Source of the DNA: Malacoraja senta
Taxonomy: Eukaryota
Assembly (NCBI GenBank): GCA_038087875.1
Contig: CM075994.1
Span: 8,928,001-8,992,000 of the forward strand
DNA: 64,000 bases
Reading direction: 5' to 3'
The notes below the pieces were generated by a model that had not been told where the DNA came from, made no database searches, and was given only the letters and a program-made list of their open reading frames with translations. Both the position numbers and the translations under genes were made by a program. Of the stretch, positions 1 to 64,000 are shown in pieces. Each line of letters starts with the position of its first letter. Within the stretch, counting starts at the first letter, position 1.

Positions 1-384
1 CCATTCGGCCCTTCGAGCCAGCACCGCCATTCAATGTGATCATGGCTGATCATCCACAATCAGTCGAGACCCTTCTTCTCTACTGTTATACTGTACAATG
101 TGGGGGGATATGAGAAGGAATGGGAAGTGCGTGAGACCAGGGGGGCGATTTCCGGTAAGATTGGGTCAGTGTGTGACCAGAACTGACTGCAAACAGACAC
201 AAACACTACACACACCCACCCACACATATAGAGATTAAAAAATGTGTGAACTTTAAAAGCCAGTGGATTGGTTCAGCATGATGGTAGCAGAGAGCTCAGG
301 GGTGAGGTGTTGACTTTGTACACTTTTATCATCATTCTTAGTAAACCCAAACCACAGTCTAGCTGGTTAGACTTAGAACTCGCA

Positions 385-925
385 ATAGACAATAGACAAT
401 AGGTGCAGAAGTAGGCCATTCGGCCCTTCGAGCCAGCACCGCCATTCAATGTGATCATGGCTGATCAACCACAAACAGTACCCCGTTCCTGTCTTCTCCC
501 CATATCCCCTGACTTTAAGAGCCCTATCTAGCTCTCTCTTGAAAGTATCCAGAGAACCAGCCTCCACCGCCCTCTGAGGCAGAGAATTCCACAGACTCAC
601 AACTCTCTGTGAGAAAAAGTGTTTCCTCATATCCGTTCAAAATGGCTTACCCCTTATTCTTAAACTGTGGCCCCTGGTTCTGGACTCCCCCAACATCGGG
701 AACATGTTTCCTGCCTCTAGCGTGTCCAAACCCTTAATAATCTTATATGTTTCAATAGATGCCCTCGCATCCTTCTAAACTCCAGAGTGTACAAGCCCAG
801 CCGCTCCATTCTCCCAGCATATGACTGTCCCGCCATCCCGGGAATTAACCTTGTGAACCTACGCTGCACTCCCTCAATAGCAAGGATTTCCTTCCGCATA
901 TTAGGGGACCAAAACTGCACACAAA
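385..925 (-). mobile_element. CR1/HER1-like LINE 3' end
   Basis: [20 protein letters not shown]; (CTATTGT)n tail. Confidence 0.85.
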
Positions 926-1179
926 ACTGCCTCACCTCTAGTAAACAACAATGTTTTGTTTTAACTTCAAAATTGAACTTAAATCAGAATTAAAAGAATA
1001 TACAAAAGAAATAAAAGTGGAACAACTGCTCATACATTTTCCGTGGAGGAACTCAGGAGGCAGTATCTGTGGAGGTAGATAAAAATGCTGGAGAAACTCA
1101 GCGGGTGAGGCAGCATCTATGGAGCGAAGGAAATAGGCAATGTTTCCGATCGAAACCCTTCTTCAAACCCTTCTTCAGA

Positions 1180-1680
1180 GAGTATCTGTGCAGTTTTGGT
1201 CCCCTAATATGAGGAAGGACATTCTTGCTATTGAGGGACTGCAGAGCAGGTTCACCAGGTTAATTCCCGGGATGGCGGGAGTGTCATATGCTGAGAGAAT
1301 GGAGTGGCTGGGCTTGTACACCCTGGAGTTTAGAAGGATGAGAGGATATCTTATAGAAATGTATAAGATTATTAAGGGTTTGGACAGGCTAGAGGCAGGA
1401 AACATGTTTCTGATGTTGGGGGACTCCAGAACCAGGGGCCACACAGTTTAAGAATAAGGGGTAGCCATTTATAACGGAGACGATGAAACGCTTTTTCTCA
1501 CAGAAAGTTGTGAGTCTGTGGAATTCTCTGCCTCAGAGGGCGGTGGAGGCCGGTTCTCTGGATACTTTCAAGAGAGAGCTAGATAGGGCTCTTAAGGATA
1601 GCGGAGTCAGGGGATATGGGGAGAAGGCAGGAACGGGGCACTGATTGTGGATGATCAGCCATGATCACATTGAATGTGTG
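1180..1680 (+). mobile_element. CR1/HER1-like LINE 3' end
   Basis: Same ORF2 C-terminus and 3'UTR. Confidence 0.85.
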
Positions 1681-1924
1681 CTCTTTGGTCATAGGTGCCG
1701 CCGCTAATCTGTTCCATACCTTTTCATCCCTCTAGTTTTCCTCCCCTCAGGGAGGGCTCTAGTTTTCCTTCCCTGAAGGAGGGTCTCGACCCGAAACGTC
1801 GCCTATTGCTTTTCTCCAGAGATGTTGCCTGACCCGCTGAGTCACTCCAGCTTTTTGTGTCTATCTTTGGTTCAGTTCTGAGACGAGCTGAAGGTCAGAG
1901 TTCTAGACGATTCCTCAGATGGAT

Positions 1925-2520
1925 GCCATAGATTTTGATACAGTGTGGAAACAGGCCCTTCGGCCCAACTTGCCCACACCGGCCAACAATGTCCCAGCTA
2001 CACTAGACCCACCTGCCTGCGCTTGGTCCATATCCCTCCAAACCTCTCCTATCCATGTACCTGTCCAACTGTTTCTTAAATGTTGGGATAGTCCCAGCCT
2101 CAACTACCTCCTCTGGCAGCTTGATCCATGCACCCACCACTCTCTGTGTGAAAAAGTTACCCCTCAGATTCCTATTAAATCTTTTCCCCTTCACCTTGAA
2201 CCTATGTCCTCTGGTCCTCGATTCCCCTACTCTGGGCAAGAGTCTCTGTGCATCTACCCGATCTATTCCTCTCATGATTCTGTACACCTCTATAAGATCT
2301 CCCCTCATCCTCCTGCGCTCCATGGAATAGAGACCCAGCCTACTCAACCTCTCCCTATACCTCACACCCTCTAGTCCTGGCAACATCCTCGTAAATCTTC
2401 CCTGTGCCATTTCAAGCTTGGCGATATCTTTCCTATAACATGGTGGCCAGAACTGAACACAATATTCTAAATGTGGTCTCACCAACGTCTTATACAACTG
2501 CAACATGACCTCCCAACATC
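1925..2520 (-). mobile_element. CR1 3' end, second subfamily
   Basis: [34 protein letters not shown]. Confidence 0.85.
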
Positions 2521-2869
2521 TACTGTATACTGTTATGTGTAAGAAAGAACTGCAGATGATGGTTTAAATCGGAGGTAGACACGAAATGTCGGAGTAACTC
2601 AGCGGTTGAGGCAGCATCTCTGGAGAGAAGGAATGGGCGACGTTTCGGCACAATAGACAATAGATAATAGGTGCAGGAGTTGGCCATTCGGCCCTTCGAG
2701 CCAGCACCGCCATTCAATGTGATCATGGCTGATCATCCCCAATCAGTACCCCGTTCCTGCCTTCTCCCCATATCCCCTGACTCCGCTATCTTTAAGAGCC
2801 CTATCTAGCTCTCTCTTGAAAGCATCCTGAGAATCGGCCTGATCATTTGATCAGGTAGAGTGGCAGTAT

Positions 2870-5135
2870 TTATATAAAGTACTGCAAAAATTTAATATGG
2901 GAGAGAATTTTATTGTATGGGTAAAATTATTATATGACAAACCGACGGCAAGAATATTAACTAATAATATGTTATCTCCAAAATTTCAATTATCGAGGGG
3001 CAATAGGCAGGGATGTGCATTATCACCCCTGCTGTTTACCCTTATGATAGGGCCCTTATCTCAAAGTATAAGAATTCATCCGAATATTCGGGGATATAAT
3101 ACTGACTCAAATAATAAAATTTCATTATACACAGACGATATACTTCTATATATTACAAATTCACAAACGAGCATACCAAACATTAAATTTAATGGAGGAA
3201 CTCGGTTCTTTTTCAGGATACAGAATAAACTGGAATAAAAGTGAAATCATGACGTTAAAACCTCAAGAATCGACACACCTATTAAAATTCCCCTTTAAAA
3301 TTGCAACAGAAAAATTTAAGTATTTGGGTATCCAAATTACTAGAAAATACAAATCATTATTTAATGCTAATTTTACGCCTTTATTAAATAAATTGAACGC
3401 GTTGATTAAATTCTGGAAAACACTACCGTTGTCAGTAATAGGCAGAATAAACGCTATAAAAATGATCTTTTTAGCACAAAATATTATACCTATTTCAATC
3501 TATACCATTATATATACCAAAAAACTTCTTCAAAAAACTAGATTCTAACATTACCAACTTTATTTGGGACTATAGATCACATAGAATTCAAAGAAAATAC
3601 CTGTGTAAACCCAAAGACGCTGGGGGACTTTCACTTCCGAACATTTTGTATTATTACTGGGCAGTGCATATTAAGAATATAATTTACTGGTTGGACAGTC
3701 CTACCCAACAGACAGAATGGATAAGAATGGAGAAAGAGGATTGTTCTCCTTGTAACATAGGAGCGATCCTCTTCTCCCCGATAAAACTGAACAACACAAT
3801 ATATAAGAATAATCCAATTATCCACAATACAATAAGTATTTGGAAACAAATAAAATTAACTTTAAAATTAAGAAACCTATCATTGTTAACGCCAATAGTG
3901 AATAATCCTTCATTTAAACCATCGCTCACCGATAAAACATATAACCAATGGGAAAGAATGGGAATTAAAAGGATCGGCGATATGTATGAAATGGGAAACC
4001 TGTTATCATTCCAACAATTACAATTAAAATTTAAGCTGAAAAATAACCAATATTTTAATTACCTTCAGATCTGCGACTTCATGAAGAAACATATACAAAG
4101 ATATCAAACTTTAACTTTAGATCCACTGGAAGAAGCAATGAATATTAAGGCTGACACACAGAAATTAATATCATATTTATATAATAGTATTTTAAACATA
4201 GAACTACCATCGACAGAGGCACTTAGAGAAGATTGGGAACGAGAATTAATGATAAAAATCACGAATGAAACATGGGAAAAGCATTTGATATATATTCACA
4301 AATGCTCAAGTAAGACATAACTTAATTCAATTCAAAATTCTACATAGATTATATTATTCAAAAACTAGATTGAATACATTTTATCCAAATACTTCTCCCA
4401 TTTGTGATAAATGTTTATCCCAAAATGCCACTATAACACACTCTTTTGTTTCCTGCGTAAAACTTCATAAATTCTGGAGCGACATCTTTGAAATATTTAC
4501 AAAATTATTCAAGATAAAAATGGAGCCTAACACTGAAATCATTATACTTGGAGTAACGGAAGACGGGAACAAATTGAACACATTTCAAAATTCATTTTTT
4601 AATTATGGGTTAATAACGGCAAAAAAACTTATACTTAAATTTTGGAAAAAATACACCCATACCGACGCTTAAAATGTGGATTTCAAACATGTTGGACACC
4701 GCACATCTTGAAGAAATGTGATTCCTCCTAATAGATAAATCAGACCAATTCTTAACGAGTTGGTCTCCATTTATCGACTTCTTGGAAGCATATGGTGCAA
4801 CAGAATCGTAGAAACTAACTGTTCCAAGACTGGGTGAGGGATGGTCAAGATTATAAATAACGATCTCCTACAATCTCTTACTCACTACTTCCTCTTTTTC
4901 TCTCTCTTTTTTCTTCTTCACCTCTTTCTTCCCTTTTCCTTTTCACACATCTAGACATCACATGCTTTTCTATCTCTTTATTACCTATTCTTTCTTTTTC
5001 TCTTTTATTGTTAAGGGAAAAAAAAATATATGAAGCTGTACATGAAATGTAACATGTCAATATATATTAGGCACCTTGGTGCCAAATTACTGTACTTACT
5101 TCTAATAAAATAAAAATTAAAACAAATAAAAACGC
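2870..5135 (+). mobile_element. L1/Tx1-type LINE, 5'-truncated, degenerate
   Basis: RGNRQGCALSPLLF, YTDD, YLGIQI, C-terminal CDKC..H..C; A-rich tail at ~5100-5133; multiple frameshifts. Confidence 0.85.
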
Positions 5136-5305
5136 AAATGTCAAATGACAGAAGTCCAAATCACCTCCCCTTTCTTGTGGAAATTAAGAGTCAACCTCAC
5201 TCTCATGATGTTTGCAATGCGCTGTAAAGTAATGCGATGTATAAATGTACCACCAAAAATAAATTAAACGTCTAATCCGCAATAATTAAACTGAGAAATC
5301 CATTA

Positions 5306-5868
5306 NNNNNNNNNNNNNNNNNNNNNNNNNNNNNNNNNNNNNNNNNNNNNNNNNNNNNNNNNNNNNNNNNNNNNNNNNNNNNNNNNNNNNNNNNNNNNNN
5401 NNNNNNNNNNNNNNNNNNNNNNNNNNNNNNNNNNNNNNNNNNNNNNNNNNNNNNNNNNNNNNNNNNNNNNNNNNNNNNNNNNNNNNNNNNNNNNNNNNNN
5501 NNNNNNNNNNNNNNNNNNNNNNNNNNNNNNNNNNNNNNNNNNNNNNNNNNNNNNNNNNNNNNNNNNNNNNNNNNNNNNNNNNNNNNNNNNNNNNNNNNNN
5601 NNNNNNNNNNNNNNNNNNNNNNNNNNNNNNNNNNNNNNNNNNNNNNNNNNNNNNNNNNNNNNNNNNNNNNNNNNNNNNNNNNNNNNNNNNNNNNNNNNNN
5701 NNNNNNNNNNNNNNNNNNNNNNNNNNNNNNNNNNNNNNNNNNNNNNNNNNNNNNNNNNNNNNNNNNNNNNNNNNNNNNNNNNNNNNNNNNNNNNNNNNNN
5801 NNNNNNNNNNNNNNNNNNNNNNNNNNNNNNNNNNNNNNNNNNNNNNNNNNNNNNNNNNNNNNNNNNNN
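5306..5868. other. Assembly gap (others at 21093-21368, 27087-27260, 27317-27452, 35288-35487, 44908-45385)
   Basis: Runs of N. Confidence 1.
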
Positions 5869-5927
5869 ACGGGTGTCAGGGGTTATGGGGAGAAGGCAGG
5901 GGGATGGGATTTGTTAATTAAGTTATT

Positions 5928-5978
5928 CACTCATTCATTCATTCATTCATTCATTCATTCATTCATTCATTCATTCAT
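5928..5978. repeat. (CATT)n microsatellite
   Basis: Direct reading. Confidence 0.95.
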
Positions 5979-6090
5979 CCATTTTGTCTTTTTAAACCTC
6001 CGTTGCACCCTCTCCATTGCAACCTCTCCATCTTCTGCTGGGCAGAAATGGCTGCAGTTACTTGCTCCTAGTTCAATGGTTCAATGGTTC

Positions 6091-6096
6091 TTTATT
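6091..6096 (-). terminator. Candidate polyadenylation signal (AATAAA) of gene A
   Basis: TTTATT on the plus strand about 250 nt past the stop codon; adjoins a short GTTCAATG repeat resembling a retroposon tail. Confidence 0.4.
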
Positions 6097-6342
6097 GCCA
6101 CAAATTCACAGCACAGTTAAATTATTTTGCACGACACACAAGTGCACAGTTGGCATATTGTGCCGCCGATCACAAAAGGAAAGAATATTCACGTTTCCTT
6201 GACTAAAATGGGAAAATACAAAAAAAATACAAAAAAATCTCAGGTAGAGACAATAGATTAATAGATGTACAACTACTGCCTGCTCACGACTCCATTGAAT
6301 ATGGCCCATGCTTTTTTCGGATAAGAGTAGGGTTGTCTTTGG

Positions 6343-6450
6343 TTACTGGACGTTGCCACGCTGCATATTCTCCACCCTGTTGGACTGTTGTGATTTATTT
6401 TTCTTCTTCTTTCTCCCTTGGTTGGAGCTTGAAGGCGTATTCCCTTTGGG
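6343..6450 (-). CDS. Gene A exon 7 (candidate terminal coding exon) PKGNTPSSSNQGRKKKKNKSQQSNRVENMQRGNVQ*
   Basis: Acceptor CATTCTTCTCTCCATTTTCAAAG; phase 0 matches exon 6; 35 open codons then TAA; unique AT-rich 3' sequence with AATAAA downstream. Confidence 0.68.
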   Translation of the reverse strand, partial: PKGNTPSSSNQGRKKKKNKSQQSNRVENMQRGNVQ

Positions 6451-6487
6451 CTTTGAAAATGGAGAGAAGAATGTTAATGGTGGCTCA

Positions 6488-6890
6488 GTACTTCAACTCC
6501 CCCTCCCATTCCGAATCCGACCTTTCTGTCCTGGGCCTCCTCCATGGCCAGAGTGAGTCCCGCTGCAAATTGGAGGAGCAGCGCCTCATATTTTGCTTGG
6601 GTAGTTTACACCCCAGCGGTATGAACCTTGACTTCTCCAATTTCAGGTAGTCCCTGCTTTCTCCCTCCTTCCCCTCCCCTTCCCAGCTCTCCCACAGCCT
6701 CTTCCTTTCTGCCTCTTCCTTTCTTCTTCCCGCCTCTTCCTTTCTTCTCCGCCTCTTCCTTTCTTCTTCCCGCTCCCCCCCCGCCCTCACATCAGTCTGA
6801 AGAGGGGCCTCCACCCGAAATGTCACCTATTCCTTCGCTCCATAGATGCTGCCTCACCTGCTGAGTTTCTCCAGCATTTTGTGTCTACCT
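6488..6890 (+). mobile_element. Penelope-like element 3' fragment (GIY-YIG C-terminus plus terminal repeat)
   Basis: FNSPSHS..LSVLGLLH..LEEQRLIFCLGSLHPSGMNLDFSNFR; related copies near 25545-25850, 29730-30085, 31000-31330, 31550-31865 and 35760-36065. Confidence 0.75.
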
Positions 6891-7189
6891 ATGATAAATG
6901 TGGTGTTCATCAGATCATAAGTGATAGCAGCAGAATTAGGCCATTCAACCCATCAAGTCTATTCCACCATCCAATCATGGCTGATCTATCTCAAAAGGTC
7001 AAAGATTTCAAGGGTCAAAGGTCTGTTTATTGTCACGTGTCCTAATGAAGGCACAGTGGAACCTGATTAGACAATAGACAATAGACAATACAGCCATACT
7101 AAAAAAAACAACAAGACACAGAACTACATAAAAGTTAACATAAACATCCACCACAGCGGATTCCCACGCTCCCCACTGTGATGGAAGGC

Positions 7190-7920
7190 AATAATCACAG
7201 TGAATGGCGGTGCTGGCTCGAAGAGCCGAATGGCCTACTCCTGCACCTATTGTCTATGTGGCATGTTGGCCTTTATAACAAGAGGATTCGAATATAGGAG
7301 CAAAGCAGTCCTTCTGCAGTTGTACAGAGCCCTAGTGAGACCACACCCGGAGTATTGTGTGCAGTTTTGGTCCCCTAATTTGAGGAAGGACATTCTTGCT
7401 ATTGAGGGAGTGCAGCGTAGGTTTACAAGGTTAATTCCCGGGATGGCGGGACTGTCATATGCTGAGAGAAAGGAGCAGCTGAGCTTGTACACTCCGGAGT
7501 TTAGAAGGATGAGAGGTTATCTCATTGAAACATATGAGATTGTTAAGGGTTTGGACACACTAGAGGCAGGAAACATGTTCCTGATGTTGGGGGGGGGGGG
7601 GGGTCCAGAACCAGGGGCCAAAGTTTAAGAATAAGGAGAAAGCCATTTAGAACGGAGACGAGGAAATACTTTTTCTCACAGAGAGTGGTGAGTCTGGAAT
7701 TCTCTGCCTCAGAGGGCAGTGGAGGCAGGTTCTGTCGATACTTTTAAGAGAGAGCTGGATAGGGCTCTTAAAAATAGCAGAGTCAGGGGATATGGGGAGA
7801 AGGCAGGAACGGAATACTGATTGTGGATGATCAGCCATGATCACATTGAATGTGGTGCTGGCTCGAAGGGCCGAATGGCCTGCTCCTGCACCTATTGTCG
7901 ATAATCTATTGTCTATTGTC
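7190..7920 (+). mobile_element. CR1/HER1-like LINE 3' end
   Basis: ORF 7200-7628 plus 3'UTR and tail. Confidence 0.85.
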
Positions 7921-8329
7921 TATGTTTTCATGTTTCTATGCTTCTATGAGGCCACATTGTTCAGTCTGCTCACAGTTGCTTTTCGCAGAATTTATTACGA
8001 AATATCAGTCCATTTCCTGTGTGAATCTTATGTGCAATTTAAGATCATTTCTTAAAATGGGCGGTGTCGCAGCGGTAGAGTTGCTGCCTCACAGCGCCAG
8101 AGACCCGGGTTCAATTCCTGACTACAGGTGCTGTGTGTACGGAGTTTGCACGTTCTCCCCGTGACCGCATGGGTTTTCTCCGGGTGCTCCGGTTTCCTCC
8201 CAACCTCCAAAGACGTCAGCTAATAGTCTTCTGTAAATTTCCCTAATGTGTAGGATAGTGTTAGTGTGCGGGGATCGCTGGTGGGCCGAAGGGCCTGTTT
8301 CCGCGCTGTATCTCTAAACTAAACAAAAA

Positions 8330-8890
8330 ATAGTGTACAGTTTTGGTCTCCTAATTTGAGGAAGGACATCCTTGTGATTGAGGCAGTGCAGCGTAGGTTC
8401 ACGAGATTGATCCCTGGGATGGCGGGACTGTCCTATGAGGAAAGATTAAAAAGACTGGGCTTGTATTCACTGGAGTTTAGAAGGATGGGGGGGGGGGGGA
8501 TCTTATAGAAACGTATAAAATTGTAAAAGGACTGGACAAGCTAGATGCAGGAATAATGTTCCCAATGTTGGGGGAGTCCAGAACCAGGGGCCACAGTCTT
8601 AGAATAAAGGGGAGGCCATTTAAGACTGAGGTGAGAAAATCCTTTTTCACCCAGAGAGTTGTGAATTTGTGGAATTCCCTGCCACAGAGGGCAGTGGAGG
8701 CCAAATCACTGGATGGATTTAAGAGAGAGTTAGATAGAGCTCTTGGGGCTGGTGGAATCAAGGGATATGGGGAGAAGGCAGGCACGGCTTATTGATTGGG
8801 GACGATCAGCCATGATCACAATGAATGGTGGTGCTGGCTCGAAGGGCCGAATGGCCTCCTTCTGCACCTATTTTCTATGTTTCTATGTTT
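8330..8890 (+). mobile_element. CR1 3' end
   Basis: ORF 8556-8795; TTTCTATG tail. Confidence 0.85.
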
Positions 8891-10019
8891 CTAGAACTTC
8901 TCAATCTTGCCAGATCCAGTATAATTCATTTTCCCTTGAGCAGCTGGAGAGGGTCCAGAGGAGGTTTACGAGAATGATCCCAGGAATGAGTGGGTTAATT
9001 TATGATGAGGGTTTTCACGGCACTGGGCCTGTACTCGCTGGAGTTTGCAAGGATGAGGGGGAACCGCATTGAAATGTACCGAAAAGGGAAAGGCCTGGAT
9101 GGAGCAAATAGACACAGAATGCTGGAGTAACTCAGCGGGACAGGCAGCATATCTGGAGAGAAGGAATGGGTGACGTTTCGGGTCGAGACCGTTCTTCAGA
9201 CTGAAGTCAGGGGAGTGGGCGGTACAGAGATAAAATGTAGGCTGGTTGGAGTGGATGTGGAGAGGATGTTTCCACTAGTGGGAGAGTCTATGATCAGAGG
9301 CCACAGCCTCAGAATAAAAGGACGTACCTTTAGAAAGGAGATGAGGAGGAATTTCTTGAGCCAGAGGGTGGTGAATCTGTGGAATTCTTTGCCATAGACA
9401 GCGGTGGAATCCAAGTCGACGGATATATTTAAGGCAGAGATAGATAGTAAGGGTGCCAGGGGTTATGGGAAGAAGGCAGGAGAATGGGGTTGAGAGGGAA
9501 AGATTGAACAGCCATGATTGAAAGGTGGAGTAGACTTGAAATGAATTGAATTGAATAAATGTATTGGTTGGCCAAAGGGCCTGTTTGCGAGTTGTATCTC
9601 TGAAGTCCAAAGTAAAGCCTAAAATCCTGGAAATATCGTCGTGAAAATGCTAAGGATGTATTCCTAGTCTTCCGGTCAACATTATTATGTCCCTTGCACT
9701 TTTTTATACCTGCACTTTCTCAGCACTTAATAATAATAATAATAATAATAAATTTTATTTATGGGCGCCTTATACCAAGGTCTCAAGGACACCTTACAGA
9801 ATTTAACTGGTAAGAAACATATAATCGGAGTAAAATAAAATTATGAAGACATCACCAATACACAAATTAAAAACAGAATCCAATCCAAAGACACAAAAAA
9901 AAATCAGAAACACCATGTGAAGAGAGAGCAGTGGCAGCTAAACCGCGCCAGCATCCACTCTCCCTTCTGACCGCCATCTTGAACACAAACTAAAAATAGA
10001 CAATACATACAAAAATCAT

Positions 10020-11110
10020 CCCCCCACTTAACATTACACCTTCATCTTTCCCTTTTTTGAATTGAATTGAATACATTTTATTAGCCAAGTATGTATACAT
10101 ACAAGGAATTTGCCTTGGTGCTTTGCTCGCAAGTAACAACACGATATACAGTAGACAATTAAAATTAAACATTATAATTTAAACATGTGAAGAATTAAAT
10201 AAAATACCAGAGCAAAAGGAGGCTACAGACTTTTGTTTATTGAGTAGAGCTACTACTCGTGGGAATAAAGCTGTTTTTATGTCTGGCTGTGGCGGCTTTG
10301 ACAGTCCGGAGTCGCCTTCCAGAGGAAGGTGATTCAAAGAGTTTGTGGCCAGGGTGAGAGGGGTCAGAGATGATCTTACCCGCTCACTTCCTGGCCCTTG
10401 CAGTGTACACCGTGGCTTGGTTCGGCAACCTGAGCGTCCAGGAGCGGAAAAGGCTGCAAGAAGTTGTAAACACGGCCCAGTCCATCATCAACTCTGACCT
10501 CCCCACCATCGCGCGGATCTATCGCAGGCGCTGCCTCAAAAAGGATGGCAGCATCATCAAGGACGCACACCATCCTGGCCACTCACTCATCTCCCCGCTG
10601 TCTTCAGGTAGAAGGTACAGGAGCCTGAAATCTGCAACATCCAGGTTCAGGAACAGCTCCTTCCCCACAGCCATCAGACTATTAAACTCAACTCAAACAA
10701 ACTCTGAACTATAACAGCCTATTGCACTTTATCTGTTTATTTATGTGTATATATATATTCTACGGTATATGGACACACTGATCTGTTCTGTATTTATGCC
10801 TACACTATTCTGTTGTGCTGCAGCAAGCTAGAATTTCATTGTCCTATCTGGGACACATGACAATGAACTCTCTTGACCAGACTCTTGACTCTACAGTTCG
10901 TCAATGGAGGGAAGGTTGCAGTCAATAACCTTCTCAGCTGACCGGACGATTCGCTGCAGCCTCCGGATGTCGTGCTTGGTGGCTGAGCCAAACCAGACCA
11001 CGATGGAGAAGGTGAGGACAGACTCTATGATGGCTGTATAAGACTGGACCATCATTGCCTGTGGCAGATTGTGTTTTCTCAGCTGCCGTAGGAAGTACAT
11101 CCTCTGTTGG
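10020..11110. mobile_element. Nested Rex1/Babar-like LINE 3' fragments (minus copy interrupted by a plus copy ~10385-10870)
   Basis: YFLRQLRK..IIESVLTF..WFG and RRYRSLK..SRFRNSSFPTAIRLLN motifs. Confidence 0.7.
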
Positions 11111-11326
11111 GCCGAATGGACTAATTCTGCTCCTATAGCTTATGAAGATGCATAATCTTAAACAATAGTTGTAATTTCATTCTGAATTATTGATCCATGG
11201 ACTGCAGGCAGAAAATAATTCACCTTTATTGTAATGTGTGCATGGAAATCTTGGTTGCAAGAGCATTGCAGGCACAAAGGCTCAGACAACACACAAAAAT
11301 AAAATAAATAACAAGATCTATATTAC

Positions 11327-11361
11327 CTTGTGCTTCTTTTCTTCATCCATAATCATATAGT
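11327..11361 (-). CDS. Gene A exon 6: 35-nt cytoplasmic exon (D)YMIMDEEKKHK with YxxM motif
   Basis: TTTCCTTCCAACAG acceptor and AAG|GTAATA donor; phase 1 in, phase 0 out; encodes DYMIM. Confidence 0.8.
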
Positions 11362-12728
11362 CTGTTGGAAGGAAATTATACTTTCATTGTGTCAGATACC
11401 TAATTATCTCACATTTATCACGGGCTGTAAAAAGTCGCGATATTTACAATACAACAGCTTAACAAAAAATAGTATGATCGGGCAGTCTATCGGTTTAGAC
11501 AGACCCATTCCTTCTCTCCAGAGATGCTGCCTGTCCCGCTGAGTTACTCCAGCATTTTGTGTCTATTATCGGTTTAGAAGTGTAGAAAGAAAGATCTGCA
11601 GATGTTGGTTGATACGCAGAAGGACACAATGTGAAAGGGTTCAGATAAGATTTACGAGGATGTTGCCAGGACTGGAGGGTGTGGGCTATAGGGTGAGTTT
11701 GAGTAGGCTGGGTCTCTATTGCATGGAGCGCAGGAGGATGAGGGGTGATCTTATAGAAGTGTCCAAAATCATGAGAGGAATAGATCGGGTAGATGCACTA
11801 GTAGATGCACTCTTGCCCAGGGTAGGGGAATTGAGGACCATAAGACAATAGACAATAGGTGCAGGAGCCAGCACGCCATTCACTGTGATCACGGCTGATC
11901 ATCCCCAATCAGACATATGTTCAAGGTGAAGGGGACAAGATTTAATAGGAATCTGAGGGGTAACTTTTTCACACAGAGGGTGGTGGGTGTATGGAACAAG
12001 CTGCCAGAGGAGGTAGTTGAGGCTGGGACTATCCCATCGTTTAAGAAACAGTTAGACAGGTACATGGATAGGACAGGTTTGGAGGGATATGGACCAAGCC
12101 AAGTGTAGCTGGGACATGTTGACCAATGTGGGCATGTTGAGCCGAAGGGCCTGTTTCCACACTGTATCACTCTATGACTCTAAGTGCTGGAGTACCTCAG
12201 CAGGCCAGGCAGCATCTCTGGAGAACATGGATAGGTGATGTTTCAGGTTGAGACCCTATTTGAGTTCTCCAATTTAAAGTAACAAACTACCCTCCCCCTC
12301 CACTTTCACCCCCACACCCCCTCTCTTCCTACCCCACCCCTACCCTCCCTGTGCCACCCTGTGGCGGGGGCCGGACGGGTGGGGCGGAGCGCGGAGGAGG
12401 GGGCGAGGGCGTCGGCTCTGCCTGTGCCGGTGGGGCACCTGGCCCGTCGCAGCGGCGGCCCAGGTCCGCAGGTGGCGCGGAAAAGAAGCACCAACTCCAG
12501 CTCAACCCCGCCGGCGGGACAGGCAGAGTCGAGCTGGCGTCAGTGCCTCCCTCCGCGCTGGCTGCCGGCCTGGGCCGACACTCCCGTCCGCGGACCACTG
12601 GATAGAAGACCCTCCTTCGGACTTCCTACACATTAGACTTGTGCGCCGTGGTTGGGGATGGATGGGAGCGGGGATTTCCGCGGGGCGCAAGGAACAAATG
12701 ACCTAACGTTTGCGTTGAGTGAACTGAA

Positions 12729-12852
12729 GGGCCTGTCCCACTTGGGCGTCATTTGCGTGTCATTTACGCTACATCATTTACGCGTCATGGATTTTGGGAC
12801 GTACGCGCACCATCTGCGTGACGCGCAAATGACGCCCAAGTGGGACAGGCCC
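12729..12852. mobile_element. Short palindromic MITE, same TIR family
   Basis: GGGCCTGTCCCACTTGGGCGTCATTTGCG ... CGCAAATGACGCCCAAGTGGGACAGGCCC. Confidence 0.8.
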
Positions 12853-13091
12853 ACGAGTGTTCTTAACGTCCTCGTCACCGTACACTGGCGTTTTGTGAGA
12901 GTGGTTGGATCCCAGCTTCAGCTCCACCAACGTCGGTCCCATTATCCGGACAGGCGGCGGGGGATCAGGACCTGATTTGAGGGAGCGGCGATGCTTTAGA
13001 TTCCTAGTCAGCTGCCGCCGAGCAGCGGGGTCGAGAAGGCAGCGCCCGACCTGGGGATTCTCCCGCTCGCACATACCCCCTCTCTCTCGCT

Positions 13092-13733
13092 GTGCCCGAC
13101 CCACTGACGCGACCTAATTCGCGAGTTTAGAAGAGTTCGCCCTCGACTCATACCCACAGCATGGTCGACACGAGATCCAAGGAGGTCTTTGTAACTCTCC
13201 TTGATGCTCGAGAGTAGTCCCCGCGTACTCGAGGCCCCAGCAAGGTCGCACAGTATTTTTCAACATGCTGAAAAATGCCCGCGAGTAAAAATAGGTGCCA
13301 TGGAAAAAAAATCAATATTTTTTTACTGGTAGGTTTAGTCGAGGTAGGTCATAGTAGGTCGTAATGCTATCGTAGGTAATCGAAGGCAATCAAAGGTAAT
13401 CGAGGGTAGTCGAAGGTAAAGCTCGTTGAGAAAAAAAAGGTAAGTAAACCGACCGGTAATGTTAAATGGCCGCTAAACTTTATTAAAAGTTGTCTGGCTT
13501 CCTAAAAGTGTCTTCCCCCCTTCTCTCCCCTTCTCTCCCCTCTCTCCCCTTCTCTCCCCCTCTCTCCCCTTCTCTCTCTGCCCCCCCTCTCCGCGCTCTC
13601 TAAATGACTTACCATAACAGCCGTCTTTTACCTTCCTGTTCATCGTGGGTGTGAATTTCAGACAGCGCTCCCCAGCTTTTCCTGCCCCCCCCGCCTTTGC
13701 GATGTGTGCGTGTGCGTGTGCGTGTGCGTGTGC

Positions 13734-13764
<31 letters not shown>

Positions 13765-13908
13765 TGTGTGTGTGTGTGTGTGGTCGCTCGATCCAGCTCG
13801 CGGTTTCATCGCTGACGGTCGATCCAGCTCGAGGTTTTTCAGACGAGTGCCCTCGAGCTTGAAGGTCGAAGACAGTCGCTGAAAAGTCGCGTTAGTGGGA
13901 CAGGACCT
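13092..13908. mobile_element. Longer MITE of the GTGGGACAGG TIR family containing CT-rich and (TG)n/(TGCG)n microsatellites
   Basis: 3' end TAGTGGGACAGGACCT followed by TAA; degenerate matching 5' end. Confidence 0.6.
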
Positions 13909-14059
13909 TAACACCTCGCTACCAGGCACCCCATTCGCTTTTTAAAATTCTCGAATGACCTTTGACAAATCCAATGATTCCTTGCGTTTTTCGGAATACC
14001 GAAGTTGCATATTGTTCATTTGTCCCCCAATTTCCTTTAGCAATTCAGAAGACTGTTAC

Positions 14060-14094
14060 CTGTTGATTTTTCAGCGATGTATTGAAGGAATTGC
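14060..14094 (-). CDS. Gene A exon 5: 35-nt cytoplasmic exon QFLQYIAEKST
   Basis: TTTCCCCTTGTACAG acceptor and CAG|GTAACA donor; 19+35=54 nt keeps the frame between exons 3 and 6. Confidence 0.7.
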
Positions 14095-14260
14095 CTGTAC
14101 AAGGGGAAACATTTTTTTTTAGTAAATAGGTTTAACCGGAAGACATCACGTTAGTGTTTCAATTTGGCAGGAATTAGAGGACCGCAAGCGAAACAGTTAG
14201 TTTCCAATTCAGAAGGAACGCATGAGATAAATCACAAATTAATCTGACACGTCTACTTAC

Positions 14261-14279
14261 CTCTGAAGACCAAGACAAT
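14261..14279 (-). CDS. Gene A exon 4: 19-nt cytoplasmic micro-exon (D)CLGLQ(R)
   Basis: Strong acceptor TTTCTCTTTCTTTTGCAG and perfect GTAAGT donor in non-repetitive sequence; frame restored together with exon 5. Confidence 0.72.
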
Positions 14280-14809
14280 CTGCAAAAGAAAGAGAAATAT
14301 TAATGATAGCTAAAACTATGATAAGATCGATTGGAGTTTCTAACATCTTAAGACCAATGGTTGGCACTTCAATTTAGTTTAGTTTAGAGATACAGGCCGG
14401 TTCTCTGGATGCTTTCAAGAGAGAGCTAGATAGGGCTCTTAAAGATAGCGGAGTCAGGGGATATGGGGAGAAGGCAGGAACGGGGCAGTGATTGGGGATG
14501 ATCAGCCATGATCATATTGAACGGCGGTGTTGGCTCGAAGGGCCGAATGGCCTACTACTGCACCTATTGTCTATTGAAACTGGCCCTTTGGCCCATCGAG
14601 TCCACGCCAACCAGCGATCCCCGCACACCAGCACACACTACACATGCTGAAGACGGATCTCGACCCGAAACGTCACCTATTCCTTCTCTCCATAGATGCT
14701 GCCTCACCCGCTGAGTTTCTCCAGCATTCTTGTCTACCGACACACACTAGGGACACTTTATAATTTTTTACAGAATATAACTAACCTACAAACCTGTACG
14801 TTTCTGGAG

Positions 14810-15485
14810 TGTGAAGAAAGCGAATGGTATGTTGGCCTTCATAGCAAGAGGCTTTGAGTATAGGAGCAGGGAGGTTCTACTGCAGTTGTACAGGGTCTTG
14901 GTAAGACCACACCTGGAGTGCGTACAGAATTGCGTACAGTTTTGGTCTCCAAATCTGAGGAAGGACATTATAGCCATAGAGGGAGTGCAGAGAAGGTTCA
15001 CCAGACTGATTCCTGGGATGTCAGGACTTTCATATGAAGAAAGACTGGATAGACTTGGCTTATACTCGCTAGAATTTAGGAGATTGAGAGGGGATCTTAT
15101 AGAAACGTACAAAATTCTTATGGGGTTGGACAGGCTAGATGCAGGAAGATTGTTCCCGATGTTGGGGAAGTCCCGGACAAGGGGTCACAGCTTAAGGATA
15201 AGGGGGGAATCCTTTAAGACCGAGATGAGGACAAACTTTTTCACACAGAGTGGTGAATCTCTGGAACTCTCTGCCACAGAGGGTAGTTGAGGCCAGTTCA
15301 TTGGCTATATTTAAGAGGGAGTTAGATGTGGCCCTTGTGGCTAAAGGGATCAGAGGGTATGGAGAGAAGGCAGGTACGGGATACTGAGTTGGACGATCAG
15401 CCATGATCATATTGAATGGCGGTGCAGGCTCGAAGGGCCGAATGGCCTACTCCTGCACCTATTTTCTATGTATCTATGTATCTAT
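14810..15485 (+). mobile_element. CR1 3' end
   Basis: ORF 14811-15290. Confidence 0.85.
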
Positions 15486-16714
15486 GTGTGGGAGGAAACC
15501 GGTGCGCTTGGGAAAAACCCACGTGGTCATGGGGAGAACGTACAAAAAACTCCGTACAGACGGCACCGGTACCCGGGTCTCTTGTGCTGTGAGGCAGCAA
15601 CTCTACCGTTACTGCTCAACCACTCACTGTGATTATAACTTGCCGATTTTGTTTGGGTGAAATAATAGACAATAGACAATAGGTGCAGGAGTAGGCCATT
15701 CGGCCCTTCGAGGATAATGTTATGTTAAAACATTACAGCAAGTAAAATTATGAGAGCCATAGATAGGGTAGACAGTCAGAACCTTTATCCGAGGATGGAT
15801 AACTCAATTACGAGAGAGCGCAGCTTAAAGGTGAGAGGGGAAAAAAATAAATGAAACGTGCGGGGCAAGTTTTTTTACAGATAGGGCGAGTGCAACAATC
15901 TTCATTATAATTTAATCTCTAGTTTTGAGTACATGAATAATTCTAACATTTAATATTCTCCGGATAGTAATCAGGAAGTGGAATAGACAATAAAATATGT
16001 CATATTCTTAAATGTGTGTGGAAATTAACTTTGATATTTTAAATGTTGGATTCTCCGTGGATTGTCACCTTGTCCGTGGTGGAGAAGCTCGTGTGGTCCT
16101 GAGATCCTGAGAGAGATGCCGTCTGGAGCTATGCCACCCATGGTGGTAGGGTCGAGGGGGAGGACTCGGACAGAGAGCAATTCAACCAAGACCTCAACGG
16201 TGGAACAGGCGGAGGACGATGGCTGACCTTAGTGGAGCGTCACAACGGTTGGGAAGGTGGATGAAGGCTGCAGCAGAAAAGGGTCTCCGGTCGTCTTGGA
16301 CTCCATGCCACTGGATCCTGACCCAGATCTGTCAAGCGCCGTGGCGTGGCTGTCTGTGCACCAGTCTCCCCACGTTAAACGAAGTCACGCACAGGCGTCC
16401 CCCAACCCTGGAGACACCCATGGTCAGCCATGACCGAAGGGGGCTAAGAAGGAAGGCACTGCAGATGCTGGTTTAAATCGTAGACACAAAATGCTGGAGT
16501 AACTCAGCGGGACAGGCAGCATCTCTGGAGAGAAGGAATCGGTGACGTTTGAGGTCGAGACCCTTCTTCAGACATTTCAGATTCAGATATTTTGTAAATC
16601 AAATCATCTGGATGTACAACGAAAGGAAGGATGCCATTGTTGGAAAGAGTGCAGAAGAGATTCACCGGGATGTTACCCAGGCCTGTGGGCTTGAGGCACG
16701 CAGAGGTTGTTGGA

Positions 16715-17330
16715 CAGACAATAGACAATAGGTGCAGGAGTAGGCCATTCAGCCCTTCGAGCCAGCACCGCCATTCAATGAGATCATGGCTGATCATCCC
16801 CAATCAGTACCCCGTTCCCGCCTTCTCCCCATATCCCCTGACTCCGCTATCTTTAAGAGCCCTATCTAACTCTCTCTTGAAAGTATCCAGAGAAACAGCC
16901 TCCACCGCCCTCTGAGGCAGAGAATTCCACAGACTCACAACTCTCTGTGAGAAAAAGTGTTCCCTCGTCTCCGTTCTAAATGGCTTACTCCTTACTCTTA
17001 AACTGTGGCCCCTGGTTCTGGACTCCCCCAACATCGGGCACATGTTTCCTGCCTCCAGCGTGTCCAAACCCTTAATAATCTTATATGTTTCAATAAGATC
17101 TCCCCTCATCCTTCTAAATTCCAGAGTATACAAGCCCAGCCACTCCATTCTCTCAGAAAATAACAATCCCGCCATCCCGGGAATTAACCTGGTGAACCTA
17201 CGCTGCACTCCCTCAATAGCAAGAATGTCTTTTCTCAAATTAGGGGACCAAAACTGCACACAATACTCCAGGTGTGGTCTCACTAGGGCCCTGTACAACT
17301 GCAGAAGGAACTCCTTGCTCCTATACTGGA
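16715..17330 (-). mobile_element. CR1/HER1-like 3' end
   Basis: ORF 16804-17406. Confidence 0.85.
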
Positions 17331-18849
17331 CTCTGGATTGGATGGGACTTTTTACTTTGGAGCCGAGGAGGCTGAGGGGTGACCTCATTGAAGTGTACAA
17401 ATTCATGAGTGGTCGGGATAAAGTCGATGGTCAGTGTCTTAATAGCGCAGCGGTAGAGTTGCCGCCTTGCATCATTGCTGCGCTGGAGAACCCGGGTTCG
17501 ATCCCTACTACGGGTGCTGTCTGGACGGAGCTTGTACCTTCTCCCCGTGACCTGCGGGGCCTTTCTCCGAGATCCTCGGTTTCCTCCCACACCCCAAAGA
17601 CGTTCGGCCTTGTAGGTTATTTGGCTTCGTATAAATGGAGGATGAGGGGTGATCTTATAGAGGTGTACAAAATCATGAGAGGAATAGGAATGATGATGAA
17701 AGGTGTACAAAGTCAACACCTCACCCCTGAGCTCTCTGCTACCCTCATGCTGAACCAATCCACTCACTTTTAAAGTTCACACATTTTTTTATTTCTATAT
17801 GTGTGGGTGGGTGTGTGTAGTGTTTGTGTCTGTTTGCAGTCAGTGCTGGTCACACTGACCCAATCTTACCGGAAATCGCCCCCTGGTCTCACGCACTTCC
17901 CATTCTCTCTCAAACCCCCACATAGTACAGTAGAACAGTAGAGAAGAAGTGTCTCGACTGATTGTGGATGATCAGCCATGATCACATTGAATGGCGGTGC
18001 TGGCTCGAAGGGCCGAATGGCCAACTCCTGCACCCATTGTCTATTGTCTACTGACCCGAAACGTCGCCCATTCCTTCTCTCCAGAGATGCTGCCTCAACC
18101 GCTGAGTTACTCCAGCATTTCATGTCTACCTCCGATTTAAACCAGCATCTGCAGTTCTTTCTTACAGATAACAGTATTGGTGTTGGGAGGTCATGTTGCA
18201 GTTGTATAAGACGTTGGTGCGACCGCATTTAGAATACTGTGTTCAGTTCTGGCCACCATGTTATAGGAAAGATATTGTCCAGCTTGAAAGGGTTTAGTAA
18301 AGATTTACGAGGATGTTGCCAGGACTAGATGGTCTGAGCTATAGAGGAGGTTGAGTAGGCTGGGTCTCTATTCCCTGGGGCACAGGAGGATGAGGGGTGA
18401 TTTTATGGAGGTGTATAACATCATGAGAGGAATAGATCGAGTAGATCCACAGAATCCCTTACCCAGAGTAGGGGAATCGAGAAGCACAGGACATATGTAT
18501 AAGGTGAAGGGGCAAAGGAATCTGAGGGGCAACTTTTTCAAACACAGGGTGGTGGGTGTATTGAACAAGCTGCCTAAGGAGGTAGTTGAGGCTGGGACTA
18601 TCCCAACGTTTAAGAAACAGTTAGGTAAATGGGGAGCTGAGACATGCGTGAGGTGTTGCATTTTGTGAAGTCTAACATGGGCAAGACCTACATGGTGAAT
18701 GGTAGGGCTCTGGGGAGTGTTTGTCGATCAGAGGGATCTCGGAGTTCAGGTGCATAGTTCCTTGAAAGTGGCATCGCAGGTAGTTAGGGTGGTCAAAAAA
18801 GGCTTTCGGTACATTGGCCTTCATCAGTCAGCTGGGACCTGTGTTGGCC

Positions 18850-19400
18850 AGTGTGGGAAGTAGGGCCGAATGGCCTGTTTCCACACTGTATCACTCTATG
18901 ACTATGATAGAGAGTTTAGAGGGAAATTGGCCAAACACAGGCAGGTGGGACTAGTGTAGATGGGGCATGTTGGCCGGCGTGGGCAAGTTGGCTAAAGGGC
19001 CTGTTTCTACACTGAGTCACTGTATGACTCTATGAATCTATGATAGAGGGTTTACAGGGATATGGGCCAAACACAGGAAGGTGGACTAGTGTAGATGGGG
19101 CATGTTGGCCGGTGTGGGAAAGTTGGGCCAAAGGGCCTGTTTCCACACTGCATCATTCTATGACTCTGCGATAGAGGGTTTAGAGAGAAATGGGCCAAAC
19201 ACAGGCAGGTGGGACTGGTGTAGCTGGGACATGTTGGCCTGTGTGGGCAAGTTGGGCCCAACGGCCTGTTTCCACACTGTATCACTCTATGAATCTATGA
19301 TAGAGGGTTTAGATGGATATGGGCCAAACGCAGATAGGTGGGACTAGTGTAGCCGCCGGTATGGGCAAGTTCGGCTGAAGGGTCTGTTTCACGCTGCATC
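18850..19400. repeat. Paralogous tandem array in gene A (5 anchors)
   Basis: GGCCTGTTTCCACACTG-like anchors near 18871, 18998, 19134, 19262 and 19381. Confidence 0.85.
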
Positions 19401-19423
19401 ACTCGATGACTCTACGACCATAC

Positions 19424-19555
19424 CTTTAATGCTTCGCCGAAGTCGCAGAGACACAATAATTAATGCGATGACCAGTGCAGCCCCAACTCCAACAGATACT
19501 CCAATGAATATAATGTTAATGGGTTGGCACGAAGCAACAGTCTGAGAGGAGGCAC
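19424..19555 (-). CDS. Gene A exon 3: stalk and transmembrane (R)ASSQTVASCQPINIIFIGVSVGVGAALVIALIIVSLRLRRSIK
   Basis: TTTTAG acceptor and G|GTATGG donor; 132 nt, phase 1-1; about 23 hydrophobic residues followed by an RLRR stop-transfer; near-identical inverted copy at 48890-49021. Confidence 0.92.
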
Positions 19556-20459
19556 CTAAAATATAATCAAACAAACATCAGTCTTCCCGCAAATGTTTAG
19601 TTCACATTAGTATATTGTCACGTGTACCGAGTGAAAAGCTTTAGTTGCGTGCTAACCAGTCAGCAGTAAGACAACACATGATTACAATCGAGCCATTTAC
19701 AGTGTAGAGTTACATGATAGGGGAATAACGTTTAGTACAAGGCAAAGCCTTCAAGCCGGAAGTCTGCACAGAGTTCACAAGGTTCCCATTCAATCAAATA
19801 TTTTATAGACAATAGACAATAGGTGCAGGAGGAGGCCATTCGACCCTTCCAGCCAGCACCGCCATTCAATGTGATCATGGCTGATCATCCACAATCAGTA
19901 CCCCGTTCCTGCCTTCTCCCCATATCCCCTGACTCCGCTATCTTTAAGAGCCCCATCTAGCTCTCTCTTGAAAGTATCCAGAGAACCGGCCTCCACCGAG
20001 GCAGAGAAGTAAGATTTGATTCAATGGTGGACTGTCAGTTTGGAAGCTTTACATTTCACAACAGTGCTTCATATCATTATGTCAACGGTCCAGATATGTG
20101 GCCGCGGTAGAGTTGCAGCCTCACAGCGCCAGAGACCCGGGTTCGATCCTGACTACGGGCGCTGTCTGTACGGAGTTTGTACGTTCTCCCTGTGACCTGC
20201 GTGGGTTTCCTCCGGGTGCTCCGGTTTCCTCCCACATTCCAAAGTGTTTGTAGGTTAATTGGCTTCGGTTCAATGGTAAATACCCCGAGTGTGTTTAGGA
20301 CTGGACTTGTGTACGGGATGATTGCTGGTCAGGCGGACTCGCTGTATCTCTAAAGTGTGGGAGATTAATGAGGCCAGTATTATAACAGTTGGACAGTTTT
20401 GAGGGATATGGGGCAAACGCGGAAAATGGCACTCGCTTTGAATCGGTCGGCATGTAGAA

Positions 20460-21092
20460 GTTGGGTCATAACAAGGGGAGTTGAGTATAGGAGCAAAGAG
20501 GTCCTTCTGCAGTTGTACAGGGCCCTAGTGAGACCACGCCTGGAGCATTGTGTACAGTTTTGGTCCCCTAAATTTGAGGAAGGACATTCTTGCTATTGAG
20601 GGAGTGCAGCGTAGGTTCACCAGGTTAATTCCCGGGATGGCGGGACTGTCATATGCTGAGAGAATGGAGCGGCTGGGCTTGTACACTCTGGAGTTTAGAA
20701 GGATGAGAGGTGATCTTATTGAAACATATAAGATTATTAAGGGTTTGGACACGCTAGATAGAGGCAGGAAACATGTTCCCGATGTTGGGGGTGTCCAGAA
20801 CCAGGGGCCACACAGTGTAAGAATAAGGGGTAAGCAATTTAGAACGGAGACGAGAAAACACTTTTTCTCACAGAGAGTTGTGAGTCTGTGGAATTCTCCG
20901 CCTCAGAGGGCGGTGGAGGCCGGTTTTCTGGATACTTTCAAGAGAGAGCTAGATAGGGCTCTTAAAGATAGCGGAGTCAGGGGATATGAGGAGAAGGCAG
21001 GAACGGGGTACTAATTGGGGATGATCAGCCATGATCACATTGAATGGCGGTGCTGGCTCGAAGGTCCAAAGGGCCTACTCCTGCACCAATTG
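20460..21092 (+). mobile_element. CR1/HER1-like 3' end in gene A intron 2
   Basis: ORF 20550-21014. Confidence 0.85.
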
Positions 21093-21394
21093 NNNNNNNN
21101 NNNNNNNNNNNNNNNNNNNNNNNNNNNNNNNNNNNNNNNNNNNNNNNNNNNNNNNNNNNNNNNNNNNNNNNNNNNNNNNNNNNNNNNNNNNNNNNNNNNN
21201 NNNNNNNNNNNNNNNNNNNNNNNNNNNNNNNNNNNNNNNNNNNNNNNNNNNNNNNNNNNNNNNNNNNNNNNNNNNNNNNNNNNNNNNNNNNNNNNNNNNN
21301 NNNNNNNNNNNNNNNNNNNNNNNNNNNNNNNNNNNNNNNNNNNNNNNNNNNNNNNNNNNNNNNNNNNNCGTGCAGCATTGAGAGAAAGGCTTAC

Positions 21395-21715
21395 GCGTTA
21401 CGGTCACTTTGGTTCCTTTGCTCTTCACATTGGTTCCCAAGGTCTCCACTTTGCAGTAATAGTTCCCAGAATCGCACTCGGTGAGTTTCGTGATGCTCAG
21501 CGATGCCACCTGCATTTTGTTAAGGGTTTGGTGCCCCACTCTCACTCTGTTGAGGTACATCGGCGCGCTCTGTGAAATCACCCGCTCATCTTTATACCAA
21601 GTGAAGGTCATGCCTCCTGCAATATCGGCGGTACAGTTCATAACCAGCACCTCGCCTTCAACCAGTCTCGCCGTATCTGGTGTCAGCTGAACCTGGCCAT
21701 TTAGTGATCGCGCCC
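21395..21715 (-). CDS. Gene A exon 2: Ig V-type (VJ) domain ARSLNGQVQLTPDTARLVEGEVLVMNC...FTWYKD...TECDSGNYYCKVETLGTNVKSKGTKVTVT
   Basis: Pyrimidine tract plus AAACAG acceptor and C|GTAAG donor; 321 nt, phase 1-1; canonical B-strand Cys, C-strand Trp, DxGxYxC and xGTxVxV G strand. Confidence 0.95.
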
Positions 21716-21784
21716 CTGTTTAGTAAGAAGCGAGAGAGAGTAATAGATCGGGTAGATGCACAGAGTCTCTTGCCCAGAGTAGGT

Positions 21785-23560
21785 CAATAGACAATAGACA
21801 ACAGACAACAGGTGCAGGAGTAGGCCATTCGGCCCTTCGAGCCTGCGCCGCCATTCAATGTGATCATGGCTGATCATCCCCAATCAGTACCCCGTTCCTG
21901 CCTTCTCCCCATATCCCCCCGACTCCGCTATCTTTAAGAGTCCTATCTAGCTCTCTCTTGAAAGTATCCAGAGAACCGGCCCCCACCGCCCTCTGAGGCA
22001 GAGAATTCCACAGACTCACAACTGTCTGTGAGAAAAAGTGTTTCTTCGTCTCCGTTCTAAATGGCCGACCCTTATTTCTTAAACTGTGGACCCTGGCTCT
22101 GGACTCATCCAATATCGGGAACATGTTTCCTGCCTCTAGCGTGTCCAAACCCCTAATAAACTTATATATTTCAAAAATATACCCTCTCATCTTTCTAAAT
22201 TACAGAGTATACAACCCCAGCTGCTCCATTCTCTCAGCATATGACAGTCCCGCCATCCCGGGAATTACCTGGTAAACCTACGCTGCACTCCCTCAATGGC
22301 AAGAATGTCCTTCCTCAAATTAGGAGACCAAAACTGCACACAATACTCCAGGTGTGGTATCACCAGGACCCTGTAAAACCAAAGGACATAGGTTGAAGGT
22401 GAAGGGGAAAAGATGAGATATTACAGTTCTTGGTTCTTGGTTTCCTGGTCATCCAAAAATATTCCAAATGGAATTTAAACTGGAGGTGGCGGAGGGTGGA
22501 CAAGCAAAAAAGGGTTATTTTTTCTCCAAGAAGAGCTACCTTAAATTTAGTTGCGCCTGGTTGGGTAACTATGGTAGGGTGAAGACTATTCCATGCTTTA
22601 ATTGTGTGGGGGAAGAATGAATTGCTGTACACATCTGTCTTGGTAGCTGTTATCTCAATTTGGATCGAATGCCCTCGTCTGCTGCTAATAGACAATAGAC
22701 AATAGACAATGGGTGCAGGAGTAGGCCATTCGGCTTTCCATAGAAACATAGAAACATAATAATATGTGCAGGAGGACGCCATCCGGCCCTTCGAGCCAGT
22801 ATCGCCATTCATTGGGGACCATCATGGCTGATCGTCCCCAATCAATGACCCGTGCTTGCCTTCTCCCCATATCCCTTCATCCCACTAGCCCCTAGAGCTC
22901 TATCTAACTCTCTCTTAAATCCATCCAGTGACTTGGCCTCCACTGCCCTCTGTGGCAGGGAATTCCACAAATTCACAACTCTCTGGGTGAAAACGTTTTT
23001 TCTCACCTCAGTCTTAAATGGCCTCCCCTTTATTCTAAGACTGTGTGTGGCCCCCTGGTTCTGGACTCGCCCAACATTGGGAACATTTTCCTGGATCTAG
23101 CTTGTCCAGTCCTTTTATAATTTTATATGTTTCTATAAGATCCCCCCTCATCCTTCTAAACTCCAGTGAATACAAGCCTAGTCTTTTCAATCTTTCCTCA
23201 TATGACAGTCCCGCCATCCCAGGGATCAATCTCGTGAACCTACGCTGCACTGCCTCAATCACAAGGATGTCCTTCCTCAAATTAGGAGACCAAAACTGGA
23301 CACAATACTCCAGATGTGGTTTTCGAGCCAGCAGCGCCATTCAATGTGATCATGGGTGATCATCCCCAATCAGTACCCCGTTCCTGCCATCTCCCCATAT
23401 CCCCCGACTCCGCTATCTTTAAGAGCCCTATCTAGCTCTCTCTTGAAAGTATCCAGGGAACCGGCCTCCACCGCCCTCTGAGGCAGAGAATTTCACAGAC
23501 TCACAACCCTCTGTGTGAAAAAGTGTTTCCTCGTCTCCGTTCTAAATGGCTTACTCCTTA
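21785..23560 (-). mobile_element. Cluster of CR1 3' fragments plus an older LINE tail (SFFPHTIKAWNSL) in gene A intron 1
   Basis: ORFs 21864-22190, 22360-22812 and 23035-23340. Confidence 0.75.
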
Positions 23561-25175
23561 TTCTTAAACTATATTCTTAAAGGTTGGGGTTCGGTGTAGG
23601 TTTGGTAATCTATGTCGAGCTGACCATTTAACATTTTGTAAAAACAGGTCACACGTTGAGCATTGGGTCTGTCTTGGAGAGGGTTCCACCCCGACAAGTG
23701 AATTCAGAAGTTTGGCAACACTCGCTTCTCTCTCAAAGGTATTAGTAAAACATCGTTGTATAAGACGTTGGTGAGGCCAACAATAAGAGTATTGTGTTGT
23801 ACTGGGCACCACGTAATAGGAAAGATATTGTCAAGCTGGAAAGGGAACAGAGAAGATTTACGAGGATGTTGCCAGGACTAGAGGGTGTGAGCTACCGGGA
23901 GAGGCTGAGCGGGCTGGGACTCTATTTCTTGGAGCGCAGGAGGATGTGGGGTGAACTTATAGAGATGCATAAAATCGTGAGAGGAATAGATCGGGTAGAC
24001 GCACAGAGCTTTACCCGGTGTAGGGAAATTGAGGACCAGAGGACATAGGTTTTAGGTGAAGGGGAAAGATTTAATAGGAATCTGAGGGGAAACCTGTTCA
24101 CACAGAGGGTGGTGGGTGTATGGAACGAGCTGCCGGAGGAGGTAGTTGAGGCTGGGACTATCCCAACAGTTAGACAGGTACATGGGTAGGGCAGGTTTGG
24201 AAGGATATAGACACAACGTGGGCAGGTGTGACTAGTGTAGCTGGGACACGTTGGCCGCTGCGGGTAAGTTGGGCCCGAGGGCCTGTTTCCACGCTGTATC
24301 ACTCTATGACTCTATATGACTCCTATACCACGCTGTCCTTGCTTCCATTTTAGTTTATTGGCCCCAGAACATGAAGCAAAGACCAGTGATGTGCATCTCT
24401 GGAGAAAAGGAATAGGTAACGTTTCGGGTCGAGACCCTTCTTCAGACTGAGAATCGCGGGAAAGGGAAACTAGAGACATAGCGGATGATGCAGAGAGATA
24501 TACGGGAGGGGTGGGGGCAGGGGTGAAGTGGGGGGGGGGGGGGAGAACGAGCAAACGACATCAACACGGCAGAGTTAATCTTATGGGCGAGAATAAGGGG
24601 TAAGCCATTTAGAACGGAGATGAGGGAACACTTTTTCACCCAGAAAGTGGTGAGTCTGTGGAATTCTCTGCCTCAGAGGGCGGTGGAGGCCGGTTGTCTG
24701 GATGCTTTCAAGAGAGAGCTAGATAGGGCTCTTAAAAATAGCGGAGTCAGGGGATATGGGGAGAAGGCAGGAACGGGGTACTGATTGGGGATGATCAGCC
24801 ATGATCACATTGAATGGCGGTGCCAGCTCGAAGGGCCGAATGGCCTACTCCTGCACCTATTGTGTATTGTCTATTGTCTATATGTAACTTTGCAATGAAC
24901 GTTATGACATTCACTTTAAGAAACAACTGCAGATGCTGGAAAAATCGAAGGTGGACAAAAATGCTGGAGTAACTCAGCGGGTGAGGCAGCATCAATGCAG
25001 CGAAGGAATTGGTGACGTTTCGGGTCGGGACCCTTCATCAGACGAGGGGTCTCTTCTTCTGAGGAAAGGTCTCGACCCGAAACGTCACCTATTCCTTCGC
25101 TCTATAGATGCTGCCTCACCCGCTGAGTTTCTCCAGCATTTTTGTCTACCTTTTATGACATTCAGTGTGTCTTAC

Positions 25176-25230
25176 CTCGTAACGCGAGGCACCACAGAAC
25201 GATGAACAGGGCGGCGGAGCGTAGAGTCAT
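25176..25230 (-). CDS. Gene A exon 1: signal peptide MTLRSAALFIVLWCLALR(G)
   Basis: CCTGCC-ATG start context; 55 nt ending phase 1 at G|GTAAG; hydrophobic leader; splices in frame to the V exon; inverted homologue at 36396-36450. Confidence 0.88.
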
Positions 25231-25859
25231 GGCAGGTTGGTATTCAACGTCCAACGGGTATGAGCGGTCAAGAAAACCGCTGCTGAGATCTGGGACTGAG
25301 AGCAGAGCGAATGAGGAAAGTCACCAGGCATGTACTGCCCTCATCACAATCTAACCACCGCGTAGACTCTGCGATGCACAAAACCGGATGCGAGGTGGGC
25401 CAAATGCATTTCGCCCACAGAGTTGCAGGAAGGAACTGCAGATAGACACGACATGCTGGAGTAACGCAGCGGGACAGGCAGCATCTCTCCGGAGATGGAA
25501 TGGGCGGCTAAACTCCAGCCCGCCTAAACCTGGTTCCTTCTGCCAAACACTTTAACTCCCCCTCCCATTCCCACACCGACCTTTCTGTCCTGGGCCTCCT
25601 TCATTGCCAGAGTGAGGCCCAGCGCACATTGGGGGAACAGCACCTCATATTTCGCTTGGGTAGTTTACACCCCGGCGGTATGAACATTGACTTCTCCAAT
25701 TTCAGGTAGTCCTTGCTTTCCTTCTCTCTCCATCCCCTCCCCTTCCCACTTCTCCCACTAGTTTTACCGTCTCCGACTACATTTTATCTCTATACCGCCC
25801 ACTCCCCTGACATCAATCTGAGGAAGGGTCTCGGCCCGAAACGTCACAGTTTCCAGAGA

Positions 25860-26570
25860 ACCGGCCTCCACCGCCCTCTGAGGCAGAGAATTCCACAGAC
25901 TCACAACTCTCTGTGAGAAAAAGTGTTTCCTCATCCCCGCTCTAAATGGCTTACCCCTTATTATTAAACTGTGGCCCCTGGTTCTGGACTCCCCCAACAG
26001 CGGGAACATGTTTCCTGCCTCTAGCGTGTCCAAACCCTTAATAATCTTATATGTTTCAATAAGATACCCTCTCATCCTTCTAAACTCCAGAATGCACAAG
26101 CCCAGCCGCTCCATTCTCTCAGCATATGACAGTCCCGCCATCCCGGGAATTAACCTGGTGAACTACGCTGCACTCCCTCCAATAGCAAGAATGTCCTTCC
26201 ACAAATAGGGGACCAAAACTGAACACAATACTCCAGGTGTGGTCTCACTAGGGCCCTGTACAACTGCAGAAGGACCTCTTTGCCCCTATACTCAACTCCT
26301 CTTGTTATGAAGGCCAACATGGCATTCGCTTTCTTCACTGCCTGCTGCACCTGCATGCTTACTTTCAATGACTGACGAACAAGGACCCCCAGATCCCGTT
26401 GTACACCCCCCTTTCCCAATTTAACGCAATTTAGATAGTAATCTGCCTTCCTGTTTTGCTACCAAAGTGGATAACCTCACATTTATCCACATTAAACTGC
26501 ATCTGCCATGCATCTGCCCACTCCCCAACCTGTCCAAGTCACCCTGCATCCTCATAGCATCCTCCTCACA
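25860..26570 (-). mobile_element. CR1 3' fragment
   Basis: ORFs 25764-26141, 26150-26419 and 26421-26621. Confidence 0.8.
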
Positions 26571-27684
26571 AAATGTACTGATACAAGAAAAAGTTTGGAT
26601 GAATATCTTACTGATGAACAAGGACGAATGTTGGGTGTCGGGAAAGGGGTGTGGGTCGGGAGTTAAGGATAGTGTGTCATTCCTTAATCACAGGGGACAC
26701 ACCCTACATGGAAGCCAACGAAATGCAGACGCTGAAGAGTAAAAATAATCTAAAACAGTGCTGTTTCGACATTCTTGTTGCTTCTGCAGTCGAGCGGAAT
26801 GAGCGAGATTGAATCACGAGGACTTGCTTGTTGGCTCCAAGCTCAGCGGCCGCTCGCTGTGGAGCCAGCTCGATTTTCGCCAACCACAGGTCTGAACTGC
26901 TCCACACTTCAATGGCCAGAAACCATCACACTTATCACCGATCAAGTGTTTTTCCGACGAACGATAAACAACTTACTGGTCCAATCTTATTGGTGGTTCT
27001 GCATCTGGTCAGTTGAAATCTGATAACCTTCTGGGAGGCAATAAACACAGTGGGCAGAAATCTCTCTCTATTCTATTTTACTCCCCNNNNNNNNNNNNNN
27101 NNNNNNNNNNNNNNNNNNNNNNNNNNNNNNNNNNNNNNNNNNNNNNNNNNNNNNNNNNNNNNNNNNNNNNNNNNNNNNNNNNNNNNNNNNNNNNNNNNNN
27201 NNNNNNNNNNNNNNNNNNNNNNNNNNNNNNNNNNNNNNNNNNNNNNNNNNNNNNNNNNNNTCTCTCGCTCTCTCCCCCTCTCTCCCCTCTCCCCCTCTCC
27301 CTCTCCCCCTCTCTTCNNNNNNNNNNNNNNNNNNNNNNNNNNNNNNNNNNNNNNNNNNNNNNNNNNNNNNNNNNNNNNNNNNNNNNNNNNNNNNNNNNNN
27401 NNNNNNNNNNNNNNNNNNNNNNNNNNNNNNNNNNNNNNNNNNNNNNNNNNNNCCACTCTGTCTGTCCGTCTGTCTCTCTCTGTGTCTTTCTTTCTCTTCT
27501 CCCTCCCTTCCTTCCTCCCTCTCACTTCTTCCACCCTCTCTCGCCCCCTCGCCCCTCTCTCTCCCGCTCGCCCCTCCTCTCTCCTATGTCAGTATGTTAG
27601 GCTGGTGTGTGGGTATGTGTGTGTCCGTATGCGCTTGTATGAGCGTGTTTAGTTCATATGCAGTGTGTGTAGTTTGCGTGTCAG

Positions 27685-27686
<2 letters not shown>

Positions 27687-27732
<46 letters not shown>

Positions 27733-27860
27733 TGTGTGTGTGTGAGTGTGTGTGTGTGTGAGAGAGAGAGAGAGATGTAGAGAGAGACAGGCAGACAGAG
27801 GGAGAGAGGGATAGACAGAGGGAAGGAAAGAGAGAGAGAGAGAGAGGGAGAGAGAGAGAC
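27687..27860. repeat. (TG)n/(GA)n compound microsatellite
   Basis: Direct reading; CT-rich tracts flank the nearby gaps. Confidence 0.9.
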
Positions 27861-30800
27861 ATAATATGAATATGTCACATGTTCACATTGAAAGGCGGTG
27901 CTGGCTCCAAGGGCCGAATGGCCTACTCCTGCACCTATTGTCTATTGGCTATTTACAGACAGAGAGGGAGATTGGGGGTGGGGGGAGGGGGGTGGGGGGT
28001 GGCGAGATCCCCTGTCGGTGTGCTCCTGGGCCTGGCCAAGATGGCCATTCGCGGGTCCAGGCAGCGGGCAGTCGATGGTCACATCAGAGGCGGCCGCCTG
28101 CCCCTCTTCCGGGCCTATGTCTGTGCCCGCGTGTCCCTAGAGAGGGAACACGCGGGCATATGCTGAGAGAATGGAGCAGCTGGGCTTGAACACTCTGGGG
28201 TTTAGTAGGATGAGAGGATATCTTATTGAAACATTAAGATTGTTAAGGGTTTGGACACGCTCGAGGCAGGAAACATGTTCCCGATGTTGGGGGAGTCCAG
28301 AACCAGGGGCCACACAGTTTAAGAATAACGGGTAAGCCAGGAAGGAGGAAACACTTTTCCTCACAGAGAGTTGTGAGTCTGTGGAATTCTCTGCCTCAGG
28401 TGGAGGCCGGTTCTCTGGATACTTTCAAGAGATAGCTAGATAGGGCTCTTAAAAATAGCGGCGTCATGGATATGGGGAGAAGGCAGGAACGGGGTACTGA
28501 TTGTGATGATCAGCCATGATCACATTGAATGGCGGTGCTGGCTCGAAGACCGAATGGCCTACTCCTGCACCTATTGTCTGTTGTCTATTGTCTATTGAGC
28601 GCTTGTAGATAAAGATTGCACCATTGCACTATAATGACTGCTCGATGTATTGAGACCATTCAACGTTTATCAACTTTTGGTACACTGTAATATGCAATTG
28701 TGGAATAAAGTCCTTGGAAAGCAAAAAAAGACAGAGAGGGGGAAAGAGAGGGAAAGAGAGAGAGAGAAAGAGAATGCAAAGACCAAAAAAACCTGAAAAT
28801 AAATCAGAATACAATGAAATGTTGTACGTATATTTATACACACGCGTATAGATATTTAATATATGTGTGGGTATCTACGTATGTGGACAATAGACAATAG
28901 ACAATAGGTGCAGGAGTAGGCCATTCGGCCCTTCGAGCCAGCACCGCCATTCAATGTGATCATGTCAATGTGATCATGGCTGATCATCCCCAATCAGTAC
29001 CCCGTTCCTGCCCTCTCCCCATATCCCCCTGACTCCGCTATCTTTAACAGCCCCTATCTAGCTCTCTCTTGAAAGTATCCAGAGAACCGGCCTCCACCGC
29101 CCTCTGATGAGAGAATTAAGATTTGATTAAATGGTGGGCTGTCAGTTTGGAACCTTTACATTTCACCTGACTCCGCTATTTTCACAGATATATATATCAC
29201 AGACATATATATCATATTTATTGTAAACATAATTTTCCCAAGGGAAATGTATCTCATTGGGATACAGCGGGATAATGCAGCTCCAGAAATCATAAAACCA
29301 CTCCCAATCTATACGGATAACATGAAGACGGGTCTCGACCCGAAACGTCGCCTATTTCCTTCGTTCCATAGATGCTGCCTCACCCGCTGAGTTTCTCCAG
29401 CATTTTTGTCCGCCTTCGATTTTCCAGCATCTGCAGTTCCTTCTTAAGCGGATAACAGGAGGTTTGTTGGTGCTGGGGGGAAGAACACGTATACAAGTAG
29501 CAAGACAATTAAAAAAGCAAACATGAACCGGAGAGAAAACATAGAAATATATGTGCAGGAGTTAGCCATTCGGCCCTTCGAGCTGGCACCGCCATTCAAC
29601 GTGATCATGGCTGATCATCCCCAACCGTTGCTGCCTTCTCCCCATATCCCTTGATTCCTTCTATTCCCCATATCGCTGAACACCTCCGCTCAGTCCGCTT
29701 CAACCTACCCAATCTCCCGGTTGTTCAGCACTCCCCCCTCCCATTCCCAATCTGACCTTTCTGTCCTGGGCCTTCCACTTGTAAGAGTGAGGCCCAGCGC
29801 AAATTTGAGGTGCAGCACCTCATATTTCGCTTGGAGGTAGTTTGCACCCCAGCGGTATGAACATGGACTTCTCTAACTTCAGATAGCCCTTGCATCCCCT
29901 CTCTCTCCATCCCCTTCCCCTTCCCAGTTCTCCCACCAGTCTGACTGTCTCCGCCTACATTCTATCTCTGCCCCTCCCCTGACATCAGTCTGAAGAAGGG
30001 TCTCGACCCGAAACGTCGCCCATTCCTTCTCTCCAGAGATGCTGCCTGTCCCGCTGAGTTACTCCAGCACTTTGTGTCATCTCTGAAAACATCCATCGTG
30101 ATACAACAAGCCGTCAATGCGCTGTGTAGAAATTCAGAACCATCTTTCTTTAGTGATACAGCACGGAAACAGGCCCTTCGGCCACCTGATCCGCGCCGAC
30201 CAGCGATCCCCACACATTAAAACTATCCAACACACACTTGGGAAGTTTTTACATTTACCAAGCCAATTTACCTACATACCTGTACGTCTTTGAAGTGTAG
30301 GAGGAAAACCGAAGATCTCGGAGAAAATCCACGCGGGTCACAGGGAGAGAACGTGCAAACTCCGTACAGACAGCACCCGTGGGCAGGATCGAACCCGAGT
30401 CTCTGGCGCTGTGAGGCAGCAACACTCCCGCTGCGCCCCCGTGCGGCCATAAAACGCAGCTATTTATCTCAATTCATATCGACCTTAGTTCATAACATTA
30501 CGGCGGAATTCTCTGGTGATCGGTGATGAAAATAGTCGCTAGATTTAAAAAAAAGTTGGAGTAATTTAGCGGGTCAGGCAGCATCTCTGGAGAAAGGGAA
30601 TGGTGACCTTTCGGGTCGAGACCCTTCTCCAGACTGAGAGTCAGGGTGGAAGAGAAAACATAGAAACATAGAAACATAGAAAATAGGTGCAGGGAGTTGG
30701 CCATCGGCCCTTCGAGCCAGCACCGCCATTCATTGTGATCATGGCTGATCATCCAAAATCAGTACCCCGTTCTGCTATTTCCCCATATCCCTGATTCCCG

Positions 30801-32044
30801 TTAGCCATAAGAGATAAATCTAACTCTCTGTTGAATACATCCAGTGAATCGGCCTCCATTGCCTTCTTTGGCATAGAATTCCACAGATTCACAACTCTCC
30901 GGGGTGAAAAGTTTTTCCTCATCTCCGTCCTTAATGGCCTACCCTTATTCTTAAATTGTGACGGTAGACAAAAATGCTGGAGAAACTCAGCGGGTGAGGC
31001 AGCATCTATGGAGCGAAGGAAATAGGCGACGTTTCGGGCCGAAAACCCTTCTTCAGACTGATGTGAGGGTGGGGAGGGGGGCGGGAAGAAGAAAGGAAGA
31101 GGAGGGAGGCAGTGGGCTGAGGGAGAGCTGAGAAGGGGAGGACTACCTGAAGTTAGAGAAGTCATGTTCATACCGCTGGGGTGTAAACTGCCCCAAGCGA
31201 AATATTGAGGCGCTGCTCCTCCAATTTACGGTGGTCCTCACTCTGGCCATGGAGGAGGCCGAGGACAGAAAGGTCGGATTCGGAATGGGAGGGGGAGTTG
31301 AAGGGCTGAGGCACCGGAGATCAGGTTGGTTATTGCGAACCGAGGCGGAGGTGTTGGGCGAAGCCATCGATGTCTCCATCTATCACCTTTATCGTTTCCT
31401 ACCCCCCTGAGCATAGTTTAGTTTAGTTTAGAGATACAGTGCAGAAACAGGCCCTTCCGCTCCGACCAGCGATCCCAGCGCATCAACACCTATCCTACAC
31501 ACACTAGGGGCAATTTCCACTTACACCAGCCAATTAACCTACAAACCAGGTTAAGAAGGAACTGCAGATGCTGGAAAAATCGGAGGTAGACATAAATGCT
31601 GGGAGAAACTCAGCGGGTGAGGCAGCTTCAACGGAGCGAAGGAATAGGTGACGTTTTCGGGTCGAGACCCTTCTTCAGACTGATGTGGGGGTGGGGTGGG
31701 GGGGGGGGAAGAAGAAAGGAAGAAGTGTAGACAGTGGGCTGTGGGAGAGCTGGGAAGGGGAGGGAAAGGAGGGAGAAAGCAGGGACTACCTGAAATTGGA
31801 GAAGTCAATGTTCATACGCTGAAGTGTAAACCTGCCCAAGCGAAATATGAGGTGCTGCTCCTCCAAATCTACAGACCTGCACGTCTTTGGAATGTGGGAG
31901 GAAACCGCCAGATGCAGGGCAAACTCGAAGAGACTCGGGTTCGACCCTCGGGTGTCTGGCGCAGTGAGCGTGTAAGGCAGCAACTCTACCGCTGCGCCAC
32001 CGTGCCGCCCAGAGTGAATTCACAACTTGTCCCCACCCTGATAG

Positions 32045-33445
32045 ACAATAGACAATAGACTATAGACAATAGGTGCAGAAGTAGGCCATACGGCCCTTCG
32101 AGCCAGCACCGCCATTCAATGTGATCATGGCTGATCATCCCCAATCAGTACCCGTTCCTGCCTTCTCCCCATATCCCCTGACTCCGCTATTTTTAAGAGC
32201 CCCATCTAGCTCTCTCTTGAAAGCATCCAGAGTATCGGCCTCCTCCGCCCTCTGAGGCAGGTTATTCCACAGATTCACAACCCTCTGTGTGAAAAAGTGT
32301 TTCCTCGTCTCCGTTCTAAATGGCTTACCCCTTATTCTTAAACTGTGGCCCCTGGTTCTGGACTCCCCCAACATCGGGAACGTTTCCTGCCTCCAAACCC
32401 TTAATAATCCTTAATAACCCTTAATAGCGCGTCCAAACCATTAATAATCTTATATGTTTCAATAAGATCCCCTTCCTCCTTTCCCTTCCTCCGCAAGTTG
32501 ACCACCCATGCTCCCCCTATTGCCCCCCCACCCCCTCCAACTCGCCTCCACAGATGCTGCTAAACTTGTCGAGTGTACTCTACTGTCTTTGGCACCAAAG
32601 TGGATTAGTCTTGATTAGTGCGGGTGTCAGGGGTTTATGGGGAGAAGGCAGGAAAATGGGGTTAGGTGGAAAAGATAGATCAGACATGATTGAATGGCGG
32701 ACTAGACGATGGGCCGAATGGCCTAATCTGCTCTATCACATGAACTTATTTGCTCTCCTTCTATCCAAACCCATGCCGCAATTTCTTGCAATTCCTCAAA
32801 GCTCACCCAACTTTGTCCGAGACAATAGACAATAGACAATAGATGCTGGAGTAGGCCATTCGGCCCCTCTCGAGCCAGCACCACCATTCATTGTGATCAC
32901 GGCTGATCATCCCCAATCACTACCCCGTTCCTAGCCTCCTATATCCACTGACGTCCGCTATCTTTAAGAGCGCTATCTAGCTCTCTCTTGAAAGTATCCA
33001 GAGACCCAGCCTCCACAGACAGAGAATTCCACAGACTCACAACTCTCTGTGTGAAAAAGTGTTTCCTTATCTCCGTTCTAAATGGCTTACCCTTATTCTT
33101 AAACTGTGTGGGCCCTGGTTCTGGACTCCCCCAACATCGGGAACATGTTTCCTGCCTCTAGCGTGTCCAAATCCTTTATAATCTTATATGTCTCAATGAG
33201 ATTCCCTCTCATCCTTCTAACCTCCAGAGTGTACAAGCCCAGCCGCTACATTCTCTCAGCATATGACAGTCCCGCCATCCCGGGAATTAACCTGGTGAAC
33301 CTACGCTGCACTCCCTCAATAGCAAGGATGTCCTTCCTCAAATTAGGGGACCAAAACTGCACACAATACTCCAGGTGTGGTCTCACTAGGGCCCTGTACA
33401 ACGGCAGAAGTACCTCTTTGCTCCTATACTCAACTCCTCTTGTCA
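32045..33445 (-). mobile_element. Two CR1/HER1-like 3' ends
   Basis: ORFs 32135-32374 and 33246-33467 with (GACAATA)n tails. Confidence 0.8.
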
Positions 33446-36199
33446 CGGTGCAGGTAACGTTGAGCAATACACGAAACTCACGTGGAAAATCGGCGCCACC
33501 GTGTGCCAGGGGGGAGTTACTGCAGGGGCAACACGCAGACTTTCAAATGCATCCTGGGCGACAGCGGTAGAGTTGCTACTTGCAGCGCCAGAGTCCCGGG
33601 TTCGATCCCGACTACGGGTGCTGTCTGTCCGGAGTTGGTACGTTGTGCCTGAGACCGCGTGGGTTTTCCCCGGGGTGCTCCGGTTTCCGCCCCTACTCCA
33701 AAGACTCCACCTACAGGTTTGTAGACTAATTGGCTCGGCGTAAGTGTAAATGGTCCCTATGGTGTGTAGGATGGTGTTATTGTGCGGGAATCGCTGGTCG
33801 GTGCGGGCTCGATGGGCGCTGCATCTCCAAACTAAACTAAACTAAACGGGAAATCAACAAAAGGGTGAACGGAAGTATTCTAGATTTCGATTAAAGATTT
33901 AATGGAAAACGCGCGATTTCGGCGCTCAGCGGTAGAGTTGCTGCCTTACAGCGAATGCAGCGCCAGAGACCCGTGTTCGATCCCGACGACGGGTGCTGTC
34001 TGTACGGAGTTTGTAGTTTCTCCCCGTGACGTGCGTGGTTTTTCCTCCGAGATCTTTGTTTTCCTCCCACATTCCAAAGACGTACAGGTTTGCAGGCAAA
34101 TAGGCTTGGCAACTGTAAAAAATGTTACTAGTTTGTGTAGGGGAATTCATTGCCACAGAAGGCTGTGACGCCGTTTCAAACGATACTTTAAAGGCTGAGA
34201 TTGATAGATACTTGATTCGTACAAGTTTTAGTTTTTAGTTTTTAGTTTTAGTTTAGAGATACAGCGCGGAAACAGGCCCTTCGGCCCACCGGGTCCGCGC
34301 CGACCAGCGATCCCCGCACATTAACACTATCCTACACCCACTAGGGACAGTTCAAAAAAACCCATTTACCAAGCCAATTAACCTACAAATCTGTACGTCT
34401 TTGGAGTGTGGGGAGGAAACCGAGATCTCGGAGAAAACCCACGCAGGTCACGGGGAGAACGTGAAAACTCCGTACAGACAGCACCCGTAGTCGGGATCGA
34501 ACACGGGTCGATGATTCGCTGTAAGGCAGCAACCCGCAGGGGTTATGGGGAGAAGGCAGGAGAATGGGGTTAGGAGGGAGAGATAGATCAGCCATGATTG
34601 AATGGCGGGGATAGACTTGATGGGCCGATTGGCCTAATGCTGCTCCTGAAACTTGTGAAAATTGCAAAGTGCTTCTCGTTTGATTTGTATGTTAAGCTCC
34701 TCTGCAAGTGCATCCCGGCGCAGAAGTGAAACTCTGACAACCTGATTTTACTGGAGAAAATCGTGTTAATATAACAGGGTGTTCTGCAGAAAGGGGAACA
34801 GACTGAGCAATTAATGGAAGCGAAACAGATGTCTGAAATTCTCCGCACAGGCACACTTTCACATTGACTGTAGAATTTCCATTGAAATGGGAAAGGCACC
34901 TACAATCAGTCTGAAGAAGGGTCTCGACCCGAAACGTCGCCTATTCCTTCCCTCCACAGACGCTGCCTCACCCACTGAGTTTCTCCAGCATTTTTGTCTA
35001 CCTTCGATTTTTCCAGCATCTGCAGTTCTTTCTTAAACAATTAGTTTAGTTTAGTTTAGTTTAGTTTAGTTTAGAGCCACAGCGCGGAAACAGGCCCTTC
35101 GGCCCACCGGGTCCGCGCCTACCAGCGATCCCCGCACGGTAACGCTATTCTACACATACGAATGACAATTTTTACAGTTATACCAAGCCAATTTACCTAC
35201 ACACCTGTACATCTTTGGAGAATTCGCGTAATGTTTCCCCAAAGTTTTCAACCTATAACAACCAAGACTAGCGTAAAATTAATCCTCNNNNNNNNNNNNN
35301 NNNNNNNNNNNNNNNNNNNNNNNNNNNNNNNNNNNNNNNNNNNNNNNNNNNNNNNNNNNNNNNNNNNNNNNNNNNNNNNNNNNNNNNNNNNNNNNNNNNN
35401 NNNNNNNNNNNNNNNNNNNNNNNNNNNNNNNNNNNNNNNNNNNNNNNNNNNNNNNNNNNNNNNNNNNNNNNNNNNNNNNNNNNNNNNCATTAAATGTGAG
35501 AGAATGGAGCGGCTGGGCTTGTACACTCTGGAGTTTAGAAGGATGAGAAGGGAACTTATTGAAACATATAAGATTATTAAGGGTTTGGACACACTAGAGG
35601 CAGGAAACATTTTCCAGATGTTGGAAAAAGTCCAGACCCAGGGGCCACAGTTTAAGAATAAGGGGTAAGCCATTTAGAACGGAGATGAGGAAACACTTTA
35701 TCACCCGGAGATTGTGAGTGTGTGGAATTCTCTGCCTCAGAGGGCGGTGGAGGCCGGTTCTCTGGAAACGGTGACGTTTCGGGCCGAGACCCTTCCTCAG
35801 ACTGATGTCTGATATAGAGATAATATGTAGTCGGAGACGGTAAAACTAGTGGGAGACGTGGGAAGGGGAGGGGATGGAGAGAGAAGGAAAGCAAGGACTA
35901 CCTGAAATTGGAGAAGTCAATGTTCATACCGCCGGGGTGTAAACTACCCAAGCGAAATATGAGGTGCTGTTCCCCCAATGTGCGCTGGGCCTCACTCTGG
36001 CAATGAAGGAGGCCCAGGACAGAAAGGTCGGTGTGGGAATCGGAGGGGGAGTTAAAGTGTTTGGCAGAAGGAACCAGGTTTAGGCGGGCTGGAGTTTAGC
36101 CGCCCATTCCATCTCCGTAGAGATGCTGCCTGTCCCGCTGCGTTACTCCAGCATGTCGGGCCTATCTTCGGTTTAAATCAGCATCTGCAGTTCCTTCCT

Positions 36200-36395
36200 G
36201 CAACTCTGTGGGCGAAATGCATCTGGCCCACCTCGCATCCGGTTTTGTGCATCACACTGTCTACACGGTGGTTAGTTTGTGATGAGGGCAGTACATGCCT
36301 GGTGACTTTCCTCATTCGCTCAGCTCTCAGTCCCAGATCTCAGCAGCGGCTTTCCTGACCGCTCATACCCGTTGGACGTTGAATACCAACCTGCC
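36200..36395 (+). promoter_or_regulatory. Putative proximal promoter/5'UTR of gene B (inverted homologue 25231-25425 for gene A)
   Basis: About 190 nt of non-repetitive sequence upstream of both ATGs, ~95% identical between copies; contains GGTGACTTTCCTC (kB-like/PU-box overlap); no TATA seen. Confidence 0.55.
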
Positions 36396-36450
36396 ATGCA
36401 TCTTCGCTCCCTCGCCCTCTTTATCTTTCTGTGGTGCTTCGCGATACGAG
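36396..36450 (+). CDS. Gene B exon 1: signal peptide MHLRSLALFIFLWCFAIR(G)
   Basis: CCTGCC-ATG; 55 nt; G|GTAAGA donor; paralogous to the gene A leader. Confidence 0.88.
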
Positions 36451-36673
36451 GTAAGACACACCGTAAAAGGTAGAACAAAAGGGGGGGGGGGGCGGTGGAG
36501 GTGGGTGGTGGGGTGGGGGGAGAGGTGACTTCTGAGTGTGGGGAAAAGTCAAACGTAGAGAAAATGTGTGAGAAGAAACTGCAGGTGCGGGTTTATACCG
36601 AAGATAGACAGAAAATGTTGGTGTAACTCAGCGGGTCAGGCAGCATCTCTGAGAGAAAAAGAGTGCGGGCTGT

Positions 36674-36995
36674 CACGGTGGCGCAGCGGTAGAGTTGCTG
36701 TCTTATAGCGGTGGCAGCGCCGGAGACCCGGGTTCGATCCATGGCGACGGGTGCTGTCTGCACGGAGTTTGCATGCTCTCCCCGTGAACTGCGTGGGTTT
36801 TCTCAGAGATCTTCTGTCCCCCCCCCACACTCCAAAGACGTACAGGTTTGTAGGTTGATGGGCTTGGAAAATATTTTTACAAAAAATAGTCCCCGGTGTG
36901 TGTAGGGTAGTGTTAATGTGCGGGGATCGCTCGGCGGCGCGGACCCGGTGGGCCGAAGGGCCTGTTTCCGCGCTGCATCTCTAAACTAAACTAAA
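36674..36995 (+). mobile_element. tRNA-derived SINE (HE1/V-SINE-like), near full length
   Basis: GGTGGCGCAGCGGTAGAG (A-box-like), GGTTCGATCC (B-box), central TTCTCCCCGTG..GTGGGTTT domain, (CTAAA)n tail; further copies at ~8061-8324, 20100-20356, 30150-30440(-), 33558-33846, 34236-34530(-), 37330-37510(-), 53150-53465 and 55450-55720. Confidence 0.85.
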
Positions 36996-37980
36996 CGAAA
37001 GTACTGTTTAAGAAAGAACTGCAGATGCTGGAAAATCGGTGGTCGATAAAATGCTGGAGAAACGCAGTGGGTGAGGCAGCATCTATGGAGAGAAGGAAAT
37101 AGGCGACGTTTCGGGTCGAGACCCTTCTTCAGACTGATGTAAAAGATTACGGGCGGTTCTTCAGTCTGAAGAAGGGTCTCGACCCGAAACGTCGCCTATT
37201 CCTTCTCTCCAAAGATGCTGCCTGACCCACTGAGTTACTCCTGCATTTTGTGTCTATCTTAAACTAAACTACTGTGGTGCAGCGGTAGAGTTGATCCAAC
37301 GCTTGAGTTCACCAGGGACATGTTAAGCCAATGAATCTACACAACTCGCACGTCTTTGGAGTGTGGGAGGAACCCGAAGCACCCGGGGAAAATCCACGCG
37401 GTCACAGGGAGAACGGACAAGCTCCGTATAGACAGCTCCCGCGACCAGGATTGAACCCGGGTCTCTGGCTCTGTGAGGCGGCAACTCTACCGCTGCGCCA
37501 CCGCGCTGCCGCCGTGTTCATTGTCGCCACATTGGTTGCCTGACCCGCTGAGTTCCTCCGGCCCTTTGTGTTGTGTCCATAGGTTCTGTGGTGTGGTGAT
37601 AGATGTCTTGAAGCTTGGAAGAGCTTGGGCGGGATTGGTACTGCCCGTTCGGAGCAGTTATTCCAGGCCCGTTTTCCATTTTTAAACCTTCAATCGACAA
37701 TAGACAATAGGTGCAGGAGTAGGCCATTCGGCCCCTCGAGCCCGCCATTCAATGTGATCATGGCTGATCATCCCCAATCAGTGCCCCGTTCCTGCCTTCC
37801 TCCCCATATCCCCTGACTCCGCTATCTTTAAGAGCCTATCTAGCTCTCTCTTGAAAGTATCCAGAGAACCGGCCTCCACCGCCCTCTGAGGCAGAGAATT
37901 CCACAGACTCACAACTTTCTGTGTGAAAAAGAGTTTCCTCGTCTCCGTTCTAAATGGCTTACCCCTTATTCTCGCCCATA

Positions 37981-39176
37981 ATCTCCGTCTCCGGTCTGGG
38001 GTTGGTATTGATGGCACTGCCCTGAGCTGGTTCATCTCCTACCTCAAAGGTAGGAGTTTCTCGACTAACATAGGCAACTCTTTCTCCTCCCCAGCTAATC
38101 TCTGCTGTGGGGTTCCACAAGGTTCCATCCTTGGCCTCATTCTCTTCTCCCTGTATATGCTCCCCTTAGGCCAAGTCATTGAAAGGCACGGCATTTCCTT
38201 CCATTGCTACGCAGACGATACACAACTCTATCTCCCCCTGAAGCCCAAAAACAATCAAATCTGCTTAACCTTATCCACTGCCTCGAGGATATAAAGTGTT
38301 GGATGGCCCAGAACTTCCTCCAACTAAACGAGAGTAAGTCTGAGGTCATCCTTCTCGGCCCCTCGGACTCAATCAAAATGAGAGCAGGCAGCCTTGGAAG
38401 CCTTACCCCACTACTCAAACCTCACGTCAAAAGCCTTGGCGTGATATTTGACTCAGCACTGAAATTTGACAAACAAGTCAATGCCGTGGTAAAAGCTAGC
38501 TTCTTTCAGCTTCGGACGATAGCTAAAAATAAAAACAATTCCTCCAGTTTGATGACCTGGAAAAGATCATCCACACATTTATCTCCTCCCGCCTAGATTA
38601 CTGCAACTCCCTTTACACTGGCATCAGCCAATCTTCCCTGTCCCGCCTGCAACTGGTCCAAAACGCCGCAGCGAGACTCCTGACGGGCCACCCGAAAAAG
38701 GGACCACATCACCCCGATCCTGGCCTCTCTCCACTGGCTCCCTGTGCGGTTCCGTATAAACTTCAAGATCCTCCTCCATGTCTACAAAACCCTCAATGGG
38801 CTGCCCCCACCTACATAAAAGTCTTCTCACCCACCACTCCACCTCCAGGCCCCTCAGATCGGCCGACTTGGGGTTGCTGAATATCCCACGGTCTAGGCAT
38901 AAGCTCAGGGGCGACCGCGCCTTTGCGGTTGCAGCTCCTAGACTGTGGAACAGCATCCCCCTTCCCATCAGAACTGCCCCCTCCATCGACTCCTTTAAGT
39001 CAAGACTAAAGACTTATCTATACTCCCAAGCCTTTCCTGGCGTCCTCTGAGTGAGGGCTACATGTATATATGTATGTAGTTTGTTTTGTTTATACTATTC
39101 TTATAACAAATGTAAAGCACTTTGGCCAACGAGAGTTGTTTTTTAAATGTGCTATATAAATAAATGTGACTTGACT
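37981..39176 (+). mobile_element. L2-clade LINE 3' fragment inserted only in gene B intron 1
   Basis: GVPQGSILG, YADDTQLY, LNESKSE, DRAFAVAAPRLWNS; (TGACT)n tail; empty site CCCATAAGATTAAC in gene A (~24570-24590, reverse). Confidence 0.9.
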
Positions 39177-40566
39177 AAGATTAACTCTGCCGTGTTGAGG
39201 TAGTTTGCTCGTCCCCCCCCCCCACTTCACCCCTGCCCCCACCCCCTCCCGTATATCTCTCTGCATCATCCTCTATGTCTCTAGTTTCCCTTTCCCGCGA
39301 TTCTCAGTCTGAAGAAGGGTCTCGACCCGAAACGTCACCTATTCCTTTTCTCCAGAGATGCACATCATTGGTCTTTGCTTCATGTTCTGGGGCCAATAAA
39401 CTAAAATGGAAGCAAGGACAGCGTGGTATAGGAGTCATCTAGAGTCATAGAGTGATACAGCGTGGAAACAGGGCCCTCGGGCCCAACTTGCCCGCACCGG
39501 CCAACGTGTCCCAGCTACACTAGTCCCACCTGCCCACGTTGTGTCCATATCCTTCCAAACCTGTCCTATCCTTGTACCTGTCTAACTGTTTCTTACACGT
39601 TGGGATAGTCCCAGCCTCAACTACCTACTCTGGCAGCTCGTTCCATATGCCCATCACCCTCTGTGTGTAAAAGTCACCCCTCGGATTCCTATTAAATCTT
39701 TTTCCCTTCACCTGAAACCTATGTCCCCTGGTCCTCGATTCCCCTACCCCGGGTAAAGCTCTGTGCGTTTACTCAATCTATTCCTCTCATGATTTTATGC
39801 ATCTCTATAAGATCTCCCCTCATCCTCCTGCGCTCCAAGGAATAGTTCCAGCCCGCTCAACCTCTCCCTATAGCTCACACCCTCTAGTCCTGGCAACATC
39901 CTCGTAAATCATCTCTGTTCCCTTTCCAGCTTGACAATATCTTTCCTATTACGTGGTGCCCAGTACAACACAATACTCTTATAGAGGCATAAACATAGAA
40001 TTCTCCTATTTCCGGTAGCCCTTGCTGTCTCCTCCCTTCTCAGCTCTCCCTCAGCCCTCGGGCTCCTCCTCTTCCTTTTTCATTTCCTCTCCCCCCCCCA
40101 CCTTCCATCAGTCTGAAGAAGGGTTGCCTATTTCCTTCGCTCCATAGATGCTGCCTCACCCGCTGAGTTTCTCCAGCACTTTTGTCCACCTTCGATTTTC
40201 CAGCATCTGTAGTTCCTTCTTAAACACAATACTCTTACTGTTGGCCTCACCAACGTCTTATCCAACGATTTGTTACTAATATCTATGAGAGGGAAGCGAG
40301 TGTTGCCAAACTTCTGAATTCACGTGTCGGGGTGGAACCCTCTCCAAGACAGACCCAATGCTCAACGTGTGACCTGTTTTTACAAAATGTTAAATGGTCA
40401 GCTCGACACAGATTACCAAACCTACACCGAACCCCAACCTTTAAGAATAAGGAGTAGGCCATTTAGAACGGAGACGAGGAAACAATTTTTCACACAGAGA
40501 GTTGTGAGTCTGTGGAATTCTATCCTCAGAGGGCGGTGGAGGCCGGTTCTCTGGATACTTTCAAGT

Positions 40567-40739
40567 CAGGAAGTTAGCCAAGTTCTCAGGAAACTCATCC
40601 TCTCCCAAGGCTTATGTTTACAGAAGCCTGAACCTTCTCAGGAAGTACATCCCCTCTCACCGTTGTGAATGGTGTTCTACTTGGCACATAACAGGAAACA
40701 GCTTGAACGGCAGTTTGAAAGCTGGCCTCCAATTTCCTG
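40567..40739. promoter_or_regulatory. Cluster of five CAGGAA ETS-type cores (candidate intronic enhancer of gene B)
   Basis: CAGGAAGT at 40567 and 40639, CAGGAAAC at 40587 and 40692, TTTCCTG at 40733, all in unique sequence. Confidence 0.4.
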
Positions 40740-41489
40740 ATTCCCACATTTCTGCAAACTTCACTTCAGCTTATTTCAGCACCCAGAACAAGCTGGGTTA
40801 TACTCAGGCTATACGCAAGCTAATATTTTACTTAATCCATTCTAATTATAAAATATTTCATTATAAACTAGGATATTACCATATGGCCTCCTCCTGCGCC
40901 TATTTCCTATGTTTCTATGTTTCTATGAAAAATCCGAATGGCCTACTCCTGCACCCATTGTGTATTGTCTATTGTCTATTAGCAGCAGACGAGGGCATTT
41001 GATCCAATTTGAGATACCAGCTACGAAGACAGATATGTACAGCAATTCATTCTTCCCCCGCACAATTAAAGCATGGAATAGTCTTCACCCTACCATAGTT
41101 ACTCAACCAGACGCAACTAAATTTAAGGTAGCTCTGCTTGGAGAAAAAATAACCCATTTTTGCTTAAGTCCACCCTCCGCCACCTCCAGTTTAAATTCCA
41201 TTTGGAATATTTTTGGAGGACCAGGAAACCAAGAACCAAGAACTGCAATATGTCCTCTTTTCCCTTCATCTTCAACCTATGTCCTTTGGTTTTACAGGGC
41301 CCTAGTGAGACCACACCTGGAGTACTGTGTGCAGTTTTGGTCTCCTAATTTGAGGAAGGACATTCTTGCCATTGAGGGAGTGCAGCGTAGGTTTACAAGG
41401 TTAATTCCCGGGATGGCGGGACTGTCATATGCTGAGAGAATGGAGCGGCTGGGCTTGTATACTCTGGAGTTTAGAAGGATGAGAGGATA

Positions 41490-44101
41490 CCACTAAGGGG
41501 CAGAAAACGCTGGTGGGTGTTGTGTACAGGCCACCTAACAGTAGTAGTGAAGTTGGAGATGGTATCAAACAGGAACTTAGAAATGCGTGCAACAAAGGCA
41601 AAACAGTTATAATGGGTGACTTCAATCTACATATAGATTGGGTGAATCAAATTGGCAGGGGTGCTGAGGAAGAGAATTTCTTGGAATGTATGCGGGATAG
41701 TTATCTAAATCAACATGTAGAGGAACCAACGAGAGAGCAGGCTATTTTAGACTGGGTATTGAGTAATGAGGAAGGGTTAGTTAGCAGTCTTGTTGTGCGT
41801 GGCCCCTTGGGCAAGAGTGACCATAATATGGTTGAGTTCTTCATTAGGATGGAGAGTGACATCGTTAATTCAGAAACAAGGGTCCTGAACTTAAAGAAAG
41901 GTAACTTTGAGGGTATGAAACCGTGAATTGGCCAAGATAGACTGGCAATTGATTCTTTAAGGGTTGATGGTGGATATGCAATGTAAGGCATTTAAAGACT
42001 GCATGGATGAACTACAAAAATTGTTCATCCCAGTTTGGCAAAAGAATAAATCAGGGAAGGTAGTGCATCCGTGGATAACAAGGGAAATCAGGGATGGTAT
42101 CAAAGCGAAGGATGATGCGTACAAATTAGCCAGAAAAAGCAGCATACCGGAGGACTGGGAGAAATTCAGAGACCAGCAGAGGAGGACAAAGGGCTTAATT
42201 AGGAAAGGAAAAATAGATTATGAAAGAAAACTGGCAGGGAACATAAAAACTGACTGCAAAAGTTGTTATAGATATGTAAAAAGAAAGAGATTAGTTAAAA
42301 CAAATGTAGGTCCCTTGCAGTCCAGAAACAGGTGAGTTGATCATGGGGAACAAGGATATGGCGGACCAATTGAATAACTACTTTGGTTCCGTCTTCACTG
42401 AGGAAGACATAAATAATCTGCCGGAAATAGCAGGGGACCGCGGGTCAAAGGAGTTGGAGGAATTGAGTGAAATCCAGGTTAGTCGGGAAGTGGTTTTGGG
42501 TAAATTGAATGGATTAAAGGCCGATAAATCCCCAGGGCCAGATAGGCTGCATCCCAGAGTACTTAAGGAAGTAGCTCCAGAAATAGTGGATGCATTAGTA
42601 ATAATCTTTCAAAACTCTTTAGATTCTGGAGTAGTTCCTGAGGATTGGCGGGTAGCAAACGTAACCCACTTTTTAAGAAGGGAGGGAGAGAGAAAACGGG
42701 GAATTACAGACCAGTTAGTCTAACATCGGTAGTGGGGAAACTGCTAGAGTCAGTTATTAAAGATGGGATAGCAGCACATTTGGAAAGTGGTGAAATTATT
42801 GGACAAAGTCAGCATGGATTTACGAAAGGTAAATCATGTCTGACGAATTTTATAGAATTTTCGAGGATGTAACTAGTAGCGTGGGTAGGGGAGAATCAGT
42901 GGATGTGGTGTATCTGGACTTCCAGAAGGCTTTCGACAAGGTCCCACATAAGAGATTAGTATACAAACGTAAAGCACATGGCATAGGGGGTTCAGTATTG
43001 ATGTGCATAGAGAACTGGCTGGCAAACAGGAAGCAAAGAGTAGGAGTAAACGGGTCCTTTTCACAATGGCAGGCAGTGACTAGTGGGGTACCGCAAGGCT
43101 CAGTGCTGGGACCCCAGCTATTTACAATATATATTAATGACCTGGATGAGGGAATTGAAGGCAATATCTCCAAGTTTGCGGATGACACTAAGCTGGGGGG
43201 CAGTGTTTAGCTGTGAGGAGGATGCTAGGAGACTGCAAGGTGACTTGGAAGGGCTGGGTGAGTGGGCAAATGTTTGGCAGATGCAGTATAATGTGGATAA
43301 ATGTGAGGTTATCCATTTTGGTGGCAAAAACAGGAAAGCAGACTATTATCTAAATGGTGGCCGATTAGGAAAAGGGAGATGCAGCGAGACCTGGGTGTCA
43401 TGGTACACCAGTCATTGAAAGTAGGCATGCAGGTGCAGCAGGCAGTGAAGAAAGCGAATGGTATGTTAGCTTTCAAATCAAAAGGATTTGAGTACAGGAG
43501 CAGGGAGGTTCTACTGCAGTTGTACAGGGTCTTGGTGAGACCACACCTGGAGTATTGCGTACAGTTTTGGTCTCCAAATCTGAGGAAGGACATTATTGCC
43601 ATAGAGGGAGTGCAGAGAAGGTTCACCAGACTGAATGTCAGGACTGTCTTATGAAGAAAGACTGGATAGACTTGGTTTATACTCTCTAGAATTTAGGAGA
43701 TTGAGAGGGGATCTTATAGAAACTTACAAAATTCTTAAGGGGTTGGACAGGCTAGATGCAGGAAGATTGCTCCCGATGTTGGGGAAGTCCAGGACAAGGG
43801 GTCACAGCTTAAGGATAAGGGGGAAATCCTTTAAAACCGAGATGAGAAGAACTTTTTTCACACAGAGAGTGGTAAATCTCTGGAACTCTCTGCCACAGAG
43901 GGTAGTCGAGGCCAGTTCATTGGCTATATTTAAGAGGGAGTTAGATGTGGCCCTTGTGGCTAAAGGGATCAGAGGGTATGGAGAGAAGGCAGGTACGGGA
44001 TACTGAGTTGGATGATCAGCCATGATCATATTGAATGGCGGTGCAGGCTCGAAGGGCCGAATGGCCTACTCCTGCACCTAATTTCTATGTTTCTATGTTT
44101 C
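41490..44101 (+). mobile_element. CR1-clade LINE (HER1-like), long 5'-truncated copy with endonuclease and RT, frameshifted
   Basis: YRPPN and MGDFN (APE), QGSVLGP and FADD (RT); 3' tail (TTTCTATG)n; nested in an older CR1 tail at GGA^TATC. Confidence 0.92.
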
Positions 44102-44566
44102 TATCTTATTGAAGCATATAAGATTATTAAGGGTTTGGACACGCTAGAGGCAGGAAACATTTTCCCGATGTTGGGGGAGCCCAGAACAAGTGGCCACAGT
44201 TTAAGAATAAGGGGTAAGCCATTTAGAAGGGAGACGATGAAACACTTTTTCTCCCAGAGAGTTGTGATTCTGTGGAATTATCTGCCTCAGTGGGCGGTGG
44301 AGGCCGGTGCTCTGTATACTTTCAAGAGAGAGTTAGATATGGCTCTTATAGATAGCGGAGTCAGGGGATACGGGGAGAAGGCAGGAACGGGGTACTGATT
44401 GGGGATGATCAGCCATGATCACATTGAATGGCGGCGCAGGCTCGAAGGGCCGAATGGCCTACTCCTGCACCTGTTGTCTGTTGTCTATTGTCTATTGACC
44501 TACTCTGGGCAAGAGACTCTGTGCATCTACCCGATCTATTACTCTCTCTCGCTTCTTACTAAACAG

Positions 44567-44887
44567 GGGCGCGATCACTAAATGGCCAGGTTCAGCTGAC
44601 GCCAGATACGGCGAGACTGGTTGAAGGCGAGGTGCTGGTTATGAACTGTACCGCCGATATTGCAGGAGGCATGACCTTCACTTGGTATAAAGATGAGCGG
44701 GTGATTTCACAGAGCGCGCCGATGTACATCAACAGAGTGAGAGTGGGGCACCAAACCCTTAACAAAAAGCAGGTGGCATCGCTGAGCATCACCAAACTCA
44801 CCGAGTGCGATTCTGGGACCTATTACTGCAAAGTGGAGACCTTGGGAACCAATGTGAAGAGCAAAGGAACCAAAGTGACCGTAACGC
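44567..44887 (+). CDS. Gene B exon 2: Ig V-type (VJ) domain
   Basis: TACTCTCTCTCGCTTCTTACTAAACAG acceptor and C|GTAAG donor; open frame; 5 nt differences from gene A exon 2. Confidence 0.95.
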
Positions 44888-45519
44888 GTAAGCCTTTCTC
44901 TCAATGCNNNNNNNNNNNNNNNNNNNNNNNNNNNNNNNNNNNNNNNNNNNNNNNNNNNNNNNNNNNNNNNNNNNNNNNNNNNNNNNNNNNNNNNNNNNNN
45001 NNNNNNNNNNNNNNNNNNNNNNNNNNNNNNNNNNNNNNNNNNNNNNNNNNNNNNNNNNNNNNNNNNNNNNNNNNNNNNNNNNNNNNNNNNNNNNNNNNNN
45101 NNNNNNNNNNNNNNNNNNNNNNNNNNNNNNNNNNNNNNNNNNNNNNNNNNNNNNNNNNNNNNNNNNNNNNNNNNNNNNNNNNNNNNNNNNNNNNNNNNNN
45201 NNNNNNNNNNNNNNNNNNNNNNNNNNNNNNNNNNNNNNNNNNNNNNNNNNNNNNNNNNNNNNNNNNNNNNNNNNNNNNNNNNNNNNNNNNNNNNNNNNNN
45301 NNNNNNNNNNNNNNNNNNNNNNNNNNNNNNNNNNNNNNNNNNNNNNNNNNNNNNNNNNNNNNNNNNNNNNNNNNNNNNNNNNNNNTAGACAATAGACAAT
45401 AGGTGCAGGAGTCGGCCCTTTGGACCTTCGAGCCAGCACCGCCATTCAATGTGATCATGGCTGATCATCGCCAATCAGTACACCGTTCCTGCCTTCTCCC
45501 CATATCCCCTGACACCGCT

Positions 45520-48355
45520 GTAGAAACATAGAAACCTAGATAATAAGTGCAGGTGTAGGCCATTCGGCCCTTCGAGCCTGCACCGCCATTCAATATGATC
45601 ATGGCTGATCATCCAACTCAGTATCCTGTACCTGCTTTCTCTCCATACCCCCCGATCCCTTTAGCCACAAGGGCCACATCTAACTCCCTCTTAAATATAG
45701 CCAATGAACTGGCCTCAACTACCCTCTGTGGCAGAGAATTCCACAGATTCACATCTCTCTGTGTAAAAAATGAGTTTCTCATCTGGGTCCTAAAAGACTT
45801 CCCCCTTATCCTTAAACTGTGACCCCCTGTTCTGGACTTTCCCCACATCGGGAATAATCTTCCTGCATCTAGCCTGTCCAAGCCCTTAAGAATTTTGGAA
45901 GTTTCTATAAAATCCCCCCTCATTCTTCTAAATTCTAGCGAGTATAAGCCGAGTCTATCCAGTCTTTCTTCATATGAAAGTCCTGCCATCCCAGGAATCA
46001 GTCTGGTGAAACTTCTCTGTACTCCCTCTATGGCAGGAATGTCTTTCCTCAGATTAGGAGACCAAAACTGTACGCAATACTCCAGGTGTGGTCTCACCAA
46101 GACCCTGTACAACTTCAGTAGACCCTCCCTGCTCTTATACTCAAATCGTTTTGCTATGAATGCTAACATACCATTCGCTTTCTTCACTGCCTGCTGCACC
46201 TGCATGCCTACTTTCAATGACTGGTGTACCATGACACCCAGGTCTCGCTGCATCTCCCCTTTTCCTAATCGGCCACCATTCAGATAATAGTCTACTTTCC
46301 TGTTTTTGCCACCAAAGTGGATAACCTCACATTTATCCACATTATACTGCATCTGCCATGCATTTGCCCACTCACCCAACCTATCCAAGTCACCTTGCAG
46401 CCTCCTAGCATCCTCCTCACAGCTAACACTGCCCCCCAGCTTCGTGTCATCCTCAAACTTGGAGATGTTGCATTCAATTCCCTCGTCCAGACCATTAATA
46501 TATATTGTAAATAGGTGGGGTCCCAGCACTGAGCCTTGCGGTACCCACTAGTCACTGCCTGCCATTCTGAAAAGGACCCGTTTACTCCTACTCTTTGCTT
46601 CCTGTCTGCCAGCCAGTTCTCTATCCACATCAATACTGAACCCCCAATACAGTGTGCTTTAAGTTTGCATACTAATCTCTTATGTGGGACCTTGTCGTAA
46701 GACTTCTGAAAGTCCAGATATAACACATCCACTGGTTCTCCCTTATCCACTCTACTCGTTACATCCTCGAAAAATTCTATAAGATTCGTCAGATATGATT
46801 TGCCTTTCATAAATCCATGCTGACTTTGTCCAATGAATTCACCACTTTCCAAATGTGCTGCTATCCCATCTTTAATAACTGACTCTTGCATGTTCCCCAC
46901 TACCGACGTTAGACTAACTGCTCTGTAATTCCCCGTTTTCTCTCTCCCTCCCTTTTTGAAAAGCGGGGTTACATTAGCTACCCTCCAATCCTCAGGAACT
47001 GCTCCAGAATCTAAAGAGTTTTGAAAAATTATCACTAATGCATCCACTATTTCTGGGGCTACTTCCTTAAGTACTCTGGGATGCAACCTATCTGGCCCTG
47101 GGGATTTATCGGCCTTTAATCCGTTCAATTTACCTAACACCACTTCCCGGCTAACCTGGATTTCACTCAGTTCCTCCATCTCATTTGACACACGGTCCCC
47201 TGCTATTTCCGGCAGATTATTTATGTCTTCCTTAGTGAAGACATAACCAAAGTAGTTATTCAATTGGTCTGCCATGTCCTTGTTCCCCATGATCAATTCG
47301 CCTGACCTACATTTGTTTTAATTAATATTTTTCTCTTCACATATCTATAAAAACATTTGCAGTCAGTTTTTATGTTCCCTGCCAGTTTTCTTTCATAATC
47401 TATTTTCCCTTTCCTAATTAAGCCCTTTGTCCTCCTCTGCTGGACTCCGAATTTCTCCCAGTCCCCTGGTAGGCTGCTTTTTCTGGCTAATTTGTATGCT
47501 TCATCTTTTGTTTTGATACTATCCCTGATTTCCCTTGTTATCCACGGATGCACTACCTTCCCTGATTTATTCTTTTGCCAAACTGGGATGAACAATTGTT
47601 GTAGGTCATCCATGCAGTCTTTAAATGCCTTCCATTGCATATCCACCGTCAACCCTTAAAGAATCAATTGCCAGTGTATCTTGGCCAATTCACGTTTCAT
47701 ACCCTCAAAGTTACCTTTCTTTAAGTTCAGGACCCTTGTTTCTGAATTAACAATGTCACTCTCCATCCTAATGAAGAACTCAACCATATTATGGTCACTC
47801 TTTCCCAAGGGGCCACGCACAACAAGATTGCTAACTAACCCTTCATCATTACTCAATACGCAGTCTAGAATAGCCTGCTCTCTCGTTGGTTCCTCTACAT
47901 GTTGGTTTAGAAAACTATCCCGCATACATTCCAAGAAATCCTCTTCCTCAGCACCCCTGCCAATTTGATTCACCCAATCTATATGTAGATTGAAGTCACC
48001 CATTATAACTGTTTTACCTTTGTTGCACGCATTTCTAATTTCCTGTTTGATGCCTTCCCCAACTCCACTTCTACTACTGTTAGGTGGCCTGTACACAATT
48101 CCCACTAGCGTTTTCTGCCCCTTAGTGCTTCGCAGCTCTACCCATATTGATTCCACATCCTCCAAGCTAATGTCCTTCCTTTCTATTGCATTAATCTCCT
48201 CTCTAACCAGCTCCTTTTCCTTTCTGTCTATCCTTCCTGAATATTGAATATCCCTGGATGTTCAGCTCCCAGCCTTGGTCACCCTGGAGCCATGTCTCCG
48301 TGATCCCAACTATATCATATTCATTAATAACTGTCTGCACATTCAACTCATCCAC
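45520..48355 (-). mobile_element. CR1-clade LINE, long 5'-truncated copy, antisense, frameshifted
   Basis: Same APE and RT motifs on the minus strand (ORFs 47656-48165, 46292-47296, 45618-46529). Confidence 0.92.
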
Positions 48356-48889
48356 CATAATGATATGAAGCACTGTTGTGAAATGTAAAGCTTCCAAACT
48401 GACAGTCCACCATTGAATCAAATCCTAATTCTCTGCCTCAGAGGGCGGTGGAGGCCGGTTCTCTGGATACTTTCAAGAGAGAGCTAAATAAGGCTCTTAA
48501 AGATAGCGGAGTCAGGGGATATGGACAGAAGGCAGGAACGGGGTACTGATTGGGGATGATCAGCCATGATCACATTGAATGGCGGTGCTGGCTCGAAGGG
48601 CCGAATGGCCTCCTCCTGCACCTTTTGTCTATTGTCTATAAAATATTTGATTGAATGGGAACCTTGTGAACTCTGTGCAGACTTCCGGCTTGAAGGCTTT
48701 GCCTTGTGCTAAACGGTATTCCCCTATCATGTAACTCTACACTGTAAATGGCTCGATTGTAATCATGTGTTGTCTTACTGCTGACTGGTTAGCACGCAAC
48801 AAAAGCTTTTCACTCGGTACACGTGACAATATACTAATCTGAACTAAATATTTGCGGGAAGACTGATGTTTGTTTGATTAATATTTTAG

Positions 48890-49021
48890 GTGCCTCCTCT
48901 CAGACTGTTGCTTCGTGCCAACCCATTAACATTATATTCATTGGAATATCTGTTGGAGTAGGGGCTGCACTGGTGATCGCATTAATTATTGTGTCTCTGC
49001 GACTTCGGCGAAGCATTAAAG
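48890..49021 (+). CDS. Gene B exon 3: stalk and transmembrane; read-through into the intron gives GMVVE* (TGA 49036-49038)
   Basis: ATTTTAG acceptor and G|GTATGG donor; 3 nt differences from gene A exon 3. Confidence 0.9.
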
Positions 49022-49039
49022 GTATGGTCGTAGAGTGAT

Positions 49040-50110
49040 CGAGTGATGCAGCGTGGAAACAGGCCCTTCAGCCCAACTTGCCCATACCGGCAGCTACACT
49101 AGTCCCACCTATCTGCGTTTGGCCCATATCCATCTAAACCCTCCATCATAGATTAATAGAGTGATGCAGTGTGGAAACAGGCCCTTCAGCCCACCTTGCC
49201 CACACTGGCCAACATGCCCCAGCTACACTCGTCCCATCTGCCCACATTTGGCCCATATCCATCTAAACCCTCTATCATAGATTCATAGAGTGATACAGTG
49301 TGGAAACAGGCCCTTCGGCCCAACTTTCCCACACCGGCCAACATGCCCCATCTACACTAGTCCCTCCTGTCCACGTTTGGCCCATATCCCTGTATACCCT
49401 CTATCATAGATTCAGAGAGTCATAGTGATGCAGGGTGGAAACAGGCCCTTCAGCCCAACTTGCCCACACCGGCCAAAATGCCCCATCCACACTAGTCCCA
49501 CCTGCCCGCGTTTGGCCCATATCCCTCTAAGCCCTCTATCATAGATTCATAGAGTCATAGAGTGATACAGTGTGGAAACAGGCCCTTCAGCCAAACTTGA
49601 CCACACTGGCCAAATTGCCCCATCTACACTAGTCCCACCTGCCTGTGTTTGGCCCATATCTCTCTAAACCCTCTAGCATAGAGTCATAGAATGATGCAGT
49701 GTGAAAACAGGCTCTTTGGCCCAACTTGCGCACACCGGCCAACATGCCCCATCTACACTAGTCCCACCTGCCCGGGTTTGGCCCATATCCCTATAAACCC
49801 TCTATCATAGATTTATAAAGTGATATAGTGTGGAAACAGGCCCTTCAGCCATACTTGCCCACATTGGCCAACATGTCCCAGCTCCACTAGTCGCACCTGC
49901 CTGCCTTTGGCCCGTATGCCTGTAAACCCTCTATCATAGATTCATAGAGTGATACAGTGTGGAAACCGGCCCTTCAGCCAACACTGGCCAACATGCCACA
50001 GCTACACTAGCCCTATCTGCCCACTTTTGGCCCATATCCCTCTAAACCGGCTATCATAATCATAGCGTGATGCAGTGTGGAAACAGGCCCTTCAGTCCTA
50101 CTTGCCACCA
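49040..50110. repeat. Tandem array of ~120-135 bp CR1-3'UTR-derived units (9 GGAAACAGGCCC anchors)
   Basis: Anchors near 49055, 49171, 49301, 49436, 49573, 49701, 49831, 49960 and 50077. Confidence 0.85.
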
Positions 50111-51729
50111 CTGGCCAACAGGTCCCAGCTGACTGATGAAGGCCAATGTACCGAAAGCCTTTTTGACCACCCTATCTACCTGCGATGCCACTTTCAGGGA
50201 ACTATGCACCTGAACTCGGAGATCCCTCTGATCTGCAACACTCCCCAGAGCCCTACCATTCACCATGAAGGTCTTGCCCATGTTAGACTTCTCAAAATGC
50301 AACACCTCACGCATGTCTCAGCTGTCCATTTACCTAACTGTTTCTTAAACGTTGGGATAGTCCCAGCCTCAACTACCTCCTTAGGCAGCTTGTTCCATAC
50401 ACCCACCACCCCCTGCGTGAAAAAGTTACCCCTCAGATTCCTTTCCCCCTTCACCTTAAACCTATGTCCTTTGCTTCTCGATTCCCCTACTCTGGGTAAG
50501 GGATTCTGTGGATCCACCTGATCTATTCCTCTCATGATTTTCTGGATCCGTCAAACTTACTGGAATGGCTTACCCCTGATTCTTAAACCGCCGTCCCTGG
50601 TTCTGGACTCCCCCAAACATCGGAAACACGATTCCTGCCTCTAGCGTGTCCAATCTCTTAATAATCTTATATGTTTCAATAAGATCCCTCTTGAAAGCAT
50701 CCAGAGAATCGGCCTCCACTGCCATCTGAGATACCAAATGGTGAACTACCAAATAGTGAAAGGCTTGGATCCAGTGGATGAGGAGAGGATGTTTCCACCA
50801 GTGGAAGAGCTTCGAACTAGAGGTCTCTCAGAATTAATTCCCTCAGAATTAAGGGACGTACCTTTAGGAAGGAGATGAGGATGAATTTCTTTAGTCAGAG
50901 GGTGGTGAATCTGTGGAATTCTTTGCCACAGAAGGCTGTGGGCCAAGTCAGTGGATATTTTTTAAGGCAGACGTTGGCAGATTCTTGATTAGTACGGGTG
51001 TCAGGGGTTATGGGGAGAAGGCAGGAGAATGGGGTTAGGAGGGAGAGATAGATCAGCCATGATTGAATGGCAGAGTAGACTTGATGGCCCGAATGGCCTG
51101 ATTCTGCTCCTATCACGTTTGACCTTATGACCTTATTGATTAAATTGCCAGCTCTGGAGGGTGTCTGAAGAAGGGTCTCGACCCGAAATGTTACCTTTTC
51201 TCCAGAGATGCTGCCCGTCCCGCTGAGTTACTCCAGCACTTTGTGTCTTTTTCCATCTATCGCTTGACAGGCTTTGTCCGCCCCCCCCCCCACCCAACAT
51301 CTCTTCCAGCTTGATTGAGGAGGAACTGCAGATGCTGGCTTAAACCGTAGCACAAAAGGCTGGAGTAGCTCAGCGGGACAGGCAGCATTTCTGGAGAGAA
51401 GGAATGGGTGTTGTTTCGGGTCGAGACCCTTCCCACCCCCACTCTGTAGCAGGGTCCTAACACGAAACTGTTTTTTTGCGTCTACCTATGTCCTGTTTCT
51501 GAGCTGTAAAGTCCTGTTCTGTTGACGCTGCAAACCAGATGCCTGCCTGGCTCTTTTGCAAACACTATTTTAGTTTTTTTGCTTGTTTGCGTTATAATCA
51601 GTTGCAGAACAGCTATTGGGAGAGGCGTGGGCTTGTTTCTCGAAGACCAGCTGCATGATGTGCAGTCCCCACTGGATTTCCTTGGTGTTTGTGTGTGCGT
51701 GTGTGTGTGTCCTGCCTTTTCTGTGTGTG

Positions 51730-52485
51730 GCCAATTAGGAAAAGGGGAGATGCAACGAGATCTGGGTGTCATGGTACACCAGTCATTGAAAGTAGGAATG
51801 CAGGTGCAGCAGGCAGTGAAGAAAGCGAATGGTATGTTAGCATTCATAGCAAAAGGATTTGAGTATAAGAGCAGCGAGGTTCTACTGCAGTTGTACAGGG
51901 TCTTGGTGAGACCACACCTGGAGTATTGCGTACAGTTTTGGTCTCCTAATCTGAGGAAAGACATTCTTGCCATAGAGGGAGTACAGAGAATGTTCACCAG
52001 ACTGATTCCTGGGATGGCAGGACTTTCATAAGAGGAAAGAGTGGATAGACTCGGCTTGTACACGTTGGAATTCAAAAGTCTGAGGGGGGATCTTATAGAA
52101 ACTTACAAAATTCTTAAGGGGTTGGACAGGCTAGATGCAGGAAGATTATTCCCGATGTTGGGGAAGTCCAGAACTAGGGGTCACAGTTTAAGAATAAGAG
52201 GGAAGACTTTTAGGACCGAGATGAGGAAATGATTTTTTACACAGAGAGTGGTGAATCTGTGGAATTCTCTGCCACATAAGGTAGTTGAGGCCAGTTCATT
52301 GGCTATATTTAAGAGGGAGTTAGATGTGGCCCTTGTGGCTAAAGGGATCAGAGGGTATGGAGAGAAGGCAGGGATGGGATACCGAGTTGGATGATCAGCC
52401 ATGATCATATCAAATGGCGGTGCAGGCTCGTAGGGCCGAATGGCCTACCCCTGCACCTATTTTCTATGTTTCTATATTTCTATGT
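51730..52485 (+). mobile_element. CR1 3' portion
   Basis: GKGEMQRDLG...; ORFs 51522-52031 and 52041-52232. Confidence 0.85.
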
Positions 52486-52500
52486 TTCTGTTTTCTCTGG

Positions 52501-52962
52501 TAGTCTTGACAACTATCGCGTATTAGCCGGGACAACCCGTATATTGGGCTAAATTGGTTTGTCCCGTACGGGACCGTCCTTGTCCCGTATTTGACTGCTA
52601 CTACTCGGGTCGAGGTGACTGTCGGGTCGGAGCGCCGCGTCCGGCCCCGCCTCACCAGCGCCTCGCCCGTGGCCCCGTCCGACCTTCAGACCTTCGCTAA
52701 CCGCCGACACCACCACCACCCCTCCTTGTCACGGCCGATCATCGGTTCGTGAGTTGGACGGCGCGCCGGACTTTGCGCGCGGCCCCCGGGCCAAAACTCC
52801 TCAGCTGGCCCGCCGGCTGGGCTTTGTGTGCAGTCCAGCACCCGGGGCCAACTCATCATTCACCCAGCCACGACCGAGTCGGTCAACGGATTGCCGTGGG
52901 GAATTTGTCCCGTGTTTTGACCTTTTGTCCCTTATTTGGGAGTGAAACAGTTGGTGACCCTA
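52501..52962. mobile_element. MITE with degenerate TAGGGTTGCCAAC-type TIRs
   Basis: TAGTCTTGACAACT ... AGTTGGTGACCCTA; GGGACA/TGTCCC subterminal motifs. Confidence 0.55.
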
Positions 52963-53149
52963 CGTCTCTGGTGGCCCGTGGGCCTGGAATGCAGCAAAGG
53001 TGATGTGAATAAGATAATTCTCTATTCTCTGGAATTTGGAAGGATGAGAGGTTATCTTATAGAAACATATCAATTTCTTAAGGGATAGGACAGGCTGGAT
53101 GCAGGAAAAATGTTCCTAATGTTGGGAGAGTCCAGAGCCAGGGAGACAC

Positions 53150-53465
53150 TGCGGTCACAGTGGCGCAGCGGCAGAGTTGCTGCCTTACAGTGAATTTAGC
53201 GCCGGAGACCCGGGTTCGAACCCGACTACGGGTGCTGTCTGTATGGAGTTTGCACGTTCTCCCCGTGACCTGCGTGGGTTTTGTCCGAGACCTTCTGTTT
53301 CCTCCCACACTCCAAAGACGTACAGGTTTGTAGGTTAATTTGCTTAGTAAATGTAAAAATTGTCCCTAGTGGGTGTAGGATGGTGTTGTGTGCGGGGATC
53401 GCTGGTCGGCGAGGACCTAGTGGGCCAAAGGGCCTGTTTCTGCGCTGTATTTCTAAACTAAACTA
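53150..53465 (+). mobile_element. tRNA-derived SINE (HE1/V-SINE-like)
   Basis: A/B boxes and (CTAAA)n tail. Confidence 0.85.
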
Positions 53466-53586
53466 AAAATAAATGGGTAGGCCATTTTGGACTGAGATGA
53501 GGAAACCACTTTTTGTGAATCTGTGGAATTCTCTGCCACAGCAGGCAGTGGAGGCCAATTCACTGGATGTTTACAAGAGAGAGTTA

Positions 53587-53863
53587 CGGGCCTGTCCCAC
53601 TTGCCGATTTTTTAGGCGAATGCCGGCATCATTGACTGACTATCAGGTCACCGAAAAAGTCGCGGCGTGACGCGGCGTGATGACGTATGATGCGACGTGA
53701 TGCGGCATGATGACGTATTGACACTCGGTGTCTCAAGTGTCGTAACATTTTTTTTGTCGCCGCTGGATCTTTGAAATGTTCAAAATCTTTCAGAGACCCT
53801 GATACGTCAGTCAATGACGCCGGCAGTCGCCGAAAAAAAAAATCGACAAGTGGAACAGGCCCT
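53587..53863. mobile_element. PIF/Harbinger-like MITE
   Basis: TIRs GGGCCTGTCCCACTTG / CAAGTGGAACAGGCCC; TTA on both flanks (53584-86, 53864-66); internally palindromic. Confidence 0.8.
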
Positions 53864-54307
53864 TTACATTTAGCTGTCAGGGCTAAGGGAATCAAGGGAT
53901 ATGCGGAGAACGGGGGTACTGATTCTGGATGATCAGCCACGATCATATTGAATTTTTTCACACAGAGAGTTGTGAGTTTGTGGAATTCTCTGCCTCACGG
54001 CAGAGAGAGGAAATGATACACAGTTGTGCATGTTAACCACAAACAGATGGGGCCCCGGTCAACTCGGGGATACAATCTGCAAGTGGGAATAAGAGGGGGG
54101 AGAAATGCTGCAGAGAGAGCTGAGGAATAGGAACATAGAAACAAAGAAAACAGGTGCAGGAGGCCAGTTCCTCTCTCTGCCGTGAAGGCCAGTTCTCTGG
54201 AATCTTTCAAGAGAGACCTAGATAGGGCTCTTAAAGAGCGGAGTCAGCGGATAAGGGGAGAAGGCAGGAACGGGGTGCTGATTGGGGATGATCAGCCACG
54301 ATCACAT

Positions 54308-54745
54308 TGAATGGCGGTGCTGGCTTGAAGGGCCGAATGACCTACTCCTGCACCTGTTGTCTATTGTCTATTGTCTATTGAATGGCGCTGCTGGCTTGAA
54401 GGGCCGAATGGCCTACTCCTGCACCTATTGTCTATTGTCTATTGTCTTTTGTCTATTGTCTATTGTCTATTGAATGGCAGTGCTGGCTTGAAGGGCCGAA
54501 TGGCCTACTCCTGCACCTATTGTCTATTGTCTATTGTCTATTGTCTATTGTCTATTGTCTATTGAATGGCAGTGCTGGCTTGAAGGGCCGAATGGCCTAC
54601 TCCTGCACCTATTGTCTATTGTCTATTGTCTATTGAATGGCAGTGCTGGCTTGAAGGGGCCGAATGGCCTAACCCTGCACCTATTGTCTATTGTCTATTG
54701 AATGGCGGTGCTGGCCTGAAGGGCCGAATGGCCTCCTGCACCTGT
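54308..54745. repeat. Six tandem copies of a LINE terminal unit with variable (TTGTCTA)n
   Basis: GAATGGC.GTGCTGGCTTGAAGGGCCGAATGGCC repeated near 54308, 54380, 54472, 54564, 54635 and 54700. Confidence 0.85.
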
Positions 54746-56883
54746 TGTCTTTGTTTCTATGTTCCTATTCCTCAGCTCTCTCTGCAGCATTTCTCCCCCC
54801 TCGTATTCCCACTTGCAGATTGTATCCCCGACCTTTGACCGGGGCCCCATCTGTTTGTGGTTAACATGCACATCTGTGCATAATTTCCTCTCTCTGCCGT
54901 GAGGCTTCCTGCCAAAGGAGATTTCGCTGCGCTTTTAGCTGAGTTTGGAGTTGCAGCATGGAAATGGGCCCTGAGTCCACACCGACCTTCGATCACCCGT
55001 GTTCACTCGAGTTCTATGTTATCCCACTTTCTCATCCGCACCAGCGACAATTTTACAGAGGGTGAATTTACCTACAAACTCGGGCCTGCAGGGATTTAAA
55101 ATGAAGCGATCGATGGCTTTACATTGCAGATGGACACTAATTGTTGGAGTAACTCAGCGGGTCAGGCAACGATAGAGCTGTTTCGCTTCCACGAATTGCT
55201 CAGTGTGTTCCCCTTTCTGCAGAACCCCCCTTTCTCCAGAAAAATCGGGTTGTCAGAGTTTCACTTCTGCGCCGGGATGCACTTGCAGAGGAGCTTAACA
55301 TACAAATCAAACGAGAAGCACTTTGCAATTTTCACAAGTTCCAGGAGTAGAATTAGGCCATTCGGCCCATCAAGTCTACCCCGCCATTCAACCATGGCTG
55401 ATCTATCTCTCCCTCCGAACCCCATTCTCCTGATTTCTCCCCATAATCTCTGCGGGTTGCTGCCTTCCAGCGAATCATCGACCCGGGTTCTATCCCGACT
55501 ACGGGTGCTGTCTGTGCGGAGTTTGTACGTTCTCCCCGTGACGTGCGTGAGTTTTCTCCGAAATCTTCGGTTTCCTCCCACACTCCAAAGACGTGCAGGT
55601 TTGTAGGTTAATTGGCTTGGTAAATGTAAAACATTGTCCCTAGCGGGTGCAGGATAGTGTTAACGTGTGGAGATCGCTGGTCGGCGAGGACCCGGTGGGC
55701 CGAAGGGCCTGTTTCTGTGCTAAATAATCCCTTAAGAATTTTATATGTTTCTATAAAATCTCCTCGCATCCTTCTAAACTCCAGAGTATACAAGCCCAGC
55801 CGCTGCATTCTCTCAGCATATGACAGCCCCGCCATTCCGGGAATTAACCTGGTGAACCTACGCTGCACTCCCTCAATAGCAAGAATGTCCTTCCTCAAAT
55901 TAGGCGACCAAAACTGCACACAATACTCCAGGTGTGGTCTCTAGTGGGTGTAGGATAGTGTTAATGTGTGGGGATCGCTGGTCGGCGCGGACCCGGTGGG
56001 CCGAAGGGCCTGTTTCCGCGCTGTATCTCTAAACTAAACTAAAGAAAAGCTTTTCACTGTACCTCGTTACACGTGACGCCAAGCTAAACTCAAACACCAA
56101 TTTTATGTTTCAGGTGGACACCGTGAAGAGCATACTACAGGAGTTCCATAGAAACATAGAAACATAGAAACTAGGTGCAGCAGGAGGCCATTCGGCCCTT
56201 CGAGCCAGCACCGCCATTCATTGTGATCATGGCTGATCGTCCCCAATCAATAACCCGTGCCTGCCTTCTCCCCATATCCCTTGACTCCACTAGCCCCTAG
56301 AGCTCGATCTAACTCTCTCTTAAATCCATCCAGTGATTTGGCCTCCACTGCCCTCTGTGGCAGGGAATTCCATAAATTCACAACTCTCTGGGTGGAAACG
56401 TTTTTTCTCACCTCAGTCTTAAATGGCCTCCCCTTTATTCTAAGACTGTGTGTGGCCCCTGGTTCTGGTCTCGCCCAACATTGGGAACTTTTTTCCTGCA
56501 TCTAGCTTGTCCAGTCCTTTTATAATGTTATATGTTTCTATAAGACCTCCCTCATCCTTCTAAACTCCAGTGAATACAAGCCTAGTCTTTTCAATCTTCG
56601 GTCTGTCGCTAGTTAACTGCCAGAGATTCTGTTTTATTAAAAATCGCTGCAAGTGCCGGAAAGGAAATTAGAAATATTTCGAGTATTCCTACCATCTGGA
56701 ATCGACTACCTGGGAGAAGACGACGGAATCTGACTTTTAACCAGAGCTTGCAGAGTGCAATTGATAAAACCAATATCAAGCACGTTTTCTCACTTTAATA
56801 GACAGTAGGTGCAGGAGGAGGCCATTCGGCCCTTCGAGCCAGCACCGCCCATCACTGTGATAGGGTTTTTAAAAATAACGGAG

Positions 56884-57360
56884 TGTTATGCGCTCCCTCT
56901 GCTGGTGTTAATTATGTACTAACCTGTTTCTCTGATTACCATTAGTACCTCCTGCTGCCTGGCTGCTCCTGACCTGTTTGGAGGCTCCTGGCCCAAGCTG
57001 CATCACGTGAGCCTGATGACGGAGCCTCAGCTTAAAAAGACCATGTGACTGGCAGTCTCCCCCTCAGACTGGTGGCAGCAGTCTGGTGTTGGTTTCGTTT
57101 GTTTGATTGCATAGTGTTCTTTATGTAACTCTTCAATCTGTATTAACTTATTTTGCTTGGGAAGGATGGGACTGGCATTATTGTTTTCGTAGTTTTGCTT
57201 CAGGTTTATTTTAACACTGAGGCAGGTTTAGAGTCTCTGGTCCGACGGCCCATTGAGTGGTCGGCCAGAGCACCCTTTATCTTTTGTTTGATAGCCCATC
57301 CGACCCCCCCTCTGTTTGTTTGATCCATGTTTAGGTATTTTTGTTAGTGAAAAAAAATAA
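56884..57360 (+). repeat. 5' LTR (3' end and PBS apparently missing)
   Basis: Aligns to the 3' LTR up to TTAGTGAAAAA..ATAA, then diverges. Confidence 0.8.
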
Positions 57361-57420
57361 TTTTGTGGTTCTAGTAACCTGTTGTTTTGGCTATTTTGGT
57401 AGCATTTGTGAGCAGGAAAA

Positions 57421-58632
57421 ATGGAATTTAAGGTGGAAGAGTTTGTTGAGACTCCTAGCCTAGAGATGTTTCATCAATGTACTAAGAAAAATTTAGTGTT
57501 GCTTGCAGATAAATATGGCGTTTCTATTAATAAACAGGCAAACAAACAGTCAATTAAGACGTTGTTATGGACTGCTTTGGTAGACCAAGAGGTGTTGCCT
57601 AGTAGTCCTGACAGTCATAAATCTATACAGCCAGTTCAGAACATGGAGGACGTCATTAAACTGAAGGAGATGGAGCTTGAGTCACAGAGAATGGCCTTAA
57701 AAAAGGATGAGCTCATGCATGTTCTTGAAATGAAACGGCTTGAACTTGAGGAGGAAACCAAAAGGGCTGAATTTCAGCTGCGGGAGAAAGAATTAGATAT
57801 TTCCCGGTTCTCTTCTAAAGAGCATGAGTTTGATGTGAGCAGAAATATTCGTTTGGTTCCACCGTTCAGTGAAAAAGAGGTTGATAAATATTTCACTTTG
57901 TTTGAGCGTGTGGCTATATCACTGAAATGGCCTAAGGGCGTGTGGACATTGCTGTTGCAATGCGTCCTTGTTGGTAAAGCGCGTGAGGTATATTCGTCAT
58001 TGTCTGTAGACAATAGCCTTGACTATGAAATTGTAAAATCTGCCGTCCTCAGAGCGTATGAGTTGGTTCCCGAAGCGTACCGGCAAAAATTCCGGCGTTT
58101 CAGAAAATATGATAACCAAACATATGTTGAATTTGCTCGCGAAAAGGAGGCTCTGTTTGAACGCTGGTGTGCTTCTCAGGGGGTAAAAGATTTTGCCCAG
58201 TTAAAGTCCTTGGTGTTAATGGAGGATTTTAAAAACTGTCTTCCTGAAAGAGTAACAACATATCTTAATGAGCAGAAAGTCTCAGACGTGTCTAAGGCCG
58301 CTGTATTGGCGGATGAATATGTGCTCACTCATAAGGCAGTTTTTGGGGAGCGATCCTCTGGTTTTAGTGGGAGACCAGTTGATCGTGGTGGTGTTGCTGG
58401 TAACAGTATAAAAACTTTTTCTGTGCCAGTTGATAGCAGCACTTCAAAGCAGTGGGAAGTCAAACCTGATAAAACTGACAGTGATTTGGGGGCTAAGGAC
58501 AGTCCAATGTGTTTCTACTGTAAGGAGAGAGGGCACATTTGTAAAACGTGTCCCATTCTTAAAAAGAAAAAAAGCGGAGCCGGTGGTTTTGGTCAACACA
58601 CAGAAGGCACATGCAATCCCTGTGGTGCCTGA
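57421..58632 (+). CDS. Gypsy gag ORF (403 aa): capsid/SCAN-like region and CCHC zinc knuckle
   Basis: Uninterrupted ORF; FERVA..WPK..W, AYELVPEAYRQKFR and CFYCKERGHICKTC motifs. Confidence 0.85.
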   Translation: MEFKVEEFVETPSLEMFHQCTKKNLVLLADKYGVSINKQANKQSIKTLLWTALVDQEVLPSSPDSHKSIQPVQNMEDVIKLKEMELESQRMALKKDELMHVLEMKRLELEEETKRAEFQLREKELDISRFSSKEHEFDVSRNIRLVPPFSEKEVDKYFTLFERVAISLKWPKGVWTLLLQCVLVGKAREVYSSLSVDNSLDYEIVKSAVLRAYELVPEAYRQKFRRFRKYDNQTYVEFAREKEALFERWCASQGVKDFAQLKSLVLMEDFKNCLPERVTTYLNEQKVSDVSKAAVLADEYVLTHKAVFGERSSGFSGRPVDRGGVAGNSIKTFSVPVDSSTSKQWEVKPDKTDSDLGAKDSPMCFYCKERGHICKTCPILKKKKSGAGGFGQHTEGTCNPCGA

Positions 58633-60160
58633 GACTGATGATTTGGTGGATTTTTCTCCTTTTGTCATGAGGGGTTTTGTGTCTATGGAGGATGGGGACA
58701 GTAAAGTACCTGTGACAATCTTGCGTGATACTGCTGCCTCTCAGTCCTTCATTTTGGAAGATGTGCTACCATTTTCAGCTGAATCATCTGTTGGTTCTAG
58801 TGTCCCAGTTGTAGGGTTTGGTATGGAGGGCATGGGAGTGCCATTGCATACTGTTAACCTTGAGTCTGAGCTTGTTTCGGGTCGAGTAGCTGTGGGGATA
58901 CGGCCACGTTTTCCCATAAAGGGAGTGTCGTTGATTCTGGGTAACGATTTGGCTGGGGGGAAAGTTTTGGTCACTCCTGTTGCAATGTCCAGATAAATGT
59001 CCAGATAAACTTGCTGAGCAGCATCCAAAAGTTTTTGCATCATGTGTTGTCACTCGCGCTATGGCTAGAAACCAAGCTACGTTTGATGATGAAATTGACT
59101 TGAGTGAGTGTTTCCTTGTGGATCAGGATGGTGGATCCTGTGTTGCGCAGGGTGTGTCTGCATCACAAGTTGGTGACATGTCTGAGACTAAACCGGTGCC
59201 GTTGTCACGTGACCAGTTGGTTGCTGAGCAGAAATGTGATGCCGATTTGTCTGCTTTGATTGACAGCGCAGTGTCAGAGGTGGAAGTGGATTCCTTGTCA
59301 AAGGGATATTTTCTGAGGGATAACTTGCTAATGCGTAAATGGTCTCCTTTGAATGCATCTGGTCAGGATGACTGGAGCGTTGTTAAGCAGATTGTAGTGC
59401 CACATAGGTATCGGAATGAAATACTTACTTTGGCTCATGATAATCCTCTTGCTGGCCATTTAGGAGTTAATAAAACATACGACCGTATATTACGACATTT
59501 CTTTCGGCCTGGGTTAAAGAGGGATGTAGTGCAGCATTGCAAGTGTTGTCATGCATGCCAAGTAGCAGGTAAACCGAACCAGACTATCGTTCCTGCACCC
59601 TTGTATCCGATACCTGTAGTTGGTGAACCTTTTGAACGTATTATGATAGACTGTGTGGGTCCACTGCCTCGAACGAAAGCTGGCAACAAGTTTTTGTTAA
59701 CCATAATGTGTGTCAAACTGTTTTTGAACAAACTAAGAGCCTTCTTGTGTGCGCACCCGTGCTTGCAGCACCCGATTTTGAACGGCCGTTTAAGTTGGCA
59801 GTTGATGCTAGTGACAGTGGAGTTGGTGGAGTTCTTCTGCAAGATGGTTCTGATGGGGTGGAACATCCAGTTTCATACTTTTCTAAAAAGTTTAATCGCC
59901 ATCAGAAATGGTACTCTACCATCGAAAAAGAAACTCTTGCGATGATAATGGCTCTAGATCATTTTGAGGTTTATGTTGGTTCCTCGAATGTTCCCGTCGT
60001 CGTATACACAGATCACAATCCGCTGGTGTTCTTAAATAGGATGAGAAATAAAAACCGACGGTTAATGAGCTGGAGTTTACAGTTGCAGGGCTACAATCTG
60101 GAAGTCAGGCATATCCGTGGCAGGGATAATGTCTTGGCTGACGCATTGTCGCGCCAGTGA
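58570..60160 (+). pseudogene. Disrupted pol: protease, partial integrase and RNase H in shifted frames
   Basis: ILRDTAASQS (PR); AHDNPLAGH...CKCCHAC and IDCVGPLP (INT); VDASDSGVG...TDHNPL...ADALSR (RNase H); frame breaks near 58570 and 58980; deletion at ~59710. Confidence 0.85.
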
Positions 60161-60245
60161 TGTCTGAGCTACTAAATAGTTTCTGAAATTTGGTGGTGGT
60201 CTTTATTTTATTTTCAGAAACATATTCAGTAACTTATGGTGGGGG

Positions 60246-60824
60246 TGTTATGCGCTCCCTCTGCTGGTGTTAATTATGTACTAACCTGTTTCTCTGATTA
60301 CCATTAGTACCTCCTGCTGCCTGGCTGCTCCTGACCTGATTGGAGGCTCCTGGCCCAAGCTGCATCACGTGAGCCTGATGACGGAGCCTCAGCTTAAAAA
60401 GACCATGTGACTGGCAGTCTCCCCCTCTATCTCTCTCTTCCCCCTCAGACTGGTGGCAGTAGTCTGGTGTTGGTTTAGTTTGTTTGATTGCATAGTGTTC
60501 TTAAATAAGTCTTCTGTAAATAAGTCTGTATTAACTTATTTTGCTTGGGAAGGATGGGACTGGCATTATTGTTTTCGTGGTTTTGTTTCAGGTTTATTTT
60601 AACACTGAGGCAGGTTTAGAGTCTCTGGTCCGACGGCCCATTGAGTGGTCGGCCAGAGCACCCTTTATCTTTTGATTGCTAGCCCATCCGACCCCACCCC
60701 CTCTGTTTGTTTGATCCAGGTTTTAGTTCTTTTTGTTAGTGAAAAATAAATAATATTTCCATTTGAACCTGGTTTTGTATTATGTTATTGGCCTTTGAGG
60801 TATTTAACTTTGGCGGCCGTATCA
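60246..60824 (+). repeat. 3' LTR (TG...CA)
   Basis: TGTTA start and GGCCGTATCA end. Confidence 0.8.
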
Positions 60825-61189
60825 GGGGATATGGGGAGAAGGCAGGAACGGGGTACTGATTGGGGATGATCAGCCATGATCACATTGAATGGCGGTGCTG
60901 GCTCGAAGGGCAGAATGGGCTCCTCCTGCACCTATTGTCTATTGTCTATTGTTACATTATTTTCAGAACAAAGTCTGAAATTAGTTTTGCATCGCAGCAG
61001 CTCCATTTACAGCATCACATAAAATATAAAAGTGACTTGAAAAGTCATGCATTAAGACATCAAGATAGGACCCAAAAATACATACATTCAACACAACATT
61101 ACAATAACAGAAGACGACATCTGAGGCCCATCAGCGTGCATTTGATCTGGGATTAAGCGCCGCATTTAGTTCGAGGATTGACTGGTGCA

Positions 61190-62055
61190 TAGATACATAG
61201 ATACATAGAAATTAGGTGCAGGAGTAGGCCATTCGGCCCTTCGAGCCTGCACCGCCATTCAATATGATCATGGCTGATCATCCAACTCAGTATCCCGTAC
61301 CTGCCTTCTCTCCATACCCCCTGATCCCTTTAGCCACAAGGGCCACATCTAACTCCCTCTTAAATATAGCCAATGAACTGGCCTCAACTACCCTCTGTGG
61401 CAGAGAGTTCCAGAGATTCACCACTCTCTGTGTGAAAAAGTTTTTCGTAATCTCGGTCTTAAAGGATTTCCCCCTTATCCTTAAGATGTGACCCCTTGTC
61501 CTGGACTTCCCCAACATCGGGAACAATCTTCCTGCATCTAGCCTGTCCAACCCCATAAGAATTTTGTACGTTTCTATAAGATCCCCTCTCAATCTCCTAA
61601 ATTCTAGCGAGTATAAGCCAAGTCTATCCAGTCTTTCTTCATATGAAAGTCCTGACATCCCAGGAATCAGTCTGGTGAACCTTCTCTGCACTCCCTCTAT
61701 GGCTATAATGTCCTTCCTCAGATTTGGAGACCAAAACTGTACGCAATACTCCAGGTGTGGTCTCACCAAGACGCTGTACAACTGCAGTAGAACCTCCCTG
61801 CTCCTATACTCAAATCCTTTTGCTATGAAAGCTAACATACCATTCGCTTTCTTCACTGCCTGCTGCACCTGCATGCCTACTTTCAATGACTGGTGTACCA
61901 TGACACCCAGGTCTCGCTGCATCTCCCCATTTCCTAATCGGCCACCATTTAGATAATAGTCTGCTTTCCTGTTTTTGCCACCAAAGTGGATAACCTCACA
62001 TTTATCCACATTATACTGCATCTGCCAAACATTTGCCCACTCACCCAGCTCATTC
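61190..62055 (-). mobile_element. CR1 3' portion
   Basis: ORF 61287-62057 (256 aa). Confidence 0.88.
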
Positions 62056-62677
62056 AAGAGCCCTCCCGAGTTTTAAAACATTCAAACTCGTGGAAGCACG
62101 TAGAATGCACGCAGCAGGCACGTCGGAGCTCGGGGACGTCTGTTAGCGGCTCGTAACGCTAACGGCAGGTACTCGGGAAACGCGGTAAGCTCGGGAAGAC
62201 TCGTGAAGATTTTTCAACATGTTGAAAAATGTCCACGACAGCCCGAGTACCTACGAGCGGCCATTACCGTAAAAGTTCATTCAAGAGTTCTTCCGAGTTT
62301 CCCCTGATTCGAACTCGGACATTTACGGTAATGGACGCTCGTAGGTACTCGGAGCTCCGTGGACATTTTTCAACATGTTGAAAAATCTTCACGAGTCTTC
62401 CCGAGCTTCAACATGTTGAAAAATCTTCAAGTCCTCCTGAGCTTAGCGCGTTTCCCGAGTACCTGCCGTTAGCGTTACGAGCTGCTCAGAGACGTCCCCG
62501 AGCTCCGACGTACCCGCTACGTTAATTCTCCGTGCTTACCACGAGTCTGATTTTTTTTTAAATCTCGGGAGAGCATTTGAAAGAACTCGTACAGTTGGAC
62601 AGGGCTTTTAAATCTCCGAGTTCGAATCAGGGCAAACTCGGGAAAACTCTTGCATGAACTCGTACAGTGGGACAGCG
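62055..62677. mobile_element. Palindromic MITE-like element(s), same TIR family
   Basis: Extensive internal inverted repeats; ends GAACTCGTACAGT(T/G)GGACAG twice. Confidence 0.6.
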
Positions 62678-63150
62678 TCATAACCTTATTAAATTTTGGA
62701 ACTTTATATCTCCGGTTTGATGGTAACAAATTGTACTCACAGTTCAGAACTTGGTTGGGGTCAGAAGAAATATTGTTGGCCATCCTTGGTATGTTTTTAT
62801 GGTAGGATGATTCATAAAATTTCTGAAGTGGTTGACCTACAATCTTTGAGCAGATTTTTAATTGTTGGAGCAGTTTTCATTTTGTAGTAACAGACAAACT
62901 CATGTACCATGTAAGCTCACAGTACTGCAAAACACTTATTATCACAGCGGTAAAAAATAATAAAAGGATTTGTCTACTTGCTCCGAAAGATCTAAGTCGG
63001 CGGAGAAACCAGATTCTTTGCGTTGTCTTATTGCAAATCTTATTAATGTGGTCATTCCATGATAAATGATGACCTATCCTTACCCCCAAGCATTTAAATG
63101 AAAATACCTGCTTGATTTTTTCATAATGGATAACAAGAGAAACATTATGA
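62517..63150 (-). mobile_element. Degenerate Rex1-like LINE fragment adjacent to or split by MITE sequence
   Basis: FKCLGV..LSWNDHI..RIWFLRRLRSFG; LLPSNRRYKVP. Confidence 0.6.
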
Positions 63151-63459
63151 GAGTCAGATGGTGAACCAAATACATAGAAACATAGAAAATAGGTGCAGGA
63201 GGAGGCCATTCTGCCCATCGAGCCAGCACCGCCATTCATTTGGAATTCTCTGCCTCAGAGGGCGGAGCAGGCAGGTTCTCTGGATGCGTTCGAGAGGGCT
63301 AGATAGGGCACTTAAAAATAGAGGAATGAGGGGATATGAGGAGAAGGCAGGAACGGGGTACTGATTGGGGATGATCAGCCATGATCACATGGAATGGCGG
63401 CGTTGGCTCGAAGGGCCGAATAGCCTACTCCTGCACCTATTGTCTATTGTCTATTGTCA

Positions 63460-63905
63460 TTGTGATCATGGCTGATTGTCCCCAATCAATAACCCGTGCC
63501 TGCCTTCTCCCCATATCCCTTGATTCCACCAGCCCCTAGAGCTCTATCTAACTCTCTCTTAAATCCATCCAGTGATTTGGCCTCCACTGCCCTCTGTGGC
63601 AGGGAATTCCCCAAATTCACAACTCTCTGGGTGAAAACGTTTTTTCTCACCTCAGTGCTAAATGGCCTCCCCTTTATTCTAAGACTGCGGCACCTGGTTC
63701 TGGACTCGCCCAACATTGGGAACATTTTTCCTGCATCTAGCTTGTCCAGTCCTTTTTATAATTTTATATGTTTCTATAAGACCCCCCCTCATCCTTCTAA
63801 ACTCCAGTGAATACAAGCCTAGTCTTTTCAATCTCTCCTCATATGACAGCCCCGCCATCCTAGGGATCAATCTCGTGAACCTACGCTGCACTGCCTCCAT
63901 CACAA
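63460..63905 (-). mobile_element. CR1 3' end
   Basis: ORFs 63486-63725 and 63679-63903. Confidence 0.8.
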
Positions 63906-64000
63906 GAAGTAGAGAATTGTCTCTCTTGCCTATGCAAGCTTTTTACCGCTCACCCGCACCGCAGGATCTGTTAATAATGCTCCATATTTAACCACGAACT

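Follow-up and report, generated by a model that had tools for sequence, protein, structure and literature searches.

Few NK receptors have been conserved between sharks and humans. NKp30 (NCR3) is one of them, and it has been invoked, as an MHC-linked non-rearranging VJ gene, in debates on the origin of the antigen receptors. In mammals, NKp30 uses CD3-zeta/FcR-gamma for signalling, has an arginine in its transmembrane (TM) segment and ends in a short tail derived from one alternatively spliced exon; human NCR3 adjoins AIF1 and PRRC2A. CD28, another single-V receptor, is encoded by four exons, against seven in the gene considered here. The shark NKp30 family was reportedly described by Flajnik et al. 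2012 and Kinlein et al. 2021. Elasmobranch NCR3 proteins, such as nurse shark (Ginglymostoma cirratum) QTT61902.1 and white shark LOC121291731, share with gene A, one of two receptor genes in the 64-kb stretch of Malacoraja senta DNA analysed in this study (the window), a leader, one VJ-type Ig domain, a short stalk with a cysteine and an uncharged TM, followed by a K-A/D-C-x-x-LQRQF-x-x-Y-I-T/A-EKS block, a Ser-rich stretch and a polybasic KKKKRK tract. They differ in that batoids, gene A included, have a tyrosine in exon 6 within T-D/E-Y-M/L-x-M/I/V, that the skate V domain is only 37–41% identical to theirs, and that a second, inverted copy is present in the M. senta genome. Mammalian NKp30 (human O14931) resembles gene A in its single compact Ig domain and J-like G strand, whereas in the skate protein the TM is uncharged and the tail, 72 residues long and with motifs of its own, comes mostly from four small exons. 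A VJ-type V domain is also found in CD8 beta and SIRP-alpha, but gene A lacks their long O-glycosylated hinge and C domains, and its tail is unrelated. The names 'CD8 beta chain-like' and 'SHPS-1-like' of some RefSeq isoforms are automatic best-match labels on the Ig domain only.

Gene A lies on the minus strand, and the model proposed in the initial annotation was rebuilt exactly: seven exons of 55+321+132+19+35+35+108 = 705 nt encode 234 aa with an identical peptide, and, as had been remarked, only the V and TM exons are visible in the ORF track. All 6 introns are GT-AG with pyrimidine tracts. Exon 1 (25230–25176, 55 nt) starts with ATG, encodes the leader/signal peptide and ends in phase 1; this region is 88% identical in nucleotides to Leucoraja, with the donor in common. 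Exon 2 (21715–21395, 321 nt, phase 1-1) holds the single VJ-type V domain with the J-like KGTKVTVT at its end, and exon 3 (19555–19424, 132 nt) holds the short stalk with its cysteine, the uncharged TM (IIFIGVSVGVGAALVIALIIVS) and the stop-transfer RLRRSIK. Exon 4 (14279–14261) is 19 nt long, with a perfect donor and a pyrimidine tract of 15/17, and encodes the juxtamembrane DCLGLQR, of which the Cys and LQRQ are invariant in the family. Exon 5 (14094–14060, 35 nt) encodes QFLQYIAEKST, the best-conserved tail block of the family, and exon 6 (11361–11327, 35 nt) encodes DYMIMDEEKKHK, which contains DYMIM, a tyrosine motif specific to batoids. The coding part of exon 7 (6450–6343, 108 nt) is Ser-rich, includes the polybasic GRKKKKNK and ends with TAA at 6345–6343. 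Some 250 nt beyond this stop there is a single AATAAA or ATTAAA hexamer, beginning at 6096.

The frame of exon 7 agrees with the tails of Mobula, Hypanus and Pristis X1 (..SSNQERKKKKRK..QQGNIQ). The other frame, used by Pristis X2 and Heterodontus X2 (..FKLQSREEEEK..), has no in-register AG acceptor in gene A and meets an early stop; therefore the original frame was kept. An assembly gap (21093–21368) lies beside the V exon. It starts 27 nt beyond the V-exon donor and is thus within intron 2, so that no reading frame spans it. In the protein alignment the V end of the orthologues (..VTVTRA) joins the stalk directly with zero unmatched residues between, and intron 2 is 1916 nt in the little skate against 1839 nt in gene A with the gap at its estimated size; no exon is therefore expected in the gap. 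As far as sequence can decide, the seven-exon gene is real, its four tiny tail exons included.

The ectodomain is one germline-joined VJ-type Ig domain, as first described, contained in a single 321-nt exon with the end ..SKGTKVTVT. Its J-like strand follows G-x-G-T-x-V/L-x-V, with GxGT in most orthologues and S-K/Y-G-T in skates. The AF2 model of the domain is confident and compact (pLDDT 89.5), and Pfam returns generic Ig_2, V-set and I-set matches. Between gene A and Leucoraja the V exon shows 66% amino acid identity and a dN/dS of 1.57 (40 nonsynonymous versus 8 synonymous), as would be predicted for an NK receptor that evolves in step with its ligand. The stalk cysteine and the absence of a charged TM residue, both noted at the outset, hold for gene A. 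The arginine that couples to CD3-zeta/FcR-gamma, or any other charged TM residue, is absent from gene A and every elasmobranch orthologue examined, including nurse shark NCR3; the TM arginine is a feature of the mammalian lineage that is foreign to the shark NCR3 family.

Searches by fold and profile are of limited use for naming such a domain. Those of the PDB, Swiss-Prot AFDB and the ESM Atlas give generic compact V/I-set matches, for example shark VNAR, Dscam and antibodies, and so cannot assign the family. NCR3 is the best match among single-V receptors in the Swiss-Prot AFDB fold search, at ranks 9, 13 and 20 with 23–24% identity and TM 0.72; CD8B is at rank 16, and CD28, ICOS and CTLA-4 are not among the best 30. 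NKp30 is absent among the 50–60 matches listed in the PDB fold and sequence searches, and in sequence gene A resembles human NKp30 weakly, with 23% identity when the structures are aligned. The loop CKVETLG, once put forward as NKp30-like, is not distinctive alone: a PDB search with the F-G segment brings up FcRL5, antibodies and Fc-gamma receptors, and human NKp30 is absent among the 60 matches listed, so that a CRVEVLG-like loop is no evidence. No M. senta protein occurred among the matches of the protein searches.

The affinity to NKp30 is carried instead by the whole protein. RefSeq proteins from about 15 shark and ray species run collinear with the gene A product through to the tail; the peptide of exons 4–7 in particular shows this collinearity with Mobula, Hypanus, Hemitrygon and Pristis X1 models and with those of many sharks. 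The family profile reaches nurse shark QTT61902.1, 'natural cytotoxicity triggering receptor 3', at E = 3.6e-90, and gene A aligns end to end, again with the tail, with the elasmobranch family that includes this deposited shark NCR3. The proposed kinship to NKp30 is thereby upheld as a full-length match, whereas the label 'undescribed' falls, since the family already holds QTT61902.1 and the NCR3-labelled LOC121291731. The gene tree is congruent with the species tree, with batoid and shark clades recovered and the orders grouped as expected; genes A and B form a sister pair with Leucoraja adjacent to it, and gene A is therefore a 1:1 orthologue that was duplicated recently in skates. The initial annotation had reckoned with a clear 1:1 orthologue of a characterised gene having the same tail as the outcome contrary to its proposal; given the congruent tree, this is largely what was found, with a recent skate duplication added.

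The position of the family points the same way. Mammalian NKp30 and the shark orthologues of gene A occupy the same place beside AIF1 and PRRC2A, in MHC class III. White shark LOC121291731 (P0154) is labelled NCR3 and lies in the order PRRC2A - AIF1 - NCR3 x5 - DDAH2 (Verissimo et al. 2023, PMC10751288, suppl. file 1), and catshark LOC119976033 (P0155) is two gene models off AIF1 and adjoins PRRC2 (PMC10751288 suppl.). The window itself has no flanking host genes within its 64 kb and consists of two receptor genes and transposons; an MHC class III position is documented for the white shark orthologue, with the catshark orthologue in the same neighbourhood, and is putative for gene A. Gene structure, orthology, the tail architecture of the family and the distribution of motifs are supported directly for gene A. 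It is the skate copy of the already described shark NKp30, a largely ordinary gene model and no new receptor class, and it is very probably best explained as skate elasmobranch NCR3, orthologous to the nurse shark and AIF1-adjacent shark NCR3 and probably signalling through its own tail.

The cytoplasmic tail runs for 72 residues from RLRRSIK to the stop, the last 65 of them from the four small exons. Compared with Leucoraja erinacea, exons 4, 5 and 6 are identical at 19/19, 33/35 and 33/35 nt, with AG/GT and frames kept; the exon 6 equivalent there reads TDYMIMDEPKKHK. The juxtamembrane block K-x-C-x-x-LQRQF-x-x-Y/F-I/V-T/A-E/K-K-S is conserved. The YMIM pointed out in the initial annotation is present in gene A and Leucoraja, and the exon 6 tyrosine occurs in all 8 batoid sequences, with +3 being M in 4 of 7 species and I or V in the other 3; none of the 11 shark species examined has a tyrosine at this site. 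Because the tyrosine is confined to batoids and +3 varies, YxxM is not a feature of the family and is weak as a family function. Shark tails end in D/N-x-Y-V/I-H-x, an ending missing from gene A and from most of the other batoids examined; in Pristis X1 the terminus is EGYIQ. Mobula X1 and X2 differ by one residue (STAEY versus STEY) at the exon 6 point of the aligned tail.

Gene B is an inverted paralogue, head-to-head with gene A, on the plus strand. Its leader exon (36396–36450), V exon (44567–44887) and stalk/TM exon (48890–49021) are intact, the V exon being 97% identical in amino acids and the stalk/TM exon 96% in nucleotides to those of gene A; an assembly gap (44908–45385) follows the V exon. 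For exons 4–7 of gene B, blastn and low-stringency tblastn found nothing above noise in 49–64 kb, a stretch filled with LINE/LTR insertions, so that absence of these exons cannot be concluded.

The initial annotation had suggested that gene A encodes a mosaic co-stimulatory receptor with an ICOS-like YMIM, possibly an undescribed chondrichthyan member of the CD28/NKp30 group. On such a reading it would be a new receptor of CD28/ICOS type, a single-V dimer with a stalk cysteine that binds PI3K p85 through YMIM and stands on a separate branch of that group. The skate protein does share with CD28, ICOS and CTLA-4 the single-V type I form, the stalk cysteine and a YxxM-type tail motif, found as YMIM in gene A and Leucoraja, yet CD28-family F-G loops are defined by MYPPPY, P-[P/L]-P or EIP (PMC11599192), and that of gene A, YYCKVETLGTNVKSKGT, has zero proline and neither PxP, EIP nor PPP; the lack of a PPP loop had been noted at the outset. 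Pfam gives generic Ig models only, with no ICOS/CD28-specific match, and the motifs differ from those of all nine CD28-family members of Quiniou et al. 2024. Six accessions or locus names of the gene A family are found in none of the nine supplementary files of the 2024 chondrichthyan CD28-family survey, which covered nine members. The genomic neighbourhood differs as well, for the orthologues lie beside AIF1/PRRC2A in MHC class III, while CD28, CTLA4 and ICOS cluster in a conserved synteny group of their own, and the tyrosine, missing in all shark orthologues examined, leaves YxxM unconserved in the gene A family. Motif content, Pfam, synteny and the published survey together led us to reject a place in the CD28 family as extremely improbable; the supposed mosaic with a CD28/ICOS tail does not stand, failing on loop, Pfam, survey and the batoid-only tyrosine.

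It has also to be asked whether the long tail is used and whether there are two genes. Leucoraja XP_055486896.1, the only skate RefSeq model found, runs on past the exon 3 donor and lacks exons 4–7, and gene B has no detectable exons 4–7; transcripts could then read into intron 3 (…RSIKGMVVESSSDAA*) and end past the TM exon, leaving exons 4–7 as unused relics in skates. However, in M. senta and Leucoraja alike exons 4–6 have retained open frames together with their acceptor and donor sites, and 85/89 of the exon bases match, compared with ~88–90% in introns; the same long tail appears in RefSeq models of other rays and sharks, and the read-through peptide enters a dispersed repeat, as is typical of a truncated prediction; a short-tailed receptor is accordingly a distinctly poor prospect. 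Genes A and B could likewise be one NCR3 gene that appears twice, head-to-head, because its haplotypes have diverged or the assembly is wrong, with V exons 98.8% identical and an assembly gap in both copies at the homologous place just past the V exon. Against this, the introns differ by 4–8% and the leader-exon region by 14%, several LINE insertions differ, and homology stops ~1 kb past exon 3; alleles would be expected to diverge less, and haplotig artefacts do not usually take an inverted order. We regard a single locus as improbable.

As skate NCR3, the gene A product would be a type I membrane receptor, probably a disulphide-linked dimer through its stalk cysteine, whose fast-evolving V domain may recognise a ligand of the B7H6 type, like that of NKp30 in other vertebrates. 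Since the TM lacks the arginine for CD3-zeta/FcR-gamma coupling, the receptor probably signals through its own tail, for which the conserved juxtamembrane block, the polybasic tract and one lineage-specific tyrosine motif would be available. The skate TDYMIM fits the pYxxM consensus of the p85 PI3K SH2 domain and may recruit PI3K; ligand, dimerisation and PI3K recruitment are what we infer from these features. A more speculative reading, which we hold to be rather unlikely, is that primordial NKp30 was self-signalling, that tyrosine motifs were swapped between lineages, and that the skate pair represents signalling and non-signalling NKp30. Sharks would have retained the C-terminal D/N-x-Y-V-H-x, and batoids would have lost it and gained the exon-6 T-x-Y-x-x-M/I/V, a PI3K-type YxxM in skates and an ITSM-like TxYxx[I/V] in some rays; in M. 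senta a long-tailed A and a tail-less B with nearly identical V domains would have evolved.

Our study provides a full-length skate NCR3 model that is of use in annotation, because the only skate RefSeq model found ends past the TM exon. It documents a turnover of tyrosine motifs between sharks and batoids together with fast evolution of the V domain. A tail that signals by itself, rather than coupling to an adaptor, is probably common to sharks and rays.

Rebuilding the seven-exon model from sequence gave 705 nt and the same 234-residue protein as proposed in the initial annotation, which confirms the exon structure of this receptor gene (gene A, 6343–25230, minus strand). E1 (25230–25176, 55 nt) supplies the start codon and signal peptide, E2 (21715–21395, 321 nt) the Ig V domain, and E3 (19555–19424, 132 nt) the stalk Cys, the transmembrane (TM) segment and RLRRSIK. 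The tail is encoded by E4 (14279–14261, 19 nt; DCLGLQR), E5 (14094–14060, 35 nt; QFLQYIAEKST), E6 (11361–11327, 35 nt; DYMIMDEEKKHK) and E7 (6450–6343, 108 nt), the last adding a Ser-rich and polybasic stretch ending in TAA. Each intron has GT-AG boundaries and a pyrimidine tract, with a perfect donor at E4, and one polyadenylation-type hexamer (AATAAA or ATTAAA) starts ~250 nt past the stop. Only the V and TM exons are displayed in the ORF track, as had been remarked. Intron 5 holds a (CA/TG)n-type microsatellite (13640–13800) and a GC-rich stretch (12.3–13.1 kb, GC ~0.56).

Judged from sequence conservation, the tiny tail exons are real. A HMMER search of the full library with the V domain returned two short single-domain relatives amid many multi-Ig proteins, and one of these, sawfish XP_051899857.1, has a tail resembling ..CIALQRQFVDYITEKSTEYMKINEKKKH.. 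Word-indexed searches with XP_051899857.1 and with the family profile found a single gene in each of about 15 elasmobranchs: the batoids Pristis, two Mobula, Hypanus and Hemitrygon, and the sharks Carcharodon, Cetorhinus, two Scyliorhinus, Mustelus, Heptranchias, Heterodontus, Rhincodon, Stegostoma, Chiloscyllium, Hemiscyllium and Ginglymostoma. Gene A aligns with these orthologues end to end, E4–E7 included, in the frame originally read (for instance, Mobula ..SASSNQERKKKKRKTKKSNSVDCTQQGNIQ opposite gene A ..TPSSSNQGRKKKKNKSQQSNRVENMQRGNVQ). In the genome of the little skate, Leucoraja erinacea, counterparts of E4, E5 and E6 are identical to gene A at 19/19, 33/35 and 33/35 bases, preserve both splice sites and encode TDYMIMDEPKKHK. 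They lie unannotated in JAMYXN010000057.1 (region L001, 10001–15563), 4.4–6 kb downstream of the annotated gene, whose RefSeq model XP_055486896.1 looks truncated because it reads through the E3 donor and ends in repeat. Two RefSeq X2 isoforms from distant species, Pristis (P0028) and Heterodontus (P0169), use another frame in the last exon (..FKLQSREEEEK..), probably via an alternative acceptor, and recall human NCR3 (NKp30), whose last exon is alternatively spliced. In gene A (6343–6451, minus strand) the X2-type frame lacks an in-register AG acceptor and meets a stop after ..EKEEEK.

The family to which gene A belongs includes nurse shark QTT61902.1 (UniRef A0A8A9WR54), named natural cytotoxicity triggering receptor 3, and white shark LOC121291731, labelled NCR3, so that "undescribed" no longer applies. 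Nurse shark NCR3 genes are cited as MT914154–MT914161 (PMC12227049). Verissimo et al. 2023 (PMC10751288), in a supplementary list of genes, give the white shark order on NC_054485.1 as c19h6orf47 – PRRC2A – AIF1 – LOC121291731 (NCR3) – four further NCR3 – DDAH2, a cluster of five NCR3 genes, and place the catshark orthologue LOC119976033 two gene models off AIF1, adjoining PRRC2 (PMC10751288). The white shark orthologue aligned here, XP_041069168.1, is the product of LOC121291731. Human NCR3 has these same neighbours (AIF1, PRRC2A), and this match identifies the elasmobranch family as the true NCR3/NKp30 orthologue. A maximum-likelihood tree built on the leader-to-TM region separates batoids from sharks, groups the orders as expected and is congruent with the species tree; gene A and its inverted copy, gene B, are sisters with Leucoraja next. 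Since the gene tree follows the species tree and the two copies are sisters, gene A and shark NCR3 are 1:1 orthologues, and the gene was recently duplicated in Malacoraja senta.

The initial annotation had combined an NKp30 affinity with a CD28/ICOS-like mosaic carrying a YxxM tail. The former stands on shark NCR3 orthology and the AIF1/PRRC2A synteny of the orthologues. The mosaic was rejected: the F-G loop of gene A has no proline motif, the accessions of its family that were looked up are missing from a survey of CD28 relatives, and YxxM is not family-wide. The nine CD28-family members of that survey differ from the gene A family in loop motifs, tail motifs and synteny groups (Quiniou et al. 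2024, PMC11599192), and none of six accessions of the family is present in its supplements. The exon-6 site reads TDYMIM in gene A and Leucoraja, TEYLKM in Mobula birostris, TEYMKM in Hypanus, TEYMKI in Pristis, TEYLKI in Mobula hypostoma and TEYMRV in Hemitrygon, and lacks the tyrosine in all 11 shark species (ETVAS, ATLPL, ESVPS and others). The nine sharks with a full tail read, which miss the exon-6 tyrosine, end in D/N-x-Y-V/I-H-x. Conserved family-wide are a juxtamembrane K-A/D-C-x-x-LQRQF-x-x-Y/F-I/V-T/A-E/K-K-S and a polybasic KKKKRK-like tract. Pristis, Mobula and two stingrays (Hypanus, Hemitrygon) have lost the stalk Cys that sharks and skates retain, and the TM GxxxG is unconserved in several sharks. 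Pfam matched generic Ig models only (Ig_2, Ig_3, V-set, I-set), and AlphaFold2 confidently predicted a compact Ig fold (pLDDT 89.5) for the V domain, with no distinct C'' strand. Against the Swiss-Prot AlphaFold library, macaque and human NCR3 ranked 9, 13 and 20 (23–24% identity) as the best single-V receptor, above CD8B and CD79B, with no CD28, ICOS or CTLA-4 among the top 30; top PDB matches were shark VNAR and I-set domains. The predicted fold thus fits NKp30 without discriminating, and the NCR3 assignment rests on orthology and synteny, not fold.

The product is probably a type I NK-type receptor, and its V domain is changing rapidly. Between gene A and Leucoraja the V exon has a dN/dS of 1.57 (40 nonsynonymous and 8 synonymous changes), its dS of 0.12 being on par with intron divergence. 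Such a rate fits co-evolution with a putative B7H6-like ligand, which the title of a 2012 paper by Flajnik et al. reportedly proposes. Mammalian NKp30 couples to CD3-zeta/FcR-gamma; similar coupling is unlikely for gene A, because its TM has no charged residue, and the signal would arise from the receptor's own tail. TDYMIM, the one lineage-specific tyrosine motif in skates, matches the p85 SH2 consensus, and the same site in some other rays is TxYxx[I/V], ITSM-like. PI3K recruitment by the skate motif is a plausible prediction, though judged less likely than not.

An N run (21093–21368) begins 27 nt 3' of the V-exon donor of gene A; it therefore falls within intron 2, and the coding frame need not cross it. 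The ORF that seems to extend the V exon into this gap is intron read-through. A further exon hidden there is unlikely, since V passes directly to stalk with no unmatched residues in all aligned orthologues and intron 2 is of similar length in little skate (1916 nt) and gene A (1839 nt, gap as estimated). A second gap (44908–45385) occupies the homologous position in gene B, the two starting 21–27 nt past the V-exon donors, and the far edge of both abuts a copy of a high-copy ~600-bp LINE-tail repeat, which suggests assembly breaks at a repeat junction.

Gene B lies head-to-head with gene A on the plus strand and has intact leader (36396–36450), V (44567–44887) and stalk/TM (48890–49021) exons; ~0.9 kb of upstream sequence is common to both. 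The V exons share 98.8% of nucleotides (3/106 residues differ; dS 0.027 between A 21396–21713 and B 44569–44886), whereas introns diverge by 4–8% and the leader-exon region by 14%, which may point to gene conversion between the paralogues or to a strongly constrained V exon, in contrast to the dN/dS of 1.57 for this exon against Leucoraja. Homology stops ~1 kb past exon 3, and no E4–E7 counterparts were detected in the remaining 15 kb of the window. This stretch is dense in LINE/LTR-retrotransposon ORFs, so the tail exons of gene B may lie outside the window. If its exon 3 donor is read through, the product ends ..RSIKGMVVE*. Long LINE (endonuclease/RT) ORFs occupy gene B introns 1 (41483–43651, plus) and 2 (45621–48261, minus), a gag-pol-like LTR-retrotransposon ORF set lies downstream (57412–60157, plus), and the ~600-bp LINE 3' tail has >15 copies in the window. 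No host genes other than A and B were seen in the window, the remainder being transposon-derived.

Shark NCR3 orthology, synteny and motif distribution thus uphold the NKp30 part of the original interpretation and set aside the mosaic and the claim of novelty. Gene A is an additional skate NCR3 in a family already known, and what is new about it is modest: the tyrosine motif specific to batoids, the rapid evolution of the V domain, the inverted second copy and the truncation of the little skate RefSeq model.

Follow-up and report, generated by a model that had tools for sequence, protein, structure and literature searches.

The window analysed here, a stretch of 64,000 nucleotides from contig CM075994.1 of the Malacoraja senta assembly GCA_038087875.1, contains a complete gene for a single-domain immunoglobulin-type receptor (gene A) and, in the opposite orientation as assembled, a partial copy of it (copy B). 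Gene A runs on the minus strand from 25230 to 6343 and comprises seven exons encoding 234 aa, with a leader, one V-set domain carrying a germline-joined J-like strand, a short cysteine stalk, an uncharged transmembrane (TM) segment and a YMIM tail. Exon 1 (25176..25230) encodes the leader MTLRSAALFIVLWCLALR and ends in a phase 1 donor (GTAAG); exon 2 (21395..21715), delimited by Pfam V-set/Ig_2 matches and splice sites, encodes the V-set domain with its J-like G strand (GTKVTVT) in phase 1-1; and exon 3 (19424..19555) encodes the cysteine stalk, the TM segment and RLRRSIK. The remaining four exons, all on the minus strand and conserved with Pristis and Mobula, form the cytoplasmic tail and lie outside the duplication. 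Exon 4 (14261..14279), a micro-exon of 19 nt (DCLGLQ), brings the reading frame back into phase; it is the sole candidate with a strong acceptor and donor in the right phase, and it matches ACIALQ of the rays. Exon 5 (14060..14094, RQFLQYIAEKST) was located by tblastn to the Pristis and Mobula tails and is conserved in Leucoraja, exon 6 (11327..11361, DYMIMDEEKKHK) carries the YMxM motif, and exon 7 (6343..6450) provides the basic C-terminus and the stop codon TAA at 6345-6343, as established by an ORF check and a tblastn match to the Mobula tail (E 2e-7).

Copy B, on the plus strand, retains the first three exons with all splice sites intact. Its leader exon (36396..36450, MHLRSLALFIFLWCFAIR) differs from that of A at 10 nt, and its intact V exon (44567..44887) at 5 of 321 nt, three of these differences being non-synonymous. 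The TM exon (48890-49021) is followed by an open donor read-through to a TGA at 49036-49038, five codons past the exon, giving a predicted terminal exon at 48890..49038 with a TM segment (INIIFIGISVGVGAALVIALIIVSL) devoid of charged residues. No counterpart of the four tail exons of gene A was found on the B side of the window. Copy B is thus predicted to code for at most 174 aa without a signalling tail, TM-donor read-through being its sole predictable product. The RefSeq model of the Leucoraja ortholog ends by the same read-through, with residues 116-209 of that protein (P0004) contiguous on positions 15279-15560 of its locus (L001), and B, if transcribed, would therefore be expected to yield a 174-aa tail-less membrane protein, the same product as annotated for that ortholog. 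Several features of B could be signs of decay: 6.6 kb of intronic LINE sequence (including a sense-oriented element that lies shortly before the V exon), a fast-diverging leader and the missing tail. The proteins of the window have no entries in the protein collections searched.

The V domain scores 43.8 and 37.3 bits against Pfam V-set (PF07686, cut-off 26) and 50.4 and 48.4 bits against Ig_2 (cut-off 27), and its AF2 model (pLDDT 89.5) is a nine-strand sandwich. Assignment to a named receptor family was rejected beyond V-set, as Pfam yields generic Ig families alone. Sequence and profile searches of the PDB return titin and DCC first, followed by light-chain, TCR-alpha and VNAR V domains, while comparison of the AF2 model with the Swiss-Prot section of AFDB returns neuregulin, ADGRA, CD8-beta, NKp30, PD-1 and CD79b with similar scores; the best V-domain matches overall are generic Ig, light-chain and TCR-alpha V domains, CD8-beta, NKp30 and PD-1. 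Like CD28, ICOS and CTLA-4, gene A joins a single V domain and a cysteine close to the membrane to a TM segment with a short YMxM-type tail (YMIM), but it has seven exons rather than four and an FG loop (KVETLGTNVKSKG) lacking MYPPPY/FDPPPF, and no CD28 member is among the best hits by sequence or by fold. UrIg and UrIg2 were also set aside, being V-C1-C2-C3 proteins (PMC12227049), unlike the V-TM receptor found here. The same leader, stalk and TM segment as in gene A occur in Leucoraja LOC129694204, Pristis pectinata LOC127586087 and uncharacterized proteins of Mobula and Cetorhinus, all of which share with gene A a single VJ-type V domain (NLTECDSGTYYC, GxGTKVxV); the tail exons of the rays are the same as those of gene A, and so is the exon layout of the Pristis gene.

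Chaining of self-BLAST matches resolves A and B into two arms, of 7.7 kb on the minus strand (18418..26125) and 15.0 kb on the plus strand (35494..50541), which form a collinear reverse-complement chain of eight blocks (A 26125-25165 / B 35494-36461; A 24876-24581 / B 37691-37981; A 24583-23783 / B 39176-39982; A 23798-23442 / B 40223-40565; A 22782-22183 / B 40883-41486; A 22181-21375 / B 44102-44907; A 20081-18844 / B 48356-49613; A 19417-18420 / B 49547-50538) with BLAST identities of 86-95%. Collinearity with Leucoraja and the chain itself assign to arm A the first three exons of the parental gene, together with 0.9 kb of sequence ahead of them and 1 kb of intron 3; arm B is an inverted partial copy swollen by LINE insertions and tandem-repeat expansion. 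Substitution identity between the arms is 95.2% over 4,443 aligned sites, with local identity forming a mosaic from 86 to 100%. Since eight of the matched stretches are present exactly twice in the window, these are not dispersed copies of transposable elements (TEs), and the collinear arms, which include non-repetitive sequence, constitute, as assembled, a palindrome-like inverted segmental duplication. Self-comparison of the window reveals only multi-copy TE matches, and no further arm homology, beyond 18418 and 50541.

The sequence-only reading had described two mirrored receptor genes, with 5 differences in the V exon, 10 in the leader and start codons 11.2 kb apart. The chain and a comparison of exons reproduce each of these points: each leader, V and TM exon has a mirror-image counterpart, all with AG/GT splice sites and compatible phases, and the ATGs at 25230 (A) and 36396 (B) are separated by 11,166 nt, 510 of which are N. 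Two paralogs are indeed present, but they are not equivalent receptor genes, for the duplication stops ~1 kb into intron 3, short of the tail exons. The divergent transcription and shared enhancers put forward in that reading are conjectural.

Much of the length difference between the arms lies in insertions private to B. A LINE reverse-transcriptase fragment in intron 1 (37982..39175, plus strand), flanked by a 3-nt junction duplication, is absent from A and from Leucoraja; a 5'-truncated sense LINE with EN/RT ORFs (41487..44101, plus strand) terminates 465 nt short of the V exon, on its upstream side, and faces a precise empty site in A (22183/22181); and an antisense LINE of the same family occupies intron 2 (45521..48355, minus strand), where ~0.9 kb retained in A (20969-20082) and in Leucoraja has been lost from B. 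The two related LINEs flanking the B V exon were considered as a nested second palindrome and rejected, the right copy being ~230 nt longer at its 5' end than the left; their different truncation points indicate independent insertions of one family. Past the TM exon, a 129-nt tandem repeat is present in 8 copies in B (49091..50130, plus strand) and 3.9 copies in A (18842-19352). An Rfam scan of the whole window gave no match at the gathering threshold, and no ribozyme was found upstream of either TM exon.

Polarity is provided by Leucoraja erinacea, in which the uncharacterized LOC129694204, on the gap-free locus L001, is the positional ortholog of gene A. L001 is collinear with the window from 30495 to 9152, that is, with gene A and both of its flanks; arm A matches L001 9112-16551 and continues beyond both ends, whereas arm B matches L001 9112-16551 only, and the A-proximal 4.4 kb of the spacer (26126-30495) are orthologous to the Leucoraja upstream region (L001 9111-1). 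This collinearity identifies A as the parent and B as the derived copy. In three-way site counts, A and B agree against Leucoraja at 243 sites, with 80 A-specific and 70 B-specific changes; the distance between the arms (dAB) is 0.046, compared to ~0.095 from either arm to Leucoraja (dAL, dBL), so that the A and B branches are equal against this outgroup. On these distances, the duplication appears to have taken place after the Leucoraja lineage had branched off, at about half that divergence depth. No second copy lies within 10 kb on either side of the Leucoraja or Pristis gene, a reach shorter than the A-B distance observed here. The V domain is just 63-68% identical to that of Leucoraja, against ~88% identity in flanking DNA. 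A 560-nt segment shared by A and B and missing in Leucoraja carries little weight as a clade marker, as a deletion in Leucoraja explains it equally well.

Against this background of divergence, two tracts stand out as nearly identical between the arms. The first comprises the V exon and 213 nt of upstream intron and extends up to the intron 2 gap (B 44354..44907, plus strand; A ~21928-21375). Here dAB is 1.3%, versus 12.3% to Leucoraja (Fisher P 8e-7), and permutation assigns low probabilities both to the 229-nt identical run (P 0.003) and to the occurrence of just 5 differences among 547 sites (P<0.0005). The second lies 350-540 nt upstream of the ATG (B 35858..36040, plus strand), with a 183-nt identical run (P 0.02); over B 35861-36200, dAB is 1.3% versus 8.8% to Leucoraja. 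Because the V tract includes intron, shows a low dAB relative to the outgroup distance, and contains an exon with a dN/dS of ~1.5 between species, its near-identity is, as judged from these alignments, a signature of gene conversion and not of constraint. For the V exon, the earlier suggestion that inverted arms permit gene conversion is thereby backed directly by statistics, from both the comparison with Leucoraja and the permutation. Adjacent to this tract, the arms are 13.5% apart at 44103-44353, exceeding the distance of either arm to Leucoraja, a segment that a simple model leaves unexplained.

The gaps in the arms and the spacer fall outside all exons. Those in intron 2 (21093-21368 in A, 44908-45385 in B) sit at mirrored positions, 26 and 20 nt past the V-exon donor, with flanks in the same order and orientation as in the gap-free Leucoraja ortholog; the corresponding interval measures 343 nt in Leucoraja and 321 nt in A, and the Leucoraja mRNA model splices V straight to TM. 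The spacer (26126..35493), of 9.4 kb as written, includes 510 N in three gaps. Two of them (27087-27260 and 27317-27452) are bracketed by Leucoraja-collinear flanks that span 1.4 and 3.3 kb in Leucoraja and 0.25 and 0.14 kb in the window, and the spacer length is therefore uncertain. The third (35288-35487, 200 N) leaves just 6 nt between its end and arm B, which makes the inner edge of this arm and its join to the spacer provisional. The head-to-head orientation and the A-B distance thus appear to depend on one 200-N scaffold join and, with gaps near the start of arm B and next to both V exons, orientation, spacing and near-identity at contig ends could reflect assembly or polishing.

We consider it probable that the locus arose by DNA-level inverted partial duplication of an elasmobranch-specific, uncharacterized single-V receptor gene, with A as the parent and B as a tail-less copy whose arm has undergone conversion with that of A. 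The copied stretch, some 7.4 kb in its ancestral form and made up of 0.9 kb of upstream sequence, the first three exons and 1 kb of intron 3, would have been placed in reversed orientation upstream of A; B would later have gained three LINEs, lost 0.9 kb and gained 129-nt repeats, and non-crossover gene conversion between the inverted arms would have kept the V exon, along with the intron upstream of it, near-identical.

The best surviving alternative, though still unlikely, is mis-scaffolding, whereby B would be a real second copy placed at the wrong orientation or distance relative to A, and in fact tandem, farther away or separated by a longer spacer. The 200-N gap abutting arm B speaks for this explanation, and the discrepancies with Leucoraja at the other spacer gaps indicate that the gap lengths written in this scaffold cannot be trusted. 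However, the contigs at 35488-44907 and 45386-64000 are collinear with A and Leucoraja, so that at least between these two the order and orientation are correct, the joins on the A side agree with Leucoraja, and scaffolders usually hold linking evidence for the joins they make. We regard as quite improbable a duplication older than the Leucoraja split that only looks young through pervasive concerted evolution, under which Leucoraja would carry the same pair. Conversion is clearly active at the locus, A-B divergence equals or exceeds divergence to Leucoraja at 35494-35860, in the leader and at 44103-44353, and L001 reaches only 10 kb upstream of the Leucoraja ATG. Yet A- and B-specific changes are equal in the high-divergence segments (e.g. 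18 versus 16), where an old duplication with the Leucoraja gene orthologous to A would predict an excess of B-specific changes; a set of 5.8 billion proteins contains one Leucoraja member of the family only; and introns outside the tracts diverge uniformly by ~4.5%, versus 8.7% to Leucoraja.

That arm B is a haplotig, an alternative haplotype of the A locus placed reversed in the primary scaffold, is very hard to credit: assemblies are known to go wrong by leaving inverted near-copies beside gaps, immune haplotypes can diverge strongly and the equal A and B branches are as expected for alleles, but the substitution divergence of 4.6-4.8%, the four kb-scale indels (private LINE insertions of 1.2, 2.6 and 2.8 kb and the 0.9-kb deletion) and the identity mosaic all argue against it, as does the end of homology at 50541, inside an ungapped contig, where a real haplotig would go on matching and the sequence is instead unrelated to intron 3 and the tail exons of A. 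Neither homology running to contig ends nor differences at an allelic level were found, and the earlier view of two diverged paralogs, rather than one locus assembled twice, is borne out by the divergence, the copy-specific TE insertions, the within-contig junction and the equal branches.

Under the inverted-duplication explanation, the locus consists of a single complete gene plus a partial copy of its 5' portion, a distinction that matters for annotation and for copy-number and expression analysis. As regards B itself, we lean slightly towards an inert fragment, which would look intact owing to its youth and to repeated conversion, and give somewhat less than even credence to an expressed tail-less or decoy partner, which would make the locus a simple natural example of the origin of such immune-receptor partners. 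A more speculative and rather doubtful extension is an early cartilaginous-fish paired receptor, in which a YMIM signaller and the tail-less B would share a common promoter region and a conversion-locked, ligand-binding V domain that evolves fast between species. Driven by an arms race between host and pathogen, B would here be a decoy or a dominant-negative partner, and could possibly heterodimerize through its stalk cysteine. As in paired receptors, the two loci are adjacent and their ectodomain exons near-identical (5/321 nt and 3/107 aa differ in V), but an opposite signalling device was not found, the TM segment of B being uncharged and no tail exons for it occurring in the window. With Leucoraja as outgroup, the locus offers a dated case of inverted-arm gene conversion in an elasmobranch, within an uncharacterized, fast-evolving VJ-type receptor family, and also a test case for assembly quality, as in both arms gaps sit exactly at the converted tract.

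Among known systems, the ampliconic palindromes of primate Y chromosomes have inverted arms around a unique spacer, with arm-to-arm conversion homogenizing the arms and preserving the genes therein. The skate locus shares the inverted arms, the spacer and the intrachromosomal conversion, but Y-palindrome arms extend for tens to hundreds of kb at >99.9% identity, whereas the skate arms are 95% identical, 7.7 and 15 kb long, and converted over short tracts. By its layout, the closest analog of the skate pair is SIGLEC11/SIGLEC16 of primates, arranged head-to-head about 9 kb apart, in which a ~3-kb 5' region with the N-terminal Ig exons is kept similar by repeated, fragmented gene conversion and the signalling ends differ (PMC5701461). 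The skate pair likewise has a 9.4-kb spacer, common 5' exons, a conversion tract at the V exon and different tails. Unlike copy B, which is young, keeps the uncharged TM segment of A and has no 3' exons, Siglec-16 has a complete 3' end of its own and a charged TM residue for DAP12, and the proteins are unrelated to the skate receptor apart from the Ig fold. Judged by this analogy, a full gene facing an inverted partial copy is an arrangement with precedent among the paired receptors of mammals and, if the paired-receptor scenario is true, the route from partial inverted duplication to decoy seen in primate Siglecs would also operate in elasmobranchs.

Chained minus-strand self-BLAST matches form eight collinear inverted blocks that pair window positions 26125-18420 (arm A) with 35494-50538 (arm B) at BLAST identities of 86-95%, and global alignment of seven blocks yields an identity of 95.2% (4,230 matches and 213 mismatches). 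Dispersed repeats saturate the region; even so, the only other copy of the eight matched stretches in the window is the one in the partner arm. In the alignment, arm homology stops abruptly at 18418 and 50541, outside of which the window holds no homology except multi-copy TE matches. The mirrored leader (A 25230-25176; B 36396-36450), V (A 21715-21395; B 44567-44887) and TM exons (A 19555-19424; B 48890-49021) of the sequence-only reading, on the minus strand in A and the plus strand in B, were all found; their splice sites are canonical and their phases compatible. The feature is real and lies where that reading located it, and its ATG coordinates and difference counts (5 in the V exon, 10 in the leader) are exact. 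Its description as two equivalent receptor genes, however, is an over-reading, as only gene A has the tail exons.

The window contains six runs of N, five of them within the duplicated region and its spacer and none interrupting an exon. Two gaps, 21093-21368 in arm A and 44908-45385 in arm B, occupy mirrored sites in intron 2, beginning 26 and 20 nt, respectively, past the V-exon splice donor. The same TE fragment follows the gap in both arms (A 21092-20970 against B 45397-45519, 94%), and order and orientation across it are the same in the gap-free Leucoraja erinacea orthologue (LOC129694204; locus L001), where window positions 21369 and 21048 correspond to 13416 and 13760, an interval of 343 nt there and of 321 nt in A. 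V is spliced straight to TM in the Leucoraja mRNA model, so no hidden exon is expected in these gaps. Two spacer gaps (27087-27260 and 27317-27452) have Leucoraja-collinear flanks on both sides, but the corresponding Leucoraja intervals measure 1.4 and 3.3 kb, making the spacer length as written unreliable. A further gap of 200 N (35288-35487) stops 6 nt short of the start of arm B, so that the inner end of this arm and the spacer join are unverifiable; because of this join, it is possible that B is a genuine second copy placed in the wrong orientation. The V conversion tract described below extends into the gap on each arm. A repeat this close to identity could plausibly have broken the assembly, and consensus mixing at contig ends could conceivably lie behind the near-identity of the tract.

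That B is a haplotig introduced by mis-joining is unlikely, given the level and kind of the differences between A and B and the fact that the outer junction of B with unrelated sequence falls inside an ungapped contig. Private insertions in B map to 37982-39175 and to two LINEs, at 41487-44101 (plus strand) and 45521-48355 (minus strand), the latter accompanied by the loss of about 0.9 kb kept by A and Leucoraja. The LINEs belong to one family, are 91-96% identical and bracket V exon B in opposite orientation, so that the 44908-45385 gap lies close to the centre of the nested inverted repeat they form. Since the two have different 5′ ends, they are independent insertions; even so, the pair could invert the V exon or have helped to cause the assembly break. 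At one and the same point relative to Leucoraja (L001 ~11606), A and B each hold a different, unrelated extra segment (22735-23350, ~620 nt, and 40566-40933, 320-370 nt), pointing to a hotspot for insertion or to an insertion that has been replaced.

The Leucoraja locus (25.5 kb) is collinear with the window from 30495 to 9152, taking in gene A and both flanks beyond either end of the duplication, whereas arm B matches L001 9112-16551 only. This arrangement shows that A is the parent copy, and the ancestral duplicated unit can be put at about 7.4 kb. In three-way alignments, A and B agree against Leucoraja at 243 sites, with 80 A-specific and 70 B-specific changes, and substitution divergence is 0.046 between the arms and ~0.095 between either arm and Leucoraja. 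By these counts and divergences, the copies are sisters with equal branches, roughly half as deep as the split between the species. A duplication of greater age, hidden by conversion, is disfavoured, since A- and B-specific changes are equal even in the most diverged segments.

Identity between the arms is a mosaic, ranging from 86 to 100%. Across 44354-44907, which comprises the V exon and 213 nt of intron, 7 of 547 sites (1.3%) distinguish the arms, while at the same sites each arm is 12.3% from Leucoraja; the resulting divergence ratio is 0.10 for the V tract against 0.48 overall (Fisher P 8e-7). The longest identical run spans 229 nt (P 0.003), and no permutation gave a 547-site window with so few differences. 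Between species, the V exon shows 40 non-synonymous and 8 synonymous changes (dN/dS ~1.55, not significantly above 1). Constraint is ruled out as the cause of the near-identity, because the tract includes intron and its exon evolves fast between species. The pattern argues for arm-to-arm gene conversion over the V exon, and a second near-identical tract lies at 35858-36040. Adjoining the V tract upstream, a TE-derived segment (44103-44353 / 22181-21930) is 13.5% diverged between arms against 10% to Leucoraja, with about equal private changes in A and B (~18 and ~16) and only ~8 in Leucoraja; other TE copies may have served as donors in ectopic conversion. In the leader exon, 10 of 55 nt (18%) distinguish the copies, roughly fourfold the average for the arms, and compared with Leucoraja each copy has ~5 private changes; both retain the hydrophobic core and the GTAAG donor.

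The ray protein tails have minus-strand matches near 14100, 11350 and 6400, all three on the A side and beyond the duplication. The TM exon and the exon at 14094 have incompatible phases when joined directly, and a screen for an exon that would restore the phase turned up a 19-nt micro-exon (14279-14261, minus strand). Its acceptor is strong, its donor is GTAAGT, and it encodes DCLGLQ, the counterpart of ACIALQ in rays. This micro-exon, which gene predictors would easily overlook, is needed to keep the gene A frame from the TM exon into the first tail exon. Gene A is a complete gene: seven exons, running from 25230 to 6343, give a 705-nt ORF (234 aa) in which every splice site is canonical and the tail includes YMIM. 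The Pristis gene has the same layout, and Leucoraja keeps tail exon regions 5 and 6, the ones tested.

Exons 4-7 of gene A, with 100-nt flanks, have one copy in the window, and no protein-level match to the tail exons occurs downstream of B within it. The longest product predicted for copy B thus has 174 aa, with leader, V and TM segments and then GMVVE before a stop codon at 49036-49038, and would be at best a tail-less decoy. The ectodomains of A and B are distinguished by 3 residues. Directly 3′ of the TM exon lies a 129-nt tandem repeat (A 18842-19352, 3.9 copies; B 49091-50130, 8 copies; L001 15446-16551). The Leucoraja RefSeq model, orthologous to gene A, ends in this repeat by the same read-through as that predicted for B, so a tail-less isoform is at least annotated for the receptor family. 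In that 209-aa protein, the C-terminal 42 residues are encoded by intron 3 and the repeat, reached by reading through the TM-exon donor; the real Leucoraja tail exons are located downstream of this annotated end.

In Pfam, the V exon has matches to V-set and Ig_2, and it is predicted to adopt an Ig sandwich fold with confidence (pLDDT 89.5). An exhaustive HMMER search identified three uncharacterised single-domain relatives amid many multi-Ig proteins, in Leucoraja erinacea (LOC129694204), Pristis pectinata (LOC127586087) and Cetorhinus maximus, and a word-index search added one from Mobula. Common to the receptor family are NLTECDSGTYYC and a J-like strand, GxGTKVxV; sequence and fold searches assigned the V domain to no named receptor family. 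The V domain protein (21395-21715 / 44567-44887) is only 63-68% identical to its positional Leucoraja orthologue (L001 13069-13389), and the DNA flanking the exon is ~88% identical. The changes cluster in predicted loops and outer strands, and the framework is kept (Cys, Trp, LTECDSGTY, GTKV).

Among described systems, SIGLEC11/SIGLEC16 comes closest: these genes lie head-to-head ~9 kb apart, and fragmented conversions have homogenised a ~3-kb 5′ region while their signalling ends differ (PMC5701461). The main difference is that copy B has neither its own 3′ end nor a charged TM residue, and falls outside the definition of an activating partner. The feature, an inverted partial duplicate with conversion, is of a known kind; what is new is the lineage and the gene family.

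Follow-up and report, generated by a model that had tools for sequence, protein, structure and literature searches.

An inverted partial duplicate of an NCR3/NKp30-family receptor gene in Malacoraja senta breaks off within a transposable element

The analysed window, a 64,000-nucleotide stretch of the Malacoraja senta genome (GCA_038087875.1 CM075994.1:8928001-8992000), holds two head-to-head receptor genes whose start codons lie 11.2 kb apart (Table 1). Gene A is the complete parent copy. Its spliced tail reads in frame as RLRRSIK-DCLGLQ-RQFLQYIAEKST-DYMIMDEEKKHK-PKGNT..NVQ-stop and can be aligned with the NCR3 tails of sharks and rays, and its exons 4-6 are 95-100% conserved in the orthologous little skate locus (L001). 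Gene B comprises three exons, with the ATG, the signal peptide and all five splice sites intact. Its 5' flank matches A 26121-25140 as an inverted copy (91% identity, divergence of about 5%), and the leader exons of the two genes differ at 10 of 55 nucleotides, five of these changes being B-derived and all residue changes in the B leader replacing one hydrophobic residue with another. The ectodomain of B is almost identical to that of A, as the original prediction held: 103 of 106 V residues are shared with the A V exon (21715-21395), the B exon ending in a J-like GTKVTVT, and the transmembrane (TM) exon presents three differences from A 19555-19424 and a single amino-acid change (V to I). The stalk Cys is common to both genes, the TM helix of B (INIIFIGISVGVGAALVIALIIVSL) contains no charged residues and the donor of its TM exon (G/GTATGG) is intact.

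Table 1. Coordinates of the receptor genes and neighbouring features in the window.
Feature	Position	Strand	Remarks
Gene A, complete parent copy, 7 exons, 234 aa	25230-6343	-	
Gene A exons	25230-25176, 21715-21395, 19555-19424, 14279-14261, 14094-14060, 11361-11327, 6450-6343	-	
Gene B 5' flank, putative promoter and 5'UTR	35497-36395	+	copied from gene A upstream region
Gene B leader exon (MHLRSLALFIFLWCFAIR), phase 1, donor GTAAG	36396-36450	+	aligned to A leader 25230-25176
A/B gene-conversion tract	44372-44907	+	whole V exon plus 195 nt of intron 1; extends to N run
Gene B V exon (Ig domain of VJ type; frame open, both splice sites canonical)	44567-44887	+	
Gene B stalk (with Cys), transmembrane and RLRRSIK exon, phase 1 at both ends	48890-49021	+	
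Read-through of TM donor, G-MVVE then TGA (49036-49038)	49022-49038	+	predicted 174-aa tail-less product
Transposable element, 3'-truncated in B	49028-50541	+	intron 3
Other copies of the element in the window	1936-2747, 12192-11632, 24315-23755, 39440-39979		
Breakpoint, end of A/B homology	50541-50549		inside element; six-way alignment
Region past the breakpoint	50550-64000		repeat mosaic, no receptor exon, no N run
Right arm of inverted repeat, carrying candidate acceptor 54817/54818	54729-54905	+	left arm at 53992-54166

The V domain of gene B matched the nurse shark NCR3 entry (QTT61902.1 / A0A8A9WR54) with 43% identity (E = 2e-27), and the family name NCR3/NKp30 used here rests on that entry and on its depositors' naming. 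We take the entry to be the sequence of Kinlein et al. (2021, Immunogenetics 73:333). An alignment of the V domains in the family contains 24 invariant columns, among them TECD and Y.C around the second Cys and the G-T of the J-like G-T-x-V. Both genes share with elasmobranch NCR3 one non-rearranging VJ-type V domain, a short stalk, the uncharged TM helix with its IGVSxGVxAxL motif and a basic stop-transfer sequence; in gene B the V domain is a single, germline-joined one, and stalk and TM are encoded together in one small exon. Gene A also has the nearly invariant tail, whereas gene B ends after the stop-transfer sequence and every full-length relative retrieved continues into CIALQRQFVxYITEKS, KKKKRK and the C-terminus. 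On these sequence comparisons gene A belongs to the elasmobranch NCR3/NKp30 family. Since the conserved tail is absent from gene B, we regard it as a truncated derivative of the family and not as a full member.

The core CIALQRQFVxYITEKS, nearly invariant across sharks and rays, and the basic KKKKRK stretch were found in gene A and in 11 shark and ray relatives. The tyrosine motif that follows in gene A, DYMIM, occurs once in the window (11348-11362, minus strand); after the core, other rays have T-E-Y-[ML]-[KR]-[IMV]. The original prediction had noted the lack of a Tyr motif in gene B and named loss of PI3K signalling as a thing to look for. The tail is indeed absent from B, but the PI3K YxxM reading matches the skate sequence alone, and what was lost is more safely described, as far as the alignments indicate, as a piece of a deeply conserved tail.

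Structural and general databases were less informative on family membership. Searches of PDB with the V domain, using both single sequence and profile, returned generic V and I-set domains (titin, TCR alpha, light chains and VNAR), and NKp30 was not among the best 60 matches. Queries of PDB, Atlas and NCBIfam with the V domain or its relatives yielded generic immunoglobulin matches or nothing, with no NKp30 label. In the protein collections, the V-domain query (length 58-185 aa) obtained no matches, the little skate protein retrieved itself and two Mobula proteins only, and no model of A or B from the source genome was present. The sole RefSeq model of the little skate orthologue is an intron-3 read-through form, the tail of which is encoded by the transposable element described below. 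MHC marker genes were absent from the window.

Comparison of the two genes outlined a series of collinear, inverted blocks linking A 26121..18417 with B 35497..50541, the last of which pairs B 49547-50541 with A 19417-18417. This last block lies within a transposable element that starts about 6-8 nt past the TM donor in A, B and the little skate, and that holds eight 129-bp tandem units (49091-50130, TRF). In a six-way alignment, A and four other copies of the element remained aligned for at least 100 nt further, whereas B diverged at 50541-50549, in agreement with the previously proposed end of homology near 50543. The truncation of gene B is a true rearrangement breakpoint within the transposable element, and it is because B breaks off there that it lacks the four exons encoding the cytoplasmic tail.

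A breakpoint in a multi-copy element, directly after a 1-kb tandem array, is also where a mis-join might be expected, and N runs occupy equivalent spots just after the V exon in both genes; B, or its truncation, could on these grounds be an assembly artefact arising from false duplication or from mis-joining within the repeated element. We consider this very improbable. The divergence between A and B, about 5% plus several repeat insertions, is far beyond haplotype difference, and the last N run in the window ends at 45385, leaving 45386-64000 free of gaps. Furthermore, in a comparison of region 44400-49150 with sequencing runs X1, X13, X7 and X2, which are repeat-dominated low-pass DNA, a contig from run X1 agreed with B at 260 of 261 positions (48802-49062), eight of which differ in A. 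This contig carries the diagnostic bases of B over the TM exon and both its boundaries, although X1 may come from the assembly's own sample; the X1 contig over the V exon differs from the assembly at two positions. Contigs in this region cross exon-intron boundaries and contain no splice joints. Run searches with the V exon of B, and with its leader and 5'UTR, brought up only unlabelled or DNA runs.

The sequence downstream of the breakpoint consists of SINE and LINE fragments, an inverted repeat and LTR-retroelement remnants, as revealed by a within-window copy-number profile, and includes a SCAN-like gag, an integrase zinc-binding domain and RNase H at 57421-60160 (ORFs and Pfam). A sensitive blastn search of 50542-64000 with A 18417-6300, which spans exons 4-7, returned repeat fragments only, and neither the unique intron-3 DNA of A nor the rest of the element was present in this interval. 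Searches with tblastn using seven shark, ray and skate relatives located tail exons solely at the positions of gene A, and a scan of all frames downstream of B for a tail-like peptide or a TxY-type motif produced only two chance matches, both within repeats. No Rfam matches were obtained across the whole window. These results uphold the earlier observation that exons 4-7, DYMIM included, have no copy in the gap-free sequence downstream of B, which hence lacks the signalling tail within the window.

The original prediction had put forward an alternative acceptor at 54817-54818, with the same junction bases as A exon 4. The string TTGCAG/ATTGT does exist, at 54813-54822, but its position argues for coincidence. 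It falls in one arm of an inverted repeat whose arms are 96-98% complementary and are separated by 562 nt of SINE-tail tandem repeats, the 10-mer TTGCAGATTG has a minus-strand twin at 54082-54073, and the flanks present no homology to A exon 4. We therefore rejected it as a relic of exon 4: judged by its sequence context, the acceptor look-alike is a chance match within a 98% inverted repeat.

Given that the window stops 13.5 kb past the breakpoint and that the donor at 49021 is intact, gene B might still be complete, with cytoplasmic exons located beyond 64000 or with novel, non-homologous exons within the 13.5 kb downstream. Several features make this improbable: intron 3 of A measures only 5.1 kb; the breakpoint cuts the element, the remainder of which is missing together with the unique intron-3 DNA of A; the downstream sequence is made up of several unrelated repeats instead of a single insertion; and the conserved tail peptide is absent in every frame.

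The sequence of gene B predicts a single product, a receptor of 174 aa whose cytoplasmic part is a 12-residue stub; 174 aa is also the length originally given for read-through of the TM donor into a TGA after GMVVE. The TGA at 49036-49038 is B-derived, A and the little skate both having TCA at this codon. The difference is thus real, but it makes a weak argument, and we rejected it as a sign of design, because read-through of gene A also terminates quickly (GMVVESSSDAA and then a stop, six codons after the position of the TGA in B).

The noncoding divergence between A and B ranges from 2.3 to 4.8% over four blocks that diverge by 7-10.6% from the little skate, which places the duplication after the split from this species; other elasmobranchs presented a single match per species. 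Against this background, the region 44372-44907 contains 5 differences in 536 nt, where about 29 would be expected at 5.5% noncoding divergence (P ~4e-8). The 195 nt of intron in this tract are free of A/B differences (P ~8e-6), and the 270 nt directly upstream contain 37. That the close match between the V exons continues through 195 nt of intron indicates gene conversion rather than purifying selection. A test pooling the V and TM exons had suggested purifying selection (8/453 against 194/3726 sites, P = 5e-4), but this signal was rejected, as it stems wholly from the conversion tract, intron included.

Taken together, the exons of B appear to change in step with their surroundings. The 18 exon differences between A and B divide into nine A-derived and nine B-derived changes. 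Conservation of the TM exon does not exceed that of its flanks, and the leader likewise lacks excess conservation. In exon divergence there is hence no indication of selection on B. Each of the five B-derived residue changes is conservative, and the probability that exons 1-3 would remain fully intact under simple neutral decay on the B lineage is about 0.14, a value that rises if conversion has lately refreshed the V exon; this intactness may be read as mild evidence for constraint on B. Between skate species, the V exon shows a dN/dS of about 1.5.

On balance, we lean towards viewing gene B as a young, lineage-specific inverted partial duplicate of A that is most likely a signalling-dead by-product of birth-and-death evolution, not yet decayed; the by-product reading is put first because the exons of B change at the rate of their surroundings. 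Gene B carries the upstream region of A, three of its exons (leader, V and stalk/TM) and 1.5 kb from the start of intron 3. If B is transcribed, its TM donor would be left without a cognate acceptor, and transcripts would continue into intron 3, meet the TGA five codons on and be terminated further downstream by a poly(A) signal, with candidate hexamers at 51139 and 53468. The resulting membrane protein would combine the ligand-binding domain of A, the stalk Cys and an uncharged TM with the short stub, and would be incapable of signalling via the tail of the family. The charged (Arg) TM residue that serves pairing with CD3-zeta or FcR-gamma in mammals is absent from B, and a TM without charged residues offers no obvious route to recruit an ITAM adaptor.

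A different fate for the same protein, in line with the original proposal of a competitor or dominant-negative partner, is that B is an expressed, selected tail-less receptor, acting as a ligand-competing decoy or, by pairing with A via the stalk Cys, as a dominant-negative partner; in ligand specificity, gene conversion would hold it to the fast-evolving V domain of A. The intact upstream region and coding features, the consistently conservative B-derived replacements and a conversion tract that covers exactly the ligand-binding exon are all consistent with this possibility, and the elevated dN/dS of the V exon implies that matching would need active homogenisation. In addition, the derived TGA cuts the read-through tail encoded by the element to five residues, and the little skate RefSeq model is of the same read-through kind. 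We nevertheless consider a selected receptor rather unlikely. Conversion tracts also arise between genes and pseudogenes, the lack of excess conservation in the leader and TM exons runs counter to selection, and in such a young duplicate intactness is weakly informative. Moreover, the little skate model may have missed micro-exons of 19-35 nt downstream in the same locus, and with no charged TM residue B would not be a classical activating partner. A more specific version, which we hold to be doubtful, is that partial duplication in skates gave rise to a dedicated NCR3/NKp30 gene without a tail, co-expressed with A and matched to it in the V domain by conversion, that might dampen signalling either by sequestering ligand or by acting as a dead partner in a disulfide-linked pair.

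Within the window, the locus presents the arrangement of paired and decoy receptors, with two neighbours bearing near-identical ectodomains and one of them devoid of the signalling module. Siglec-5/14 and Siglec-11/16 are paired receptors homogenised by gene conversion limited to their ligand-binding exons. As in these pairs, A and B are neighbouring paralogues with a homogenised 5' ligand-binding exon (44372-44907) and differing 3' signalling parts; the Siglec partner, however, has a charged TM and signals through DAP12, whereas B has the uncharged TM of A and no known route. The membrane decoys IL-1R2 and TRAIL-R3/R4, which lack a signalling domain, are old, conserved and expressed, and their function has been demonstrated. 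If expressed, B would work alike, with a ligand-binding ectodomain, an anchor and no tail, but it is a young partial duplicate.

To our knowledge, no NK-cell receptor other than NKp30/NCR3 can be traced from sharks to humans. Its long shark and ray tail has stayed almost unchanged for several hundred million years and is not known to have been studied, and a natural copy with the ligand-binding part and without the tail would offer a ready-made experiment on the role of that tail. In mammals, the NKp30 splice isoforms a, b and c join one V domain to different intracellular ends, with altered signalling outcome; they arise by alternative splicing of exon 4, in a receptor that has a charged TM residue and signals through CD3-zeta (PMC12272517). 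The skate genes share the family by depositors' naming, and the principle of one V domain with varied ends is common to both, but the skate TM is uncharged, the tail of A is long and self-contained and the tail-less form is a separate, truncated gene copy. Were B a dedicated tail-less gene, it would be a gene-encoded counterpart of these isoforms and, if expressed, an early example of decoy-type regulation in an NK receptor family. The result is modest in scale, at the level of one locus, and does not define a new type of system.

If a by-product of birth and death, B has parallels in the KIR and Ly49 clusters, where recent segmental duplication with a breakpoint in repeat DNA has likewise cost copies their 3' exons. 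It differs from the partial duplicates and pseudogenes of those clusters in that all its retained exons and splice sites are intact and in that it exchanges sequence with its parent. If a relic, gene B would record the growth of a receptor cluster through inverted segmental duplication, a break in a transposable element and subsequent gene conversion.

Gene A, the complete copy on the minus strand, encodes a protein of 234 aa, and its tail, once spliced, reads in frame RLRRSIK-DCLGLQ-RQFLQYIAEKST-DYMIMDEEKKHK-PKGNT...NVQ-stop. The second copy, gene B, presents a start codon, a plausible predicted signal peptide, an A-like V domain and the stalk Cys, with every frame open and every acceptor and donor canonical. 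The two genes form a head-to-head inverted duplication in repeat-rich elasmobranch DNA, and their collinear blocks (A 26121..18417 with B 35497..50541) are interrupted by additional repeat insertions in B. Their V domains differ at three of 106 residues and their TM exons at a single residue, and the region upstream of B is ~95% like that of A. The window contains six N runs, two of which (21093-21368 in A; 44908-45385 in B) begin 20-27 nt past the V donor, at equivalent positions of intron 2.

Features of the two NCR3-family copies, the little skate locus (L001) and the associated repeats
Feature	Position	Strand	Remark
Gene A leader exon	25230-25176	-	
Gene A V exon	21715-21395	-	
Gene A stalk/TM exon	19555-19424	-	
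Gene A four small cytoplasmic exons	14279-14261, 14094-14060, 11361-11327, 6450-6343	-	
Gene B leader exon	36396-36450	+	
Gene B V exon	44567-44887	+	
Gene B stalk/TM exon	48890-49021	+	
Little skate tail exons 4-6	L001 19818-19877, 20011-20062, 21357-21416		4-6 kb downstream of the model's end
Six element copies	1936-2747, 12192-11632, 24315-23755, 39440-39979, 19417-17957, 49028-50541		129-bp internal tandem units
Inverted repeat	arms 53992-54166 / 54729-54905		~175 nt each, 96-98% complementary
LTR retroelement remnants, scrambled	57421-60160		SCAN-like gag, integrase zinc-binding domain, RNase H

A representative protein search returned a 209-aa little skate (Leucoraja erinacea) protein (68% identity; XP_055486896.1, LOC129694204) together with sawfish and basking shark relatives, and use of the sawfish protein as query recovered one protein per species in ten more sharks and rays. 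These included nurse shark QTT61902.1, with the entry name natural cytotoxicity triggering receptor 3, to which the V domain of B presents 43% identity (E = 2e-27), a similarity that places A and B in the elasmobranch NCR3/NKp30 family. Searches against PDB sequences, Atlas and NCBIfam yielded generic Ig matches or none. Unlike mammalian NKp30, in which the TM helix is charged, both A and B have a TM helix without charged residues.

The full tail is present in 11 of the 12 shark and ray relatives aligned, the exception being the little skate model, with an intron read-through at its end. Across the 11, which range from nurse shark to stingrays, the tail core KACIALQRQFVxYITEKS hardly varies, and as judged from this alignment the module missing from B is therefore an old, strongly conserved signalling tail. 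Rays extend the core with the ITSM-like T-E-Y-[ML]-[KR]-[IMV], which has T-D-Y-M-I-M as its counterpart in Malacoraja senta, and sharks instead carry a C-terminal DYVH (DYVHxGR). DYMIM occurs once in the window (11348-11362, minus strand). The original prediction described B as lacking the Tyr motif of A; by the same comparison, the CD28-like YxxM label suits the skate sequence, yet it is not the conserved feature of the tail. The tail would represent a signalling module, deeply conserved and so far unstudied, carried by an NKp30 with an uncharged TM.

The end of A/B homology, predicted near 50543, was located by a six-way alignment at 50541-50549, inside a transposable element. Past this point A and the four other window copies of the element remain aligned, whereas B passes into unrelated repeat sequence. 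The element starts ~6-8 nt past the TM donor in A, B and little skate, and B has eight of its 129-bp tandem units, A about four; two copies lie in intron 1 and one directly behind the TM donor in each NCR3 copy. The presence of this insertion in little skate as well indicates that it predates the species split.

The expectation that no copy of exons 4-7 follows B was confirmed by sequence searches, including tblastn: none of the element remainder, the unique intron-3 DNA of A or exons 4-7 was found in 50542-64000, and since the last N run ends at 45385, the span 48890-64000 is gap-free. With seven relatives as tblastn queries, tail peptides were detected nowhere but at the coordinates of A, and a motif scan of the three forward frames returned only two chance matches, both within repeats. 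An acceptor at 54817, advanced as a weaker alternative to read-through, did not hold up: it lies in the right arm of an inverted repeat, and its opposite-strand twin at 54082-54073 and flanks unlike those of A exon 4 mark it as a chance match. The TM donor of B is intact but has no cognate acceptor within this sequence, and we consider it unlikely that other 3' exons of B exist outside the sequence examined. Read-through of this donor gives, as predicted, G-MVVE followed by TGA at 49036-38 and a 174-aa product. The contrast drawn between this TGA and the TCA of A is real, and since the little skate codon is TCA as well, the TGA is derived in B; the difference carries little weight, however, because read-through in A (GMVVESSSDAA-stop) ends just six codons later.

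The little skate locus is collinear with gene A and contains exons 4-6, at 95-100% identity, past its annotated stop, which identifies it as the orthologue of A. Its sole RefSeq model (L001 10001-15563) ends with a 40-codon read-through into the intron-3 element, probably a prediction missing exons of 19-35 nt, or possibly a real tail-less isoform. Across four noncoding blocks, A and B diverge by 2.3-4.8% and each diverges from little skate by 7-10.6%, so the duplication postdates the species split, barring homogenisation of the two copies along their whole length. A young truncated duplicate such as B fits the birth-and-death pattern of receptor clusters.

Divergence between A and B falls sharply, from 13.7% to 0.9%, at a point in the intron 195 nt before the V exon begins: these 195 nt of intron hold no differences, against 37 in the preceding 270 nt. 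Between 44372 and the N run that starts at 44908 (A 21911-21375), only five differences are found in 536 nt, with ~29 expected (P about 4e-8). Because near-identity reaches 195 nt into the intron, it points to a gene-conversion tract and not to coding constraint. The tract (44372-44907) spans the ligand-binding exon, with N runs in both copies concealing its 3' end, and its limitation to that exon is of some interest. The TM exon, with 3/132 differences, diverges like its adjoining flanks; the leader exon differs at 10 of 55 nt, versus about 5% in its flanks (P = 6e-4), and these differences are evenly split between the A and B lineages and always keep hydrophobic residues. Using little skate as polariser, the 18 exon differences comprise nine derived in A and nine derived in B, and each of the five B-derived residue changes is hydrophobic for hydrophobic. 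Comparison of the V exon with little skate (21395-21715 vs L001 13070-13390) identified 40 nonsynonymous and 8 synonymous changes (dN/dS about 1.5), and with dS (0.117) equal to or marginally higher than the 7-10.6% intron divergence, this ratio argues for diversifying selection on the ligand-binding domain, a pattern typical of receptors evolving in this way. Also of some interest is how a rapidly evolving V domain contrasts with the near-frozen tail missing from B.

In a simple neutral-decay simulation of the B lineage, exons 1-3 and splice sites all stayed intact with a probability of ~0.14, higher if the V exon was recently converted, so that the sequence by itself does not discriminate between a used and an unused B; we regard a selected decoy as possible but rather doubtful.

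Searches of sequencing runs yielded no RNA data, the matches being in unlabelled or DNA runs, and the placed contigs span exon-intron boundaries without splice joints, indicating that they are genomic. In a low-pass DNA run (X1), a 261-nt contig across the TM exon agrees with B at 260 positions, with A differing at eight, and a V-exon contig carries the B base at three of four diagnostic sites. B-type sequence exists beyond the assembly consensus, and it is very improbable that the structure of B is an assembly error.

A transcript of B would be expected to keep the start of intron 3 and to end translation at 49036, with polyadenylation farther downstream, where canonical poly(A) hexamers first occur at 51139 and 53468. 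Such a transcript, with no splice junction past its stop codon, would not obviously be targeted by nonsense-mediated decay. Its product could bind the ligand of A, but would not signal through the family tail and would offer no charged TM residue for adaptor recruitment. Its only possible roles would be to serve as a ligand sink or to pair with A as a dead partner. The observation behind the original prediction is correct, and its hypothesis, a decoy or dominant-negative partner of A through the stalk Cys, is reasonable. On balance, we somewhat favour B as a signalling-dead by-product whose use to the animal is at most hypothetical.

The 13.5 kb past the breakpoint are a patchwork of unrelated repeats, including SINE and LINE fragments. 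The inverted repeat could represent either a foldback element or a palindromic duplication of recent origin, and between its arms (54306-54754) lie SINE-tail tandem arrays with periods of 71, 92 and 7 nt (CTATTGT). In the LTR retroelement remnants, where the reverse-transcriptase core is not recognisable, a gag-like ORF of 403 aa contains a SCAN-type capsid domain, and the LTRs of this element may correspond to its single-copy-like flanks (57000-57400 and 60200-60800).
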